Below, one piece after another: positions 1-64,000 of a DNA stretch of 64,000 bases. Position 1 is the stretch's first letter; each line of letters begins with the position of its first letter. Source of the DNA: Oscillospiraceae bacterium. GTDB lineage: Bacteria; Bacillota; Clostridia; Oscillospirales; Oscillospiraceae. The notes beneath the pieces are model-generated. The model made no database searches. It was not told the DNA's origin and saw nothing but the letters and a program-made list of their open reading frames with translations. Location: the NCBI GenBank assembly GCA_963667545.2, contig OY763424.2, forward strand, positions 780,240 to 844,239. The letters are read 5' to 3'. The position numbers were made by a program, and so were the translations under genes.

Positions 1-636
1 GCTATGCTTGGAATTTCGCTTGACACTATAACTACCGTACTGGGCTACTATTCGATGATATTTTCGTTTGTAGCCCTCTGCGGTGCTATACAGGCAATGA
101 ATTACGGCCTGTCGGCGCTTTCAAAGGAGTCGCGGGAACGCACGGCGGATTTTCTGCTCGTGAAGCCCGTTTCGCGGAGTGCTATCGTCACATCAAAGCT
201 TCTTGCGGCACTCACCATGATAACAGCAACCGATGTGCTTTATTTCGCGGGCGCTTTAATAACCGCCAACCTTGTGAAAACAAGCGATTACAGCTTCAAA
301 CTGTTTTTTATGGTTAGTCTTACACTGCTTTTCATCCAGCTTATATTTTTTGCGCTAGGCGTGCTAATATCGCTGTTCTTCAAAAAACTCAGATCCGTGC
401 TTCCAATCTCGCTCGGCGTTGTGTTCGGACTGTATATTCTCGGAGCTGTCCTTGTGAAAAATCCAAACGACGCGGCGCGATATATATCACCGTTTCAATA
501 TTTCAATATAGGCTATATTCTTAATCACGCAGGTTATGAAACGTCCTATTCGATTGCCGGCGCCGTAATCGTTGCGGTAACAATCGCTGCAAGCTATGTC
601 ATCTATGTGAGAAAGGATATACACGCAGTAAGCTGA
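1..636 (+). CDS. ABC-2 type transporter permease, 5'-partial (reading frame is open to the window edge)
   Basis: Polytopic hydrophobic protein. It is paralogous in layout to the next ORF (conserved KPVSR motif after TM2, ...SPF.YF... near the C-terminus). Frame 1 is open from nt 1. Confidence 0.6.
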   Translation, partial: AMLGISLDTITTVLGYYSMIFSFVALCGAIQAMNYGLSALSKESRERTADFLLVKPVSRSAIVTSKLLAALTMITATDVLYFAGALITANLVKTSDYSFKLFFMVSLTLLFIQLIFFALGVLISLFFKKLRSVLPISLGVVFGLYILGAVLVKNPNDAARYISPFQYFNIGYILNHAGYETSYSIAGAVIVAVTIAASYVIYVRKDIHAVS

Positions 637-668
637 TTAGCTTCGGGTGCGTTATAGGAGGTTCGATT

Positions 669-1463
669 GTGAATATATTTATACGGGAACTGCGGGCAAA
701 CAGAAAAGCCCTGATAATTTGGAGCGTATGCATGTTTCTGCTGGTTCTGAGCGGCATGGCAAAGTATACGGCCTATTCGTCGGGCGATCAGTCCGCCGCG
801 ATTTTTAACGAAATGCCGTATTCGGTCAAGGCTCTTCTGGGTATGGGCAGCTTTGATGTAACAACTATGTCCGGCTATTTTGGTATGCTGTTTCTCTATA
901 TAGAGCTCACGGTGGCTATACACGCTGCACTTCTCGGCGCTAACATCATAGCCAAGGAGGAGCGGGACAAGACAACGGAATTTTTAATGATTAAGCCTGT
1001 TTCCAGAAAGACGATTATCACATCAAAGCTGCTGGCGGGTCTCGTCAATGTCGCCGTTGTGAATGTCGTAACGATGGCGTCTTCCGTTGCAATGGTTTCC
1101 GCTTACAACAAGGGACCTGACATCACAGGGGAAATAATACTGTTTATGATGAGCATGTTCATCGTCCAGCTCATCTTTCTGTTCCTCGGAGCGGCACTCG
1201 CCTCTTTTACAAAAAACTCCAAGTCCTCGGGCTCTCTTACAATGGGACTGCTTCTGCTGGCGTTTATTATTTCGAAAATTACCGATCTGACAGATAAGCT
1301 GAACGCCCTTAATATACTTTCTCCCTTCAAGTATTTCAGCTATGCTGATTTAGCGGACGGAAAGGGCCTAAATGCAGTTATTGTAATACTATCCGTTTTG
1401 CTTATTACCGCTCTTGCGGCCTCGTCCTATATCTTTTATCCGAAAAGGGACCTCAGCGTCTGA
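669..1463 (+). CDS. ABC-2 type transporter permease
   Basis: 264-aa six-TM-like protein with a GTG start 8 nt after AGGAGG (655-660). Shares motifs with the upstream paralog (IKPVSRKTIITSKLLA, LSPFKYF). Confidence 0.65.
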   Translation: MNIFIRELRANRKALIIWSVCMFLLVLSGMAKYTAYSSGDQSAAIFNEMPYSVKALLGMGSFDVTTMSGYFGMLFLYIELTVAIHAALLGANIIAKEERDKTTEFLMIKPVSRKTIITSKLLAGLVNVAVVNVVTMASSVAMVSAYNKGPDITGEIILFMMSMFIVQLIFLFLGAALASFTKNSKSSGSLTMGLLLLAFIISKITDLTDKLNALNILSPFKYFSYADLADGKGLNAVIVILSVLLITALAASSYIFYPKRDLSV

Positions 1464-1485
1464 CTTCTGAAAAGCATAAATAAAC

Positions 1486-1518
1486 GGCGCGGAACGACAA
1501 CTTTCATCGTTCCGCGCC
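1486..1518. terminator. Stem-loop between convergent genes (bidirectional terminator candidate)
   Basis: GGCGCGGAACGA - 9-nt loop - TCGTTCCGCGCC, a 12-bp perfect stem followed by TTATT. Confidence 0.6.
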
Positions 1519-1564
1519 TTATTCATGCCGGTCCCAATCAGTCTGCATTGATTCAAAACGAAAA

Positions 1565-2182
1565 CTAATCGGATAGACCCGCGCGGGATTTTTTCAAAAA
1601 CTGCGCTATGTTTTCCTCTTCGTTTTTTCTGTTAAAGTCCTTTCTTCCAAGCCTGTCGCAAAGGCCGAGCAAAGCAATCTCATTAATATCGGTGTTTTTC
1701 TCCATGCCGGCTATATCTGCAAAGGGCATATCGTTCACAACAAAGAGTATCTGCATATGGTACCTGACCAGCTGCGACACCTCATTTATAAACTTGTCGT
1801 CCTGCGTAAATACCGATAAAAACGCTCTTGACAGTCCCTGCCCTGCCTTGTCGTGGTCATAGGCTGTTATTCTGCCTTTTCTCACCTGAGTGGTCGAAGC
1901 CTTTCCAATGTCGTGAAGTAACGCAGCCCACATAAAAGCAGCCTGATTTTTGCTTTTGCTTTTTTGTTTTGCCGCCTCATCCACAACTAATAGTGTATGA
2001 TTCCAAACATTGCCCTCGGGGTGGTGTATGGGCGACTGCTCAACATTTTTGAGGCAAAACAGCATCTCAAAAGGATACTCCGAGAATAAGCTGTTATTAT
2101 ATACGGCATTCAGAAAGACGGAGGGCTTTTCGTCTTCAAGCAGATGCTTGTTAATTTCCTTAAACAGTTCAAAAGCTGTCAT
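1565..2182 (-). CDS. HD-domain phosphohydrolase family protein
   Basis: HHPEGNVWNHTL ... LLHDIGK ... YDHD motifs (H...HD...D metal ligands). RBS GAGGAA precedes the ATG at 2182. Confidence 0.75.
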   Translation of the reverse strand: MTAFELFKEINKHLLEDEKPSVFLNAVYNNSLFSEYPFEMLFCLKNVEQSPIHHPEGNVWNHTLLVVDEAAKQKSKSKNQAAFMWAALLHDIGKASTTQVRKGRITAYDHDKAGQGLSRAFLSVFTQDDKFINEVSQLVRYHMQILFVVNDMPFADIAGMEKNTDINEIALLGLCDRLGRKDFNRKNEEENIAQFLKKSRAGLSD

Positions 2183-2357
2183 TTGTTCCTCTTTTCCGGA
2201 TATTGCTTAGTAATCAGCTACAGTGTACGGCAAGAACCGACTGCCGTCAATGATAGCTTAACACGGTATGACCGAATAAATCCGTCCCTGCAGAGTCTGA
2301 GTTGAAAGCCATTTCATCGCTTCCTTTTCCATATAGTTACGGTCCGTCGGTTCCTGT

Positions 2358-3347
2358 TTAGACAGAATACAGCCTCTCGATAAGCTCAATATGTTCCCTC
2401 ATTTGTTTTACAACACCTTCCGGAGCTATAAGCTTAACCCCGTTCCCGAAGCCACAGAGCCAGCCGAAAAACTGCGGGGAAACAGCCACCTCCGTGCGTA
2501 TGCGAAAGTGCCTGTCATCTGCGGGCACGACGCTTACATCTTTGCCGAAGCGGTCAATTACAGCGCCGACCAGATTATTCGTAAATTCCAGCTCGACCCG
2601 TTCCTCTTGACCGGTAAACATTCCGAAATGTGTTCTGGAATAGGCGGCCAAATCGAGGTTTTCAAAGCTCTCGCGTCCGTCTCTTTTTTCACCGGTGACA
2701 GCAATTTCCGCCAGCTTGTCGACGCGAAAATGCTTTATGATTCCGGCAGCGCTGTCGAAGCCGAGCATGTAATAGTTTTCATCGTCCCAGGTCAGCGCGA
2801 AGGGACTCACGCAATAGGTGGCACCGCCGTGCCTGAAAACTTTGTCCTTATTAGTGGAGTAATCAAAATATTTGAAGCTGATTTTGCTGTCCGTGGCTAT
2901 TCCGTTATGTATCTCGTCGACATTGTAATAAATCGACTCGTTCATGTTCTTGATACGGTTTTTTACATAGACCTGACGGTGGAGAAGCTGCGCCTCATAA
3001 ACGCTCGCAAGACCTTCAATTTTTTTAATTAGCGCAAGCGTCTTTTTCTGAGTGATGAATTTGGAGGACTGTACGCTGTCCACAAGGAGCTTGAGTTCGG
3101 GCAGCTCAAAATCGCGGCTTGCAACATAGTATCCGCCGTTCGCTCCGCGCTGCTGTATTATATCCATACCGAATAATCTAAGCGACTCGATGTCCGAGTA
3201 TATGCTTTTGCGCTCGGCGGAGACGGCGTTTGACTCCAGATGCGCAATTATTTCGCTCACCGGTATGGGATGTCCTTCGTCGGATTCTTCAAGCAGCAGC
3301 CGCATGATGTACAGGAGCTTTAGCTTCTGGTTCGGGCTTTTTGGCAT
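2358..3347 (-). CDS. WYL-domain transcriptional regulator (N-terminal wHTH, central WYL, C-terminal extension)
   Basis: The N-terminus KLKLLYIMRLLLEESDEGHPIPVSEIIAHL is typical of the HTH_11/YafY family, followed by a WYL-like core (YCVSPFALTWDDENYYMLG). I prefer the ATG at 3347 (GGAGGA RBS 8 nt upstream) over the ORF-track start at 3392. Confidence 0.8.
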   Translation of the reverse strand: MPKSPNQKLKLLYIMRLLLEESDEGHPIPVSEIIAHLESNAVSAERKSIYSDIESLRLFGMDIIQQRGANGGYYVASRDFELPELKLLVDSVQSSKFITQKKTLALIKKIEGLASVYEAQLLHRQVYVKNRIKNMNESIYYNVDEIHNGIATDSKISFKYFDYSTNKDKVFRHGGATYCVSPFALTWDDENYYMLGFDSAAGIIKHFRVDKLAEIAVTGEKRDGRESFENLDLAAYSRTHFGMFTGQEERVELEFTNNLVGAVIDRFGKDVSVVPADDRHFRIRTEVAVSPQFFGWLCGFGNGVKLIAPEGVVKQMREHIELIERLYSV

Positions 3348-3361
3348 ACTCGGGTCCTCCC

Positions 3362-3784
3362 TTATTCGAAATATGCGTCGTGATGAGTCCAATTTATAGG
3401 ACAGTCATAGTATAAGCCAAGGAATGAAAATTGACAAGGCTTTGTCGCTGTGACATTAAGCACGCGTTTTTTTCTTCCGATTTTCCGCCCGATAAGCCAC
3501 GCGGAATACACCGTTTCGGCAAATGTAATCAGCCAGAAATACCACAAGCCTTCGAGATTGAGGTCTATAAACAGGCTGGTAAGGCACAAAACGGGCGAAA
3601 TGACCGCAATAAAAGCAAGTGCCGCAATGAATATCAGTAAGCAAAGTATTTCGGACTTTGAGACCGTCACGCCTGATTTATAGCTGTTTCTATCTGAGGA
3701 AAACGAATTCTCAGGCTTTGGTGAAATATATTCCACGAACGGCGCAACAAGCGCTTTAAGTAAACTGACAGCATTTTTTCTCAT
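3362..3784 (-). CDS. Hypothetical small membrane protein (about 2 TM), immediately upstream of the WYL regulator
   Basis: 140-aa ORF with hydrophobic segments ILCLLIFIAALAFIAVISPVLCLTSLF and LWYFWLITFAETVYSAWLIG. ATG at 3784 is preceded by GGGTGGGA. The stop lies 14 nt before the WYL gene start. No family recognised. Confidence 0.45.
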   Translation of the reverse strand: MRKNAVSLLKALVAPFVEYISPKPENSFSSDRNSYKSGVTVSKSEILCLLIFIAALAFIAVISPVLCLTSLFIDLNLEGLWYFWLITFAETVYSAWLIGRKIGRKKRVLNVTATKPCQFSFLGLYYDCPINWTHHDAYFE

Positions 3785-3901
3785 AAAAAATCCCACCCTT
3801 AATTTCTTTATGGTGAGATTATATCTTAGCGTGTGTCCCAAATAACGGACTCACACACACAAATATGGGGGATGTTTATCTGTCTGGCAGGTTTTGAACG
3901 C

Positions 3902-4711
3902 TCAGTCTTTTTTGGGATTCATGCTTCCCATTTTATACCCTTCAAGGTCAAGTGAAACATACCGGAAGCCGAGCTCCCTGAATTTTTCGGTAAGCTTCGC
4001 TCTGAAATCCGCCTGAGCGATTTTTTCAATATTCTCCGGCGGCACTTCTATCCGCGCGAGATCGCCGTGGACGCGGACGCGCATTTGCCGAAAACCGTTT
4101 TCCATAAGAAAACCCTCGGCTTTTTCAATCATCCGCAGCTTTTCCTCGGTTATGGATTCTCCGCGAACTATGCGGGAGGCAAGACAGGCATAGGCGGGCT
4201 TGTCCCAGGTCGGCAAATTGAGCCGTTTTGACAGAGCGCGTATCTCGTCCTTTGTGAGCCCTGCTTCAAGCAGGGGACTTAAAACTCCGTTTTCCAAAAC
4301 AGCTTTACGCCCCGGACGAAAATCGCCCAGATCGTCGACATTGGAACCCTCCGCAATCTGAGTAATGCCGAGTTTTCCGGCCTCCTCGATAATGCGCGAC
4401 AGGACGTTCCGTTTGCAGTAATAGCAGCGGTCGGCGGGATTTGTCACGAATTCAGGCGTTTCCAGCTCGTTTATCTCGCAGACGACCTGACGAATTCCCT
4501 CCGCCTTACAGAAATCCTTTGCATCCTTAAGCTCGAAAGCCGGAACGGAGCGCTGGGCGGCGGTGAACGCCGTAACGTTGTCGCCCAGCTCGTCATGCGC
4601 TATCTTAAGCAGGAGAGTGGAATCGACGCCGCCGGAGAAGGCTATTCCGAGCTTGCCGTAATCCTTTATAATCTTTTTGAGAATATCATATTTTTCTTCC
4701 AAAGAAGCCAT
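3902..4711 (-). CDS. larE: LarE, ATP-dependent sulfur transferase for nickel-pincer nucleotide cofactor biosynthesis (PP-loop ATP pyrophosphatase family)
   Basis: PP-loop SGGVDS, CYYCK and PAYACLASR motifs. The length and gene order larB-larC-larE fit. ATG at 4711 has an AAAGGA RBS (the ORF-track TTG at 4729 is less likely). Confidence 0.85.
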   Translation of the reverse strand: MASLEEKYDILKKIIKDYGKLGIAFSGGVDSTLLLKIAHDELGDNVTAFTAAQRSVPAFELKDAKDFCKAEGIRQVVCEINELETPEFVTNPADRCYYCKRNVLSRIIEEAGKLGITQIAEGSNVDDLGDFRPGRKAVLENGVLSPLLEAGLTKDEIRALSKRLNLPTWDKPAYACLASRIVRGESITEEKLRMIEKAEGFLMENGFRQMRVRVHGDLARIEVPPENIEKIAQADFRAKLTEKFRELGFRYVSLDLEGYKMGSMNPKKD

Positions 4712-4742
4712 AGTGTGTTGTCCTTTCAATTGCCCGAAATAT

Positions 4743-5945
4743 TTACAGCCTAATAAGCTCCGCCGCCTGAGCCAGAGTCAGGCCGTTTTCACGCGCGATT
4801 CTCGCGATATCCTCATATTCCGGCTTGGAGCTTCCGCCGGCGGTTTTTATCCTGACGGAGCCATAGGGTGTCCCGACTGTTTCGGCTGTACGCGGCAGTA
4901 CTTCACGGCGAAAACGGGAAATCCGAACTCCCAGACTGGTGGTGTGCCTGAGCATGAGCTCTGAGAGCCTTTTCGTATCCTCGCATTTGCACAGACAGCA
5001 CAGCATCACGCCCGGACGGGATTTTTTCATTCCTATCGGAACATAAAAAACGTCCAGCGCGCCGCAAGACAAAAGAAGCTCCATAGCAAAGCCGATGGCC
5101 TCGCCGGTCATGTCGTCCAGATTGCAGCAAATTTCCTCAATTGTCTCGGAAGAAGCCTCCGTTTCGCCGACAAAAGCTCTGACACAGTTCGCCGCAGGAA
5201 AAACTTTTGTTCCTATGCCGTAGCCCACGGAGCTCACCGCCATTTCCGGCTGAGATCCGAATTTTTTAACAAAATGCCTCAAAAGCGCGGCTCCGGTCGG
5301 AGTACAGAGCTCGCCCTTGATTTCGCCTGCATAAGTGGGTATGCCCATAAGGAGCTCGGCTGTCGCGGGAGCGGGAACCGGCAGAAGCCCGTGTGCGCAG
5401 CTGACCTGTCCGCTCCCGACATGGACAGCGGAGGCGCAAATCTCCTCCGGAGCAAGCCTTTCAATCAGCATACAGAACGCCGTAACGTCGGCTACGGCGT
5501 CAAGCGAGCCAAGCTCATGAAAATGGACTTCCCCGAGCGGTCTGTTATGAACCTTTGCCTCCGCCTCGGCAATGGAGCGGTATATACTTACAGCATCCGC
5601 GCGTATTTTTTCGGAAAGCGGCAGGTCGTTAATAAGCTGTAAAACCTCATCGAGGCATCTTTGCCCATGCCCAGGCTCGGAGTCATGACAGTGCTCGCGG
5701 GCGTTTTCGTGATGTTCCGTATGCCCGCTGTCGCAGGCCTCCTCATGGCCGTTTACATGGATATGGACGTGAAGGCCGTGTATACCGCAGGTCTCTGCCT
5801 CCTCGAGCGTCATTTCAACGCCGGGAAGGCCGAGAGCGTTGAATTCCGCGACAAAAGCCCCACGCTCGGCAATACAATCAAGCAGGGCGGCGCAGAGCAT
5901 ATCGCCCGCGGCGCCCATGCCGCAGTCTAAATACAATGTTTTCAT
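4743..5945 (-). CDS. larC: LarC, nickel insertion (CTP-dependent cyclometallase) protein, single-polypeptide form
   Basis: The N-terminus MKTLYLDCGMGAAGDMLCAALLD is typical of the LarC/UPF0272 family. A His-rich Ni-binding stretch HVHIHVNGHEEACDSGHTEHHENAREHCHDSEPGHG is present. The start overlaps the larB stop (ATGA). Confidence 0.85.
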   Translation of the reverse strand: MKTLYLDCGMGAAGDMLCAALLDCIAERGAFVAEFNALGLPGVEMTLEEAETCGIHGLHVHIHVNGHEEACDSGHTEHHENAREHCHDSEPGHGQRCLDEVLQLINDLPLSEKIRADAVSIYRSIAEAEAKVHNRPLGEVHFHELGSLDAVADVTAFCMLIERLAPEEICASAVHVGSGQVSCAHGLLPVPAPATAELLMGIPTYAGEIKGELCTPTGAALLRHFVKKFGSQPEMAVSSVGYGIGTKVFPAANCVRAFVGETEASSETIEEICCNLDDMTGEAIGFAMELLLSCGALDVFYVPIGMKKSRPGVMLCCLCKCEDTKRLSELMLRHTTSLGVRISRFRREVLPRTAETVGTPYGSVRIKTAGGSSKPEYEDIARIARENGLTLAQAAELIRL

Positions 5946-6700
5946 TTATTGCCCCCAATATGGTTTATCATGCTCGCGAGATATCCCGCGCCGAAGCCGT
6001 TGTCAATATTTACGACACTTACGCCGCTTGCGCAGGAATTGAGCATCGAAAGCAGAGCCGCGAGCCCGCCGAAGGACGCTCCGTAGCCGACACTGGTCGG
6101 AACTGCAATGACGGGGCAGTCGGCTATTCCGCCTATTACGCTTGCTAAAGCGCCCTCCATACCGGCGACTGCGATTATAACGCTTGCGCTCATGATTTCC
6201 TTCGTAAAGGAAAAAAGACGGTGAACACCTGAAACGCCTACGTCATAGAGCCTGAAAACCTCGCTGCCCAGCGCTTCGGCTGTCAGAGCCGCCTCCTCTG
6301 CGACAGGAATATCGCTGGTGCCGCCCGTAGCTATTATGATTCTGCCGTTCCCGCCGGGCGCGGGAATATCTCCGACGATTCCAACCTTTGCCTCAGGATG
6401 ATAATCAAGAGGATAGCTCTTCGCGACAAGCCCGGCCGCGTGAGAATCAAGGCGGGTTATCAGAATTGTCTTCTGTCCGGCAAGACGCATTGACTCGACT
6501 ATACCGCATATTTGCTCCGGAGTTTTGCCTCCGCCGTAAATCACTTCGGAAATGCCCTGACGGATAGCGCGGTGATGATCCACCTTGGCATAGCCAAGAT
6601 CATCGAAGGGCGTGAGCTTCAGCTCCAGCATGGCGCTCTCCGCGCTCAGACTGCCGTTTTCAACCTGATGCAATATTTCGGCAATACGATCCTTATCCAT
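5942..6700 (-). CDS. larB: LarB, NaAD carboxylase/hydrolase (PurE-like) for NPN cofactor biosynthesis
   Basis: N-terminal helical region (ILHQVENGSLSAESAMLELK...DLGYAKVDHHRAIRQGISEVIYGGGKT) followed by an AIR-carboxylase-like C-terminal domain. ATG at 6700 has an AGGAG RBS, so the ORF-track extension to 6757 is unlikely. Confidence 0.85.
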   Translation of the reverse strand: MDKDRIAEILHQVENGSLSAESAMLELKLTPFDDLGYAKVDHHRAIRQGISEVIYGGGKTPEQICGIVESMRLAGQKTILITRLDSHAAGLVAKSYPLDYHPEAKVGIVGDIPAPGGNGRIIIATGGTSDIPVAEEAALTAEALGSEVFRLYDVGVSGVHRLFSFTKEIMSASVIIAVAGMEGALASVIGGIADCPVIAVPTSVGYGASFGGLAALLSMLNSCASGVSVVNIDNGFGAGYLASMINHIGGNK

Positions 6701-7010
6701 AGCAGCTCCTATCCTGTAGTATCTTTTATAAACACGGCGGACGAATTTTTGAGGCATTGATGTCTCTTTGCGTGTTTAATTTTACGTGGATACACAAAAA
6801 TTTCTTCTCTAAGTGTAGCATATTTTCAGCTATAAATACATTCCTTTTTTGAATATCGGACGCATTTTGCGCCTACCGGACAAGTTTTCAAATAATCGCA
6901 TGCATGACTTTTGTAAAGTTTTACTTTTTGACACATTGACTAGCCCCGCAATTTGTGTAAGAATGTAAAAAAACACTGCTCAGGCACGATATAAAGAGAG
7001 GAAAAACAAA

Positions 7011-7838
7011 ATGAACAGCAACGTTACGCGCTCAAACGTTGAAATTATAAGCCAATGGGATAGGGACAAATTTAACATCCGCTATGCGCTTTTTGACTTC
7101 GACGGTACAATCAGTCTGATCAGAGAGGGCTGGCAGGATATCATGATTCCGTATTTCTGCGAGCTGCTCAAAGAAACAGGTACATCAGAAACGGACGAGG
7201 AGATTATACAGACGGTTCGCCGCTTTGTCACTGACCTAACCGGGAAACAGACGATTTTTCAGTGCATCCGCCTGAATGAGGAGATTGAAAAGCGCGGCGG
7301 CAGGCAGCAGGAACCTATCGTTTTTAAGAGAGAGTATCTGCGCCGCTTGGATTTGCGCATTAAGGAGCGCAAGGAAGCTTTGGCCTCCGGCACCCTCGAA
7401 CCGGAAGCGTGGCTGGTGCCCGGAAGCAGGCAGTTCCTTGAGCTGTTGCAGTCCCACGGCATAAAATGCTATCTTGCCAGCGGCACGGACGAAGAGGACG
7501 TGCTGTATGAAGCAAAGCTGCTGGGGCTTGAAAACGCGTTTGAGGGCGGTATTCATGGTGCGCATGAAGCGATGACCGAGTGCTCCAAAGAGCTTGTTAT
7601 ACACAGTATGCTCGAAAACGAGCACATCCGTCCGGAGGAGCTTGTGTCGTTCGGTGACGGCTATGTGGAGGTCGAACTGGTGGCGCAGCTCGGCGGCCTT
7701 GCCATCGGTGCGGCCACTGAGGAAGCTAAGCGCGAGGGCGTGAACGAGTGGAAGCGCAGCCGCCTTATAGCTGCCGGCGCGTATGCAGTCATCCCCGACT
7801 TCCGCGAAGCCGAAGCCGTATACGAGCTAATTAAGTAA
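7011..7838 (+). CDS. HAD-superfamily hydrolase (probable sugar-phosphate phosphatase)
   Basis: HAD motif I FDFDGT, motif II-like ASGT, motif IV-like GDGYVE. An RBS-like GAGAGGAAAAA is upstream. Confidence 0.8.
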   Translation: MNSNVTRSNVEIISQWDRDKFNIRYALFDFDGTISLIREGWQDIMIPYFCELLKETGTSETDEEIIQTVRRFVTDLTGKQTIFQCIRLNEEIEKRGGRQQEPIVFKREYLRRLDLRIKERKEALASGTLEPEAWLVPGSRQFLELLQSHGIKCYLASGTDEEDVLYEAKLLGLENAFEGGIHGAHEAMTECSKELVIHSMLENEHIRPEELVSFGDGYVEVELVAQLGGLAIGAATEEAKREGVNEWKRSRLIAAGAYAVIPDFREAEAVYELIK

Positions 7839-7895
7839 TTAAAAAACAGTTCGACGCCGCCTTTGCCCCGCCGGATATAAAAAGGAGATATAAAT

Positions 7896-8879
7896 ATGCC
7901 GTTTGCACAGTTTGACCGTTCACAGCTTGAAATTTTGCCGCTCGACAGACGCATTCACGATGTCGATTTGGCAAAGGTGTTGAAGAATGTTAATGACGAG
8001 ATACCGGAGTTCGACCATCCGGCCTTGCCGATACTGGCGGACGCCGTCGTTAAGGCACGCCGCGACTATGATGCGACAGTGCTCATGATGTACGGCGCGC
8101 ATGTTATCCGCACAGGCAATGCCATGTTCATGATAGAGCTCATGAAGCGCGGACTTGTGACGCATTTTGCCACAAACGGCGCGGGCTCCATCCACGATTT
8201 TGAACTGGCAATGATAGGACAGACCTGTGAGAGCGTTGCAAAATACATAAGCGAAGGTCAGTTTGGCATGTGGCAGGAAACAGGCCTGTTAAACGAGGCC
8301 ATAAAGGCCGGAGCCAAGGAAGGCCTAGGCTGGGGCGAGGCCGTGGGCAAATACATTTGGGAGAACAACTTTAAATACCGCGAAAAAAGCGTGCTGGCCA
8401 TGGGCTATCACCTTCAGGTGCCGTGCACCGTGCACATAGGTATAGGAAACGACATCATACATGAGCATCCGAACTGCGACGGCGCGGCTATGGGAGCCTG
8501 CTCCTACACAGACTTCCTCATTTACGCTCAGAGCATTACAAAGCTTCAGCACGGCGTATTTCTGAATTTCGGCTCAGCCGTAGCGGGACCGGAGGTCTAT
8601 CTCAAGGCGCTTGCAATGGCGCGCAACGTGGCTCGTCAGCGCGGAGAAAAGATAGTCGATTTCAACACGGCAGTATTCGACCTCATGCCGATTGACGACA
8701 GTGACAACTATGACACCACCCCGCCCAAGACGGACCCACGCTATTATTTCCGTCCGTGGAAGACAATACTTGCGCGCACGGTTGCCGATGGCGGACACAG
8801 CTGCTATGTGTGCGGTGAGCACAGCAAGACGCTTCCAAATTTGGCGCGGCGCATTCTTACTCTTGACGACGCGCGCTGA
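7896..8879 (+). CDS. Deoxyhypusine synthase-like (DS family fold) protein, function unknown
   Basis: By-eye alignment to the DHS core. [40 protein letters not shown] matches (I)FLGYTSNLISSG...[36 protein letters not shown] matches [29 protein letters not shown] matches GMIILGGGVVKH. Strong RBS AAAGGAG. Confidence 0.5.
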   Translation: [327 protein letters not shown]

Positions 8880-8908
8880 GCGCGGACGGTATTACGGAGG
8901 GCAGACAC

Positions 8909-9931
8909 ATGGATGTTACAAAGATTATTTCTTCCCTGAAAAACACGGGCAAGGTCAAAATCGTGGTATTCGGGGATTATGCGCTCGATAAATATCTCTA
9001 CATAGACCCGGAGAACGACGAGCCTTCCGCCGAGACAGGCTTACCGGCCTATCAGGTACACCGCAAATTTCTATCCGCCGGTGTAGGCGGTACGATAACG
9101 AACAATCTGCGCGCGCTGGGCGCGCAGGTATCCTGCATCGGATTAATAGGCGAGGACGGCGAAGCGTGGGAACTGCTTAACTGCCTGAAGGCTGTCGGCG
9201 CGGATGTTACTCACATGGTGCGCAGTGACAGCATTTGCACCTGCACCTATACGAAGCCAATGCGCAAGGGCTCGGACGGCGTGTACCGCGAGCTGAACCG
9301 TCTGGATTTTCGCAGCATTTGCGAACGCCCGATGGAGGTGCAGCGCGAAATGCTGCGCGAGCTTGAGTCAGTACTGGACTGGGCGGACGGTGTTATAATC
9401 ACCGATCAGTTCTATCAACGCAATGTGAGCGCTGTCACCGACTGGCTGCGCGAGAAGCTCAGCGAGCTTGCCGCCCGCAGAACGGACAAGATTTTCTTCG
9501 CCGATTCGCGCTCGTTTGCAAACGAATACCGCAGTATGATGGTCAAATGCAACAATATCGAGTTCTTCGGTATGCTCGGAGAGCCGGATGCGGATGTTAC
9601 AAATCTGGACGCGATAATTAAAAATGGAGATACGCTTTACCGGCGCAACGGAAGACCGCTGTTTGTCACCAGAGGCGCTGAGGGTATTGTCGTATTCAAC
9701 GGCAAGACCGAAATCGTGCCCGCTTTCCGTGTGGACGGAGAAATTGACATTGTAGGCGCGGGCGACGCGACGAACGCGGGGATAGTGCTGGGGCTTGCGC
9801 TTGGACTGACAGAGGCGGAAGCCGCACTTTTGGCGTGCTGCATATCCTCGATAACCATTCAGCAAATTGGCACGACAGGCACAGCTGAGGTTAAACAGGT
9901 GGCCGAGAGGCTGAGAACCGTTCTGACCTGA
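8909..9931 (+). CDS. PfkB-family carbohydrate kinase, HldE/RfaE domain-I-like
   Basis: KIVVFGDYALDKYLY...P, GG..TNNLRALGA, LNRLDF and GAGDATNAG motifs parallel the HldE heptose-7-phosphate kinase domain. RBS GGAGGG. Confidence 0.8.
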   Translation: MDVTKIISSLKNTGKVKIVVFGDYALDKYLYIDPENDEPSAETGLPAYQVHRKFLSAGVGGTITNNLRALGAQVSCIGLIGEDGEAWELLNCLKAVGADVTHMVRSDSICTCTYTKPMRKGSDGVYRELNRLDFRSICERPMEVQREMLRELESVLDWADGVIITDQFYQRNVSAVTDWLREKLSELAARRTDKIFFADSRSFANEYRSMMVKCNNIEFFGMLGEPDADVTNLDAIIKNGDTLYRRNGRPLFVTRGAEGIVVFNGKTEIVPAFRVDGEIDIVGAGDATNAGIVLGLALGLTEAEAALLACCISSITIQQIGTTGTAEVKQVAERLRTVLT

Positions 9932-9947
9932 TTCGGGGAGGATACCG

Positions 9948-10823
9948 ATGAACAACGTCTACAAGCTCTTTCATGGACTCTATGTGGACAAAAGCCGTCT
10001 TATCGAGATGCTTAAGGCGTTCTATATGTTCACGCATTTGAAGATATCGTTTTTTGATACGGAGTTCAACCAGCTTCAGGAGTGGCCGCTGCCGCAGTGC
10101 GAGCTCTGCCAGCTTATACGCAGGGACGAAATTCAGACTTGTCTGAAGTGCGACGCGGAGGGCTTCATGCGCTGTCATGAAAAAAAAGATGTTCATTCCT
10201 ATCAGTGCCACGCGGGACTGATGGAGATGATCATTCCCATAAAGCTTGAGGAAATGATTATCGGCTACATCATGTTCGGCCAGATGATCGGGGCCGAAAA
10301 CGCCATCGAAACCAAGCAGCGTCTGTTTGAAATGCACAGGGAGCTGGCAAACGAGGATGAGCTGCGCAGAGTAATTGACCTCATAGATGTCCGGAGTGAG
10401 GAGGAGCTTGAAGCCGCCACCCTTATCGGCAAAGCCTGCATCAGTTATCTGCTCAACGAACGCGTCGTGAGCGTGGACCGCAATAATCTTGTGGATCGCA
10501 TCGACGCCTATATCATTGACAATATGGCGCAGGGCTTTTCGGTTGAGGATCTCTGCACATACCTGAACATGAAACACTCCTCCTTCTATGCCCTTACCAA
10601 TGAAGGACTGGGCTGCTCAATCGGCGAATATATCAAGAAAAAGCGTATCGAAACGGCGAAAACGCTGCTTAAAGACACAGATTTGCCGGTATCCATGATA
10701 GCTGAAAAGGTCGGGTTCAGCGACTATAATTACTTTCTTCGCTGCTTTAAAAAACAGGTCGGCGTGACCTGCCGCGCATACAGAAGAAATGTTTCTGACT
10801 GTCAACATATACAAAACGCATAA
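9948..10823 (+). CDS. AraC-family transcriptional regulator with N-terminal PocR-type sensory domain
   Basis: A Cys/His-rich PocR-like region (CELCQLIR...CLKCD...YQCHAGLMEMIIPI...G) followed by a C-terminal dual HTH (IETAKTLLKDTDLPVSMIAEKVGFSDYNYFLRCFKK). Confidence 0.8.
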   Translation: MNNVYKLFHGLYVDKSRLIEMLKAFYMFTHLKISFFDTEFNQLQEWPLPQCELCQLIRRDEIQTCLKCDAEGFMRCHEKKDVHSYQCHAGLMEMIIPIKLEEMIIGYIMFGQMIGAENAIETKQRLFEMHRELANEDELRRVIDLIDVRSEEELEAATLIGKACISYLLNERVVSVDRNNLVDRIDAYIIDNMAQGFSVEDLCTYLNMKHSSFYALTNEGLGCSIGEYIKKKRIETAKTLLKDTDLPVSMIAEKVGFSDYNYFLRCFKKQVGVTCRAYRRNVSDCQHIQNA

Positions 10824-11023
10824 CATTAAACTGGTAAAATGAACAGATTCCGTCATTCGGCATTAAATCTGTAAAAAAATTTCCTTTGTAGAATATTACA
10901 CTTTTCTAAATAAAAATGCCTATACAGTTTCCTGCACATGGATTACTATGAATTTAGTAGATGACTTGGTAAAAAATTTGCCTGTAAGTCAATAGTCGCA
11001 TGGAAGTTGTTAGGTGTTTTTTT

Positions 11024-12484
11024 ATGAACAAATTGAAGGTCGGCCTTGTTGGCAGCTCGCAGCTCAGTTTTCCCGGAGATAAGGAAGGCACTTTCGGACG
11101 CTCTGTTGCCGAAGTAGTAAAGCTTGCGAAGAAATGGGATTTTGAATTATACGTCTATCCGAAACAGGTCATAACAGCGGATGACGCATACATAGCGCGC
11201 AGCGCACTGGAAGCGGAAAAAACGGATTTTGTCCTTCTCCAGTGTACCAGCTTTTCAGCCGGGTTCCTTGCCCCTGTCTTTGCGCGTACAAAGGACGCGA
11301 GACTCGGACTGTGGGCGATTCCGGAGGGCGCCGTTGAGGGTGCTGTTCCCTTCAACTCGCTTTGCAGCATCAATATGTACTCGGCAATTATCGGACATTA
11401 TCTCGACGCTTATGAGATTCCGCTTAAATGGTTCTATGGTAATGCCGACGATACGCTCTTTATTGACCGTTTTCGCATAACCATCCGCGCGCTCAAGGCT
11501 ATCAAGTACATGCAGCAGTCAAAAGTCGCTCTTGTGGGCGGTATCGCGCCGGGTTTTGACGATTTGTACGACGACGAGCGTAAGCTTATTAAGCTGTTCG
11601 ACGGAATGCGTATCAACCGCCTGCATGAATACGACGAAATTAAAAAGCTTGCCCTGAGCATGGACGCATCGAAGGTTAAGGCCCGCATGGACGAAGAAAC
11701 GGCGCAGGCTAAGGGCTTCCGCCATCCGACGGCGCAAAAAATGCTTGAAACGAATGCTCGCTTTTCACTGGCTTACGATCAGTTCATCGCGGAAACCGGC
11801 TATGACGCCGTCGCGATAAGCTGCTGGCCGAAATTCCAGGACGATTTTCTTTACAGCGTCTGCGCTGTCGTCGGCGAACTGAACGACAAGGGAACTCCGA
11901 CCGCGTGCGAGGGCGACCTTACCTCCGCGATTTGTATGCTGCTTCTGAAATATCTGTCTGAGGATATTACTACGCTGATGGATATGTCCGCGTTCGACAG
12001 GAAAGACGATACGGTGCTTATGTGGCACTGCGGCCCCACGAGCAGACGCTTCTGTGAGAAGAAGGGCTTTGAATACGGGCTCAATTATTCCGGTACGGCG
12101 CATGAGCCAGACGAGAAGGAAGTCAGCGGCACGGGCGTTGTCCGCGACATGGTTTTTGACCCGGGCGAGATTACAATCGCGCGGCTTACCGGAGAAATCG
12201 ACACGATGTTCCTCGCCACCGGAAGTATTATAGACACGGATAAACCCAGCTTCTGCGGCTCACGCGGCTGGGTTGGAAAGCTCGAGATCAACCGTAAGCC
12301 CGTCTCCTCTATTGATTTTCTGAACACCGTGCTTGTTTCGCGCTTCCAGCACCATTTCCCGATAGTTCGGGGAGATTACAGCAAGGAAGTGCTTGAAGCT
12401 ATGGCTTGGCTGAAGTTGAAGAAGGTCGAGATTTCACCCTATCAGGATTATCTTGAAAACCCGGTGTGGTGGGCAAACAAATAG
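11024..12484 (+). CDS. L-fucose/L-arabinose isomerase family protein
   Basis: About 490 aa. The N-terminus KVGLVGSSQLSFPGDKE and central ...CWPKFQD...CAVVGELND.G.P.ACEGD... match the FucI-like fold family. The start is ambiguous (ATG 11000 or 11024). Confidence 0.7.
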   Translation: MNKLKVGLVGSSQLSFPGDKEGTFGRSVAEVVKLAKKWDFELYVYPKQVITADDAYIARSALEAEKTDFVLLQCTSFSAGFLAPVFARTKDARLGLWAIPEGAVEGAVPFNSLCSINMYSAIIGHYLDAYEIPLKWFYGNADDTLFIDRFRITIRALKAIKYMQQSKVALVGGIAPGFDDLYDDERKLIKLFDGMRINRLHEYDEIKKLALSMDASKVKARMDEETAQAKGFRHPTAQKMLETNARFSLAYDQFIAETGYDAVAISCWPKFQDDFLYSVCAVVGELNDKGTPTACEGDLTSAICMLLLKYLSEDITTLMDMSAFDRKDDTVLMWHCGPTSRRFCEKKGFEYGLNYSGTAHEPDEKEVSGTGVVRDMVFDPGEITIARLTGEIDTMFLATGSIIDTDKPSFCGSRGWVGKLEINRKPVSSIDFLNTVLVSRFQHHFPIVRGDYSKEVLEAMAWLKLKKVEISPYQDYLENPVWWANK

Positions 12485-12568
12485 GTATCCATTTACATGG
12501 AGCCCCCGAAAAATTGTGATTTATTGTGTTCACATAAATAAATCAAAATAATTAAGGAGAGCAAAAAA

Positions 12569-13627
12569 ATGAAAAAGGTACTAATCATTGTCTTAGCACT
12601 CGCAATGACCCTGGCTCTAGTAGCATGCGGCACTCCCGCAGCGACCACATCCCCCTCCGCCTCCCCCGCAGCCTCCGCAGACGCGGCTGCAAAGGACAAG
12701 TTCGTAGTCGGAGCACTTGTTTATAAGTATGACGACGTGTATCTGTCCTCCGTTCGTGAAGCTATCCAGAAGTATTCAGACGCCGCCGGCAACATCGAAC
12801 TCAAGATGTATGACGGCCAGGGCGACCAGGGCAAGCAGCTCGATCAGCTGGACGCTATTCTTCAGGACGGCGTTGACTGCCTGCTTGTGAACATGTGCGA
12901 TCAGTCCTCCGCGCAGACCGTTATCAACCTCGTAAAAGACAAGGGCATTCCCCTCGTATTCTTCAACCGTGAGCCTACTGACATAACCGTACTTAAGGGC
13001 TATGACAAGTGCATCTTCGTCGGCACCAGAGCTCAGGATGCAGGCGTCATGCAGGGAGACATGCTGGCTGATCTGTGGACCGCAGACAAGAGCTGGGACC
13101 GCAACGGCGACGGCAAGGTTCAGTATGTTGTATTCAAGGGCGAAGCCGACAACCTCGAAGCTATCGCACGCACCGAGTATTGCCAGTCCGAAGCAAAAGC
13201 CAAGGGCCTCGACATGGTTCCTGTTGCTGACGTTCAGGTCTGCGACTGGACTGCTGAAAAGGCAATGAACGCTATGGAAGCTATCCTTTCCGCTCACAAC
13301 GATGTCGAAGCTGTTCTTTGCAACAACGACGATATGGCTACAGGCGTTATCTCCGCTCTTCAGAACCATGGCTTCAACACCGGCAAAGAAGGCGACAAGA
13401 AGATGATCGTTCTCGGCGTTGACGCAACCGACGCCGCAAAATCCGCAATTGCATCCGGCTATATGCAGGGCACAGTTAAGCAGGACGGCGACGCAATGGC
13501 AAAGGCCTGCATCGACCTCGCTGAAAACTTCCTGGCTGGCAAGGGCGCTCTTGATGGCACCAGCTACAAGCTCGACGAAACCGGTGTCGCAATCCGTATC
13601 CCCTACAGCCCGTTTAACGGCAAATAA
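12569..13627 (+). CDS. ABC sugar transporter substrate-binding lipoprotein (MglB/galactose-glucose-binding type, cluster B)
   Basis: Lipobox LALVAC-G, then a Ser/Pro/Ala linker, then a periplasmic-binding-protein type I fold (VGALVYKYDD...NREP...VLCNNDDMA.G...VLGVDAT). Strong RBS AAGGAGA. Confidence 0.85.
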   Translation: MKKVLIIVLALAMTLALVACGTPAATTSPSASPAASADAAAKDKFVVGALVYKYDDVYLSSVREAIQKYSDAAGNIELKMYDGQGDQGKQLDQLDAILQDGVDCLLVNMCDQSSAQTVINLVKDKGIPLVFFNREPTDITVLKGYDKCIFVGTRAQDAGVMQGDMLADLWTADKSWDRNGDGKVQYVVFKGEADNLEAIARTEYCQSEAKAKGLDMVPVADVQVCDWTAEKAMNAMEAILSAHNDVEAVLCNNDDMATGVISALQNHGFNTGKEGDKKMIVLGVDATDAAKSAIASGYMQGTVKQDGDAMAKACIDLAENFLAGKGALDGTSYKLDETGVAIRIPYSPFNGK

Positions 13628-13647
13628 GCAAAAATCTAATTGAAGAA

Positions 13648-13686
13648 CAGGCGAGAATGCTTTTTCCCGGGCGGCATTCTCGCCTG
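13648..13686 (+). terminator. Intercistronic stem-loop after the binding-protein gene (partial terminator or mRNA stabiliser candidate)
   Basis: CAGGCGAGAATGC - 13-nt loop - GCATTCTCGCCTG, a 13-bp perfect stem with no clear U-tract. Confidence 0.5.
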
Positions 13687-13715
13687 TCCATAATGGCAGG
13701 ATAGAGGTAAGGGAT

Positions 13716-15215
13716 ATGTCAGAAACCTATGTTCTTGAAATGTCCGGAATCAGCAAGAGCTTTCCGGGCGTAAGGGCTCTGGACGACGTCCAGATAAAGG
13801 TACGCAGAGGTACGGTTCATTCTCTTTGCGGTGAAAACGGCGCCGGAAAGAGCACCTTGATGAAGTGCCTGTTCGGAATCTATAATCGTGATTCCGGCAC
13901 CATCAAGCTTGACGGACAGGAAGTGGATTTCAAGGATCCGAAAAACGCAATGGACAACGGCGTTGCAATGGTTCATCAGGAGCTGAATCAGGTGCTGCAG
14001 CGCAGTATCATGGAGAACATCTGGCTGGGTCGCGTTCCGCGCAATAAAGCGGGGCTTGTCGATCAGAAAAAGATGTACGATGTAACGAAGAAAATATTTG
14101 ATGATTTGGAAATTGGCGCCGATCCCAGAGAGAAAATCGGTAACCTGTCTGTTTCCGGACGCCAGATGGTCGAAATCGCCAGAGCAGTTTCGCATAACAT
14201 TAAATTGCTCGTTCTGGACGAGCCAACATCATCTCTGGCGGACAATGAGGTCAAGCAGCTGTTTAAGATTATCAACAAGCTGCGTGACAGCGGAGTTGGC
14301 ATCATTTATATATCTCATAAAATGGAAGAGGTTCTGCGCATCTCAGACGACGTAACCATTATGCGGGACGGCAAATGGATTACGACCGAGAAGGCCTCGG
14401 ATCTAACACTGAACAAAATAATCAGCCTGATGGTCGGGCGCAACATGGAAAACCGTTTCCCGCCAAAGGTCAACGAGCCTGGCGAAAACATCATGACCGT
14501 TGAGCATCTCACCAGTACATATATGCCGGGGTGTATCGATGTTTCATTCGATCTGCGCAAGGGTGAAATTCTCGGTATCGCGGGGCTTGTCGGTTCACGC
14601 AGAACCGAGCTTTTGGAAACGATTTTCGGAACGCGGCATCACAACTCCGGTACTATAATTGTGCACGATAAAAAAATCAACAACAAGACCTCGCGTGACG
14701 CGCTGAAAAACGGATTTGCAATGTTGACTGAGGAACGCCGCGCCAGCGGAATTTTCGGTGTGGATTCAGTCCTGTTCAATTCGGTTATCGCAAATATTAC
14801 GTCATATAAAAGACTGATTTTTTTGAATCAGAAAAAGATGGATAAAGATACCGACTGGGTAGTCGAATCGATGAACGTCAAGACTCCGAGCAAGAAGACG
14901 AAGATAAAACTTCTTTCCGGCGGCAATCAGCAAAAAGTTATCATCGGCCGCTGGCTGCTTACAAAACCCGAAATCCTGCTGATGGATGAACCCACGCGAG
15001 GCATTGACGTAGGCGCGAAATACGAGATTTACCAGCTCATAAACAATGTCGCCAAGGAGGGAAAGGCCGTCGTCGTTGTTTCCTCCGAAATGCCGGAGCT
15101 GCTCGGCATCTGCGATCGCATTGCCGTCATGTCAAACGGGCATATGGCGGGCATTCTTGATATTCAGGACGCAACGCAGGAGAAAATTATGGAACTTGCA
15201 GTTCAATACATTTAA
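13716..15215 (+). CDS. Sugar ABC transporter ATP-binding protein, duplicated-ATPase type (MglA/RbsA-like)
   Basis: Walker [10 protein letters not shown], signature LSVSGRQ, Walker [10 protein letters not shown] second degenerate cassette carries LSGGNQQK and [12 protein letters not shown]. Confidence 0.9.
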
Positions 15216-15230
15216 GAAGAGGTCAGGGAT

Positions 15231-16259
15231 ATGGAAAATACAAAAAATCTCAACTCCACAAAGTTAAAAGAGGGGCTTTTAAACAACGCACTGTTCATCA
15301 TCCTAGGCCTCATGCTTATTGTTGTTATCTGCATGAAACCCAGCTTTATTTCCATTGATAACATCACCAACATTCTGCGTCAGGCATCTACACGAGGAAT
15401 TCTTGCTCTGGGCATTGCCGGTATTATAATTATTCAGGGCACTGACCTTTCCGCAGGACGTATACTCGGCTGCTGCGCCGCAATCTCGGCAAGCCTGCTG
15501 CAGGCAACGACCTATGCCTCAAGAATGTATCCGCAGATTACGCACGGCCTGCCGCTGATTATTCCTCTGCTGGTATGCGTCGCTGTGGCAGTGCTCTTCT
15601 CCCTGCTGAACGGTTTCGGCGTTGCTTATCTGCATATGCACGCTTTCATAGTTTCTCTGGGTACTCAGCTGATTGCCTTCGGCGCTACCTGCATATACAT
15701 CGACAGCCAGAAGGGCGGCGCGCAGCCCCTTTCAACCCTCGATCCGCGCTACCTCGATTTTGTTAAGGGTTCTCTTAATTTGGGCTTTATGCAATTGCCG
15801 TATCTGGTCATCTATCTGGTGGTCTGCGCAGTAGCTGTCTATTTCCTATGGAATAAAACGGTGTTCGGCAAAAACATGTACGCAATCGGCGGAAATCCCG
15901 AAGCAGCCGCTGTCTCCGGCATCAATATTAAACTGAATATTATGCTGGTATTCGTTCTTGCCGGTGTGCTGTACGGAATCGCGTCCTTCCTTGAGGCGGC
16001 CCGTATAGGCTCCGTCACAACGACTGTCGGTTTCAACTACGAGTTCGACGCCATTTCCGGCTGCGTCATAGGCGGTGTATCCTGGGCCGGCGGTATCGGA
16101 ACAATTCCGGGAGTTATGCTAGGCGTTATTCTGCTGCAAACCATCAACTACAGCCTTACCTTCCTGAACGTCAACCCGTATTTGCAGTATATCATCAAGG
16201 GCATACTTATAATTCTTGCGGTCTCCATTGATGTCCGCAAGTACCTGGCTAAGAAGTAA
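15231..16259 (+). CDS. Sugar ABC transporter permease (MglC/RbsC-like, BPD_transp_2)
   Basis: 342-aa polytopic protein with ...GTDLSAGR... and ...AIGGNPEAA..SGI... motifs typical of this permease family. Confidence 0.85.
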   Translation: MENTKNLNSTKLKEGLLNNALFIILGLMLIVVICMKPSFISIDNITNILRQASTRGILALGIAGIIIIQGTDLSAGRILGCCAAISASLLQATTYASRMYPQITHGLPLIIPLLVCVAVAVLFSLLNGFGVAYLHMHAFIVSLGTQLIAFGATCIYIDSQKGGAQPLSTLDPRYLDFVKGSLNLGFMQLPYLVIYLVVCAVAVYFLWNKTVFGKNMYAIGGNPEAAAVSGINIKLNIMLVFVLAGVLYGIASFLEAARIGSVTTTVGFNYEFDAISGCVIGGVSWAGGIGTIPGVMLGVILLQTINYSLTFLNVNPYLQYIIKGILIILAVSIDVRKYLAKK

Positions 16260-16468
16260 TGGAAGAAAAGGAAGAAAAGACAAATCCGAATCCGGACAAA
16301 CCGGATGCGGCTGAGGGAAAAGCGGATAAGCCGCCTAAAACGCAGCATTATTCGCGGGAGAACCTCTATGGCCATATAGATTTATCTGTTCGCCAGATGG
16401 ACCTAATTATTACCGTTCTAGTCATCCTCCTGGCTTTGGCGGTTATCATAGGAGTAATTGTAAAATGA
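16259..16468 (+). CDS. Hypothetical 69-aa tail-anchored small membrane protein
   Basis: The ATG overlaps the permease stop (TAATG). A charged Lys/Pro/Glu-rich N-terminus is followed by a single C-terminal TM (LIITVLVILLALAVIIGVIV). No family recognised. Confidence 0.4.
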   Translation: MEEKEEKTNPNPDKPDAAEGKADKPPKTQHYSRENLYGHIDLSVRQMDLIITVLVILLALAVIIGVIVK

Positions 16469-16569
16469 TTTACAGTTAAACGGATTGACCGGTACAGCTG
16501 CCTAAACCGGCAACTGTATCGGTTCTTCTATCTTTGTTGAGCTAAATTTTCTGGAAAAGGATAATTGAA

Positions 16570-17136
16570 ATGAAAGACTATACAGATCAGATTAATACCT
16601 ATTACGACCGCTTAAAGAGCACTATCGACAAAATTGACCGCAATGAGATAAATCGGGCAATGGAGGCTTTAAAGCAGACAAGAGACAATAAAAAATACAT
16701 ATTCATTATGGGCAACGGCGGCAGCGCATCGACCGCCTCGCATTTCGCAGGGGATTTCAACAAGGGCCTGAGCCTGAACCGTGACAAGAAATTCCGTTTT
16801 GTTTGCCTCAACGACAACGCCGCAACTGTGCTGAGCCTTGCAAACGATGTTGCATACGACGCAATTTTTGTTGAGCAGCTCAAGAATTTTCTCTCTGAGG
16901 GCGATGTCGTTATGGCGATTTCCGGAAGCGGCAACTCGAAAAATGTTGTCCGCGCAGTGGAATACGCAAAAGAAAAAGGAAATCAGGTAATCGGACTCAC
17001 CGGTTACAGCGGCGGAGAGCTTAAGAAGCTGTCGGATGTAAAGCTTCACATTCCAATCGACGATATGCAGGTCGTTGAGGATTTGCATATGGTGTTTGAC
17101 CATTTGATAATGTCGATTCTTTATAGGGAAGACTGA
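16570..17136 (+). CDS. SIS-domain sugar-phosphate isomerase, GmhA (sedoheptulose-7-phosphate isomerase)-like
   Basis: GNGGSASTASHFAGDF, ISGSGNSKNV, IGLTGYSGGEL and VEDLHMVFDH align with the GmhA motifs GNGGSHCDAMHFAEEL, STSGNSANV, TLTGKDGGKM and IQEIHIKVIH. Confidence 0.8.
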   Translation: MKDYTDQINTYYDRLKSTIDKIDRNEINRAMEALKQTRDNKKYIFIMGNGGSASTASHFAGDFNKGLSLNRDKKFRFVCLNDNAATVLSLANDVAYDAIFVEQLKNFLSEGDVVMAISGSGNSKNVVRAVEYAKEKGNQVIGLTGYSGGELKKLSDVKLHIPIDDMQVVEDLHMVFDHLIMSILYRED

Positions 17137-17176
17137 ATCCCGTTAAAGACAATCCACCGTAAAGAGGAAGCAAAAA

Positions 17177-18115
17177 ATGAAGAAAATACTATGCATTGAC
17201 ATAGGCGGCTCCAAGATGCTGTCTGGCGTCATTGATGAAACGGGAAAAGTTCTGTTTTCGCGCAAGCTTCTGCTGCGTCATCCGACAAAGCAGCAGGTGG
17301 CGGACGCCATACTTACCGAAAGCGAAGCCGTAATGAAATCCGACGAATGGAAGGACGGCGAAACAGACGATATAGACTGCGTCGGCGTATCCATACCGGG
17401 ACTTACGGATCCCGAAAAGGGAATATGGGTCTACGCGCCGTTTTCGCACATAGAAAACTTCGATGTGCGTGCCCTGCTCAATGAAAAATACCATAAGCCT
17501 GTGTATTTGGAAAACGACGGCAATATATGTACTCTGGGAGAAAAACGCTTTGGCGTTGCCAAGGACGTGTCGGATTTTATCTGGGTGACGGTCAGCAACG
17601 GGATCGGCTCGGGCGTGTTTCTTGACAACAAAGTGTTTCGGGGCTTTTCAAACGGAGCGGGAGAGCTGGGCCATGTCAAGGTTGTCGATTACGGTGTAAA
17701 ATGCCACTGCGGCGCGCGCGGCTGTCTTGAAGCCTATGGCGCCGCCCCGGGCATAGTGAGACGTTACAAGGAGTTAAGCGGCAGGCAGCACGAAATAACC
17801 GCGCAGGAGGTAGCTCAGCTTGCCCGTAACGGCGACAAAAACGCACAGCGGGTGTTTGAGGACGAGGGCTTTTATCTTGGCAAGGGCATAGCGGCTGCAG
17901 TCAATATCATAAATGTGCCGCTGGTTGTTATCGGCGGCGGCGTATCCGGTTCATTTGATCTGTTTGAAGCGTCACTCAGGTCGACGCTGAAGGATTTCAT
18001 TTTTATGGACGCAAATAAGAACCTCCGGATAGAAAAAACGGGACTGGGCTACGAAGCGTCGCTGATCAGCGCGGGAGCCTGTGCCCTGTACGGCATGGAA
18101 AAGGAGGGGCTTTAA
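17177..18115 (+). CDS. ROK-family sugar kinase
   Basis: N-terminal ATPase motif CIDIGGSK, ENDGN, and ROK Zn motif GELGH...CHCGARGCLE. Confidence 0.8.
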   Translation: MKKILCIDIGGSKMLSGVIDETGKVLFSRKLLLRHPTKQQVADAILTESEAVMKSDEWKDGETDDIDCVGVSIPGLTDPEKGIWVYAPFSHIENFDVRALLNEKYHKPVYLENDGNICTLGEKRFGVAKDVSDFIWVTVSNGIGSGVFLDNKVFRGFSNGAGELGHVKVVDYGVKCHCGARGCLEAYGAAPGIVRRYKELSGRQHEITAQEVAQLARNGDKNAQRVFEDEGFYLGKGIAAAVNIINVPLVVIGGGVSGSFDLFEASLRSTLKDFIFMDANKNLRIEKTGLGYEASLISAGACALYGMEKEGL

Positions 18116-19059
18116 TGAAGTTTTTAAGTGTGGGCGAGATGGTCATCGACTTTTTGCCCGGGGACGTGGAAGGAATATATATCCGCAAAGCGGGAGGAGC
18201 GCCTGCAAATGTCGCTATAGCAGTGGCGCGTCACGGCTGTGAAGCCGGCTTCTGCGGTATGATGGGAAATGACGATTTCGGTCATTTTCTTCTGAAAACA
18301 CTGACGGATAACAATGTCACACCGCTTGTAACCGAGCTTACCGATATTGCGACCACGACTATGGCATTCGTAACGCTTGGCGCAGACGGGGATCGCAGCT
18401 TCACCTTCGCGCGCAAGCCCGGCGCGGACATGTTTCTGAAAAAAGAACACCTCAATCATCCATGGTTTGACGAGGCCGGCATAGTCCACGCTGGCTCCTG
18501 CTCCCTGTCCAGGGGTGACGCCAGAAATACCACAATTTTTGCTCTGGAGGAGAGCCGCCGCCGCGGCAAGCTTGTGAGCTTTGATGTGAACTACCGCGAC
18601 CTCTTGTGGGACGGCGATCGCGCTGCCGCGGCAAAGGCTGTTATGGAAATTCTGCCGAATGTCGATTTGCTCAAGATATCCGAGGAGGAAGCCGATATGG
18701 TCGGCGGGGAAGAGACTCTCCAGCGTTTAATGGCGGAAAATGATATTTCGCTTGTAGTCGAAACTCTGGGAGCAAACGGCGTACGCTGCTTCTGGAACGG
18801 CAAGACGCTTGAACTGCTGGGTATTAAGGCTAAATGTGTCGACGCAACCGGCGCCGGAGACGCGTTCTGGGGAGGCTTTCTGGCCACGCTCATGAAATCG
18901 GGCGTACAGTCGGGCAAAGATCTGAACGAGAGCTTTTTACTTAACGCGCTTCAAATCGGCAATATTTCCGGATGGCTGTGCGTACAGAAAAAAGGTGCCA
19001 TTGAATCCCTGCCCACGGCTGAGGAAGTAACGCATCATCTGGAGGAATTCTATAAATGA
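18115..19059 (+). CDS. PfkB-family carbohydrate kinase (fructokinase-like)
   Basis: GGAPANVA, DVNYR..LW and TGAGDAFWGGFL motifs. The start overlaps the upstream stop (TAATG). Confidence 0.8.
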   Translation: MKFLSVGEMVIDFLPGDVEGIYIRKAGGAPANVAIAVARHGCEAGFCGMMGNDDFGHFLLKTLTDNNVTPLVTELTDIATTTMAFVTLGADGDRSFTFARKPGADMFLKKEHLNHPWFDEAGIVHAGSCSLSRGDARNTTIFALEESRRRGKLVSFDVNYRDLLWDGDRAAAAKAVMEILPNVDLLKISEEEADMVGGEETLQRLMAENDISLVVETLGANGVRCFWNGKTLELLGIKAKCVDATGAGDAFWGGFLATLMKSGVQSGKDLNESFLLNALQIGNISGWLCVQKKGAIESLPTAEEVTHHLEEFYK

Positions 19060-19775
19060 ACGAAGCAATCTGGAACGAAAAATGCATCCTTTCCCCGTCG
19101 CTTATATCCGTCTGCGACATGTGCAATCTCGAGCACTCCGTAAAAGAGCTGGAGGACGCAGGAATACAGATGCTGCATGTAGACATTCTCGACGGGCATT
19201 TCAGCCCCAGCATGCCGCTGGGACTTGACACCGTACGTCAGCTTCGCGCAAAGACCGGCATGGCATTTGATGTGCATCTCATGGTTACCGAACACGATTT
19301 CTTTATAAACGAGTTGCTCGACATCGGCGTGCAGCAGATTGTTTTCCACGGCGAATATGAGCCGCATATCGACAACCGCCTCCGCATGATACACCGCCGC
19401 GGCGTACGGGCGGGCGTCGCGCTGAAGCCATCAACGCCGCTGTCAGCTATCGACTATGCATTGGAAAACTGCGACACCGTGCTGCTGATGCTGATCAACC
19501 CAGGTTTTGCTCAAAACAAGGACGAGGGACAGGTTACATATGCTGACCGCAAAATAAAGGAGTTGCGCCGTCTCATAAATCAGCGCGGTTTATCGACCAA
19601 AATCGAACTTGACGGCAGGATTTCCCGAGAAAACATGGCTGCGTACGGTGAAGATTACGCAGATATTTTTGTGGCGGGAAGCACCTGTCTGGATAAAAGG
19701 AATTTGTCCGCCTCGGCGCGGGAACTGCGCGCCTTCCGTGAGGGCGTACTAAGAGGTGAAAAGTATGGAAAGTAA
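19056..19775 (+). CDS. Ribulose-phosphate 3-epimerase family protein (ketose-phosphate 3-epimerase)
   Basis: LHVDILDGHFSPS, DVHLMV and INPGFA motifs of the RPE/AlsE TIM-barrel family. ATGA overlap with the upstream gene. Confidence 0.8.
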   Translation: MNEAIWNEKCILSPSLISVCDMCNLEHSVKELEDAGIQMLHVDILDGHFSPSMPLGLDTVRQLRAKTGMAFDVHLMVTEHDFFINELLDIGVQQIVFHGEYEPHIDNRLRMIHRRGVRAGVALKPSTPLSAIDYALENCDTVLLMLINPGFAQNKDEGQVTYADRKIKELRRLINQRGLSTKIELDGRISRENMAAYGEDYADIFVAGSTCLDKRNLSASARELRAFREGVLRGEKYGK

Positions 19776-20334
19776 CGCAACATACGGCGAAGTCAAGGAG
19801 CTCGTTTTAAGCGAGCTGCGCGTTTCGCTGGACAGTATAGACCCATCTCAGGTGGATAGGCTCATAGACGCAGTGCTGGCCGCGGATCAGGTGTTTTTCG
19901 TCGGCGTGGGCCGCGTTTTGCTTTCGCTTCAGGCTATCGCAAAACGCTGGGCGCATCTGGGCATCAAAACCCATTTTGTCGGCGAGATAACGGAGCCTGC
20001 CATTACGGAAAATGACCTGCTCATAGTCGGCAGCGGCAGCGGAACGACGATGTTTCCCGCCGGTATCGCTGTAAAGGCACATGAAAAGGGCGCGAAAATA
20101 GTACACATTGGTTCTAACCCCGACAGCGGTCTTAAGGACATCGCAGAATTCATGGTACGAATACCAGTGCGCACAAAAGCTTATCTTGAGGACGAAATCG
20201 ATTCAAAACAGCCGATGACCTCGCTTTTTGAACAGTCTCTGCTGCTGCTCGGCGATATAGTCGCAAAGATGATAATCGAGCGGAAACAGCTTGACATGAA
20301 GAATCTCTGGCAGTATCACGCAAATCTGGAGTGA
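19765..20334 (+). CDS. SIS-domain isomerase, 6-phospho-3-hexuloisomerase (HxlB)-like
   Basis: VFFVGVGR, LLIVGSGSGTT and GAKIVHIGS motifs. ATG at 19765 lies 5 nt after AAGAGGTGA (the ORF-track GTG at 19756 is less likely). Confidence 0.75.
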   Translation: MESNATYGEVKELVLSELRVSLDSIDPSQVDRLIDAVLAADQVFFVGVGRVLLSLQAIAKRWAHLGIKTHFVGEITEPAITENDLLIVGSGSGTTMFPAGIAVKAHEKGAKIVHIGSNPDSGLKDIAEFMVRIPVRTKAYLEDEIDSKQPMTSLFEQSLLLLGDIVAKMIIERKQLDMKNLWQYHANLE

Positions 20335-20339
20335 GCGCT

Positions 20340-21392
20340 ATGAAAAAAGAAGATTATCTGAGATATACCGGCAGCATGCAGCAAATTGCCTACGCGCGGC
20401 GAATTGAATACGGCGAGGGCAGAAGCAAGGGCATGCGCGCCGTAGAGGTAAAAAACGGTCCCCTGCGCTTTACGGCGATGGAGGACAAGGCTCTGGACAT
20501 CTGCGAGCTGGAATACAAGGGACTGCAGATTAACTTTCTCTCAAAGCCCGGGCTCAACGGGCGCAATCCCTTTGACACTCACGGCGCGGAGGCGCTGCGC
20601 AGTATCATGGGCGGACTGTTTTTCACCTGCGGGCTTGAAAACATCTGCGCGCCCTTTACCGGTGCGGACGGCAAGGAATACCCCATGCACGGGCGCATTA
20701 GAACAACTCCCGCCGAGCATGTCTGCGCTTCTGCCGAATGGCAAGGCGATGATTATGTTATGACTGTCAGAGGCGAAATGCGCGAAGCGGAGCTTTTCGG
20801 CGAAAATCTTGTGCTTCGCCGGACGATAACGACAAAGCTTGGCGAAAGCGCAATTGCCGTCGAGGACGAAATATCGAACGAGGCTTTCCGCGAAGAACCG
20901 ATGATGCTGATGTACCACTGCAATATGGGCTGGCCGTTCCTTTCGGAAAGAAGCCGCCTTATACTGCCGACAAAAAAGGTTACGCCGCGCGAGGAAATCT
21001 CCGCCGCGCACGCTTCCTCATGGGACGTAATGGACGCGCCGAAGGACAACGAAGCCGAGTATGTTTTCCTGCATGAGCTTAACTGCGACGAAAAGGGCGA
21101 AACCTTTGCGGCTGTCGTGGACGAAGATAGGCAGCTCGCGTTCGTCATTGAATTCAACAAAGTGCAGTTTCCATATTTCATGGAGTGGAAGTCTACCGCA
21201 AGCGGAGACTATGTGCTCGGCCTTGAGCCGTCAAATTCCTCAGTCTATGGCCGCTCTTTCCATGAAAAGAACGGCACTCTGCATATGCTCGCGCCGCAGA
21301 GCTCCGAAAAAAAACGGCTCACCTTCAGAATAGCCGAAGGCTCAGAAGCGCTTGAAGCGCTGGAATGCAGATGCGAAGAACTTCTCAGATAA
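20340..21392 (+). CDS. Aldose 1-epimerase-superfamily protein (DUF4432-like)
   Basis: About 350 aa. The N-terminal pattern ...G.GRSKGMRAVEVKNGPLRFTAMEDKALDICELEYKG..INFLSK.G matches my recollection of DUF4432. Recall-based and not searched. Confidence 0.6.
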   Translation: MKKEDYLRYTGSMQQIAYARRIEYGEGRSKGMRAVEVKNGPLRFTAMEDKALDICELEYKGLQINFLSKPGLNGRNPFDTHGAEALRSIMGGLFFTCGLENICAPFTGADGKEYPMHGRIRTTPAEHVCASAEWQGDDYVMTVRGEMREAELFGENLVLRRTITTKLGESAIAVEDEISNEAFREEPMMLMYHCNMGWPFLSERSRLILPTKKVTPREEISAAHASSWDVMDAPKDNEAEYVFLHELNCDEKGETFAAVVDEDRQLAFVIEFNKVQFPYFMEWKSTASGDYVLGLEPSNSSVYGRSFHEKNGTLHMLAPQSSEKKRLTFRIAEGSEALEALECRCEELLR

Positions 21393-21440
21393 TGCGGATA
21401 TATTTTTGCAATAAAATCAAAATATAAGGAGTCAAAAATT

Positions 21441-22121
21441 ATGAAAAGATCGGAAATCAACGCTGTTATCAGACGCTTTGAAAAACTGCTTGCCGAGCAT
21501 TGCTTTGAAATCCCGCCCTACCTGAAATTTACGCCTGAGGAATGGCAGACCAAGGGACACGAATATGACGAAATTCGCGACAATATGCTGGGCTGGGACG
21601 TCACCGACTACGGTATGGGCGATTACGCAACGCTTGGGCTTGCGCTTATAACCCTGCGCAACGGCAACGTGCATAACCCGAAATATACAAAGACCTACGC
21701 CGAAAAAATCATCATGTGTGACGAGGGACAGGTCTCTCCGATGCACTTCCACTGGAGCAAGATGGAGGACATCATAAACCGCGGCGGAAATGATATCGTA
21801 TTTACGCTTTACAATGCCACAAAGGATGAACAGCTCGACACAACCGACGTTGAAATTTGTCAGGACGGACGCCGCTACATGGTCCCCGCGGGAGCGCCCA
21901 TTGTGCTGCATCCCGGAGACAGCCTTTCGCTTTATCCGTATTACTATCATGAGTTTGTCATTCCCAAGGGCGGCAGCGTGCTTATCGGCGAGGTGTCAAT
22001 GTGTAACGACGACAATACCGACAACCGCTTTTTAAAGCCTCTTGGACGTTTCCCGACTATCGAGGAGGACGAGAAGCCCTATCGTCTGCTCTGTAACGAA
22101 TACCCGGCGGCAAAGGATTAA
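21441..22121 (+). CDS. D-lyxose/D-mannose ketol-isomerase (cupin)
   Basis: 226 aa. WDVTDYGMGDY...GL..ITLRNG, EKIIMCDEGQVSPMHFHWSKMEDIINRGG and the GEVS..NDD tail are characteristic of the YdaE/D-lyxose isomerase family. Strong RBS AAGGAG. Confidence 0.8.
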   Translation: MKRSEINAVIRRFEKLLAEHCFEIPPYLKFTPEEWQTKGHEYDEIRDNMLGWDVTDYGMGDYATLGLALITLRNGNVHNPKYTKTYAEKIIMCDEGQVSPMHFHWSKMEDIINRGGNDIVFTLYNATKDEQLDTTDVEICQDGRRYMVPAGAPIVLHPGDSLSLYPYYYHEFVIPKGGSVLIGEVSMCNDDNTDNRFLKPLGRFPTIEEDEKPYRLLCNEYPAAKD

Positions 22122-22145
22122 TTATATTGAAACAGAGGAAATATT

Positions 22146-22778
22146 ATGGTACTGAAATCTGTTGACGACAGCGCGTTTCGCACCTACGGGCGAATCATTA
22201 CGGAGCTTAATTTTTCCGGACTGACGGAGGCTCTGCAAAAAACTCCGCGCCCTGCGGACTCGGTAATATACGTTGCGTCAGAGCCGGAGCTTGAAAAGCT
22301 TCCGGTCTTCAGTGAGCTTCAAAACCGGATTTTCGGCGAGCTGCCGATACAGCTCGGTTACTGCAACGGCAACAACTATTTATTGAACGCACTGGAATAC
22401 CACCATTCAAGCGAGATAAATGTTGCGGCGACGGACGCAATACTGATGGTCGGACGCGTACAGGACATTACACCGGAGCATACCTACGACACGGCAAAGG
22501 TGGAGCTTTTCCGTCTGCCGAAAGGCACAGCTGTTGAACTCTATGCCACTACCCTGCATTACGCGCCGTGCAATGCCGACAGCGAAGGCTTCCGTGTCGC
22601 GGTAGTCCTTCCGCGCGGCACCAACTCGGAGCTTAACGCGGAGCACCCCGCAAGCGGCGAGGACCGCCTTATTACCGCGAAGAACAAGTGGCTTATCGGG
22701 CATCCCGATGCGGGGCTGCCGAGCGATAACTGCCTTGGCCTTGTCGGAGAAAACATCTCGGTCAAATCGCTTATTTAA
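22146..22778 (+). CDS. DUF4867-like protein (ureidoglycolate-lyase-like fold), function unknown
   Basis: The 210-aa size, N-terminus F..YGRII and EYHHSSE fit my recollection of DUF4867. Recall-based only. Confidence 0.45.
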   Translation: MVLKSVDDSAFRTYGRIITELNFSGLTEALQKTPRPADSVIYVASEPELEKLPVFSELQNRIFGELPIQLGYCNGNNYLLNALEYHHSSEINVAATDAILMVGRVQDITPEHTYDTAKVELFRLPKGTAVELYATTLHYAPCNADSEGFRVAVVLPRGTNSELNAEHPASGEDRLITAKNKWLIGHPDAGLPSDNCLGLVGENISVKSLI

Positions 22779-22817
22779 CGTGAACGGGCGAATACATCGC
22801 TATAAGGAACTTGAGCT

Positions 22818-23819
22818 ATGAAAAAAGGAATCGCTGTTGCGGGCACTATGCTCGTAGATACCATTTACCCCATAGATCACTATCCGGAAAACGGCGGTCT
22901 TGCAACTATCGGAGATAGTATTACAAGAGCTACAGGCGGCGCCGTATGCAATGTTATCATAGATTTGGCAAAGCTCGATGAAGCGCTGCCCTTAACGGCT
23001 CTGGGCGTAATCGGAAACGATGAAAACGGGCGATTCATTGAAGAAAGCCTGTCGGCCTTCGGAAACATTGACCTGTCTCAGGTTGCCCGCGGGGGTATGA
23101 CCTCCTTTTCGACGGTAATGAGCGATCTCCGTTCCAAACAGAGGACTTTTTTCAGCTTCAAGGGCGCAAGCTCAGGCTTCTCAGAGGCTCACATAGACTG
23201 GGAACGCCTTAACATCAGCCACCTGCATGCGGGGTATCTCCTGTTTTTAGACGAGCTCGACGGGCCGGACGAGGAGTTCGGCACAAAAATGGCAAGGCTT
23301 CTGGCCTCAGCAAAGAAGAGGAGCATAAGCACCTCCATAGATCTCGTCAGCGGCACCGCCGACCGCTTCAAGGCCGTTGTGCCTCCGGCTCTGAAGTACA
23401 CGGACTACTGCATAATAAATGAAACGGAAGCTGAAGGCCTTACGGACATACCACTTAGAAGAAAGGGAAATGTCTGTGAGGAAAATATGCTTTTGGCTCT
23501 CCGCGCGATAAAGGACATGGGCGTATCCCGATGGGCGGTAATACACGCGCCGGAGGGTGGCTACGGACTCGACTGCTCCTTCGGTAAAATCGTAAGAATA
23601 AAAAGTCTGAGCCTGCCGGAGGGCTTTATCAAAGGTACAACAGGAGCGGGCGACGCTTTTTGCTCCGGTGTGCTTTACGCAGCCTATATCGGCAAATCTT
23701 TGACAGAAGCAATCGAACTCGGCACCGGCTGCGCGGCCTGCTCTCTTTCCGAGCCGGGAGCGACCGAAGGAATGCGCTCGTATGAAAAAGTGTTGGAGTT
23801 CTATAAAAAAATGAGATAA
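22818..23819 (+). CDS. PfkB-family carbohydrate kinase
   Basis: GGAVCNV, DLVS and TTGAGDAFCSGVL motifs. RBS TAAGGAA. Confidence 0.8.
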   Translation: MKKGIAVAGTMLVDTIYPIDHYPENGGLATIGDSITRATGGAVCNVIIDLAKLDEALPLTALGVIGNDENGRFIEESLSAFGNIDLSQVARGGMTSFSTVMSDLRSKQRTFFSFKGASSGFSEAHIDWERLNISHLHAGYLLFLDELDGPDEEFGTKMARLLASAKKRSISTSIDLVSGTADRFKAVVPPALKYTDYCIINETEAEGLTDIPLRRKGNVCEENMLLALRAIKDMGVSRWAVIHAPEGGYGLDCSFGKIVRIKSLSLPEGFIKGTTGAGDAFCSGVLYAAYIGKSLTEAIELGTGCAACSLSEPGATEGMRSYEKVLEFYKKMR

Positions 23820-23835
23820 ACGGAAGTGATATATT

Positions 23836-24678
23836 ATGCTTGTAACTCTTGACGAAGTCTTGAAGGACGCTCAGAAGAAAAAATACGCGGTCGGGCTTTT
23901 CAACACGGTCAATCTAGAAATGGCCGTAGGCGTTATTGCGGCGGCTGAGGAGACAAAATCTCCCGTAATCATCGGAACAGCAGAAGCGCTGCTTCCTTAC
24001 GCGGGATTGGAGGAGCTAGCTTCTCTTCTTCTTCCGATGGCGAAAAAGGCGAGCGTTCCGGTGGTTTTGCACTTTGATCACGGTCTCACATCGGAGATGA
24101 TAATAAAATCTATGGCTTTGGGCTTCAGCTCCGTTATGTACGACTGTTCCACCTTCAGCTATGCGGAGAATATCGACAGGTGCAGGGAGATGAAGAGAAT
24201 AGCCGCGGGTTTCGGCGCTACTCTTGAGGCCGAGCTGGGTCATGTGGGCTTAGCCTCCGATTCCGCCGAAGCCGACGGACACGACAGCGTTTATACAGAC
24301 CCCGCACAGGCGAAGGATTTTGTTGAAAAGACCGGTGTGGACGCACTGGCGGTTGCAATAGGCACGGCTCACGGGGCATACAAGGTCAAACCCGTACTTG
24401 ATATCGAAGTACTCAAAAAAATTGCCGCCACAATTGACACACCGCTGGTTCTGCACGGCGGCTCAGGTCTGACGGAGGAGGATTTCAAAAACTGCATAGC
24501 TAACGGCATCAGCAAGGTCAACATCTTCACGGACATCAACTGCGCCGCCGCGAAAGCCGCTTTTGACAGCTATAAAAACGGCTTTGGAATGACGGATATT
24601 ATGGGAAGCATCGCTTCCGCAGTCAAGACCGCGACAATAGAAAAAATGAGGATATTCGGCTGCTCAAACAAAGGCTGA
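23836..24678 (+). CDS. Class II ketose-bisphosphate aldolase (fructose/tagatose-1,6-bisphosphate aldolase family)
   Basis: YAVGLFN, LHFDHG, ELGHVG, AIGTAHG.YK and LVLHGGSG motifs of the FbaA/GatY/KbaY family. Confidence 0.85.
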   Translation: MLVTLDEVLKDAQKKKYAVGLFNTVNLEMAVGVIAAAEETKSPVIIGTAEALLPYAGLEELASLLLPMAKKASVPVVLHFDHGLTSEMIIKSMALGFSSVMYDCSTFSYAENIDRCREMKRIAAGFGATLEAELGHVGLASDSAEADGHDSVYTDPAQAKDFVEKTGVDALAVAIGTAHGAYKVKPVLDIEVLKKIAATIDTPLVLHGGSGLTEEDFKNCIANGISKVNIFTDINCAAAKAAFDSYKNGFGMTDIMGSIASAVKTATIEKMRIFGCSNKG

Positions 24679-24710
24679 TAAAAAAATTACAATCTTATTT
24701 TTAAATAAGC

Positions 24711-24753
24711 AACATAAAAGGCGCTGCCCATTACGGGCAACGCCTTTTATGTT
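24711..24753. terminator. Bidirectional intrinsic terminator between convergent genes
   Basis: AACATAAAAGGCGCTGCCC - ATTA - CGGGCAACGCCTTTTATGTT, with A/T runs on both sides. Confidence 0.75.
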
Positions 24754-24786
24754 GCTAGGTTTTATACGGCAGAATGAATTAAATAT

Positions 24787-26319
24787 TTAGTCGTCGCCGC
24801 CACCGAGGGCCTCGAGCTTGGAAACGGGAATAGGCTTGTTGTCTCCGTGCTTTACAAACATCATGGTAATGAAAGCAAGGAATACGAAGATGCAGCCGTA
24901 GGGGAACAGCGTTGTCATGCTGACCTTGTCCATAAACAGACCGGAAATAAGGGGCGTCAGGGTTTGTGCCGCCATGCTGGCGGTATAGTAGAAACCTGTA
25001 TATTTACCGACTTCGCTGCCCTTTGAAAGCTCAACAACCATGGGATAGCTGTTCACATTAATTGTTGCCCAGCCTATGCCTGCCATAGCAAACAGGATGT
25101 TCATAACAAGCGTGGAGCTTCCCGCGCGGATGAATGACGCGGCGAGGAACGCCGTACCGAGTATGATAATTCCGGCGAGTATTGTTTTTTTTCTGCCGAA
25201 TTTCGACGCGACAGCGCCGACGGGTATGTATGAAAGGATAGCGGCGCCCGTGGCGATGGTTAATGTGGTATTGTAGTCGAGATTCAGTACGCTGCTGGCA
25301 TATACGGAGTATTTGCTCGTGACCGCGTTGTAGCCGAAAAACCAGAAAACGACGGAGGTCAAAATGAGAATCAGAGATGCTTTTTCGCCTTTTGACAGCT
25401 TTCGGCTGCCGGAAGCATCATCATCCTCGTTGTCAATGTTATATTTGCGGCTCTCTTTGTGCATCTCCTCGACGAGCTTTGGCTCTTTGACCTTCCAGAG
25501 GAAAATCAGGAGAGAAACGAGCATCAGCACCGCGATGCAGGTGAAAAACAGCTTATAGCTCATTAAAGCGTTGATTGCTCGTCCCGTTCCGAACACCATG
25601 CCCATGACGAGTATAATGATTCCTCCGGCCGCTCCCATAAGGTTTATTACGGCGTTTGCCTTGCTGCGGAGCGGTTTAATTGTAACATCCGGCATCAGCG
25701 CAACAGCAGGGCTCCGGAAGGTTGACATAGAAAGAAGAAGAACAAGCAGTATTGCAATGAAGATAATAAGCGGTGTTTTATCAGCCGCAACGACCGAGGC
25801 GGCATACGCCTGACGCGCGGGTACGACATAGTTGGTGTAATCAGGATTTGTTACGCCGTCCTCTGTGGACATCGTAATGGCGGTGTAGGCTTCCTTTGTA
25901 AACATATCAGCAATAGCGACTGTCTTTCCTTCGGGAGTGGTTATGGAAAGATTTGCGTCATATAGTGTTTCCTGTGCTGTGGAATTCGTGGGCGCAACAG
26001 CTGAGATATTTTTTAGCTGCATACTGTCTGCAAAGGATAAAAGGATAAGAAAAGCAGCAGCAATAATAGTGCCGACTATTATAAACGGAGTGCGTCTGCC
26101 GCGACGGCTTTTGCATTTGTCCGATAGAACACCGAAAAGCGGGAGCATAAACAGCGCCAGAATATTGTCCAGCCCCATAATTGCACCGGACCAGCTTTGG
26201 GACATACCGAATTTATCCGTAAGTATTTTTGGAATGATGGTATCATAGCCCTGCCAGAAAGCGCTGATAAGGAAAAAAGCAAAGCCTACTAAGATAGTGC
26301 GTTTGTAATTCAGCTTCAT
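24787..26319 (-). CDS. MFS transporter, SLC45/GPH-like sugar:cation symporter family
   Basis: 12-TM-like profile with LSDKCKSRRGRRTPF between TM2 and TM3, typical of this group. ATG at 26319 preferred. Confidence 0.75.
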   Translation of the reverse strand: MKLNYKRTILVGFAFFLISAFWQGYDTIIPKILTDKFGMSQSWSGAIMGLDNILALFMLPLFGVLSDKCKSRRGRRTPFIIVGTIIAAAFLILLSFADSMQLKNISAVAPTNSTAQETLYDANLSITTPEGKTVAIADMFTKEAYTAITMSTEDGVTNPDYTNYVVPARQAYAASVVAADKTPLIIFIAILLVLLLSMSTFRSPAVALMPDVTIKPLRSKANAVINLMGAAGGIIILVMGMVFGTGRAINALMSYKLFFTCIAVLMLVSLLIFLWKVKEPKLVEEMHKESRKYNIDNEDDDASGSRKLSKGEKASLILILTSVVFWFFGYNAVTSKYSVYASSVLNLDYNTTLTIATGAAILSYIPVGAVASKFGRKKTILAGIIILGTAFLAASFIRAGSSTLVMNILFAMAGIGWATINVNSYPMVVELSKGSEVGKYTGFYYTASMAAQTLTPLISGLFMDKVSMTTLFPYGCIFVFLAFITMMFVKHGDNKPIPVSKLEALGGGDD

Positions 26320-26392
26320 GTCGTCACTCTCTCTATGCAAAAATTTTTACATATAAAGTTTATACTATTTTTCCAATTGATTCAACAATAAT

Positions 26393-26421
26393 TTGACTAC
26401 AAAACAGCTGTGAGGTAAAAT
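26393..26421 (+). promoter_or_regulatory. Sigma-70/SigA-type promoter candidate for the GDPD gene
   Basis: TTGACT - 17 nt - TAAAAT, 27 nt upstream of the GTG start. Confidence 0.45.
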
Positions 26422-26447
26422 ATAGCGGAATCGGAGGTGATTCGATA

Positions 26448-27278
26448 GTGAATGAAGAAAATTACAAGCTGTTTTTTTGTTCAGCCGGAGCTCTTCTGGC
26501 GGCCGCCGGCTTTGCCGCATACCTGACCGCGCCGGAAAAAGCCCCAAAGAATAAGCGCGCGCCGTTTGCGGGACGCAACTACGCACACAGGGGACTTCAC
26601 ACTCCGGATAAAAGCATACCGGAAAATTCTCTGCCGGCCTTCGCCGCCGCTGCCGGTATCGGCTACGGGGTTGAACTGGATGTACATATCACGCGTGACG
26701 GGGAACTTGCGGTTATCCACGACAGCGACACAAAGCGTGTCTGCGGAGTTGACGGCAATGTGGAAGATATGACGTGGGAAGAGCTTAAAAAGCTGAGGCT
26801 TTGCGAAACCGAGTACGGCATACCGCTGCTTTCGGAAGTGCTGGAGGTCATGGGCAGCGAATGTCCGGTAATAATTGAGCTGAAGCGCGGAGACCGCAAC
26901 GACGAGCTCTGCAAGAAAGCATACACGCTGATGAAAAAATACGGCGGCAGATACTGCGTTGAGAGCTTCGACCCGAGGATAGTCGCATGGTTCCGGCGCA
27001 ACGCACCGGAGGTTTTGCGCGGACAGCTCTCGTCTGACCCCATTGAGATGGCGAAGGACACCAGCAGGCTAAACGCGTTCATGGTCGGCAATCTGCTCAC
27101 AAATTTTTTGGCAAGACCTAATTTCATAGCTTACGGTCTGGGACGTAAACCTCTTATTGTCAGACTCTGCGAAAAAATGGGAGCCATGAAGGTGGCGTGG
27201 GTTGCCAAGGATTGCTCTCAGGAAAAAACAAACGACGCGGTTATTTTTGAGCACTTCAAGCCGAGTGTTAAATTTTAA
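26448..27278 (+). CDS. Glycerophosphodiester phosphodiesterase family protein with N-terminal membrane anchor
   Basis: AHRG..........ENSL.AF and YGVELDVHITRDGELAVIHD motifs. GTG start after GGAGGTGA. Confidence 0.8.
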   Translation: MNEENYKLFFCSAGALLAAAGFAAYLTAPEKAPKNKRAPFAGRNYAHRGLHTPDKSIPENSLPAFAAAAGIGYGVELDVHITRDGELAVIHDSDTKRVCGVDGNVEDMTWEELKKLRLCETEYGIPLLSEVLEVMGSECPVIIELKRGDRNDELCKKAYTLMKKYGGRYCVESFDPRIVAWFRRNAPEVLRGQLSSDPIEMAKDTSRLNAFMVGNLLTNFLARPNFIAYGLGRKPLIVRLCEKMGAMKVAWVAKDCSQEKTNDAVIFEHFKPSVKF

Positions 27279-27287
27279 ATATTGTTT

Positions 27288-27327
27288 AAAGAGGCTGCGG
27301 CAATCTTCATTTTGCCGCAGCCTCTTT
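27288..27327. terminator. Bidirectional intrinsic terminator
   Basis: AAAGAGGCTGCGGCAA - loop - TTGCCGCAGCCTCTTT. Confidence 0.75.
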
Positions 27328-27345
27328 ATGTTATGTATTAAATTT

Positions 27346-29256
27346 TCAGTACTTAGCGGTTACGGCCTTAACCTTAGCGTCGCCGTTTGTTGCGTTCAAT
27401 ATATCGCGGCTCTCGCCCATAGTGCAGGGCTCGAGATTCAGGTTGTCCGAGAGCCATTTGTTGGTGCGCCCGGAGCTTTTCGTTAAGGTGGTATAGAAGT
27501 AATCGCTTTTATAATTATCGACCGAGAGGCGCTTTTCGACTGAAAAATTAATCGTGCAGTCATAGACATCGGCAAAGTAACTATCGTCGGTCACAAGCCA
27601 TACTTTCCCGAGCGAACCGTTGTCAATATCCGGCAGCATGCATTCCGTATATAATTGATAAGCCTGTTCGTCAGACAGCTCGAATTGCTTATATGTTTTT
27701 TCGCTCTTGTCGAAGTAGCTGACGTAGGCGTCCGCTATCGAGTCGACCGAGACAGGAACCTCCAGGTTCTTCCGGTAATCAACAGCCTCCTTGACGTTCA
27801 TCAAATCGTTCAGCGAATATATATCCCTGCTTGCCGAGGTGTAAATATTATAATCTCTGCAAAATGTCTTTCCGTTTTTATAGGTGTATACGAAGGCAAC
27901 ATAGTTGCTTGATTCATTATAGTTACCGGTGTAGGCTTCATTCGCATCCTTGTGTGAAATGATATCGCTTTGCAGCTTAATTGCTGCAGCAATGTTTTCG
28001 GGCTTCTCCAGCAGCACAGGCTCGCCGGCACACTGGATTGAAACGCCTTTGACCGCATCCGCGTCGGGCAGCTTTCTCTCAACTCCGAAAACGTCGAATT
28101 CTCCGCAAAACATCAGCGCGATAATCACAAACCCCGTAATGCCCATTCCAATCCAGTTGCGCCCCGAAAAAACATGGAGTGTTTTCTGCATTAGCATTTC
28201 GGCGGCAAAATACCCGACAAGAGCTCCGAAAAGCATGAACAGCAGCATAAACAGCATAGCTTCAACGCCGTAAAGCGTCGTGACTCTGCTGAACACCGTC
28301 TCATATATGACTATGCCCAGAACGAGCGCACAGCCGACTGACAGGCAATATTTGAAGACAGGCTTCAGCGGTTTCAGTGCTACCACGTCTCCGGCGGCTT
28401 CCATCCGGCGCTTTTTAATTATCAGCATCGCCAGTGCGGCAAAGACGATTCCGACAGCGGCATAGACGGCGAGCATAGTCCAGCCGGTATACCAATAGCC
28501 AACCGCAATCTGGGAGGTGCCGCTGTAGACAGGTTCAAGAACGCTTTCCAGATGCGTCTTTGTGAGCAAATATACGGGAGGTGAAAACGCCATGAAGGTA
28601 TCGGCGTCTCTGACACTGACGCCGTAGATAAATAAACGCATTACTGTCTTAACAAGCAGCTCGACAACATAGACGGTAAAATTCAAAACAATATAGACCA
28701 AAGGCAGGGTGAATATGTTGCCGGTAAAGCTCGCGCACAGAGAGGCAAAGCCCAGAAAGAACAGGTTTGTCATACATACCATTGCTAGCCATGAAAGAGC
28801 ATATCCCGAGCCGAGGGCGAGCATGCCGTAGGCAGCCTCAACGCAGAGCGTGATTAGAAAAACGATAATATTGATTATAAACATTGCCGCAAGTCCCGCT
28901 GTGAAAACGGAGAGGAAGACTCCCTCTCGTTTAATCGGCAGTGAACACATCATGGAGACACTGCGGGCGTTATAGAGATAATTAAACGCCGCCATGGCGA
29001 TGAGCATACCGAAAATGCCGGACATTATCACACCGCCGTAAAGCCCCGCGGACAGAATATGCTGGCCCGCGGCCGCGACAAAGACGCGGATATCATCGGT
29101 ATAGGTCATCGTCAGGCTGTTATACTGAATCATATTTGCCAGTGAAATCGGCAGAATGATAAGCCATACAATCAGATATATCGCAAAAATCGGCCAGTTG
29201 CGCTTAAGAAGGTTCAAAAACAGTGTGCGGTTAAAGTATGATGTCTTTGACTTCAT
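27346..29256 (-). CDS. ABC-2-type permease with large C-terminal extracytoplasmic domain
   Basis: 636 aa. About 10 hydrophobic segments in the first ~400 aa are followed by a ~230-aa soluble region. It overlaps the upstream ATPase gene by 26 nt. Confidence 0.6.
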   Translation of the reverse strand: MKSKTSYFNRTLFLNLLKRNWPIFAIYLIVWLIILPISLANMIQYNSLTMTYTDDIRVFVAAAGQHILSAGLYGGVIMSGIFGMLIAMAAFNYLYNARSVSMMCSLPIKREGVFLSVFTAGLAAMFIINIIVFLITLCVEAAYGMLALGSGYALSWLAMVCMTNLFFLGFASLCASFTGNIFTLPLVYIVLNFTVYVVELLVKTVMRLFIYGVSVRDADTFMAFSPPVYLLTKTHLESVLEPVYSGTSQIAVGYWYTGWTMLAVYAAVGIVFAALAMLIIKKRRMEAAGDVVALKPLKPVFKYCLSVGCALVLGIVIYETVFSRVTTLYGVEAMLFMLLFMLFGALVGYFAAEMLMQKTLHVFSGRNWIGMGITGFVIIALMFCGEFDVFGVERKLPDADAVKGVSIQCAGEPVLLEKPENIAAAIKLQSDIISHKDANEAYTGNYNESSNYVAFVYTYKNGKTFCRDYNIYTSASRDIYSLNDLMNVKEAVDYRKNLEVPVSVDSIADAYVSYFDKSEKTYKQFELSDEQAYQLYTECMLPDIDNGSLGKVWLVTDDSYFADVYDCTINFSVEKRLSVDNYKSDYFYTTLTKSSGRTNKWLSDNLNLEPCTMGESRDILNATNGDAKVKAVTAKY

Positions 29257-30124
29257 AGTGCTCGCCTCCTAACTCGTAAATAAAGATTTCTTCAAGCGAC
29301 AGGGGGATAACATCCATGAACAGCGGCTCGCAGGTTGCAAGTTTGTTCGTAATCTCCTCCGCCTGTCCCCGAACGATTATCGTCTGAAGTCTGCCCGTCG
29401 AGCTGTGGTGGAGTATTCTGAGATCCTCCGGCAGTGCTTTCCCGTCCGGCAGGGCGAGCTGAACCTTAGCGATATTATCCTGAAGATCGGATAGATTGCG
29501 CTCAAGCAGCAGCTTTCCCCTGTTCATTATGCCGACGTGATCGCAGACATCCTCCAGCTCACGGAGATTGTGTGAGGAAACAAGAACCGTCGTTCCATAT
29601 TCCGCGACGTCCGCCATAAGTATGCTCCATACCTGACGGCGCATTACAGGGTCGAGTCCGTCCACGGGCTCATCCAGCACCAGCACCTTCGGACACATGG
29701 AAACCATGAGCCAGAACGCCGCCTGCTTCTGCATACCCTTTGATAGACTGCGCATCTTTGCGTTATCGTTCAGGTCAAAGGCTGCCCGAAGCTTCTCATA
29801 GCGCTCGACGGAGAAATTTGGACATACACCCTTATAGAACTTCATCATGTCCTTGATTGTAGATTGTGTGAAAAAGAAGACATCATCCGGAATATATGCT
29901 ATGTCTTTTTTAATTTCTGGGTTTTCAAACACCGGTTTGCCGTTTACAAGCACTTCGCCCTCGTCCTGACGGTAGATGCCGGTTATATGACGGATTATAG
30001 TCGATTTACCTGCCCCATTTGGCCCGACGAGTCCGTATATCGCGCCGGACGGAACGTTTATAGAAAGCTCGTCCAGAGCCTTGAAGCCGTCAAAGCTCTT
30101 TGTGACATTTCTTACCTCTATCAT
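29231..30124 (-). CDS. ABC transporter ATP-binding protein
   Basis: Walker A GPNGAGKST, signature LSKGMQK, Walker B VLVLDEPVDGLD. ATG at 30124 overlaps the GntR stop (ATGA). Confidence 0.9.
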   Translation of the reverse strand: MIEVRNVTKSFDGFKALDELSINVPSGAIYGLVGPNGAGKSTIIRHITGIYRQDEGEVLVNGKPVFENPEIKKDIAYIPDDVFFFTQSTIKDMMKFYKGVCPNFSVERYEKLRAAFDLNDNAKMRSLSKGMQKQAAFWLMVSMCPKVLVLDEPVDGLDPVMRRQVWSILMADVAEYGTTVLVSSHNLRELEDVCDHVGIMNRGKLLLERNLSDLQDNIAKVQLALPDGKALPEDLRILHHSSTGRLQTIIVRGQAEEITNKLATCEPLFMDVIPLSLEEIFIYELGGEHYEVKDIIL

Positions 30125-30495
30125 TGACTGTCCCCCCTGTGTCCGTAATTGCTGATGTGACCGCATATCTCGTCTTTCGTCACACCAAGATGCAAAATGT
30201 CCGTGACCGTTGCGTCAAGGTGACCGTATAGCTCCGTTTTACGCGCCTCAATCGCTTCACCGCACTCGCCCACAAAGCTGCCCTTGCCCGGAACGGAGTA
30301 GATATAGCCCTCTGTTTCAAGCTCGCGGTAGGCTTTTTGTATAGTGTTCGGATTAATCGCAAGCTGTCCCGCCAGGTCGCGGACCGAGGGGACTTTTTCG
30401 TCCGCCTTAAGTACGCCCGTGATAATTGATCTGCGCAGACTATCCTTGACTTGTTCGTATATCGGACGAGAATCTCTGTAATTTATAGAAAACAA
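30121..30495 (-). CDS. GntR-family transcriptional regulator, YtrA subfamily (short form)
   Basis: PIYEQVKDSLRRSIITGVLKADEKVPSVRDLAGQLAINPNTIQKAYRELETEGYIYSVPGKGSFV is a canonical GntR wHTH. I place the start at TTG 30495, 5 nt after GGGGGTG, which gives 124 aa. The ORF-track 160-aa extension has no RBS. Confidence 0.8.
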   Translation of the reverse strand: MFSINYRDSRPIYEQVKDSLRRSIITGVLKADEKVPSVRDLAGQLAINPNTIQKAYRELETEGYIYSVPGKGSFVGECGEAIEARKTELYGHLDATVTDILHLGVTKDEICGHISNYGHRGDSQ

Positions 30496-30704
30496 ACAAG
30501 CACCCCCTGAGTTAGTTTTGTCTGTATTACTTGTACTAACACAGTCAATGTACGCCCTCCGCTTTTGTTTGTCAAGCATATTTAGAAAATTTGGCATTTT
30601 CAAAGCAAAATATGGCTATTAAAAAAATTTGCACGCGAATGAATGATGGACTATAATAACAGCTATGATGTTTTCACGTCCGAGCACGGGAGGGTTCACT
30701 TGCT

Positions 30705-32591
30705 ATGGATTATGACGCTGGAAAATGCGACGTTGCGGTCATCGGAGCGGGTCACGCGGGAATAGAGGCGGCTCTTGCCTGCTCCCGTATGGGACTTGAC
30801 ACGATGATTTTTACAATTAATATGGATGCCTGCGGCAATATGCCCTGCAATCCCGCGATTGGCGGAACCGGAAAGGGACATCTTGTCCGCGAGCTTGATG
30901 CGCTCGGCGGAGAAATGGCCGTTGCCGCAGACAAAGCCTGCATACAGTACCGTATGCTGAATCTCGGAAAAGGCCCCGCCGTACATTCGCTCCGTGCGCA
31001 GGCGGACAGGCGCAAATATCAGAGCGTAATGAAGCACACTCTGGAGCTTCAGGAGAATCTGCGTGTAAAGCAGGCGGAAATCGTCGAAATAGGAACTGAA
31101 AACAGCAAAGTTTCCTTTGTGCGCACACAGACCGGCGCCGCCTATTACTGTAGGGCCGCTGTAATCTGCACCGGTACTTATCTCAAGGGCAGAACAATCA
31201 TCGGCGACGTGCTGCGCGAATCGGGGCCCGACGGGAATTCGGCCGCAGTTCCGCTGGGAACCTGCCTTGAAAAGCTGGGGCTTTCAATCAGGCGATTTAA
31301 AACCGGTACTCCTCCGCGTATAAACCGCAGGACAGTGGATTTTTCAAAAATGGATATTCAGCCCGGCGACGAGGTAATTGTCCCATTCTCCTATCGCACT
31401 ACAGCTAAGCTTGAAAATCTCGCATCCTGCTATCTTACCTATACAAACGAGAGAACCCACGAGATAATAAGAGCGAACCTGCACCGCAGCCCGCTTTACA
31501 GTGGAGTTATTGAGGGCGTCGGCCCGCGCTACTGCCCTTCGATTGAGGACAAAGTAGTGCGCTTTGCCGATAAGCCCAGACACCAGCTTTTTGTTGAACC
31601 GATGGGGCTCGATACCGAGGAGGTCTATCTTCAGGGCTTTTCATCCTCCATGCCGGAAGAAGTGCAGATTGCAATGCTCCATACCATTCCCGGCCTTGAG
31701 CACGCGGAGATGACACGTCCCGCCTACGCGATAGAATACGACTGCGTTGACCCGACGGAGCTTTACGCTACGCTGGAAACCAAGAAAATATCCGGACTCT
31801 ACGGCGCGGGACAGTTCAACGGTTCCTCAGGCTATGAGGAAGCGGCGGCGCAGGGGCTTATAGCGGGTGTGAACGCCGCGCTGAAGATTAAGGGCGAGGA
31901 GCCTCTCATACTCAAGCGCAGCGACGGCTATATCGGCACACTCATCGACGACCTCGTCACCAAGGGCACAAACGAGCCCTATCGCATGATGACCTCGCGC
32001 ACTGAATACAGACTCCTGCACCGTCAGGACAACGCCGACATCAGGCTCTCGCATTACGGAAGACGCATAGGACTCATTTCCGAAGAGCAATACAAGGCCG
32101 TTATGGAAAAATACGAAGCCGTTGAAAAGGAACTTGAAAGACTGGAAAACACCTATGTTCCGCCGACGGACGCGCTCTGCGAGATGCTTATATCAAAGGG
32201 GACGACTCCGCCTGTATCCGGCATAAATCTCGCGACGCTTCTGCGCCGCCCGCAAATCGGATATGACGACCTTGCGCCTTTCGATTCAGGGCGGCCCGGG
32301 CTTGCGCGCGCGGTTACTGAGCAGGCCGAGATACAGCTGAAATATGCGGGGTATATTGACCGTCAGCTCAGGGAGGTCAGGGAGTTTTCAAAGATGGAAA
32401 ACCGCAAGTTGCCGCCGGACATTGATTATGGAACCGTTACTGGACTTCGCATCGAAGCGCGGCAGAAGCTAACGAAAATACGCCCCGAAAACTTCGGGCA
32501 GGCAAGCCGTATTTCGGGCGTGTCGCCCGCGGACATTGCGGCACTTATGGTTTTTATTGACAGCCGTAGGGGTGGAAAAACATTGGATTAA
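30705..32591 (+). CDS. mnmG: tRNA uridine 5-carboxymethylaminomethyl modification enzyme MnmG (GidA)
   Basis: FAD motif [15 protein letters not shown], then [29 protein letters not shown] and the full-length 628-aa architecture. Confidence 0.95.
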
Positions 32592-32605
32592 AATATGAAC
32601 CACAT

Positions 32606-32646
32606 AAATATATGGCTTCGCCTCATTGAGGCGAAGCCATATATTT
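32606..32646. terminator. Bidirectional intrinsic terminator
   Basis: AAATATATGGCTTCGCCTC - ATTG - AGGCGAAGCCATATATTT. Confidence 0.8.
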
Positions 32647-32680
32647 ATCTTAATAGTAGAATATTATCGTAAATATTGTC

Positions 32681-34609
32681 TCAGCAGATAATCGAGCCTG
32701 CGGGAACGGCGCCGTCGAGCATCAGCAGGTTGAGTGTTCCGTCCTTTTCGGCGGAGAGGAGCATGCCGTTTGACTCGTCGCCCATCATCTTGCGCGGTGG
32801 CAGGTTTGTGCAGGCGACAACAGTTTTGCCGACGAGCTCTTCGGGCTTATAGAATTTGGCAATGCCGGAGAATATCTGGCGCGGAACTGCCGAGCCGTCG
32901 TCGAGCTTGAAACGGAGAAGCTTATCCGATTTCTTTACGTTTTCGCATTCGAGTACCTTACAGACCGTCATACGAACTTTTGCGAATTCGTCAATCGTAA
33001 CCGTCGGAATTGCGGGCGCTTCCGGCTCGGCCTTGGCTCCGCTCAGACTTTCAAGATAGTCGAGCTCTTTTTCCATGTCGATGCGTGGGAACAGGGTTTC
33101 ACCCTTTTGGACAGTAACATTTGCGGGCAGTACGCCAAAAATATTCGCGTTGTCCCACGTCTTGTCCTTTTCCGCCGCACCGATTTGCGCAAAAGCCTTT
33201 TCACAGCTTTCGGGCATGACGGGCTGCAGCAGGGTGGTGGTTATACGTATGGTCTCGAGCAGGTTGTACATGACCGTAGCAAGGCGCGCTTTGTTTTTTT
33301 CGTCCTTTGCAAGCACCCAGGGGGCGGTTTCGTCGATATACTTGTTCGCGCGGGAGATAACCTTGAACACCTCAAGCACAGCGGACTGCGTTGCAAAGCT
33401 TTCCATATTCTGCTCATAGAGGCCGCGCAGATTTTTCGCCATGGAGACAAGCTCATCGTCAATGGGCTCAGATACGCGTTCGGTCGGCAGAGTTCCGCCG
33501 AAATACTTGAACACCATCGCGGTCGTGCGGGAAACGAGGTTTCCAAAATCGTTGGCAAGGTCGGAGTTTATGCGGCTGATGAGCAGCTCGTTTGAGAAGT
33601 TGCCATCCGAGCCGAGGGGAAAATCGCGCATCAGGAAATAACGCAGGCTGTCAACGCCGTAGCGCTCCGAGAGCAGATAGGGGTCAACCACATTGCCCTT
33701 GGACTTAGACATCTTGCCGCCGTCCATAAGCAGCCAGCCGTGGCCGTAGACCTTCTTCGGGAGCGGAAGCTCAAGGCTCATGAGCATCGCGGGCCAGATA
33801 ATTGAGTGGAAACGCACGATTTCCTTGCCGACCATGTGCACGGCGGGCCAGTATTTATCAAAATCGTTATATTTGTCGTTGTCGTAGCCGAGCGCTGTGA
33901 TGTAGTTCGAAAGCGCGTCTACCCAGACATACACAACGTGTCCGGGGTCGAAGGTAACGGGTATTCCCCAGGTGAAGGTCGTGCGGGAAACGCACAAATC
34001 CTCAAGCCCCGGTTTTATAAAGTTATTTATCATTTCGTTGACGCGGGAGGCGGGCTCAAGAAAACCGGGAGTCTCGAGAAGCGCCTGTATTCTGTCCGCG
34101 TATTTGGAAAGGCGGAAGAAATAGGCTTCCTCCTCTGCGTCGTGTACCTCGCGCCCGCAGTCGGGGCATTTGCCGTCCTTGAGCTGACTCTCCGTCCAGA
34201 AGCTCTCGCAGGGGGTGCAGTATTTGCCCTTGTAGGAGCCCTTGTAGATGTCTCCCTTGTCGTACATCTGCTTGAAAATCTTCTGTATCGACTCGACGTG
34301 ATAGTCGTCAGTCGTGCGGATAAAGCGGTCGTTTGAGATGTTCATGAGCTTCCACAGGTCGAGAATTCCGCGCTCGCCCTCGACAATTTCGTCTACAAAC
34401 TGCTTGGGGCTGACTCCCTTGGCTTTGGCCTTTTCCTCAATTTTCTGGCCATGCTCGTCTGTACCTGTCAGGAACATGACATCATAGCCGCACATTCGCT
34501 TATAGCGCGCTATAGTGTCCGTTGCTACGGTGCAGTAAGCGTGCCCGATGTGAAGCTTATCCGACGGATAGTAAATCGGAGTTGTGATGTAGAATGTTCC
34601 TTTGCTCAT
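32681..34609 (-). CDS. metG: Methionine--tRNA ligase with C-terminal tRNA-binding (EMAP/Trbp111-like) domain
   Basis: HIGH-type motif (P..DKLHIGHAY), KMSKS motif, Zn knuckle CPDCG, and a C-terminal OB-fold region. Confidence 0.95.
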   Translation of the reverse strand: MSKGTFYITTPIYYPSDKLHIGHAYCTVATDTIARYKRMCGYDVMFLTGTDEHGQKIEEKAKAKGVSPKQFVDEIVEGERGILDLWKLMNISNDRFIRTTDDYHVESIQKIFKQMYDKGDIYKGSYKGKYCTPCESFWTESQLKDGKCPDCGREVHDAEEEAYFFRLSKYADRIQALLETPGFLEPASRVNEMINNFIKPGLEDLCVSRTTFTWGIPVTFDPGHVVYVWVDALSNYITALGYDNDKYNDFDKYWPAVHMVGKEIVRFHSIIWPAMLMSLELPLPKKVYGHGWLLMDGGKMSKSKGNVVDPYLLSERYGVDSLRYFLMRDFPLGSDGNFSNELLISRINSDLANDFGNLVSRTTAMVFKYFGGTLPTERVSEPIDDELVSMAKNLRGLYEQNMESFATQSAVLEVFKVISRANKYIDETAPWVLAKDEKNKARLATVMYNLLETIRITTTLLQPVMPESCEKAFAQIGAAEKDKTWDNANIFGVLPANVTVQKGETLFPRIDMEKELDYLESLSGAKAEPEAPAIPTVTIDEFAKVRMTVCKVLECENVKKSDKLLRFKLDDGSAVPRQIFSGIAKFYKPEELVGKTVVACTNLPPRKMMGDESNGMLLSAEKDGTLNLLMLDGAVPAGSIIC

Positions 34610-34673
34610 TTTGTTTCCTCCTGTATTTTAAGCACTTTGGATTTCGTGCGTGCTTTTCACATAAGTAGATTTT

Positions 34674-36458
34674 TTAGCCCACAACATCCGTTCCCGACAC
34701 AGGATTGACCGATGCGCTCGGAGTCGGTGTAACGGGATGCGTAGGTGTCGGTGCTGCGCTCGGTGTAGGGGCTGCGCTGGGCGAGGCGGAAGCGGACGGA
34801 CTCACCGAGGGGCTGGGGCTCGTATGATAATAGTATCTGCTCTTCGACTCGGCCTTGCTGCTGATAAGCTTTCCGTCCTTGTCATAGACGTTGCGGGTGG
34901 ACTGCGCACCGTAGCCGTCGGCGAGCTTCCAGGAACTGGTGGTCATTTCAACCCTTATTCCGTCAGGATTCGAGCCGTAAATCTGAACGCTTACGGTGTT
35001 CTTGGCCTTGTCAACGGCAGCCAGTATCTTGATAGGATATGTGCCGTTGTTTTTAAACTTGAAGTCGGGCGTCGGCCAGCTGACGGTTGCGTCAAGTCCT
35101 GCGGGCAGATAGCTGACCCCAAAATAATGGCAGGTTCTTTCGGTAATCTCAAGGTTTGATATCAGCGTACAGTAATAGAGTGTAGAAGATACCTGACAGA
35201 TACCGCCGCCAATCTCCTGAACCACCTGACCGCCCGAATAGGCGCCGGCCTCCAGATAGCCGTTAGCCTTTGTGCGCTGGCCAAGGGTCTTGTTGTATGA
35301 AAATTCCTCACCGGGATTCAATATTATGCCGTTGATGGTCGAAGCGGCTTTTGAGACGTTATTTACGCGGTTGGCCGAGCTGCCCTGAAGAGTAGTGCTC
35401 TTTTGAGCGAGAAGATCCGCAAAAAGCATGGAATTGAGCTTATCGGTTGTTATCTCGGGTTCTGTCTTAATTAGAGGAATAACGACTTCATCGCCGTTTT
35501 TAGCGTCATCCCAGAGCTTCTGCGCGGCGTCAATGTCAAAGCTCCTGCCCGTCACATGCGCTGTCGCAGCCTTTGTTGCAGGGTCATACACAGCGTTGAC
35601 CGGCTCTTCGAAAACTGTGTCATAAAGTTCCTTAAGGTCGATTTTGTCCGTCTTTGAGCCTTCGACAGCCGTAGGATTATATTTGATGGGATCGTAAGTG
35701 CCCTTTACCAGCGCGTCCTTGATCATGCTGTACAGCTCGTCCGAATTGATCTGGATGGAGCTTGCGCCCTTGACGACTTTTATGCTGTCCTCGCCGATGT
35801 CGACGCTGGACTGCATAAGCTTAAGGCTGGACTGCTTTGCGCCCTCGTAAATCTTGCCACGAAGGTAATCCTCGTTGATACTCTCTCCGTTTGAAGCCGC
35901 AAGCTTCATACCGGAAAAAACACACTTTATGTAGTTTGTTGTGTTCGCAATGAAGGAACCGCCGTGGCAGGCGTTATAAGCATAGACCGCGGCATCCGGT
36001 GCCGAGAGATAGCTGCCCGCGTCCTTGCCGCTTATTGACAGCTCGCAGCCCGCAGGAAGGGAAACGGTGAGCGTTTTGTCATCGTCTGTGCCTATATTGT
36101 TTGCAACCAGAGCATCGGCCGCCTCTGAGGAGGTCATGCCCGAGAGGTCCGTTCCCTCCATGCTGACTTTAGGGAAAATGGTTTCAAGCGAATTCGCGTA
36201 TATACCGAGTCCGGCAAAGCCCGCGAATACCACAGCCAGAACTATGGCTATGGCAACGATTGCCTTTCTTCCTCCGGTTCCATTCTGCCTTTTCGCCCTC
36301 GGAGCCTTTTTGACAGGTCTTTCCTGCGGCCTTATAGGCGTCGGCTGCGCAGGTCTGACCGTGCGGTTCTGAACCTGAGCTGGCTGTCTGTTCCTGTCTG
36401 ATCTTTCGTGATTTCCGTTACTGTTTGATTTTCCGCTGACCAGTTTAATGTTGTCCAC
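34674..36458 (-). CDS. VanW-family protein with N-terminal membrane anchor
   Basis: VanW core GGGICQVSSTLYYC. A basic Pro-rich N-terminus is followed by one TM (AIVAIAIVLAVVFAGFAGLGIYA). The C-terminal tail is Ser/Pro/Ala/Thr-rich. GTG start. Confidence 0.8.
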   Translation of the reverse strand: MDNIKLVSGKSNSNGNHERSDRNRQPAQVQNRTVRPAQPTPIRPQERPVKKAPRAKRQNGTGGRKAIVAIAIVLAVVFAGFAGLGIYANSLETIFPKVSMEGTDLSGMTSSEAADALVANNIGTDDDKTLTVSLPAGCELSISGKDAGSYLSAPDAAVYAYNACHGGSFIANTTNYIKCVFSGMKLAASNGESINEDYLRGKIYEGAKQSSLKLMQSSVDIGEDSIKVVKGASSIQINSDELYSMIKDALVKGTYDPIKYNPTAVEGSKTDKIDLKELYDTVFEEPVNAVYDPATKAATAHVTGRSFDIDAAQKLWDDAKNGDEVVIPLIKTEPEITTDKLNSMLFADLLAQKSTTLQGSSANRVNNVSKAASTINGIILNPGEEFSYNKTLGQRTKANGYLEAGAYSGGQVVQEIGGGICQVSSTLYYCTLISNLEITERTCHYFGVSYLPAGLDATVSWPTPDFKFKNNGTYPIKILAAVDKAKNTVSVQIYGSNPDGIRVEMTTSSWKLADGYGAQSTRNVYDKDGKLISSKAESKSRYYYHTSPSPSVSPSASASPSAAPTPSAAPTPTHPVTPTPSASVNPVSGTDVVG

Positions 36459-36500
36459 TTCCCCTGAATTTTATATGTCTTGCGTTGTCTATATTATTGA

Positions 36501-37742
36501 CTATTCCTGCGGATTATCCTCGTCCGCTTTTTCTGAAGCCGGAGTTTCCGGAGCGGTATTTTCCGGAGTTTCGATCATCCAAGGATTTGCGTTCATTTTT
36601 GCCTGAGACTGAGCTTCAAGCAGAGTGCCTATCAGAATGTTCGAAAGCAGAAAGCCCGATGAAGTGAAGTTCCAGCTGTCGCCGTTTTGCCTTGTCCAGC
36701 CCTTTTTCGCATATTCGCTCAAGAGATATTCGATTTTATCAAAACCGCTTCTGTAAACGGTGGTGTATTCGTCTTTAGAAATACCGCGTATGGTTCTCAT
36801 GCCGAGCATGATGTATTCCGCCGCTCTTCCGAGCTTGTCAGTTTCCTCGTATTCGTCGATTATATCCGCGTTTCCGGATATTCCTTCGATGTATTTGTCA
36901 AGGTCGCGGACATAGCTGTAGCGTATGCCGCCCACAAAGGAATGGGCGCCCGGACCGAAGCCCATATAGTCGTCCAGCTGCCAGTATTTAAGGTTGTGCT
37001 TGGACTCTTTGCCGGGCAGGGAAAAATTCGAAATTTCGTACTGCGGATAACCGTAGTGCTCCAGAATGTCCGTCATATAGAGGTACATGTCCGCCTGATC
37101 GTCGTCATCGGGCAAAAACGCGGAGTTGCGGTATTTGCAAATCGGTGTGCCGTCCTCAAGCTTCAGACCGTAGCAGGAAAAATGCTGGGGACGGAGAGCG
37201 AGACATTTTGAAAGTGTGTCCGCCCAGTCGTTTTTCGTCTGGCTCGGCAGACCGTAGATAAGGTCGAGACTAATATTGTCAAAGCCCTCGGCCTTCGCAA
37301 GCCGCACCGCCTGCTCCGCCTGCTTAAAGCTGTGCCGGCGGCTGATGAGCTTCAAAATGTCGTCGTTCGCTGACTGTACGCCGAGCGAAATGCGGTTTAC
37401 ACCCTCGCTTTTCAGCATACGAAGCTCGTCCGCCGTCACGGTATCGGGGTTCATTTCAACAGTGACCTCGGCGGATTTCAGAACCTTCGCCGTGCGCTTC
37501 AGTGTATTAAAAATTTCGCAGATATATTTTGCCCCGTAAAAGCTGGGAGTACCGCCGCCAAAATAAATAGTGTCGATGTAATACGGCTCCATCTGCGGAG
37601 CGGCTTCTTCGATATGCTTAATAAGAGCGCGCTGGTATTTTTCCATCTTGATTTCCTGACCGGCAAGAGAGTAAAAATCGCAGTATGAGCATTTGCTCGC
37701 GCAAAATGGTATATGTATGTAGACACCGAGCATACGCTCCAT
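36501..37742 (-). CDS. hemW: Radical SAM family heme chaperone HemW (HemN-like, oxygen-independent coproporphyrinogen oxidase-like)
   Basis: YIHIPFCASKCSYCDFYS CxxxCxxC motif, GGGTPS, HemN_C-like C-terminus. Confidence 0.85.
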   Translation of the reverse strand: MERMLGVYIHIPFCASKCSYCDFYSLAGQEIKMEKYQRALIKHIEEAAPQMEPYYIDTIYFGGGTPSFYGAKYICEIFNTLKRTAKVLKSAEVTVEMNPDTVTADELRMLKSEGVNRISLGVQSANDDILKLISRRHSFKQAEQAVRLAKAEGFDNISLDLIYGLPSQTKNDWADTLSKCLALRPQHFSCYGLKLEDGTPICKYRNSAFLPDDDDQADMYLYMTDILEHYGYPQYEISNFSLPGKESKHNLKYWQLDDYMGFGPGAHSFVGGIRYSYVRDLDKYIEGISGNADIIDEYEETDKLGRAAEYIMLGMRTIRGISKDEYTTVYRSGFDKIEYLLSEYAKKGWTRQNGDSWNFTSSGFLLSNILIGTLLEAQSQAKMNANPWMIETPENTAPETPASEKADEDNPQE

Positions 37743-37903
37743 AATTTACGCTCCTTTCTGGAATATCAAAAATCATTTTATATAAAATGTGAGTCTATGT
37801 CAATGTAATGTATCGGCAGAAATGGAATTTGCGTCAGAACTGATGACCGCTTCCCCTTTTTGTCGGAGAAACGGTCATCGTTCATTCCGTAAAATGTTGA
37901 ATA

Positions 37904-39820
37904 CTAAAACAGTTCGCAGATGAGCTCGGTGTATTCAGCCGCGTTTTCAAGGGGCAGACCGGCAATCAGCAGAGCCTGAGCATGCAGAATCTTCGCAAGC
38001 TTTGCGGCCTTGTCCCTGTCGGTTTCAAAGGCTTCCTTGAGAGCTTTATAGGCGTGGTGCTCGCTGTTGAGCTCCAGAACTCTTTTTGCTCTGATATTCT
38101 GTGCTGCTTCGTTCTTCATGAGCGTAAAATATTTTTCCATCTCAATGGAAATCTCGCCTTCGGAGGTGAGATAGACGGGGTGACTTACGAGCTTGTGGCT
38201 CAAACGGACGTCCGATACGCCGTTGCCCAGAGTTTCTTTCACGAAGTCCAGAAGTTCCTTGTTTTCTTCTAGCTTCTTGTCAGCTTCGGTTTTCTCCTCC
38301 TCAGTTTCAAGCCCGAGGTCATCGTTCGTGATGTTGCAGAACTTTACGCCCTCATATTCCTTAAGCTGACGGATAATGAAGTCATCGACCTCGTCCGTCA
38401 TATAGAATATCTCAAAGCCCTTGTCGCGCACAAGCTCAGCCTGCGGCAGACTTTCCGCCTTAGCAATACTGTCAGTACAGACGTAATAAATGAACTTTTG
38501 TTCCGTGGGCATTTTTCCCTTGTATTCACGGAGAGGCACAAGCTCTTTTTCCTTGCTGGAATAGAACATCAGAAGGTCCATGAGCATGTCCTTCTTTTCG
38601 CCGTAGTTCTCGACTATGCCGTATTTAATCTGCATGCTGAAAGCGCCGTAGAACTTCTCGTAGTTTTCGGGCTCCTCGTCCATCATTCTGCGCAGCTCAT
38701 TTTTAACCTTTTTTTCAAGGTTTGTCTGGATAATCTTGAGCTGTCTGCCGCTCTGCAGGGTTTCGCGTGAAATGTTGAGCGGAAAATCGGGGCTGTCCAC
38801 AACGCCGCGCACAAAACGGAAGCAGTCGGGAATTACATCCTTGCAGCGCTCCATTATCATAACGCCGTTTGAATACAGCTGGAGCCCCGGCTCGAACAGG
38901 TCGGAAAAGAAGTTTGTGGGCGCTCTGCCGGGAATAAAGACCATTGCCTTATAGGAAACCTGACCTTCGGCGCTTACGCGTATCGTCGACACCGGAGGCT
39001 CATAGTCGTAATAGATGTTCTTATAGAACTCGTCGGACTCTTCCTTCGTGACCTCGTCCTTTGAACGCTGCCAAATCGGAACCATGCTGTTTATAACCTG
39101 TTCAACCGTCTTGGGAACCTCTTTTGTGACAGGTTTTCCGTCAGCATCAAGTTCGCCGGTCTCGACTTCCTCAAAGTCAGTCGCGTCAATGACGATAGGC
39201 CAGCGGATAAAGTCGCTGTATTTTTTAACGAGCTGCCCGATAGACATATCGTTCAGGAAACGGGTATATTCGCTTTCCTCGACATCCTGCTTTATGTGCA
39301 TGATAACGTCCGTTCCGACGCTGTCCTTTTGGCATTCTTCGACCGTATAGCCGTCCGTGCCTGTGCTTTCCCACTTATAGGCCGTGTCGGAGCCGTAGGC
39401 CTTCGTTATAACGACGACCTTATCGGAAACCATAAAAGCGGAGTAGAAGCCGACGCCGAACTGCCCGATAATGTCAAGGTCGGAAGCCTCGCCGGATTTT
39501 TCCATCTCGCTTTTGAATTTGAGCGAGCCGCTCTTTGCGATAACGCCGAGATTGTTTTCAAGCTCCTCTTTCGTCATGCCGATGCCGTTGTCGGAAACGC
39601 TGATGATGCGGTCCTCTTCCGAAAAGCCGAGCTTGATTCGAAAATCGGAGCGCTGCATGCCGACATTTTCATCGGTAAGCGAAAGGTAGCAGAGCTTGTC
39701 AATAGCGTCGCTCGCGTTGGAGATGATTTCTCTCAGGAAAATTTCCGGATGCGTGTAGATTGAGTTAATCATCAGCTCCAGAATTCTCTTTGATTCTGTC
39801 TTGAACTGCTTTTTTGCCAT
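37904..39820 (-). CDS. htpG: Molecular chaperone HtpG (Hsp90)
   Basis: LELMINSIYTHPEIFLREIISNASDAIDK and GQFGVGFYS motifs. Full length 638 aa. Confidence 0.95.
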   Translation of the reverse strand: MAKKQFKTESKRILELMINSIYTHPEIFLREIISNASDAIDKLCYLSLTDENVGMQRSDFRIKLGFSEEDRIISVSDNGIGMTKEELENNLGVIAKSGSLKFKSEMEKSGEASDLDIIGQFGVGFYSAFMVSDKVVVITKAYGSDTAYKWESTGTDGYTVEECQKDSVGTDVIMHIKQDVEESEYTRFLNDMSIGQLVKKYSDFIRWPIVIDATDFEEVETGELDADGKPVTKEVPKTVEQVINSMVPIWQRSKDEVTKEESDEFYKNIYYDYEPPVSTIRVSAEGQVSYKAMVFIPGRAPTNFFSDLFEPGLQLYSNGVMIMERCKDVIPDCFRFVRGVVDSPDFPLNISRETLQSGRQLKIIQTNLEKKVKNELRRMMDEEPENYEKFYGAFSMQIKYGIVENYGEKKDMLMDLLMFYSSKEKELVPLREYKGKMPTEQKFIYYVCTDSIAKAESLPQAELVRDKGFEIFYMTDEVDDFIIRQLKEYEGVKFCNITNDDLGLETEEEKTEADKKLEENKELLDFVKETLGNGVSDVRLSHKLVSHPVYLTSEGEISIEMEKYFTLMKNEAAQNIRAKRVLELNSEHHAYKALKEAFETDRDKAAKLAKILHAQALLIAGLPLENAAEYTELICELF

Positions 39821-40000
39821 AGCTTAAAATTACCTCCTAGCAATAGAGAAAATATAGCGTAACTTATATGATATCACATTTTTACCGTTTTTCAACACTT
39901 ATAAGGAATAAAAAGACAAATACAAAGGTCGTAATCGAAGTACTCGCGTTCATCAGATGGTTTCACTATATGGGTTAGAAGGATTTAGATATAATAACAA

Positions 40001-40028
40001 TTGTGTTCCAAAGAAATTATGATATAAT
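40001..40028 (+). promoter_or_regulatory. Extended -10 promoter candidate for hpf
   Basis: TTGTGT - 16 nt - TATAAT, with TG at -15/-14 (TGATATAAT). Confidence 0.45.
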
Positions 40029-40113
40029 TATTATATAGGAGGGGCGGTTTCGGCTCCCCCGGATCGGCTCCTCTAACATCAAGGCATTGCGCCACAAGAA
40101 GGAGTTGTACATT

Positions 40114-40647
40114 ATGAAATTCACAGTAACAGAAAAGAAAATTAAGGTACCAGATGAGATCAAAGAATATGCCGAGCGCAAGGTTGGCAAGATTGATCGC
40201 TTCTTCCGTGGAGATTCAAAAGCCTTTATTACATTCAGCTCCGAAAGAGGCAGATACAGAGCAGAAGTAACTATTGAAAATAACGGCATGTTCTACAGGG
40301 TCAGCGAGCTGACGGGCGATATGCGCGCCTCAATCGACTCTGCCTGCGCCTCAATCGAAAGCCAGATCAGAAAAAATAAGACCCGTCTTGAGAAACGCCT
40401 GCGCGAGGGCGCATTCGAAAAGGATGCGGCAGAGAGCTTCATTCCGGAGGATGAAGAAAAAGATTTCAATATTGTTCGCTCGAAGCGCTTCCCGATAAAG
40501 CCCATGACGCCTGAAGAAGCTATTTTGCAGATGAATCTTCTGGAGCATGAGTTCTTTGCTTTCAAGAACCAGTCGGAGGGCAACGCCTTTGCAATTGTCT
40601 ATCGCCGCAATAACGGCGGCTACGGTCTGATATCCGACGTTGACTAA
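40114..40647 (+). CDS. hpf: Ribosome hibernation-promoting factor, long form
   Basis: S30AE/YfiA N-domain (KF.V....I.VPDEIKEYAE.K..K..RF) plus a C-terminal dimerisation domain (KRF..KPMT.EEAILQMNLLEHEFF.F.N). ATG at 40114 has an AAGGAG RBS. Confidence 0.9.
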   Translation: MKFTVTEKKIKVPDEIKEYAERKVGKIDRFFRGDSKAFITFSSERGRYRAEVTIENNGMFYRVSELTGDMRASIDSACASIESQIRKNKTRLEKRLREGAFEKDAAESFIPEDEEKDFNIVRSKRFPIKPMTPEEAILQMNLLEHEFFAFKNQSEGNAFAIVYRRNNGGYGLISDVD

Positions 40648-40666
40648 GCAAAAGTAAATATAAGTA

Positions 40667-40698
40667 AAGGAACGGGCACACGCCCGTTCCTTTTTATT
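40667..40698 (+). terminator. Intrinsic terminator of hpf
   Basis: AAAGGAACGGGC - ACAC - GCCCGTTCCTTT followed by TTAT. Confidence 0.8.
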
Positions 40699-40774
40699 AA
40701 TTTAAAGCACAGGTATCTCCATTGTTGTAGAAAAGCATTAGATATGTTAGTATATTTTGGTTAGGGGGTATATA

Positions 40775-42112
40775 GTGAAAAGCTTAAAAAGAGTATTCAA
40801 TTTGATGGTTGTGCTTCTGGTTGCAAACTGCTATCTACTTTACACTGTTTGCTCTGCAGACAAAGTATGGATAATTGTTTTTATCATATTGACACTCGTG
40901 TGCTTTGCTCGGCTCAATATCTTCGCTTCAGTGAGAAAATATCCGGATAAACGAATTAGAACTATGTCAGGCGGTGCGGAGCTTTTAGCGCTGTTTATAA
41001 TTACAACATTTATTAACACACTCGGCGTAGTTTCTGTTGGTGCTGTTGTTCCGGGGCTACTCATGCTTTACCCGTTTTATATTCATTGCTTAGTCGTAAT
41101 CATTGTCGAATCGACACTATTCTGGAATGGGATTATCCGTGTATACTGCACTTCTGTTCAGCTGGGTGTAAAAATTAGAGTAATTGGGATTCTGGTCGGA
41201 TGGATACCTATTGCTAATCTAATTGCACTATTCAAAATTTTGAAAACAGTCTACAGCGAGTGTGACTTTGAAACAAAAAAAGCACAGTTGAATAAAGAAC
41301 GCCGTCATTTAGAGGTTTGCAAGACCAAATATCCTCTTCTTTTCGTGCACGGAGTATTCTTTCGCGATATTAAGTATTTCAATTATTGGGGGCGCATACC
41401 GGGCGAGCTTGAGGCAAACGGCGCCAAGATATTCTATGGAAAGCAGCAATCCGCATCATCTGTGGAAGACAGTGCGGAAGAACTTGTGGAGCGGATTAAG
41501 GATGTTGTGAATAAAACAGGCTGCGAGAAGGTCAATATAATCGCCCATTCAAAAGGCGGACTCGACGCACGCTATGCCATAAGTTGTCTTGGCGCGGACG
41601 AATACGTCGCCTCGTTGACTACAATAAACACGCCCCACAGAGGCTGCATTTTTGCGGAATATCTATTGAATAAAGCGCCTGAAAAATTTAAAAATACGCT
41701 TGCCAACAATTATAATCAAGCCCTAAAAAAGCTAGGAGACCAAAGTCCCGACTTCTTAGCGGCGGTTACAGACCTTACCGCTTCACGCTGCGCTGAAATA
41801 AACTCCGTCGCAAAGGACAAGGAGGGCGTTTTGTATCAAAGCGTCGCTTCAAAATCAAACAACGCGCGAAGCGGGAAATTTCCGCTGAATATCAGCTATC
41901 CTCTTGTTCGGCACTTTGATGGTGCAAATGACGGTCTGGTCTCGGTTGAGTCGGCAAAATGGGGCACAAACTTTACACTTCTTGCCGTAAAGGGAAAACG
42001 CGGGATTACGCATGCTGATGTTATCGACCTCAATCGAGAAAATATCAACGGCTTCGACGTTAGAGAGTTTTATGTCCAATTGGCTGGCAGTTTAAAAACA
42101 AAGGATTTTTAA
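40775..42112 (+). CDS. Alpha/beta-hydrolase lipase/esterase fused to an N-terminal polytopic membrane domain
   Basis: About 185 aa of hydrophobic segments, then a lipase core: oxyanion region PLLFVHG, nucleophile elbow AHSKGG, TINTPHRG and GANDGLVS. GTG at 40775 lies 6 nt after AGGGGG (the ORF-track TTG at 40757 is less likely). Confidence 0.7.
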   Translation: MKSLKRVFNLMVVLLVANCYLLYTVCSADKVWIIVFIILTLVCFARLNIFASVRKYPDKRIRTMSGGAELLALFIITTFINTLGVVSVGAVVPGLLMLYPFYIHCLVVIIVESTLFWNGIIRVYCTSVQLGVKIRVIGILVGWIPIANLIALFKILKTVYSECDFETKKAQLNKERRHLEVCKTKYPLLFVHGVFFRDIKYFNYWGRIPGELEANGAKIFYGKQQSASSVEDSAEELVERIKDVVNKTGCEKVNIIAHSKGGLDARYAISCLGADEYVASLTTINTPHRGCIFAEYLLNKAPEKFKNTLANNYNQALKKLGDQSPDFLAAVTDLTASRCAEINSVAKDKEGVLYQSVASKSNNARSGKFPLNISYPLVRHFDGANDGLVSVESAKWGTNFTLLAVKGKRGITHADVIDLNRENINGFDVREFYVQLAGSLKTKDF

Positions 42113-42133
42113 AAGAATACATTTTATTATTAA

Positions 42134-42168
42134 AGGTGCGATGCAGTACAGAAGTTTGCATCGCACCT
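42134..42168. terminator. Bidirectional terminator between convergent genes
   Basis: AGGTGCGATGCA - loop - TGCATCGCACCT. Confidence 0.7.
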
Positions 42169-42198
42169 CATTGTTATTAAGAGATAACTGTACCACGC

Positions 42199-42537
42199 TT
42201 ACAGCAAAGAATCACCCATTTTTTGTTTATACACAGTGCCCCATTCCATCATGGCGTCTAAAACCGGCTTCAAACTATAACCTGTTTCAGTTAGAGAGTA
42301 TTCCACACGAGGAGGTACCTCTGCGTAAACCTTACGGGTGAGCAAGCCCTTTTCTTCCATATCGCGTAAATTGGCGGTCAGCACTTTTTGTGTAACGCTT
42401 CCAATTGATTTTTTAAGTTCCCCAAAGCGTTTTGTGCCGCCCATTAGGTCGCGCAAAATTAAAACCTTCCAGCGGTCACTTATTAAAAGCAGAGTGGTTT
42501 CAACCGGACAGGCTGGCAACTCTTCCTTTTCAAGCAT
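42199..42537 (-). CDS. HxlR-family (MarR-like wHTH) transcriptional regulator
   Basis: CPVE.TL.LISDRWK.LILRDL..G.KRF.EL...I..V..K.L...L..ME..GL..R..Y...PPRVEY.LT..G is the canonical HxlR signature. ATG at 42537 follows GGGGGTG. Confidence 0.85.
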   Translation of the reverse strand: MLEKEELPACPVETTLLLISDRWKVLILRDLMGGTKRFGELKKSIGSVTQKVLTANLRDMEEKGLLTRKVYAEVPPRVEYSLTETGYSLKPVLDAMMEWGTVYKQKMGDSLL

Positions 42538-42700
42538 AATGAACACCCCCAAACGCTTGCTGTTATACGATAGTATCAATATGGGTACTATCGCACAATT
42601 TAGTGCTTACTTTACATTACGGCTCTATGAAATTATTATAGTATCACAAGCAAGCAATTGCAAGCTCAAAAATCATCTATACTTTTGGAGGTATATTATC

Positions 42701-43102
42701 ATGAATGAAGTCGTGAAGTTCCTGTCTGAAAATCCTGTCCAGTATCTGGCTACCGTAGGTCGTGACGGCAAAGCAAAATGCCGCCCTTTTATGTTCTGCT
42801 TTGAAAAAGACGGCAAGCTGTGGTTCTGCACCAACAGCCATAAGGACGTATACAAAGATATGCAGCAGAATCCCTTTGTAGAGCTTTCCGTATCAAGCCC
42901 CAGCTACGCTTGGATTCGCCTGAACGGCAAGGCCGTTTTTGAGAACAACATGGCCGTCAAGGAAGGCTGCATGAACAATCCCATCGTCAAGGGCCAGTAT
43001 CAGACTGCAATGAACCCCATTTTTGAAGTATTCTATTTGGCAGATGCCAAGGCAGTGATTGCCAATTTCTCCGGTAATCCACCCGCAGAATACTCTCTGT
43101 AA
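42701..43102 (+). CDS. Pyridoxamine 5'-phosphate oxidase-like FMN-binding split-barrel protein
   Basis: 133 aa. FLSENPVQYLATVGRDGKAKCRPF...DGKLWFCT...K.VYK.M..NP.VE.S pattern. ATG at 42701 follows GGAGGT. The upstream part of ORF 42338-43102 is antisense to the HxlR gene and is rejected. Confidence 0.75.
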   Translation: MNEVVKFLSENPVQYLATVGRDGKAKCRPFMFCFEKDGKLWFCTNSHKDVYKDMQQNPFVELSVSSPSYAWIRLNGKAVFENNMAVKEGCMNNPIVKGQYQTAMNPIFEVFYLADAKAVIANFSGNPPAEYSL

Positions 43103-43170
43103 TCAAAAAGCTGCACTACATCTGGTTGGCCGGTGAATAAAAACAGTGGGCTTTAATAGCATACACATTA

Positions 43171-43218
43171 ATAAGTTAAGTGCCGGCGAAAAATTTTTTT
43201 CGCCGGCACTTAACTTAT
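43171..43218. terminator. Bidirectional intrinsic terminator (overlaps the stop codon of the FtsX-type permease gene)
   Basis: ATAAGTTAAGTGCCGGCGAAAAA / TTTTTCGCCGGCACTTAACTTAT, a near-perfect 23-bp palindrome. Confidence 0.8.
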
Positions 43219-46200
43219 TCCGGAGCCTTCATGCTTTCGACCATGCTGATTCTGTGCAGCTTCCGGCTCATAATGAGGTTTACAAGGATACTGAAGAGCA
43301 AGGTCAGCGCGGCGGAGTAAACAAAGCTCAGCGCCTTGACTGTGCGGCCGAACATCATGCTGGTCAGCTCCGCGCTGCTGACGATATACCTGTGCAGAAA
43401 GATTCCCAGCACCAGCCCGACGAGCGTACCTATGACAGAAAGCACGACTGATTCGCGGTTGATATAGGCGTTGACCTCACGGTCGTTGAAGCCGAGCACC
43501 TTGATAGTCGCGATTTCCTTGACCCGTTCCGAAATGTTTATATTGGTCAGGTTATAAAGCACGACGAAGGCCAGCGCACCCGCACTCAGTATTATGACAA
43601 AGACAATGGTGTCAATCTTGTCAAGCGCCAGCGAAAAGGCGTCCTTTGAGTTTGAGGTGTAGCTGATTCCGCTGACAGCGCCTGTCGCGAGAATGCTTTT
43701 GCCTATATCGGTTTTTGCCGAGATACCGTTTTCGGTCAAACGTACAAGCAGAAGGTTTTGCTGTGCGCTGTGCCCCATAGCCGCTTCATAGGTGCCCTCG
43801 GTCATATAGATGTAGTTTCTCAGATAGTTTTCGCAGATACCGCTTATTTTGAATTCGCCCTTATCGCCGCTTTTGGAGGTCAGAGTTACCGTATCGCCAA
43901 TCTTTACCTTGAGTATTTCACTCGCCTTTTCTGTGATAACGACGCTGTTTTCGCCAAAGCCGACAGCTTTTCCGTTTTCTCTTTCACGGAGCGTGACAAA
44001 GCCGTTAAGGTCGGAGGCGTTCTCGGGTATAAAGGTGTAGACCTCCAGTGAATTTTCTTTGCCGGATACATTGACGGCCTCGTAATTGACGACTGTGCTG
44101 CCGGAAACATTGTCGCTGTCCCCGAGCAGAGCCTGAAGCTGAGAGTTATCCATATTCTGCTCACCGTCGTAAGGAGCCATGATATCAAAGGACTGGATTG
44201 CGCCGAACTGCCTTTCGGCGATGTCCGAAAACGAATCGTGCAGTCCAAAGCCGGCAACCAGAAGGGCTGTGCAGCCGGCGACTCCGATTGTAGTCATAAA
44301 AAACCGCTTTTTGTATCGGAAAAGGTTCCGCGCCGTTACCTTATGGGTGAATTTCATGCGCTTCCAGATGGGCGTAATCCGCTCCAGCAGAACTCGTTTG
44401 CCGGGGTCCGGAGCTTTGACGAGCATGAGCTGGGAGGGCTTTTCCTTTAAGGTTGCCCTGCAGGCGTTTGTCGTCGCGAGAAGTGTGCAGAGGATTGCCG
44501 CTCCGCTGGTGCCAAGCACGAAGACCCAGTTTAAAGGATAATAAAAGCTTGGCAGCTCGTACATCATCGTGTATGCGTTCCAGATGACAGCGGGAAAGAG
44601 CCTCAGCCCGACGACCACTCCGACTGCGCTTCCCAGAACTGAGGCGGAGAGCGCATAGAGAATATATTTGCCCATTATGGCGTTCCGACTGTAGCCCAGA
44701 GCCTTCATCGTGCCTATCTGGAGCCTTTCGTCCTCAACCATACGCGTCATCGTTGTGAGGGCGACAAGCGCCGCGACAAGGAAGAAGAAGAAGGGAAAAA
44801 TCTTTGCAATCGCGTTTACCTTTTCAATGTTAGCCGAAATTGAAGCGTAGCTGATGCTGTTTGCCCGCGTATAGACATACCAGTCGGGCATTTTAATTTT
44901 AGAAATCTTTTCTTCCGCGTTTGATATTTGCTGTGCGCCGTCCGTAAGGGATGTGTCCGCCTCGGCTTTGGCGTCTTCGTATTTTTTTCGGTTCTCCGCA
45001 AGCGTGAATTTTGAGCTGTTCAGCTTTTTCAGCTCGTCCTGATATTGACTTTTTGCCGTCTCAAGCTCCGCCCTGCCGGAGGCAAGCTTCTCACCCGCGT
45101 CCGAAAGCTCTTTTTCGGCGCTCGATTTTTTTGCAGCAAGGTCTTTGCGCTGCGCATCAAGCTCTGTCTGTCCTTCGTCTAGCTTTGCGAAAGCCGCGTC
45201 AAGACTCCCGAGTTTTACAGCGAGAGGCGGCAAATTAGTGGAAGCGGCACCGGTCATCTGAAGATACCAAACGCCCTGCGCAAATGCTTTATAGCCGTCG
45301 CTCGAGGATATACTCTGGATTTCAGCCTCCAGATTATCTCTTTCAGCGGCAAGAGCCGCCGCTTCGTCCGCGTATTCCGCGTGCCCGCTGCCGATAAGTG
45401 CTCCTATTTCGGCAAGTCTGACTGCGATTTTATCGAGCCTTGTGCTGTCGTCCGAAAGCTTCTGAAGCTGATCGGAAAGTGTGGGATAGGCGACAGGAAG
45501 TTTGCGCAGCTTGTCAAACTGCGACTGCTGGAGTCCGTCTAGATTGCAGGAGGAGAGCTCCTTTTCCGCTGATGCCAGGTTGCTGTTCGCAGTTTTGCGG
45601 TTATCATCAATTTTGCGCTGTGCGGCATCAAGCTGTGTCTCGGCAGCGGCAAACTGCGCTTTCATTTCACGCTCACTGCTGTTAAGCTTGGTGTCATTCT
45701 CGTTAAGCGTGTTTTCATTTTCATCGAGCTGTTTTTTTGCGTCAGCAAGCTGTTTCTCGCCGTCAGCAAGCTGCTTTTCACCGCTTTCAAGCTTTATTAA
45801 AGCGTCCGAGAGCTTATCATCGGCAGTTGCCTTCGCGTCGTTATATTCCGACTTGGCGTCGCTTAGCTTTTCGTTAGCATCGCTCACAACCTGATTATAG
45901 CGAATCCTGCTGCGTGCGGATGATATGGCTTTGATTTTTTCAGCTGTTTCGTCGACATGCGATTGATACTCGTCCGTGAGGCAGGTCAGGTCAAGCGCCC
46001 CCTTGACGGTAACGTAAACATCCGTGTAGACGTCGGTTTTGAAGCTTTCGTCCGGAACCAGCAGAAAAGCGTCGATGATTCCGCTGCCGATTTTTGTGTA
46101 TTCCTTTTCGGCGGAGAAATACTGGCAGTAATCCGCAAACCCGACTATTATAAACTTTTTTGAATTCAGGAGCTCGTCCGAGTTCGTATCGTTTTCGGAA

Positions 46201-46667
46201 ACCGTCAGCGTGTCGCCGATATGAAGCTTTGATTTGCCGCTGAGAGGTACGTTCACGACGACACATTCGCCCGGACTGCGCGGAAAGCGCCCTGAGGTGA
46301 GCTCAGGGCGGTTAAGCACGGTATCGCCGTCAAGATTAAGGCTGTGCAGACGAGTGGTGTAATCAACTCCGCTGACGGAAGTCAGCAGCGCGTCCGCTAT
46401 ATAACCAGGCTGAACCTTATCAACGCCCTCAATGAAGCGCAGTTGAGCAACATCCTCGTTTGTAAGGCCAAGATCGCCCATAACCCGTATGTCGTACATT
46501 GAATTATCGTCGAAGTATTTATCAAAAGAGTAGCGCATATCGGGCGTGGAGGACAGAAGCCCTGCCAGAAAGCCCACTCCCAGCGCAACGATAGCAAAAA
46601 TAGCCGCAAAGCGTCCGAATGTGCCCTTAACGGTACGCAGAAGGTTTTTTCTATACGTTCTGCGCAT
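43215..46667 (-). CDS. FtsX/MacB-type ABC transporter permease, duplicated, with a very long coiled-coil extracytoplasmic insert
   Basis: 1150 aa. TM1, then a large external domain with about 350 aa of heptad-like Ala/Lys/Glu/Leu/Gln-rich sequence. This is followed by an FtsX 3-TM bundle, a second external domain and a second FtsX bundle (SMVESMKA at the C-terminus). Confidence 0.8.
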   Translation of the reverse strand: MRRTYRKNLLRTVKGTFGRFAAIFAIVALGVGFLAGLLSSTPDMRYSFDKYFDDNSMYDIRVMGDLGLTNEDVAQLRFIEGVDKVQPGYIADALLTSVSGVDYTTRLHSLNLDGDTVLNRPELTSGRFPRSPGECVVVNVPLSGKSKLHIGDTLTVSENDTNSDELLNSKKFIIVGFADYCQYFSAEKEYTKIGSGIIDAFLLVPDESFKTDVYTDVYVTVKGALDLTCLTDEYQSHVDETAEKIKAISSARSRIRYNQVVSDANEKLSDAKSEYNDAKATADDKLSDALIKLESGEKQLADGEKQLADAKKQLDENENTLNENDTKLNSSEREMKAQFAAAETQLDAAQRKIDDNRKTANSNLASAEKELSSCNLDGLQQSQFDKLRKLPVAYPTLSDQLQKLSDDSTRLDKIAVRLAEIGALIGSGHAEYADEAAALAAERDNLEAEIQSISSSDGYKAFAQGVWYLQMTGAASTNLPPLAVKLGSLDAAFAKLDEGQTELDAQRKDLAAKKSSAEKELSDAGEKLASGRAELETAKSQYQDELKKLNSSKFTLAENRKKYEDAKAEADTSLTDGAQQISNAEEKISKIKMPDWYVYTRANSISYASISANIEKVNAIAKIFPFFFFLVAALVALTTMTRMVEDERLQIGTMKALGYSRNAIMGKYILYALSASVLGSAVGVVVGLRLFPAVIWNAYTMMYELPSFYYPLNWVFVLGTSGAAILCTLLATTNACRATLKEKPSQLMLVKAPDPGKRVLLERITPIWKRMKFTHKVTARNLFRYKKRFFMTTIGVAGCTALLVAGFGLHDSFSDIAERQFGAIQSFDIMAPYDGEQNMDNSQLQALLGDSDNVSGSTVVNYEAVNVSGKENSLEVYTFIPENASDLNGFVTLRERENGKAVGFGENSVVITEKASEILKVKIGDTVTLTSKSGDKGEFKISGICENYLRNYIYMTEGTYEAAMGHSAQQNLLLVRLTENGISAKTDIGKSILATGAVSGISYTSNSKDAFSLALDKIDTIVFVIILSAGALAFVVLYNLTNINISERVKEIATIKVLGFNDREVNAYINRESVVLSVIGTLVGLVLGIFLHRYIVSSAELTSMMFGRTVKALSFVYSAALTLLFSILVNLIMSRKLHRISMVESMKAPE

Positions 46668-47372
46668 TTACCACTCTATCCTTTCAACGGGCACGGGATT
46701 TTCGTTGACGTCAATCTTTGTAACCCGTCCGTTTTTTATGTGAATTACCCTATCTGCCATTGCGGTAATTGCGGTATTGTGTGTGATTACAATAACCGTT
46801 CTTCCAGTGTTCCTGCAGGTGTCCTGTAAAAGCTTAAGCACCTGTTTGCCAGTCATATAGTCCAAAGCGCCGGTAGGTTCGTCGCAGAGGAGAATTTTCG
46901 GGTTTTTTGCCAACGCACGGGCGATTGAAACGCGCTGCTGTTCACCGCCGGAGAGCTGCGCGGGAAAGTTGTCGAGCCTCTCGGAAAGTCCGACCTTTGC
47001 AAGAGTGTCAGCAGCGGGGAGAGGGTCACGGCAGATTTCACCGGCAAGCTCAACATTTTCGAGCGCCGTCAGATTTTGAACCAGATTATAGAACTGAAAA
47101 ACAAAGCCCACATCATAGCGGCGGTACATTGTGAGCTTTCTTTGCGAAAATGAGCTGATTTCCTGCCCGTCAAGGAGTATGAGGCCCTCGTCACACGAAT
47201 CCATTCCGCCAAGTATGTTTAAAACAGTGGTTTTTCCTGCGCCGGAGGGACCGACGATTACGCAGAACTCGCCCTTTTCGATATCAAAGCTGACGTGGTC
47301 GGCAGCGGCGATTGAGGTTTCTCCGGTTTTATAATATTTGCAGACATTTTCAAAGTGAACGAAGCTCGCCAT
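46668..47372 (-). CDS. ABC transporter ATP-binding protein (MacB/LolD-type partner of FtsX permease)
   Basis: Walker [10 protein letters not shown], signature LSGGEQQR, Walker [13 protein letters not shown]. Its stop abuts the permease start. Confidence 0.9.
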
Positions 47373-47599
47373 AATAGTCTCCTGCCTGAGCGGGATATTC
47401 CCGCATAATACGTTGTCTGAATTTATCGAAATGCACGATTAATGCTCATATACTCAGAGATATTAATTGTAAAATTACTATGAAGTACAGTCAAGCGCAT
47501 TTCATGTTTTGTTTTTTACTAAATTGTAAACTTTTTTGAACAAAATTACCCGCAGAAACGTAAAAAAACGTCACCGCGGGTATTATTGTTGCTTATCTT

Positions 47600-48433
47600 T
47601 CAACTTTTAAATTTAAGACTGATATCCAGAGACTTTACGCTGTGCGTCAAGGCACCGATAGAGATGTAGTCAACGCCGGTTTTTGCAACTTCTGACAGGT
47701 TCCTGTCTCCCATGTTGCCGGAGGCCTCGGTTAGAGCCCTACCGCCGATAAGCGAAACGGCCTGGGTCATAAGCTCAATGCTCATATTGTCAAGCATTAT
47801 AATGTCCGCTCCGGCGTCCAGCGCCTGTCTTACCTCGTCCAGTGTTTCGGTTTCAACCTCGATTTTCATAACATGGGGAACAACGGCTCTCGCGGCCTCT
47901 ATCGCCGATGCTATTCCGCCCGCAGCCGCGATGTGGTTATCCTTTATGAGAACGCCGTCTGATAGATTAAAGCGGTGATTATGTCCGCCGCCGACGCGCA
48001 CGGCATATTTTTCAAGCACTCGCAGACCTGGAGTGGATTTTCTGGTGTCGCAGATTTTTGCCATTGTTCCCGAAACCTCGCTTACCGCCTTCGCGGTCGC
48101 GGTAGCTGTGCCGGAAAGGCGCTGCATGAGGTTCAGCGCGACTCGCTCAGCTGTCAGAATCCCTCTGGACGGACCGATGACCTCGGCTATTATATCGCCC
48201 TTTTTAACAAAAGCACCGTCTCTCATTTTGGGAATAAGGACAGTCCTTTCATCCACAAGGAAAAACACCCTTGCCGCTATGTCGACACCGCAGATGACGC
48301 CGTCTTCTTTTGCGAGAAAATACGCCTCCGAACGGTTTTCCTCAGGGATGCAGCTTTGTGTGGTTATATCGCCTGTGCCGATGTCTTCCTTCAAAGCGGA
48401 GAGAATGAACTCGTCAAGCCCTAAATAGTTCAT
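47600..48433 (-). CDS. nadC: Nicotinate-nucleotide (quinolinate) phosphoribosyltransferase, decarboxylating
   Basis: L.EDIG.GDITT, RVALN..QRLSG.AT, DTRK..PG.R..EKYAV..GGG.NHR and IMLDN motifs. ATG at 48433 follows GGGAGGA. The ORF-track N-terminal extension overlaps nadB and is rejected. Confidence 0.9.
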   Translation of the reverse strand: MNYLGLDEFILSALKEDIGTGDITTQSCIPEENRSEAYFLAKEDGVICGVDIAARVFFLVDERTVLIPKMRDGAFVKKGDIIAEVIGPSRGILTAERVALNLMQRLSGTATATAKAVSEVSGTMAKICDTRKSTPGLRVLEKYAVRVGGGHNHRFNLSDGVLIKDNHIAAAGGIASAIEAARAVVPHVMKIEVETETLDEVRQALDAGADIIMLDNMSIELMTQAVSLIGGRALTEASGNMGDRNLSEVAKTGVDYISIGALTHSVKSLDISLKFKS

Positions 48434-48437
48434 CCCG

Positions 48438-49979
48438 TCAGTCCTCCCTGTAATGAGCGCCGACGCTTTCTTTCCTCGCGATAGCCGCCTCCAGAATATT
48501 GACCGCCAAAGCGGCAATGTTGAGGGTCTCGATATAATCCCTGCCCGGGTAATAGCTGTTTTGAAGCTCATCCGAAATAACGGATATGCGGCTGAGCGCC
48601 AGCTTTAAGCCCTTCTCATTGCGCAGGACGCTTCCGTAATCGTTCATCAGGTTTTGAATCTCGATACGAAGCGCCGGAAAATCCCTCTTGACGACGGGCC
48701 TGTTTTCGTCAACGGGTAGCTTTGCCGGAGCTTTTTTGCCCATATCCGCCAAGCGACCGTTGATGTTCGCGGCGGCGCGCCTGCCGAAAACAAGGCATTC
48801 GAGCATCGAGTTTGAGGCGAGTCTGTTCGCACCGTGAACTCCTGTCGAGGCGGCCTCGCCGCAGGCATAGAGTCCATCGACCCTTGTTCTCGCGTCAAGG
48901 TCGGTCTGTATTCCGCCGATCAGGTAGTGCTGCACAGGGCAGACGGGTATCCAGACCTTGCTGATATCCATGCCGCGCCTCAGGCATTCATTGAAAATCG
49001 TGGGGAATCGGTGTTCAAGGTATTCGCGCGGCTCGGACGTGATGTCGATATAGGCATGTGTCTCGCCGCTGCGCTGAAGCTCTCTTGTAATAGCTCTTGC
49101 GACTATATCTCGCGGAGCCAGTTCATTGAGCTCGTGTGTGCCGAGCATGAAGCGCTCTCCCTCCGAATTTTTCAGAAGGCCGCCCTCGCCGCGGACAGAT
49201 TCGGATATCAGAAACGCGCGGTTTTCGTGCTTATCCGACCAGAGTCCGGTAGGATGGAACTGTATGAACTCCATATCCTTGATGTTTGCTCCTGCCCGCA
49301 CGGCGGCAGCGAGTCCGTCGCCCGTGGCGACAGAGGGATTTGTGCTGATTTTATAGACCTGACCGATGCCGCCCGTTGCCAGAACGACATTCGGCGTATC
49401 AATAATATATAAGGTATCGGTTTTATCCAGAACGGCACAGCCGGAAACTGCCCCGTTGTCATCTGTAAGGATATCCACACAAAAATTATGCGGCATAAAG
49501 GTGACATTCTGCTTGAGCGAAACGAGGTGTGCAAGTGCCTTGACAGTTTCGCGTCCCGTGGCGTCGCCGCCGGCGTGGACTATTCTTCTGCGCCGGTGTC
49601 CGCCCTCTCTGGTTATATCGAGGTCGCCCTCGTTGTCAAGGTCAAAGGGTACCTGCATATCAACAAGACTGCGAATGTCAGAAGGGCCTTCCGAAACGAG
49701 AACGCGCACAGCGTTTTCGTCGCAAAGCCCCGCACCCGCGATTATTGTATCCTCGAAATGGTATACCGGCGCGTCGTCGAGCGAAATCGCCGCGGCGATA
49801 CCTCCCTGAGCGAGCCAGGAGTTGCTGACTTCGGCATCTTCCTTTGTAAGAATACAACAGGAATGCTTATCGTCAATATGCAAAGCGGTATACAGCCCCG
49901 CGATGCCCGCACCGATTACAACAACATCATATTGAAGATGCTGAGTCTTTTCGGTATACTCGTTTGTAGCAAATCTCAT
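48438..49979 (-). CDS. nadB: L-aspartate oxidase
   Basis: FAD motif DVVVIGAGIAGL, AQGGIAA, FHPT and RLASNSLLE-type (RLASNSMLE) motifs. 513 aa. Confidence 0.9.
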   Translation of the reverse strand: MRFATNEYTEKTQHLQYDVVVIGAGIAGLYTALHIDDKHSCCILTKEDAEVSNSWLAQGGIAAAISLDDAPVYHFEDTIIAGAGLCDENAVRVLVSEGPSDIRSLVDMQVPFDLDNEGDLDITREGGHRRRRIVHAGGDATGRETVKALAHLVSLKQNVTFMPHNFCVDILTDDNGAVSGCAVLDKTDTLYIIDTPNVVLATGGIGQVYKISTNPSVATGDGLAAAVRAGANIKDMEFIQFHPTGLWSDKHENRAFLISESVRGEGGLLKNSEGERFMLGTHELNELAPRDIVARAITRELQRSGETHAYIDITSEPREYLEHRFPTIFNECLRRGMDISKVWIPVCPVQHYLIGGIQTDLDARTRVDGLYACGEAASTGVHGANRLASNSMLECLVFGRRAAANINGRLADMGKKAPAKLPVDENRPVVKRDFPALRIEIQNLMNDYGSVLRNEKGLKLALSRISVISDELQNSYYPGRDYIETLNIAALAVNILEAAIARKESVGAHYRED

Positions 49980-50014
49980 AGCCGCGATGCCTCACAAAAA
50001 ATACTGTAATGCTT

Positions 50015-50042
50015 ATTGTAACACATCACAAGGGTTTTTCAA
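50015..50042 (-). promoter_or_regulatory. Promoter candidate for nadB-nadC
   Basis: On the minus strand, TTGAAA - 16 nt - TACAAT, about 35 nt upstream of the nadB start. Confidence 0.4.
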
Positions 50043-50087
50043 CAATTATATTAATTGTGATTATATTCGCAAACTATGCAGCAATGC

Positions 50088-51158
50088 CTAAATTTTTGAG
50101 CAGATGGCTTTTCCGGCATCGTCGCAGCCGAGAAGTGATTTACCCTCGCTCATTGTGTCGCCGGTGCGATAACCTTCTTTTAAGACTTCATTAACAGCAA
50201 GCTCGACAGCGTCGGCCTCCTTAGCCATATCGAAGGAGTAGCGCAGCATCATCGCGGCGGAGAGTATCATGCCGATGGGGTTCGCTTTATCCTGTCCCGC
50301 GATGTCCGGCGCGCTGCCGTGTATGGGTTCATAGAGCCCGCGAGTGCCGTCGCCGAGACTGGAGGAGGGTATCATGCCGATGGAGCCGGTTATCATGCTT
50401 GCCTCGTCAGATAGTATGTCGCCGAATAGATTTTCAGTCACGATAACATCAAACTGTGAGGGGTCACGAACAAGCTGCATCGCGCAATTATCTACATACA
50501 TATGAGAAAGTATCACATCAGGATAATATTCCGCAACTTTCGTCACGACTCTGCGCCAGAGCTTGGAGCTGTCCAGCACGTTTGCCTTGTCGACAGAGCA
50601 GACCTTCTTCTGACGTTTTTGCGCCGTTTGAAACGCGACGTGAGCAATACGTTCGATTTCGTGCTCGGAATAGCCCATAATATCCTGCGCGTAATCCTCA
50701 CCGGCCCGCTTCTCGGTTGTGTGTTCTCCAAAGTAGGCGCCGCCGATGAGCTCACGCACGACTACAAAGTCTATGCCTTTATCGACTATCGTGGACTTAA
50801 GAGGACACGCGCCGCGAAGCTCGTAAAAAAGGCGGGCAGGGCGCAGGTTAGCGTAGAGTCCAAGTCCCGCGCGCAGATTAAGCAGCCCACGCTCGGGGCG
50901 CTTGTCCTTCGGAACATTGTCCCACTTCGGACCGCCGACCGCCGAAAGTAAAACGCTGTCCGAAGCAAGGCAGGTGTCAAGACTCGACTGAGGCAGAGGT
51001 TCGCCAAAACGGTCAATTGCCTCGCCGCCCATGGGCGCATCCGTATAATTAAATGTATGCCCGAACTTCTCGGCAACCTTATCAAGGACAGCCACAGCCT
51101 GCGCCATAATTTCGGGGCCGATTCCGTCACCGCGTATTACCGCAATATTCTTTATCAT
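50088..51158 (-). CDS. leuB: 3-isopropylmalate dehydrogenase
   Basis: [17 protein letters not shown] and [20 protein letters not shown] motifs. Confidence 0.95.
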
Positions 51159-51646
51159 TTTGCTTCTCCTGTTATGGACGCCATCAGTCCGCCCTTGGCA
51201 ATCATATCCTTGATAAACTCCGGAAAGGGCACAGCCTGATAGGTTTCATTTTTAGTGACGTTAGTAATGATTCCGGTGTCGAAATTAATGTCAACCTCAT
51301 CACCCTCGGCAATATTTTCGCTTGCTTTTTCGCATTCAAGGATAGCAAGGCCAATATTTATCGCGTTTCTGTAGAATATACGCGCAAAACTCTTAGCTAT
51401 GACGCAGGAGATTCCGCTTGCCTTAATAGCAATCGGCGCGTGCTCACGGGAAGAGCCGCAGCCAAAGTTCAGACCGCCGACCATGATATCGCCGCCCTTG
51501 ACTCTGCTCACGAAGGATTTGTCGATGTCCTCCATGCAGTGCGCGGCAAGCTCCACAGGGCTCTGAGTCGCGAGATAGCGGGCGGGAATGATGACGTCCG
51601 TATCGATGTGGTCGCCGTATTTTATGGCATTTCCGTGTGCTCTCAT
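51155..51646 (-). CDS. leuD: 3-isopropylmalate dehydratase small subunit (short archaeal/clostridial type)
   Basis: 163 aa, DTD.IIPA, GSSREHA motif. Overlaps both neighbours by 4 nt. Confidence 0.9.
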
Positions 51647-52911
51647 TCTCCCATGACCTCCTTCGGATGGCTGATATGTCCCGTTATTGCGCTTGCCGCG
51701 GCAACTGAGGGGGAAGCGAGATAGACTTCACTTTCAACATGTCCCATACGCCCGACAAAATTGCGGTTCGTGGTGGAAACGGCTCTTTCACCTGCGCAGA
51801 GTATCCCCATGTGTCCGCCGAGACAGGGTCCGCAGGTCGGAGTCGAAACTATGCAGCCCGCGTCCATAAATATCTTCGTGTAGCCGCGCTCGATGCACTC
51901 CATATAAATCTTCGGAGTTGCTGGAATTACGATTCCGCGCAGACCTTTTTTAATGTGCCGGCCTTTGAGAATTTCGGCTGCTGCCGCCATGTCCTCAATA
52001 TTTCCGTTTGTGCAGGAGCCGATGACCACCTGATTAATTTCAATGTCCGTTCCCTCTGTCGCAGGGTGCGTTTTTTCCGGCAGATTCGGCCACGCAACGG
52101 TGCAGGGTATTTTCGAAAGGTCGAGGTCGATGACTCTTGAGTATTCTGCGTCGGAATCAGCTTCATAAGCTGTCCAGCAGCGGTCACAGCGGCCGGTCAT
52201 ATATTCGCGCGTAATATCGTCAAAAGCGAATATGCCGTTCTTTGCGCCGGCTTCAATCGCCATATTGGATATTGTGAGCCTGTCACTCATCGTGAGGTCA
52301 CGCAGTCCCTCGCCAGAAAATTCAAGCGATTGATACAGAGCGCCGTCAACGCCTATCATGCCGATGAGGTGGAGAATGACGTCCTTGCCGCTGACCCATT
52401 TACCCTTTTTGCCGCTGAGATTAACCTTGATTGCGGCGGGCACCTTGAACCAGGTTTCTCCCGTAGCCATCGCCGCCGCCATATCGGTTGAGCCGACGCC
52501 GGTCGAAAACGCGCCCAGTGCGCCGTAGGTGCAGGTGTGGCTGTCCGCTCCGATTGCGGCTTCACCAGGAGCAATTAAACCCTTTTCCGGTATCAGCGCG
52601 TGCTCAATACCCATCTCGCCAACGTCGTAAAAATGCTCAAGGTCAAAGCGCCTGGCGAAGCTGCGGCATTTTTTGCAGCTTTCGGCCGCCTTAATATCCT
52701 TGTTTGGGGTGAAGTGGTCCATAACAAGGGCTATTCGAGTGTTGCCCGCAACCTTGTCAAAGCCGGCCTTGTCAAACTCATTTATTGCGACGGGCGAAGT
52801 GATATCGTTGCCCAAAACAAGGTCGAGCTTTGCTTTTATTAGCTGTCCTGCCGTGACTGACGGTAAACCGGCGTGCGCGGCGAGAATTTTTTGTGTCATT
52901 GTCATTCCCAT
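51643..52911 (-). CDS. leuC: 3-isopropylmalate dehydratase large subunit
   Basis: Aconitase-family motifs DSHT, the Cys ligand pair CTNG..ED / CGPCLG, and NRNF.GR.G. Confidence 0.9.
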
Positions 52912-52935
52912 AGCTTATTGTCCTTTCGCGGGTGT

Positions 52936-54444
52936 TTAGTTTTTCGAGCCCACTATCTTGTTAATTCCGTTGATATAAGCGCGTATCGAAGACTCTATTA
53001 CGTCGGTGGAAAGCCCGCAGCCCGTGACAAGTGCGCTTCCGCAGCGCAGCTTGACAACAGCTTCTCCCATGGCGTCCTCACCGTCCGTAACGGCGTTCAG
53101 ACTGAAGTTTTCAAGCGTCACATCAAGTCCGGTAATCTTGTCGACAGCCTTGAAGGAGGCGTCGATAGGACCTGAGCCGATTGCGACCTCCTCGATAATT
53201 TCATCGTCCTTTTTAATTTTAACGCAGGCAAGATTTGTTATGTCTTTTCCCGTGCTGACGACATGGCTCAGAAGCTCATAGGTCACCGCAACGGCGTGCG
53301 TATCGACGAGCGCGAGCGCCTCGATGTCGTGGTCGTTGAGGTTCTTTTTCTTGTCTGCGAGGGCTTTAAAGCGGACGAAAATCTCGTCGAGCTGTTCCTT
53401 CGAGACTTCGTAGCCCAGCTGACTGAGGCGGTCGCGCAGGGCGTGTTTTCCGCTGTGTTTGCCGAGAACCATGGTGTTCTGCGAAATCCCGACGTCTTCG
53501 GGCTTCATGATTTCATAGGTCAAGGCGTTTGCTATAACGCCGTGCTGATGGATGCCGCTCTCATGAGCAAAGGCGTTTGCGCCCACAATAGATTTACTCG
53601 GCGCTATCGGGACGCCCGTAATGGATGAAAGCAGCTTGCTCGTTCTGTAAATCTGGCGGGTGTTGACAGAGGTTTCCGCCTGATAGTATTCGCCGCGAGT
53701 CTTTAGCGCCATGGTTATTTCCTCAAGGCTCGCGTTGCCGGCGCGCTCACCGATGCCGTTGACCGTGCACTCAACCTGTGTCGCTCCGGCGCGTATGCAG
53801 GCGAGAGAGTTTGCGACGGCCATTCCGAGGTCGTCGTGGCAGTGTGCCGAAATATCCACGTTTTCAATGCCTTGGGTGTTTTCGCGCAGGTAGGTGATGA
53901 GGTCAAACATCTCCTGCGGAGAGGAATAGCCCACGGTGTCGGGGATATTCAGCACCGTAGCGCCGGCGTTTATTGCCGTTTCACAGCATTTGACGAGGAA
54001 GGCCCAGTCGGAGCGCGAGGCGTCCTCACAGGAGAACTCGATATCCTCACAGAACGATTTAGCGTAAGCGACATGCTTTGCAATGCTCTCCAGAACCTGT
54101 TCACGGGTCATTTTCAGCTTATACTCCATGTGTATGTCACTGGTAGCAAGGAAAATGTGGATGCGCGGGTACTTCGCGCCTTTCACGGCATTCCATGCGG
54201 CGTCAATGTCTCCCTGTGTGCAGCGGGCGAGACTTGCCACCTTGCAGTTTTGTACGGTCTGGGATATAGCTTCAACGCTCTTGAAGTCTTCCGGAGAGGC
54301 AATCGCAAAGCCGGCTTCAATTATATCAACACCGAGCGCATCGAGTGCCCTTGCCATTTGCAGCTTTTCGGGAAGGTTCATGCTGCAGCCGGGGGATTGC
54401 TCGCCGTCGCGCAGGGTGGTGTCGAACACCTTAATTTTTTTCAT
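52936..54444 (-). CDS. leuA: 2-isopropylmalate synthase
   Basis: FDTTLRDGEQSPG, HCHDDLGMAVANSLA and the C-terminal LeuA dimerisation/regulatory domain. ATG at 54444 follows AAGGAGGA. The ORF-track upstream extension runs into the T-box terminator and is rejected. Confidence 0.9.
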   Translation of the reverse strand: MKKIKVFDTTLRDGEQSPGCSMNLPEKLQMARALDALGVDIIEAGFAIASPEDFKSVEAISQTVQNCKVASLARCTQGDIDAAWNAVKGAKYPRIHIFLATSDIHMEYKLKMTREQVLESIAKHVAYAKSFCEDIEFSCEDASRSDWAFLVKCCETAINAGATVLNIPDTVGYSSPQEMFDLITYLRENTQGIENVDISAHCHDDLGMAVANSLACIRAGATQVECTVNGIGERAGNASLEEITMALKTRGEYYQAETSVNTRQIYRTSKLLSSITGVPIAPSKSIVGANAFAHESGIHQHGVIANALTYEIMKPEDVGISQNTMVLGKHSGKHALRDRLSQLGYEVSKEQLDEIFVRFKALADKKKNLNDHDIEALALVDTHAVAVTYELLSHVVSTGKDITNLACVKIKKDDEIIEEVAIGSGPIDASFKAVDKITGLDVTLENFSLNAVTDGEDAMGEAVVKLRCGSALVTGCGLSTDVIESSIRAYINGINKIVGSKN

Positions 54445-54465
54445 TTTATGATCCTCCTTATTCGT

Positions 54466-54746
54466 TTTGAAAAACAAAAAAGCTCCGTCTTCCTGAGAAG
54501 ACGGAGCTGAAACTCCGCGGTACCACTTCAATTGACAGTTACCCTGTCCGCTTACGACATCTCAAAAGAAATATCGCCTCTTTGGTAACGGTGAGGAAAT
54601 CCGTTCACACCTACGGCCGCAATGGCTTTCAGCTGACTGCTCGAGGGTGAGATCGCCTTGTCTAAACATACCGTTTCACACCGAACAACGGCTCTCTGAA
54701 TGTCTTTGATAGGCTTTGTCCCTGTCATTGCATTTATGCTTTATTG
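54466..54746 (-). promoter_or_regulatory. T-box riboswitch leader of leuACDB (probable Leu, CUC specifier)
   Basis: Minus strand carries the T-box sequence AATTGAAGTGGTACCGCGGAG (54513-54533). A terminator follows: AGCTCCGTCTTC-TCAG-GAAGACGGAGCT plus TTTTTGTTTTT (54469-54508). Upstream are AGAGAG and GGTGTGAAA distal-loop-like elements. The candidate specifier is GAT-CTC-A. Confidence 0.8.
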
Positions 54747-54752
54747 TGCTAA

Positions 54753-54781
54753 AGCCTACACGAAGTTTCGGCTTTTGTCAA
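54753..54781 (-). promoter_or_regulatory. Promoter candidate for the leu T-box leader
   Basis: Minus strand TTGACA - 17 nt - TAGGCT (the -10 is weak). Confidence 0.35.
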
Positions 54782-54948
54782 GAGGAGCGGCATAAAATAT
54801 TTCAGCGTTGACCGAAGTCTAACAATTTCGACTAAATGCGGCCTGTTTCCCCTCCGGTTTCTTGTATACATATCCCAATATATGCGCAAAAAGCTATTAT
54901 GAATATAAATCGTTTACGGAATTTAAATTATTTTAGGAAAATAAACAG

Positions 54949-54978
54949 TTGACAACTGGTATTTTTGTGATGTAACAT
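54949..54978 (+). promoter_or_regulatory. Promoter candidate for the ilv T-box leader
   Basis: TTGACA - 18 nt - TAACAT. Confidence 0.45.
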
Positions 54979-54984
54979 GAAAAC

Positions 54985-55297
54985 AATCAAATATTCCAAA
55001 TGCTTTGATGGGAACAAGTAATTCGAGACACGAGCTTCAGCGAGCTGCCGTTTGGTGAAAGACAGCGCCGCGTTTCGGAAGAAAATCATCCCGGAGCAGT
55101 TTGCAGAAGGACGGTGAGGCCCGTCTGTGTAAGCAAAAACGGTAAAACGCCCGTTACAGCGTCAGACGTTTATAGACGTCCCAGAGTGGTTCTTTTAAGG
55201 CAGTGCAGCGCCTTATAAGAGCAATAAGAGTGGTACCGCAGAGGAGTTTTGGCCTTTGTCTCTTGATATTCAGATGAAAGAGACAGGGCTTTTTTTG
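54985..55297 (+). promoter_or_regulatory. T-box riboswitch leader of ilvBNC(-ilvD)
   Basis: T-box sequence AAGAGTGGTACCGCAGAGG (55226-55244). A terminator hairpin lies around 55252-55290, followed by TTTTTTT. Stem-I-like TGATGGGAACAAGTA, AGCGAG and GGTGAAAG elements are present. The candidate specifier is GAAA-ATC-A (Ile), which is uncertain. Confidence 0.8.
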
Positions 55298-55370
55298 TTA
55301 TCAGCCGGCACTTCCGATTTAAAGTATTACACTGGTAAATATTTTTGACCACTAATAGGAGGAATGTGAT

Positions 55371-57035
55371 TTGAAACTGACGGGAGCGGAAATAATCATC
55401 GAGACCTTGATCGAGCAGGGCGTTACCGATATGTTCGGGTACCCAGGCGGAGCCGCGCTCAACATTTTTGAGGCGCTGTATCACAGACAGGACAGGATAG
55501 CGTTTTACCTTACCGCTCATGAGCAGGGAGCAACCCACGCGGCAGACGGTTACGCGAGAGCGACTGGGAAAACGGGTGTAGTTCTGGCAACAAGCGGTCC
55601 GGGCGCGACGAACACGGTAACAGGAATTGCAACAGCATATCTTGACAGCGTGCCGATGGTAGTAATAACGGCGAACGTAGGCACACCTCTTATCGGAAAG
55701 GACAGTTTTCAGGAGGTTTTCATAACGGGCATCACCCAGCCCATAACCAAGCACAATTACGCTGTACGCGATATCACAAGACTTGCGGACACTATACGCG
55801 ACGCCTTCAAGATTGCGGGCAGCGGAAGGCGCGGACCCGTGCTCGTCGATGTTCCGAAGGACATAACGGCTGCGGTATTTGACTATGAACCCGCGCCGAA
55901 GTGGTCTGAGCCGAAAGCGCCAAGCGCTCCGATGAGCGAGCTCAAGAAGGTAGCTGACCTCATAGCGAAAGCTCAGCGCCCCGTCGTTTGCTTCGGCGGC
56001 GGCATCATCAGCAGCGAGGCAAGCGAGGAGCTGCTTGAATTTGTCAAAAAAGCGAGGATTCCGACCTGCCACACGATTATGGGAACTGGCGTCATAGGCT
56101 TTGGGGACGATCTTGACATGGGCATGGTCGGTATGCACGGCAGCATGACGGCAAACCACGCAATTGACGAGACAGACCTTCTGCTGGCAATGGGAACGCG
56201 TTTCTCCGACAGAGTTGCGCTGAACCTGCGCGATTTCGCTCCTCACGCTACTATAGTGCAGTTCGATATCGATGAAAGCGAAATTCGTAAAAACGTACTG
56301 GTGGACCTCGCAATCATCGGCGATCTCAAAATGGAGCTTCAGAATCTGATTCCTATTGTCTCAGAAAAAGAGCGGCCCGAATGGCTTGAGCTGGTCGCTA
56401 AGTGGAAAAAGGAATATGATATTATAAACGGCAAGAATATAAGCGGTATCCGTCCGGTTGACATCATGGAAATCATCGGTGAAAAGAGCGGGGATGACGC
56501 GGTGATAGCGACCGACGTCGGGCAGCACCAGATGTGGGCGGCACAGTTCTGTAAAAAGACTCGTCCCCGCGGCTTCCTCACAAGCGGCGGACTCGGTACT
56601 ATGGGCTTCGGTTACGGTGCGGCAATCGGCGCGGCAGTCGGGCTGAAGGACGCGACAGTGTTCCACATAACGAGTGACGGCAGCTTCCACATGAACATGA
56701 ACGAGGCCTGCACCGCGGTTTCGAACAAGCTTAAGGTCATTACGGTAATATTTGACAACAAGGTACTCGGCATGGTACACCAGTGGCAGAACGACTTTTA
56801 TGACAAGCACTTCGTTGCGACCGAGCCCGAACGTAAAACAGACTACATCAAGGTCGCGGAGGGCTTCGGAGCGAAAGGCTTCAGAGCGGAAACAAAGGCG
56901 GAGCTTGAAAAGGCCATAGACGAAGCCATTGCCTGCGAAGGTCCCGCTTGGATAGTCTGCCCCATTGACCGCAACGAAAAGGTTCTTCCGATGATACCGA
57001 ACGGCGGAACAGTTCGCTCCGCGATACTAGTTTAG
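55371..57035 (+). CDS. ilvB: Acetolactate synthase (acetohydroxyacid synthase) large subunit
   Basis: ThDP-enzyme motifs (GYPGGA, GPGATN, GLGTMGFG...NN). TTG start 7 nt after AGGAGG. Confidence 0.9.
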   Translation: MKLTGAEIIIETLIEQGVTDMFGYPGGAALNIFEALYHRQDRIAFYLTAHEQGATHAADGYARATGKTGVVLATSGPGATNTVTGIATAYLDSVPMVVITANVGTPLIGKDSFQEVFITGITQPITKHNYAVRDITRLADTIRDAFKIAGSGRRGPVLVDVPKDITAAVFDYEPAPKWSEPKAPSAPMSELKKVADLIAKAQRPVVCFGGGIISSEASEELLEFVKKARIPTCHTIMGTGVIGFGDDLDMGMVGMHGSMTANHAIDETDLLLAMGTRFSDRVALNLRDFAPHATIVQFDIDESEIRKNVLVDLAIIGDLKMELQNLIPIVSEKERPEWLELVAKWKKEYDIINGKNISGIRPVDIMEIIGEKSGDDAVIATDVGQHQMWAAQFCKKTRPRGFLTSGGLGTMGFGYGAAIGAAVGLKDATVFHITSDGSFHMNMNEACTAVSNKLKVITVIFDNKVLGMVHQWQNDFYDKHFVATEPERKTDYIKVAEGFGAKGFRAETKAELEKAIDEAIACEGPAWIVCPIDRNEKVLPMIPNGGTVRSAILV

Positions 57036-57050
57036 AGGGAGGATGCAAAT

Positions 57051-57575
57051 ATGAACGGCAAAAAGGCCATCATAGCAATGCTTGTTGAAAACAACGCGAA
57101 CGTACTCACGCGCGTAGCCATGCTTTTCGGTAAGCGCGGCTATAACATAGACTCTCTCACTGTTTCCGAAACAAATGACCCTATGATTTCCCGAATTACG
57201 ATAACCACGCAGGGCGACGACAGGATAATCGAGCAGATAATACTTCAGACGAAAAAAATGGTTGAAATTAAAGCGGTCCGTCTTGAGGATGAAAATGAGG
57301 CGATACTGCGCGAGCTGCTGCTCGTCAAGGTTGCTGCAGACGAAAGTCAGCGCGCCGCGATTCGTGACATCTGCGAGATTTACAAGGCCAGTATAGTAGA
57401 CTTTTCTCCCGCGAGCATAGTCTGCGAGCTGACAGGAAAGCCCTCAAAAATAAACGGCTTTTTGGAGATTATCGGCAAATATGAAATACTGGAGCTTTGC
57501 CGTACCGGCGTAACGGCTATGGATCACGGCAACAAGATAATGGTCTGCGAGAACAAGGAAAGCCACAGGTCTTAA
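57051..57575 (+). CDS. ilvN: Acetolactate synthase small (regulatory, ACT-domain) subunit
   Basis: ACT-domain N-terminus (I.MLVENNANVLTRVAMLFGKRGYNIDSLTV..T) plus an ALS_ss_C-like C-terminus. Confidence 0.9.
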   Translation: MNGKKAIIAMLVENNANVLTRVAMLFGKRGYNIDSLTVSETNDPMISRITITTQGDDRIIEQIILQTKKMVEIKAVRLEDENEAILRELLLVKVAADESQRAAIRDICEIYKASIVDFSPASIVCELTGKPSKINGFLEIIGKYEILELCRTGVTAMDHGNKIMVCENKESHRS

Positions 57576-57594
57576 CCTGTATCACAAAGTTTAG

Positions 57595-58623
<1,029 letters not shown>

Positions 58624-58668
58624 GCATACTGCTTAACCTTACAAGCCAATAGGCTTGATTATGCTAAC

Positions 58669-58710
58669 AACCGTTTCTCTTTTCTACGAAGAAAAGAGAA
58701 ATGGTTTTTA
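58669..58710 (+). terminator. Terminator-like hairpin after ilvC (also the left end of the inverted-repeat element described in findings)
   Basis: AACCGTTTCTCTTTTC - TACGAA - GAAAAGAGAAATGGTT, a 16-bp stem with one G-U pair, followed by TTTTA. Confidence 0.5.
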
Positions 58711-58942
58711 GCAATTTCCGTAGAGAAAAGACGCCAAAGGGCTCCGGCCCTTTGGAAAACCGAAGCTCAAGTGCCGCTTCGCGCGTGTGCTGCGCCGCCT
58801 TACGGCGGAAAACACCGCGCTCCACTTCGTAGTCGCGCTGGAATAGCGACGGTCAAGAAGCAACAGGCAAGAGAGGTAAAAGTTTACACGAGCGGAAAAG
58901 AGAAACGGTTCTTAACATCCAATGCAAAGGAGTTGCAGAATA

Positions 58943-60607
58943 ATGAAAAGCGATAATGTGAAAACCGGCATCCAGCAGGCGCCGCACAGAAGTCTGTTCT
59001 ATGCACTCGGCATGACGAAAGAGGAAATGCAGCGCCCGCTTGTAGGCATTGTAAGCTCCTATAACGAGATTATCCCCGGTCATATGAATCTCGACAAAAT
59101 CACCGAAGCGGTCAAGACCGGCGTCCTCATGGCTGGAGGAACACCGATTGTGTTTCCGTCAATCGGAGTATGTGATGGTATCGCAATGGGACACGAAGGA
59201 ATGAAATATTCTCTTGTTACGAGAGATTTGATTGCCGACAGTACCGAGTGCATGGCACTTGCCCATCAATTTGACGCACTTGTTATGATTCCAAATTGCG
59301 ACAAAATTGTGCCCGGGCTCCTCATGGCGGCGGCTCGCGTGAACGTCCCGACCATCTTTGTGTCCGGCGGGCCGATGCTCTCCGGCAATTTAAACGGCAA
59401 GCGCACCTGCCTTTCTTCGATGTTCGAAGCTGTGGGAGCCTACCACGCTGGGAAGATGACTGCCGAGCAGGTAGAGGAATATGAGCTTGCGGCCTGCCCG
59501 ACCTGCGGCTCCTGCTCCGGCATGTACACCGCGAACTCCATGAACTGCGTGACCGAGGCTCTCGGCATGGCTCTGCGAGGAAACGGCACTATACCCGCCG
59601 TCATGTCCGCGAGGCTCCGCCTTGCAAAGCAGACCGGTATGCAAATCATGGAGCTGCTCGAAAAGAATATCCGTCCGCGCGATATAATGACTGAGGAGGC
59701 CTTCCACAACGCCGAAATCGTCGACATGGCGCTGGGCTGCTCGACAAACACGATGTTGCACATCCCCGCCGTCGCGCATGAAGCCGGAATCAAAATAAGC
59801 CTTGACATGGCAAACGACTACTCCGCAAAGACTCCGAACCTCTGTCACCTCGCTCCGGCTGGGCCAACCTTTATGGAGGATCTGGACCGCGCGGGCGGTG
59901 TTCACGCCGTCATGGCGGAGCTGAATAAAAAGGGGCTGCTGAACACCTCGGTAATGACTGCCACGGGCAAAACGCTGGGTGAAAACCTTGAAGGAGTCAA
60001 AAACCTTGATACGGAGGTGATCCGACCGATTGAAAATCCTTATTCGCAGACGGGCGGAATAGCGGTTCTAAAGGGTAATCTTGCTCCCGAAGGCTGTGTT
60101 GTAAAAAGATCGGCCGTTGCGCCGGAAATGATGGTGCATCAAGGGCCAGCGCGCGTCTTCGACAGTGAGGACGAGACGATTGCGGCTATTATCGGCGGCA
60201 AAATAGTCTCCGGCGACGTTATTGTCATCCGCTACGAGGGCCCGAAGGGCGGCCCTGGTATGCGCGAGATGCTTAACCCCACCTCCGCAATTGCCGGTAT
60301 GGGGCTTGACACGACAGTGGCACTCATAACCGACGGAAGATTCTCCGGTGCCACACGCGGCGCCTCAATCGGACACGTTTCACCGGAGGCAGCTCTTGGC
60401 GGGAATATCGCCTTAGTCCGCGAGGGAGATATGATTTCAATTGACATCCCAGCTCATAAAATTGAGCTTCTGGTATCGGACAAGGAGCTCGAAGAGCGCA
60501 GAAAAACGTGGGTCTGCCAGGCACCGAGAATCACAACGGGCTATCTTGCAAGATACACCAAGCTTGTCACCAGCGCCGCACAGGGCGCAATTCTCGAATA
60601 CAGATAA
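58943..60607 (+). CDS. ilvD: Dihydroxy-acid dehydratase
   Basis: [19 protein letters not shown] and ITDGRFSG motifs. ATG at 58943 follows AAGGAG. Confidence 0.95.
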
Positions 60608-60619
60608 TAATACACAAAT

Positions 60620-60662
60620 AAATACCCTGTACGGATACTATTTCTGTACAGGGTATTTATTT
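60620..60662 (+). terminator. Intrinsic terminator of ilvD
   Basis: AAATACCCTGTAC - loop - GTACAGGGTATTT followed by ATTT. Confidence 0.8.
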
Positions 60663-60687
60663 AATGCTATCTGTCGAACTGCTGTTG

Positions 60688-60715
60688 TTGACATACGGCT
60701 TTTTTGTGGTAAAAT
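60688..60715 (+). promoter_or_regulatory. Extended -10 promoter candidate for the GtrA-like gene
   Basis: TTGACA - 16 nt (ending in TGG) - TAAAAT. Confidence 0.5.
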
Positions 60716-60789
60716 ATGCGGTGCATCAGATATGCGCGCGTATTTTTGCTTTGGCGTATATTGTAATGATTTGATTTGGGGGTATTCTC

Positions 60790-61335
60790 ATGGAAGAAAA
60801 GCCTTCTATGCTCCGCGCACTTTTCGATAAGTATCGCGAAATAATTATGTACTGCATTTTCGGTGTAATGACGACGATTATCAGCTGGGTCGTATACAGT
60901 ATCTGTGAAAGACTTTTTTCTCAGGTAAGTATGACAGACCCTCATGCGGTTAATTTTTTCTCTTGGATAATCGAGAAGACCGGAGAGCATACGGATGTCA
61001 ACACGTTCATCGTGATGCTTTTGTCGGGCGTAATATCGTGGATTATTGCGGTTATCGTCGCTTTTGTTACTAACAAGCTCTGGGTTTTCGATTCAAAGAG
61101 TTGGGAAAGCTCGCTTGTAAGAAAAGAGGCTTGGACCTTCTTCGGCGGACGAGCAGCGACAGGCTTACTGGAAGTCGTCGCGGTTCCGACTATCGTAAGC
61201 TGGGGCTTCAATATGAAACTTTTCGGAGTCGACGGCCTTCCGGCGAAAATTTTAGTTTCAGTCGCGATTGTTATTTTGAATTATATTTTAAGCAAGTTTA
61301 TATCTTTCCGCGATCCAAAAAAGGAAACGGAATAA
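60790..61335 (+). CDS. GtrA-like family membrane protein
   Basis: 181 aa, 4 TM. The N-terminus REIIMYCIFGVMTTIISW and C-terminus ILNYILSKFISFR are typical of the GtrA family. Confidence 0.7.
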   Translation: MEEKPSMLRALFDKYREIIMYCIFGVMTTIISWVVYSICERLFSQVSMTDPHAVNFFSWIIEKTGEHTDVNTFIVMLLSGVISWIIAVIVAFVTNKLWVFDSKSWESSLVRKEAWTFFGGRAATGLLEVVAVPTIVSWGFNMKLFGVDGLPAKILVSVAIVILNYILSKFISFRDPKKETE

Positions 61336-61343
61336 AACACACT

Positions 61344-61388
61344 AATAAAGAATGCCTCAGAATCTTAGATTCTGAGGCATTCTTTATT
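61344..61388. terminator. Bidirectional intrinsic terminator
   Basis: AATAAAGAATGCCTCAGAATC - TTA - GATTCTGAGGCATTCTTTATT, a 21-bp perfect palindrome. Confidence 0.85.
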
Positions 61389-61399
61389 GATAAATTATT

Positions 61400-63934
61400 T
61401 TAGACAGAGTGTTTGCTTGGCTTTACTTTTTGTATGAGCTTGACAAGCTCATACCAGAGGACGGCGACCGCCGCGATACCGAGGCAGGCGAAGAACTGCG
61501 CAGCTGAAAGGGCGCCAAGCTTCAGGAAAGTGTTGAGCGGCGTATAAAGGATTATCACAAGTCCTGCGACGGTGACAAGACTGGCTAGCCACATAACCTT
61601 GTCGCAGGCAAGACGCATGATAGACTTAAATACGAAATCCCGGTCGGAGCTGTTTACCTGAACAAGGAACACATTCGAGAGCATAATTATCGCGAGTCCC
61701 ATCGCGCGCGCAAGCGGGGCGTTATCGGGGTTTCCAACAAGCATATAGAAATATGTGCCGAAGGAGGCGGCGAAAATAACGAGTCCCTGAATAATGCTCT
61801 TTGCGAGTATCCCCCCGTTCACAATATTATCTCTTGGAATGCGCGGAGGACGGTCCATGATGTTTTTCTCCGCGGGCTGACGCTCCAGAACGATCGAGCA
61901 GGTCGGATCGATGATAAGTTCTAGCAGAACGACATGCAGAGGCAGCAGCAAAAGCGCGGTTGGAGCAATCCCGAGGAGCGGTGCGAGCAGGGAAGCAAAC
62001 GCGATTGGAATATGAATTGTGAACACATAGCCCACGGCCTTGCGGATATTGTCATAAATTCTTCTGCCGTCTCTGACGGTATCAACGATAGTCGTAAAGT
62101 TGTCATCCATGAGAATAAGGTCCGCCGCCTCGCGCGAAACTTCGCTTCCGCGTTTTCCCATTGCAATGCCGATGTCTGCATATTTTAACGCGGGCGCGTC
62201 GTTTACGCCGTCACCCGTCATCGCAACGATTTCGCCGTTTTCCTTGAATGCTTTGACTATGCGCATCTTGTGCTCGGGTATGACGCGTGAGAAGATACTG
62301 ACGTTTTTGACCTTCTCGCGCAGTTCATCGTCGGTCATCGCGTTCAGCATGTCACCCGTAATAATATTTTCATAATCCTTCATACCGATTTTTTTGGCGA
62401 TTGAGGAGGCAGTGACACCATTGTCGCCTGTTATCATGACAACGCGTATGCCTGCCCTATTGCAAAGAGCGATATTGTCTTTTATACCCTCTCGCGGGGG
62501 ATCGGCAAGCCCAATAAGCCCAAGCAGAGCAAGTCTGCAGCAGGTAATATTCTCCGGGACATCTTGCACAGTCGGTGGTTCCATCTTCGCGACAGCAATA
62601 ACGCGGAGCCCCTCCTGAGACATTTCGAGTATCTTGTGATTTGCGGCTTCTCTCTCGGAATCGGACAAATAACAAAGAGATAATATCTTCTCAGGCGAAC
62701 CTTTAGCGGCTACAGTGATTTTATTATTTCTACTCCAGACATGCCCCATCATCTTGAGCTCGTTCGTAAAAGCGTATTCGGAGATGAGGCCTCCCGAAAA
62801 CAGGTGCTCTTTTGTGATGCCGTGGCTGTCGCAGTAAGTGAGCATGGCCTTCTCCATGGGGTCATAGGCTTCGGTTTCGCAGGCGAGCCCCATTGTTTCT
62901 ATCAGCTCGTGCTCATATCCGGAAGCAAGCCAGGTGTCAGAAACGGTCATTTGATTCATGGTTATTGTGCCTGTCTTGTCGACGCACAAAACTGAAACAG
63001 CGCCCAGAGTCTCGACAGACGGGAGCTTTCGCACAAGAGAATGCTTTTTTGCAAGACGCCACGCACCCATTGAAAGGAATACAGTGAGGATTACAGGGAA
63101 CTCCTCAGGAATCATTGCCATTGCGAGTGTAATGCCCGAAAGGACGCTTTCGATTAGTCTTGGCCCCGTAGCGTGGTCAGGGAGGTTAATATAAGTAAAC
63201 ACTCCTACAAGCGCAAAAAGAACGGCCGCAATACCGGCGCAGAGTTTGACAAGCTTACCCGTCTGCTTCTGCAAAGGCGTATCCTCAACCGGTGCCGACG
63301 CTACGTTCGCGCCAATCTTGCCGTATTCGGTAGCCGAACCGATTTTATTGACCAGCACGGTTGCCGTGCCCTGCGTCACAAGCGTTCCGGCATAGCAATA
63401 ATCACGGCGCCAGTAGTCGCCTGTCTCGACGGCCTTATCGGATGTGATTTTCCAGACGCCCTCAGCTTCGCCTGTGAGCGAGGATTCGTCTATGCAGAGG
63501 TCGCTGCATTTGATAACGGCACCGTCCGCGGGGATTTTGACGCCCTCGCATATAAGCATAAGGTCGCACGGGACAAGGTCGGCGCTCGCAATGACCTTTT
63601 CTTCACCATCTCGAATAACTGTGACCTGCGGTGCGGACAGGTCGCGCAGTGCGTTCAGAGTTTTGTCGGTTTTCCACTCCTGAATGATGTCAATACTGAT
63701 GATGCCGACGACGAAAATCAGCATGATTGCGCCGTCGCGCGGTTCGCCGAGAACAAAATAAATAATTGCAGCGACAATAAGCAGTAAAAACATCGGCTCA
63801 CAGATTATGTGGAAAGCTTTTTTATAAAAGCTCTCCTTTTTCTGCGGCGTCAATTCGTTTTTACCGTATTGCTCCTGCAACTTTTCGGCGTCGGCGGAGC
63901 TCAGCCCCGCCATGTTCGGTTTTAATTCTGTCAT
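61400..63934 (-). CDS. Cation-translocating P-type ATPase (P2-like, Ca2+/cation pump family)
   Basis: DKTGTIT phosphorylation site, TGES actuator-type motif (SSLTGEAE), MITGDN and GDGVNDAPALK hinge motifs. 844 aa with about 10 TM. Confidence 0.9.
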   Translation of the reverse strand: MTELKPNMAGLSSADAEKLQEQYGKNELTPQKKESFYKKAFHIICEPMFLLLIVAAIIYFVLGEPRDGAIMLIFVVGIISIDIIQEWKTDKTLNALRDLSAPQVTVIRDGEEKVIASADLVPCDLMLICEGVKIPADGAVIKCSDLCIDESSLTGEAEGVWKITSDKAVETGDYWRRDYCYAGTLVTQGTATVLVNKIGSATEYGKIGANVASAPVEDTPLQKQTGKLVKLCAGIAAVLFALVGVFTYINLPDHATGPRLIESVLSGITLAMAMIPEEFPVILTVFLSMGAWRLAKKHSLVRKLPSVETLGAVSVLCVDKTGTITMNQMTVSDTWLASGYEHELIETMGLACETEAYDPMEKAMLTYCDSHGITKEHLFSGGLISEYAFTNELKMMGHVWSRNNKITVAAKGSPEKILSLCYLSDSEREAANHKILEMSQEGLRVIAVAKMEPPTVQDVPENITCCRLALLGLIGLADPPREGIKDNIALCNRAGIRVVMITGDNGVTASSIAKKIGMKDYENIITGDMLNAMTDDELREKVKNVSIFSRVIPEHKMRIVKAFKENGEIVAMTGDGVNDAPALKYADIGIAMGKRGSEVSREAADLILMDDNFTTIVDTVRDGRRIYDNIRKAVGYVFTIHIPIAFASLLAPLLGIAPTALLLLPLHVVLLELIIDPTCSIVLERQPAEKNIMDRPPRIPRDNIVNGGILAKSIIQGLVIFAASFGTYFYMLVGNPDNAPLARAMGLAIIMLSNVFLVQVNSSDRDFVFKSIMRLACDKVMWLASLVTVAGLVIILYTPLNTFLKLGALSAAQFFACLGIAAVAVLWYELVKLIQKVKPSKHSV

Positions 63935-64000
63935 AACAGTTACCTCCGTTTATGCCTTTCGGCACGCGTATGATAGCTCTATGGCACTTCATTATAAGGT

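Follow-up and report, generated by a model that had tools for sequence, protein, structure and literature searches.

A mosaic 19-gene sugar operon with a heptose-type cassette in an Oscillospiraceae bacterium

What sugar would a bacterium take up when its importer genes share an operon with relatives of heptose-biosynthesis enzymes? The question is raised by positions 7011-24678 of the window (the whole 64,000-nucleotide stretch of Oscillospiraceae DNA that was analysed), where the original prediction placed a candidate heptose or rare-sugar catabolic locus. Here, we report that the locus is a real 19-gene sugar import and breakdown operon of a gut-type Clostridia bacterium and a mosaic in which, as judged by gene comparison, three separately conserved cassettes are joined. 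We propose that, in a Clostridia bacterium of Oscillospiraceae type, it would work as a single operon for monosaccharide use, controlled by AraC/PocR and dependent on the ABC importer. The mosaic structure, the linkage to the importer and the association with heptose genes are established by comparison with related loci, at the level of sequence. The prediction holds insofar as one cassette (cassette A) is tied to heptose-phosphate enzymes and is often importer-linked; it is weakened in that the predicted aldolase ending is not core, a second cassette (cassette B) is independent, and scores lie below equivalog cut-offs. Our reading as a whole, a mosaic operon with an importer and a heptose-type cassette A in which a GSU2086-family protein acts beside the GmhA-like step, is tentative, and we put it slightly short of an even chance.

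Boundaries and gene order

The open reading frame (ORF) list gives 19 plus-strand ORFs in this interval, with no credible minus-strand gene among them, and hence the predicted same-strand sugar locus stands in all but its gene number (18). Overlapping or abutting junctions, also predicted, were confirmed at 16259, 18115, 19056-19059, 19756-19775 and 20331-20334. Pfam and NCBIfam agree with the families first assigned (HAD, PfkB kinases, Mgl-type ABC transporter, GmhA-like SIS, ROK, RPE family, HxlB/PHI-like SIS, D-lyxose isomerase, and class II aldolase) and with the absence of a nucleotidyltransferase across the ORFs of the locus. Genes left unnamed at that time encode a PocR/AraC regulator, the GSU2086 protein, DUF4432 and DUF4867 proteins, and a 69-aa membrane peptide. 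The arrangement is not due to chance: two Caproiciproducens genomes and one Oscillospiraceae MAG have their genes in this order too.

A promoter-like site (6936..6964, plus strand; TTGACT-17-AAGAAT with an extended TG, a consensus match only) lies within the 254-bp divergent region separating larB from the first operon gene. The 3' end is closed by a bidirectional terminator-like hairpin with a 20-bp stem (24709..24756), between the aldolase gene and a convergent MFS gene. The PocR-sensor/AraC-type transcriptional regulator (9948..10823; Pfam/NCBIfam) is encoded within the operon.

Cassette A and the GSU2086-family protein

Cassette A is made up of a HAD-superfamily phosphatase/phosphotransferase with a DxDGT motif (7011..7838), the GSU2086-family protein (7896..8879), an HldA-like PfkB kinase, PfkB1 (8909..9931), a GmhA-subfamily SIS isomerase (16570..17136), and a ROK-family sugar kinase without an HTH domain (17177..18115; Pfam/NCBIfam). 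Most members of a set of 83 related loci have it as well. In a 6-kb range around GSU2086, HAD and PfkB1 genes each occur in 63/83 and SIS genes in 57/83 (34 loci have SIS-HAD fusions), with ROK and ABC ATPase genes each in 27/83. Cassette A is a widespread module built on two partners that we take as invariant, the SIS isomerase and GSU2086.

The cassette is akin to the ADP-/GDP-glycero-manno-heptose pathway (GmhA, HldE/HldA or HddA, GmhB, HldC/HddC, HldD) in its isomerase, its HAD protein and its PfkB kinase, for which the best models, both remote, are rfaE_dom_I (116.8 bits, cut-off 345) and Burkholderia cenocepacia HldA (42 bits, full length). The isomerase scores 118.5 bits (cut-off 209) and keeps both His residues, with Glu -> Asp and Gln -> Glu changes. 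The heptose-type trio of the original prediction belongs to a conserved cassette that several phyla link, by synteny or by gene fusion, to heptose-phosphate enzymes, but all three members score far below equivalog cut-offs, and the HAD protein is HAD-IB-like whereas GmhB is HAD-IIIA, so that they might act on another sugar phosphate. PfkB1 and the biosynthetic cluster's kinase share only 22% identity and, on sequence, are not orthologues. The window also differs from the biosynthetic pathway in having no nucleotidyltransferase, in setting these genes beside an importer and catabolic genes, and in an extra enzyme with a deoxyhypusine-synthase-like fold. The pairing of a kinase with a phosphatase also speaks against our reading, as it is unusual for a catabolic route.

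That extra enzyme, the GSU2086-family protein (NF052581, 391 bits, cut-off 250), is the most informative gene of the locus and had been missed. Its family has >8000 homologues, maintains ~60% identity across phyla, and is elsewhere syntenic with or fused to true-looking HldE, GmhA and GmhB homologues. Fusions join it to HAD, SIS, PfkB and rfaE-domain-II-like nucleotidyltransferase domains; for the fused nucleotidyltransferase and kinase domains, the top matches are rfaE domains. The Geobacter gene order is hldE - GSU2086 - gmhA, with similar Tn-seq defects for the three genes (-3.1, -3.2 and -3.7, respectively; PMC5585712). Lachnospiraceae clusters, of a nucleotide-heptose-type glycan kind, combine GSU2086 with a nucleotidyltransferase-PfkB fusion, a GmhA-like protein, a GmhB-like HAD-IIIA protein, and a GT2 glycosyltransferase. 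The window's GSU2086 and SIS proteins are at least 53-64% identical to counterparts in nucleotide-heptose-type clusters (53% for the SIS against the GmhA-like protein of locus L056), and in the GSU2086 tree the biosynthetic-context proteins are nested among importer-linked ones.

In light of the Geobacter and Lachnospiraceae clusters, might cassette A be anabolic? It would then start from sedoheptulose 7-phosphate or an imported heptose, make or salvage a modified precursor of heptose 1-phosphate type for a cell-surface glycan, and be merely co-operonic with catabolic genes. ADP- and GDP-heptose biosynthesis likewise runs through isomerase, kinase and phosphatase in succession. Many of the cassette A copies among the 83 loci are without a transporter nearby and consist of a bare regulator, SIS-HAD, GSU2086 and PfkB (e.g. 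L004, L013-L018), which also agrees with an anabolic role. We nonetheless consider this option improbable, given that no nucleotidyltransferase or glycosyltransferase lies near cassette A in the window or in most Clostridia copies, that 27 of the 83 loci have an ABC importer ATPase no more than 6 kb away, that the commonest other neighbours (15 AP_endonuc_2 and 14 Gfo/Idh/MocA among 149 ORFs) are catabolic-type oxidoreductases and TIM-barrel enzymes, and that the window's cassette A is controlled by a sugar-type AraC regulator along with an importer. More broadly, the neighbours that recur in related loci are CUT2 ABC transporters with their binding proteins, LacI/ROK regulators, TIM-barrel enzymes and Gfo/Idh/MocA oxidoreductases, a pattern that fits uptake or catabolism.

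What might the GSU2086 protein do? Its AF2 model (pLDDT 87.8) has a predicted fold that resembles deoxyhypusine synthase and the archaeal-type (LOR/SDH-type) ornithine cyclodeaminases; the best Foldseek matches are Methanococcus maripaludis 3c2q, ArgZ/AgrE (the AgrE C-terminal domain) and deoxyhypusine synthase, each at probability 1.0. Deoxyhypusine synthase and AgrE employ NAD+ for transient substrate oxidation. Both bind NAD+ according to PDB entry titles, and one matched ArgZ/AgrE entry has NAD+ and ornithine bound. A short motif common to GSU2086 and these relatives in a sequence alignment (G-x-x-v-I-x-T-G ... H-D-x-E) falls at a loop region of the Rossmann-like domain. The relatives act on amines, whereas the genomic associations of GSU2086 are all with sugar-phosphate enzymes, and its cofactor and chemistry are guesses because the TM-scores are only ~0.5 at 13% identity. 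With this proviso, it may depend on a dinucleotide and catalyse a redox-neutral reaction, in the simplest case an epimerisation, with a heptose 7-phosphate or sedoheptulose 7-phosphate as its candidate substrate in a step adjoining the GmhA-like isomerase.

A different cofactor is suggested by LarE, LarC and LarB (3902-6757), which are divergent and head-to-head with the operon, with no LarA among the scanned window ORFs. GSU2086 would in that case use a nickel-pincer cofactor (NPN or NPAD) and be a third non-LarA enzyme to do so. The nickel-pincer enzyme NphT came from a search for LarBCE clusters that lack LarA, and an ornithine cyclodeaminase is reported to use NPAD (PMC13524815), although it may be of another family than the LOR/SDH type. 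The closest structural matches to GSU2086 are of ornithine-cyclodeaminase type. We regard this proposal as highly unlikely: LarBCE adjacency occurs in 1/83 other loci, that one the closest relative, and Caproiciproducens retains the locus without LarBCE upstream (LarC has no match down to ~50% identity on its genome-sized contigs). In relatives, LarBCE adjoins the same GDPD and MFS genes that flank the window locus. On this comparison, regional synteny would explain why LarBCE lies beside the operon, and the adjacency looks coincidental.

Cassette B and the lineage-specific genes

Cassette B comprises a fructokinase-like PfkB kinase, PfkB2 (18115..19059; 217 bits, cut-off 450), a ribulose-phosphate 3-epimerase (RPE) family protein (19056..19775; 178 vs 212.6 and 163.9 vs 165 bits), an HxlB/PHI-like SIS isomerase (19756..20334; 173.2 bits, cut-off 160), an aldose-1-epimerase-like DUF4432 protein (20331..21392), and a D-lyxose/D-mannose isomerase cupin, LyxI (21441..22121; PF07385, 321 bits; 264.5 bits, cut-off 350). 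The original prediction listed these genes together with the heptose-type trio; that grouping is weakened, as Bifidobacterium and another Clostridia contig carry the cassette with no heptose-type gene. In Bifidobacterium eulemuris it occurs by itself, accompanied by an MFS transporter and a DeoR regulator, and in L088 its identical gene order adjoins transaldolase and L-arabinose genes. Comparison thus indicates an independent module, which would run from aldose to ketose to ketose phosphate and for which D-lyxose or D-mannose is a simpler explanation than a heptose.

Does the whole operon, then, serve rare hexoses or pentoses only (D-lyxose, D-mannose, D-allulose, D-allose, tagatose), with cassette A a diverged sugar-phosphate module whose heptose likeness is at family level only? 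The independence of cassette B, the fructokinase-like PfkB2 and the failure of every heptose-type score to reach its cut-off point that way, and a D-lyxose -> D-xylulose -> Xu5P -> Ru5P route would account for the near-canonical RPE (163.9 bits). We hold this to be rather unlikely, since it leaves no role for HAD, GSU2086 and PfkB1, though these lead the operon, and sits poorly with the identity of GSU2086 and SIS to nucleotide-heptose-type cluster proteins, the Geobacter hldE/gmhA operon, and the rfaE-like fused domains.

A DUF4867 cupin (SftX/SqvB family; 22146..22778; 9gyy, 189 bits) follows cassette B only in the window's lineage. The predicted FucI-like isomerase was borne out as a 494-aa protein (11000..12484) related to the FucI-family sulfoquinovose isomerase SftI (129.6 bits, cut-off 700), with no Pfam match of its own; a relative in L081 (37 bits to the window protein) scores 127.7 bits to SftI and 23.4 bits, weak and below cut-off, to Fucose_iso_C. 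LyxI, kinase, epimerase, mutarotase-like protein and DUF4867 cupin beside a FucI-family isomerase recall D-lyxose/D-mannose isomerase clusters and DUF4867/FucI-family aldose-ketose clusters (PMC11968277); the window differs in that its cassette is joined to a heptose-type cassette and an aldolase. The SftI match, the 189 bits of the DUF4867 protein to Bacillus megaterium SqvB, and a kinase and class II aldolase of families listed among sulfo-EMP2 neighbourhoods (PMC11968277) could also suggest a sulfoquinovose locus (sulfo-EMP2 or sulfo-SFT-like). This is the least probable reading that we weighed: the SftI score is far below its cut-off, Pfam and NCBIfam find no GH31 sulfoquinovosidase, sulfolactaldehyde reductase/dehydrogenase or sulfonate exporter in the locus, and most DUF4867 genes sit in ordinary aldose/ketose contexts (PMC11968277).

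The operon ends with a third PfkB kinase, PfkB3 (22818..23819), which has no close equivalog, and a class II ketose-bisphosphate aldolase (23836..24678; TIGR00167, 261 bits, cut-off 215.6). In cellulolytic clostridia, phosphofructokinase and FBP aldolase form a sedoheptulose-bisphosphate bypass of the pentose phosphate pathway. By analogy, the window pair could take sedoheptulose 7-phosphate to the 1,7-bisphosphate and split this into DHAP and erythrose 4-phosphate, as originally predicted; the kinase differs, however, in being a PfkB protein. Such an ending is not core, because the Caproiciproducens locus, syntenic in other respects, lacks the pair. In L077, L081 and L085 a class II aldolase gene lies close to cassette A. 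The window pair would be a lineage-specific additional exit to triose phosphate.

The importer and the imported sugar

The transporter shares the three-component architecture of the Escherichia coli mgl galactose/glucose importer, with an MglB-like substrate-binding lipoprotein (12569..13627; 254 bits against an equivalog cut-off of 420), an MglA-like tandem ABC ATPase (13716..15215; 785 bits, cut-off 828), and an MglC-like permease (15231..16259; 397.9 bits, cut-off 386); the MglC model is thus passed and the MglA model nearly so. The binding protein scores ~235 bits to structures of the galactose/glucose-binding protein (GGBP) but differs in being a lipoprotein and in 4/10 sugar-contact positions (F16Y, H152N, D154E, N256Q), keeping D14, N91, R158, W183, N211 and D236. 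The four altered positions count towards our preferred reading. Six unchanged residues of ten, and a seventh conservatively swapped between aromatics (F16Y), favour a rare hexose or pentose, which we consider a doubtful substrate overall.

Under our preferred reading, the mosaic operon with a heptose-type cassette A, the imported sugar would first be phosphorylated by the ROK or a PfkB kinase, its phosphate would then be moved to a new position by a kinase and the HAD protein, and the GSU2086 and GmhA-like pair may funnel a manno-type heptose to sedoheptulose 7-phosphate. A heptose is a possible substrate, at appreciably less than even odds.

The window also differs from mgl in the gene that follows the transporter, encoding a 69-aa membrane peptide whose C-terminal part is a hydrophobic helix (16259..16468). 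It is conserved directly 3' of the permease, with called genes of 63-70 aa at the equivalent position in L002, L003 and L086 and a copy in L006 found by phmmer.

Gene content and arrangement of the locus

Here, we propose that the 19 plus-strand ORFs spanning 7011-24678 (ORF list of the window) are, with good confidence, a mosaic catabolic operon. Comparison of the predicted proteins with those of other genomes shows an importer-linked sugar operon of mosaic make-up, with a conserved SIS and GSU2086 pair tied to putative heptose-phosphate genes. The locus appears to work like other sugar utilisation operons, joined to a diverged heptose-phosphate module.

The locus opens with a HAD protein (7011-7838; DxDGT motif, HAD-IB-like by Pfam/NCBIfam), a member of the GSU2086 family (7896-8879), a first PfkB kinase (PfkB1; 8909-9931), a PocR-AraC regulator (9948-10823) and a 494-aa SftI-like protein without a Pfam match (11000-12484). 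These are followed by an MglB/A/C-like importer (12569-16259), a 69-aa membrane peptide (16259-16468), a GmhA-like SIS protein (16570-17136), a ROK kinase (17177-18115), a fructokinase-like PfkB (PfkB2; 18115-19059), an RPE-family protein (19056-19775), an HxlB-like SIS protein (19756-20334), a DUF4432 protein (20331-21392), a D-lyxose isomerase (LyxI; PF07385; 21441-22121), a DUF4867 protein (22146-22778), a third PfkB (PfkB3; 22818-23819) and a class II ketose-bisphosphate aldolase (23836-24678). The families named in the original prediction were correct, although its list left out GSU2086, DUF4432, DUF4867, the PocR-AraC regulator and the 69-aa peptide. We refer to the HAD, GSU2086, PfkB1, GmhA-like SIS and ROK genes as cassette A, and to the PfkB2, RPE, PHI-like (HxlB-like) SIS, DUF4432 and LyxI genes as cassette B.

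Stops and starts overlap or abut at 16259, 18115, 19056/19059, 19756/19775 and 20331/20334, and internal gaps do not exceed 177 bp (3' of the regulator gene), the next largest being 102 bp (5' of the GmhA-like SIS gene). Promoter and terminator scans gave counts at the level of shuffled sequence; the one feature to stand out is a hairpin with a 20-bp stem (24709-24756) between the last gene and a convergent MFS gene. The gene order from HAD to DUF4867 recurs in two complete Caproiciproducens genomes, and that from HAD to PfkB2 in an Oscillospiraceae MAG (where the fetched stretch stops at PfkB2), which shows that the arrangement is genuine and conserved.

The GSU2086 family and the putative heptose-phosphate module

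Does the locus belong to the ADP-/GDP-heptose biosynthesis pathway? We checked four defining features of that pathway and found none of them. GmhA is the best-matching family of the SIS protein, which retains the His residues and carries Glu to Asp and Gln to Glu changes, and its score on the GmhA equivalog TIGR00441 is 118.5 bits against a cut-off of 209.45. PfkB1, best matched by the heptose 7-phosphate kinase model (rfaE_dom_I, TIGR02198), scores 116.8 bits against 345, and its top match in the PDB is HldA (42 bits). The HAD protein has HAD-IB and generic matches only and none to GmhB, in contrast to the HAD protein of a Lachnospiraceae locus (L056), which reaches 158.6 bits on the GmhB model (cut-off 178). 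Lastly, no CTP_transf_like or NTP_transferase domain, as expected of a heptose 1-phosphate nucleotidyltransferase, occurs among the 19 ORFs. Thus, judged by its predicted proteins, the locus is outside the pathway, with which it shares the GmhA-type family.

The GSU2086 protein passes the curated cut-off of its family model (NF052581; 391.2 bits against 250, residues 5-318). The family has more than 8000 homologues, every one labelled hypothetical, and 2161 cluster representatives at 50% identity; 60-65% identity is still held against proteins from Planctomycetota, Armatimonadota and Chloroflexota. No function for it is described in the literature searched, and a sequence search of the PDB gave no significant match. 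The AF2 model (pLDDT 87.8) has as its best PDB matches in Foldseek the Methanococcus maripaludis structure 3c2q (LOR/SDH-type, archaeal ornithine-cyclodeaminase-like), the C-terminal domain of ArgZ/AgrE (one entry with NAD+ and ornithine bound) and deoxyhypusine synthase, each with a probability of 1.0, a TM-score of ~0.5 and an identity of ~13%. A profile search also finds AgrE/ArgZ, through the common motif G-x-x-v-I-x-T-G ... H-D-x-E, with an E-value of only ~0.08. From this fold resemblance, the predicted structure is probably that of a dinucleotide-binding enzyme. Literature searches on deoxyhypusine synthase together with heptose returned nothing relevant. Some Clostridia carry two GSU2086 copies, either in tandem (L034, 9016-10972; L037, 1257-3226) or ~9.5 kb apart (L020, at 445 and 10001), and in one 679-aa protein (P0121) the domain is duplicated internally.

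A census of neighbours within a 6-kb radius of 83 GSU2086 loci identifies the usual company of the family: HAD proteins and PfkB1-type kinases (63/83 each), a GmhA-like SIS (57/83, of which 34 are fused to HAD), and ROK proteins and ABC ATPases (27/83 each), with a class II aldolase in 3/83. Fusions join GSU2086 to HAD or SIS domains (HAD-GSU2086, SIS-GSU2086, GSU2086-SIS), to kinases (GSU2086-PfkB, PfkB-HAD-GSU2086) and to transferases (GSU2086-nucleotidyltransferase, DUF89-nucleotidyltransferase-GSU2086). The fused transferase domains have rfaE_dom_II as their best model (up to 169 bits against 181.5) and the fused kinase domains rfaE_dom_I (158 bits). In the three-domain proteins P0173 and P0191, a DUF89/ARMT1 "damage-control phosphatase" domain is combined with the rfaE_dom_II-like nucleotidyltransferase and GSU2086, which suggests that DUF89 can fill the phosphatase role held elsewhere by HAD.

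In Geobacter sulfurreducens, the GSU2086 gene lies between hldE and gmhA, with a similar Tn-seq defect in all three (PMC5585712). In two Lachnospiraceae loci (L056 and L040), a nucleotidyltransferase-PfkB fusion gene comes next after GSU2086, and L056 also has a GmhA-like protein, the GmhB-like HAD (of HAD-IIIA type), a GT2 glycosyltransferase, a radical SAM protein and an HD protein. The SIS protein of the window shares 53% identity with the L056 GmhA-like protein across its full length, with identical active-site variants, while PfkB1 and the L056 cluster kinase share only 22% identity. In the tree, GSU2086 proteins from biosynthetic contexts nest within the importer-linked Firmicute clade. 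The constant pair is thus GSU2086 and its own GmhA subfamily, with kinase and phosphatase varying by context. All four canonical heptose-activation steps have homologues that coexist with GSU2086, so it most likely contributes an additional step instead of taking one over; such a step would act, beside the isomerase, on a heptose phosphate or on sedoheptulose 7-phosphate. Co-occurrence or fusion with homologues of each led us to reject it as a stand-in for the nucleotidyltransferase, GmhB or GmhA.

Searches of the literature on Geobacter hldD or gmhB gave nothing usable, and an SDR protein adjoining GSU2086 in Kuenenia has 25% identity to an approximate Escherichia coli HldD sequence, a level of generic SDR similarity. 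Four Planctomycetota loci (L072, L075, L078 and L082, at ~10000-12800; anammox-type and Planctomyces) have GSU2086 without a heptose-type neighbour. In L072, L078 and L082 a PurH (AICARFT/IMPCHase) gene follows; L075 has a same-sized ORF at that place.

Sugar import, cassette B and a possible route

In light of this company, is cassette A catabolic or anabolic? It may be anabolic, as many of its copies are bare units of a regulator with SIS-HAD, GSU2086 and PfkB, but its neighbours favour a catabolic or salvage role: in Clostridia it often lies beside CUT2-type sugar binding proteins, LacI/ROK regulators and ABC components, and among 149 other neighbouring ORFs, xylose-isomerase-like TIM barrels (15) and Gfo/Idh/MocA oxidoreductases (14), both typical peripheral enzymes in sugar catabolism, come up most often. 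Two further loci (L081 and L077) combine cassette A with a ROK protein, a class II aldolase and a further PfkB; L081 has, besides, an importer and a FucI-like isomerase. Nucleoside (BMP-type) importers, suspected beside cassette A from paired permease genes, were rejected, as Pfam gives sugar-type Peripla_BP_4 binding proteins there. Literature searches found no dedicated bacterial route for heptose uptake with degradation or salvage.

Against the Mgl equivalogs, the permease of the window scores 397.9 bits (cut-off 386), the ATPase 785.3 (828) and the binding protein 254 (420). The binding protein aligns over its full length with Salmonella GGBP, retaining D14, N91, R158, W183, N211 and D236 and changing at four of what we take to be the ten sugar-contact positions (F16Y, H152N, D154E and N256Q), presumably close to atoms O1 and O6 of the hexose ligand. 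These substitutions are only suggestive of a pocket that would fit a sugar with a glucose/galactose-like ring and different ends. The 69-aa ORF, which begins at the last base of the permease stop codon, has an acidic/basic N-terminal half and a single C-terminal hydrophobic helix. Caproiciproducens (63-70 aa) and L006 keep it in the equivalent place, and it may encode an accessory subunit of the ABC importer.

Cassette B also occurs apart from heptose-type genes. In Bifidobacterium, which has DUF4432 homologues of ~60% identity, LyxI, PfkB and DUF4432 are accompanied by an RPE gene and, where the window has the PHI-like SIS, by a 188-aa protein (no Pfam match on record); the cassette adjoins an MFS transporter and a DeoR regulator, with no heptose-like gene there. 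In another locus (L088), the order PfkB-RPE-SIS-DUF4432-LyxI is as in the window and adjoins transaldolase, Dak, aldolase and L-arabinose genes. LyxI scores 321 bits on PF07385 (gathering score 20.8) and 264.5 on NF051472 (cut-off 350), a model whose name, LyManIsomGneg, hints at Gram-negative members. The RPE-family protein falls short of both of its cut-offs, at a borderline level (TIGR01163, 178.4 against 212.6; NF004076, 163.9 against 165) and scores 127 on the AlsE model (271). The PHI-like SIS passes TIGR03127 (173.2 against 160); unlike in the RuMP pathway, it has no hexulose-phosphate synthase partner in the locus and an RPE-family neighbour instead. A simple reading of cassette B would be D-lyxose to D-xylulose, xylulose 5-phosphate and ribulose 5-phosphate, using the near-canonical RPE. 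Nothing relevant was found in the literature on DUF4432.

The DUF4867 protein is an SftX/SqvB cupin (structure 9gyy matched at 189 bits), a family whose function has been called enigmatic and whose usual partners are FucI-family isomerases (PMC11968277). The 494-aa isomerase scores 129.6 bits on the SftI model, far below the cut-off of 700, and has no significant match in a sequence search of the PDB; the L081 protein that aligns with it (37 bits) weakly matches Fucose_iso_C and also matches SftI. A sulfoquinovose pathway (sulfo-SFT/sulfo-EMP2), raised by the SftI and DUF4867 matches, was rejected on the low SftI score and on missing marker enzymes, a Pfam/NCBIfam scan of the locus finding neither a sulfoquinovosidase nor a sulfolactaldehyde reductase or dehydrogenase.

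The aldolase passes the TIGR00167 subfamily cut-off (261.2 bits against 215.6) and is below the cut-off of every substrate-specific equivalog (FBP, tagatose-bisphosphate). The syntenic Caproiciproducens locus stops after DUF4867, with neither PfkB3 nor the aldolase; therefore the ending of the original prediction, in which sedoheptulose 7-phosphate is phosphorylated to the bisphosphate and cleaved, is not part of the core. An aldolase does lie near cassette A in three distant loci.

What, then, might the route be? One option is that an imported manno-type heptose would be phosphorylated by the ROK kinase; alternatively, LyxI or the FucI-like enzyme would first isomerise the heptose, with phosphorylation after. 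PfkB1 and the HAD protein would place or correct the phosphate, GSU2086 would adjust the sugar phosphate by transient oxidation (most simply an epimerisation, for example at C6), and the GmhA-like isomerase would yield sedoheptulose 7-phosphate. Further ketose phosphates, or another exit, would be the business of cassette B and the pair of PfkB3 and aldolase. That the substrate is a heptose we hold only tentatively, at somewhat below an even chance, and epimerisation as the chemistry of GSU2086 more tentatively still, at about one chance in four. Slightly less likely still is the fullest reading, that GSU2086 is an unrecognised dinucleotide-dependent heptose-phosphate epimerase or isomerase beside a dedicated GmhA subfamily, together with an alternative nucleotide-heptose step and a first import-linked heptose route in Clostridia.

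Heptoses are major components of the Gram-negative envelope, and heptose 1,7-bisphosphate and ADP-heptose are innate-immune agonists. If the fullest reading were true, GSU2086 would define an alternative step of nucleotide-heptose synthesis in Geobacter and Lachnospiraceae, and Clostridia would have a first dedicated, import-linked salvage or catabolism of heptoses such as the LPS sugar L-glycero-D-manno-heptose. Assigning a large and strongly conserved family encoded between hldE and gmhA would fill in a missing piece of a pathway that is commonly regarded as complete, and would make it testable whether abundant gut Clostridia feed on sugars from the envelopes of neighbouring cells. Even with an ordinary rare hexose or pentose as substrate, the mosaic still shows recombination of sugar cassettes into one regulon. 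The value of the locus lies less in the aldolase scheme than in the very widespread enzyme family that it exposes.

The nickel-pincer genes and the flanking regions

Genes for the nickel-pincer cofactor (LarE, LarC and LarB; 3902-6757, minus strand) lie head-to-head with the operon. LarB scores 278.8 bits (cut-off 175) and LarC 203.5 (cut-off 90), a LarE-like PP-loop protein is present, and the window ORFs scanned include no LarA. LarBCE without LarA is exactly the criterion through which recent non-LarA nickel-pincer enzymes were found (PMC13524815), and in an extreme version of the epimerase or isomerase reading the cofactor of GSU2086 would be the nickel-pincer dinucleotide. However, GSU2086 adjoins LarBCE in only one of the 83 other loci, that of the closest MAG. 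The Caproiciproducens locus has no LarBCE upstream, and a LarC homologue search found none down to ~50% identity in genome-sized Caproiciproducens contigs. As the adjacency is not conserved, we rejected a conserved link and judge the neighbourhood coincidental; a real connection between GSU2086 and LarBCE is very improbable.

Two LarC neighbourhoods in relatives (L090 and L091) likewise have LarBCE with no LarA beside it. A DUF362/ferredoxin protein is the neighbour in L090; in L091, LarBCE adjoins glycerophosphodiester phosphodiesterase (GDPD) and MFS genes, families that also flank the locus at 24787-27278. That both families lie directly beside LarBCE in L091 hints at insertion or rearrangement of the sugar locus into the region.

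In the window, the flanking MFS transporter gene is on the minus strand. Beyond this pair, a 636-aa ORF without a Pfam match (27346-29256, minus strand) lies upstream of an ABC ATPase gene (29231-30166). Just past LarE on the other side are a 159-aa protein without a Pfam match (3362-3841) and a WYL/WCX-domain regulator (2358-3392, minus strand). Further away, divergent T-box leaders at 54494-54737 (minus strand) and 54996-55266 (plus strand), scoring 102 and 111 bits, precede a LeuA-like gene (52936-54531) and a block of plus-strand genes, among them one for a dihydroxy-acid dehydratase (58922-60607).
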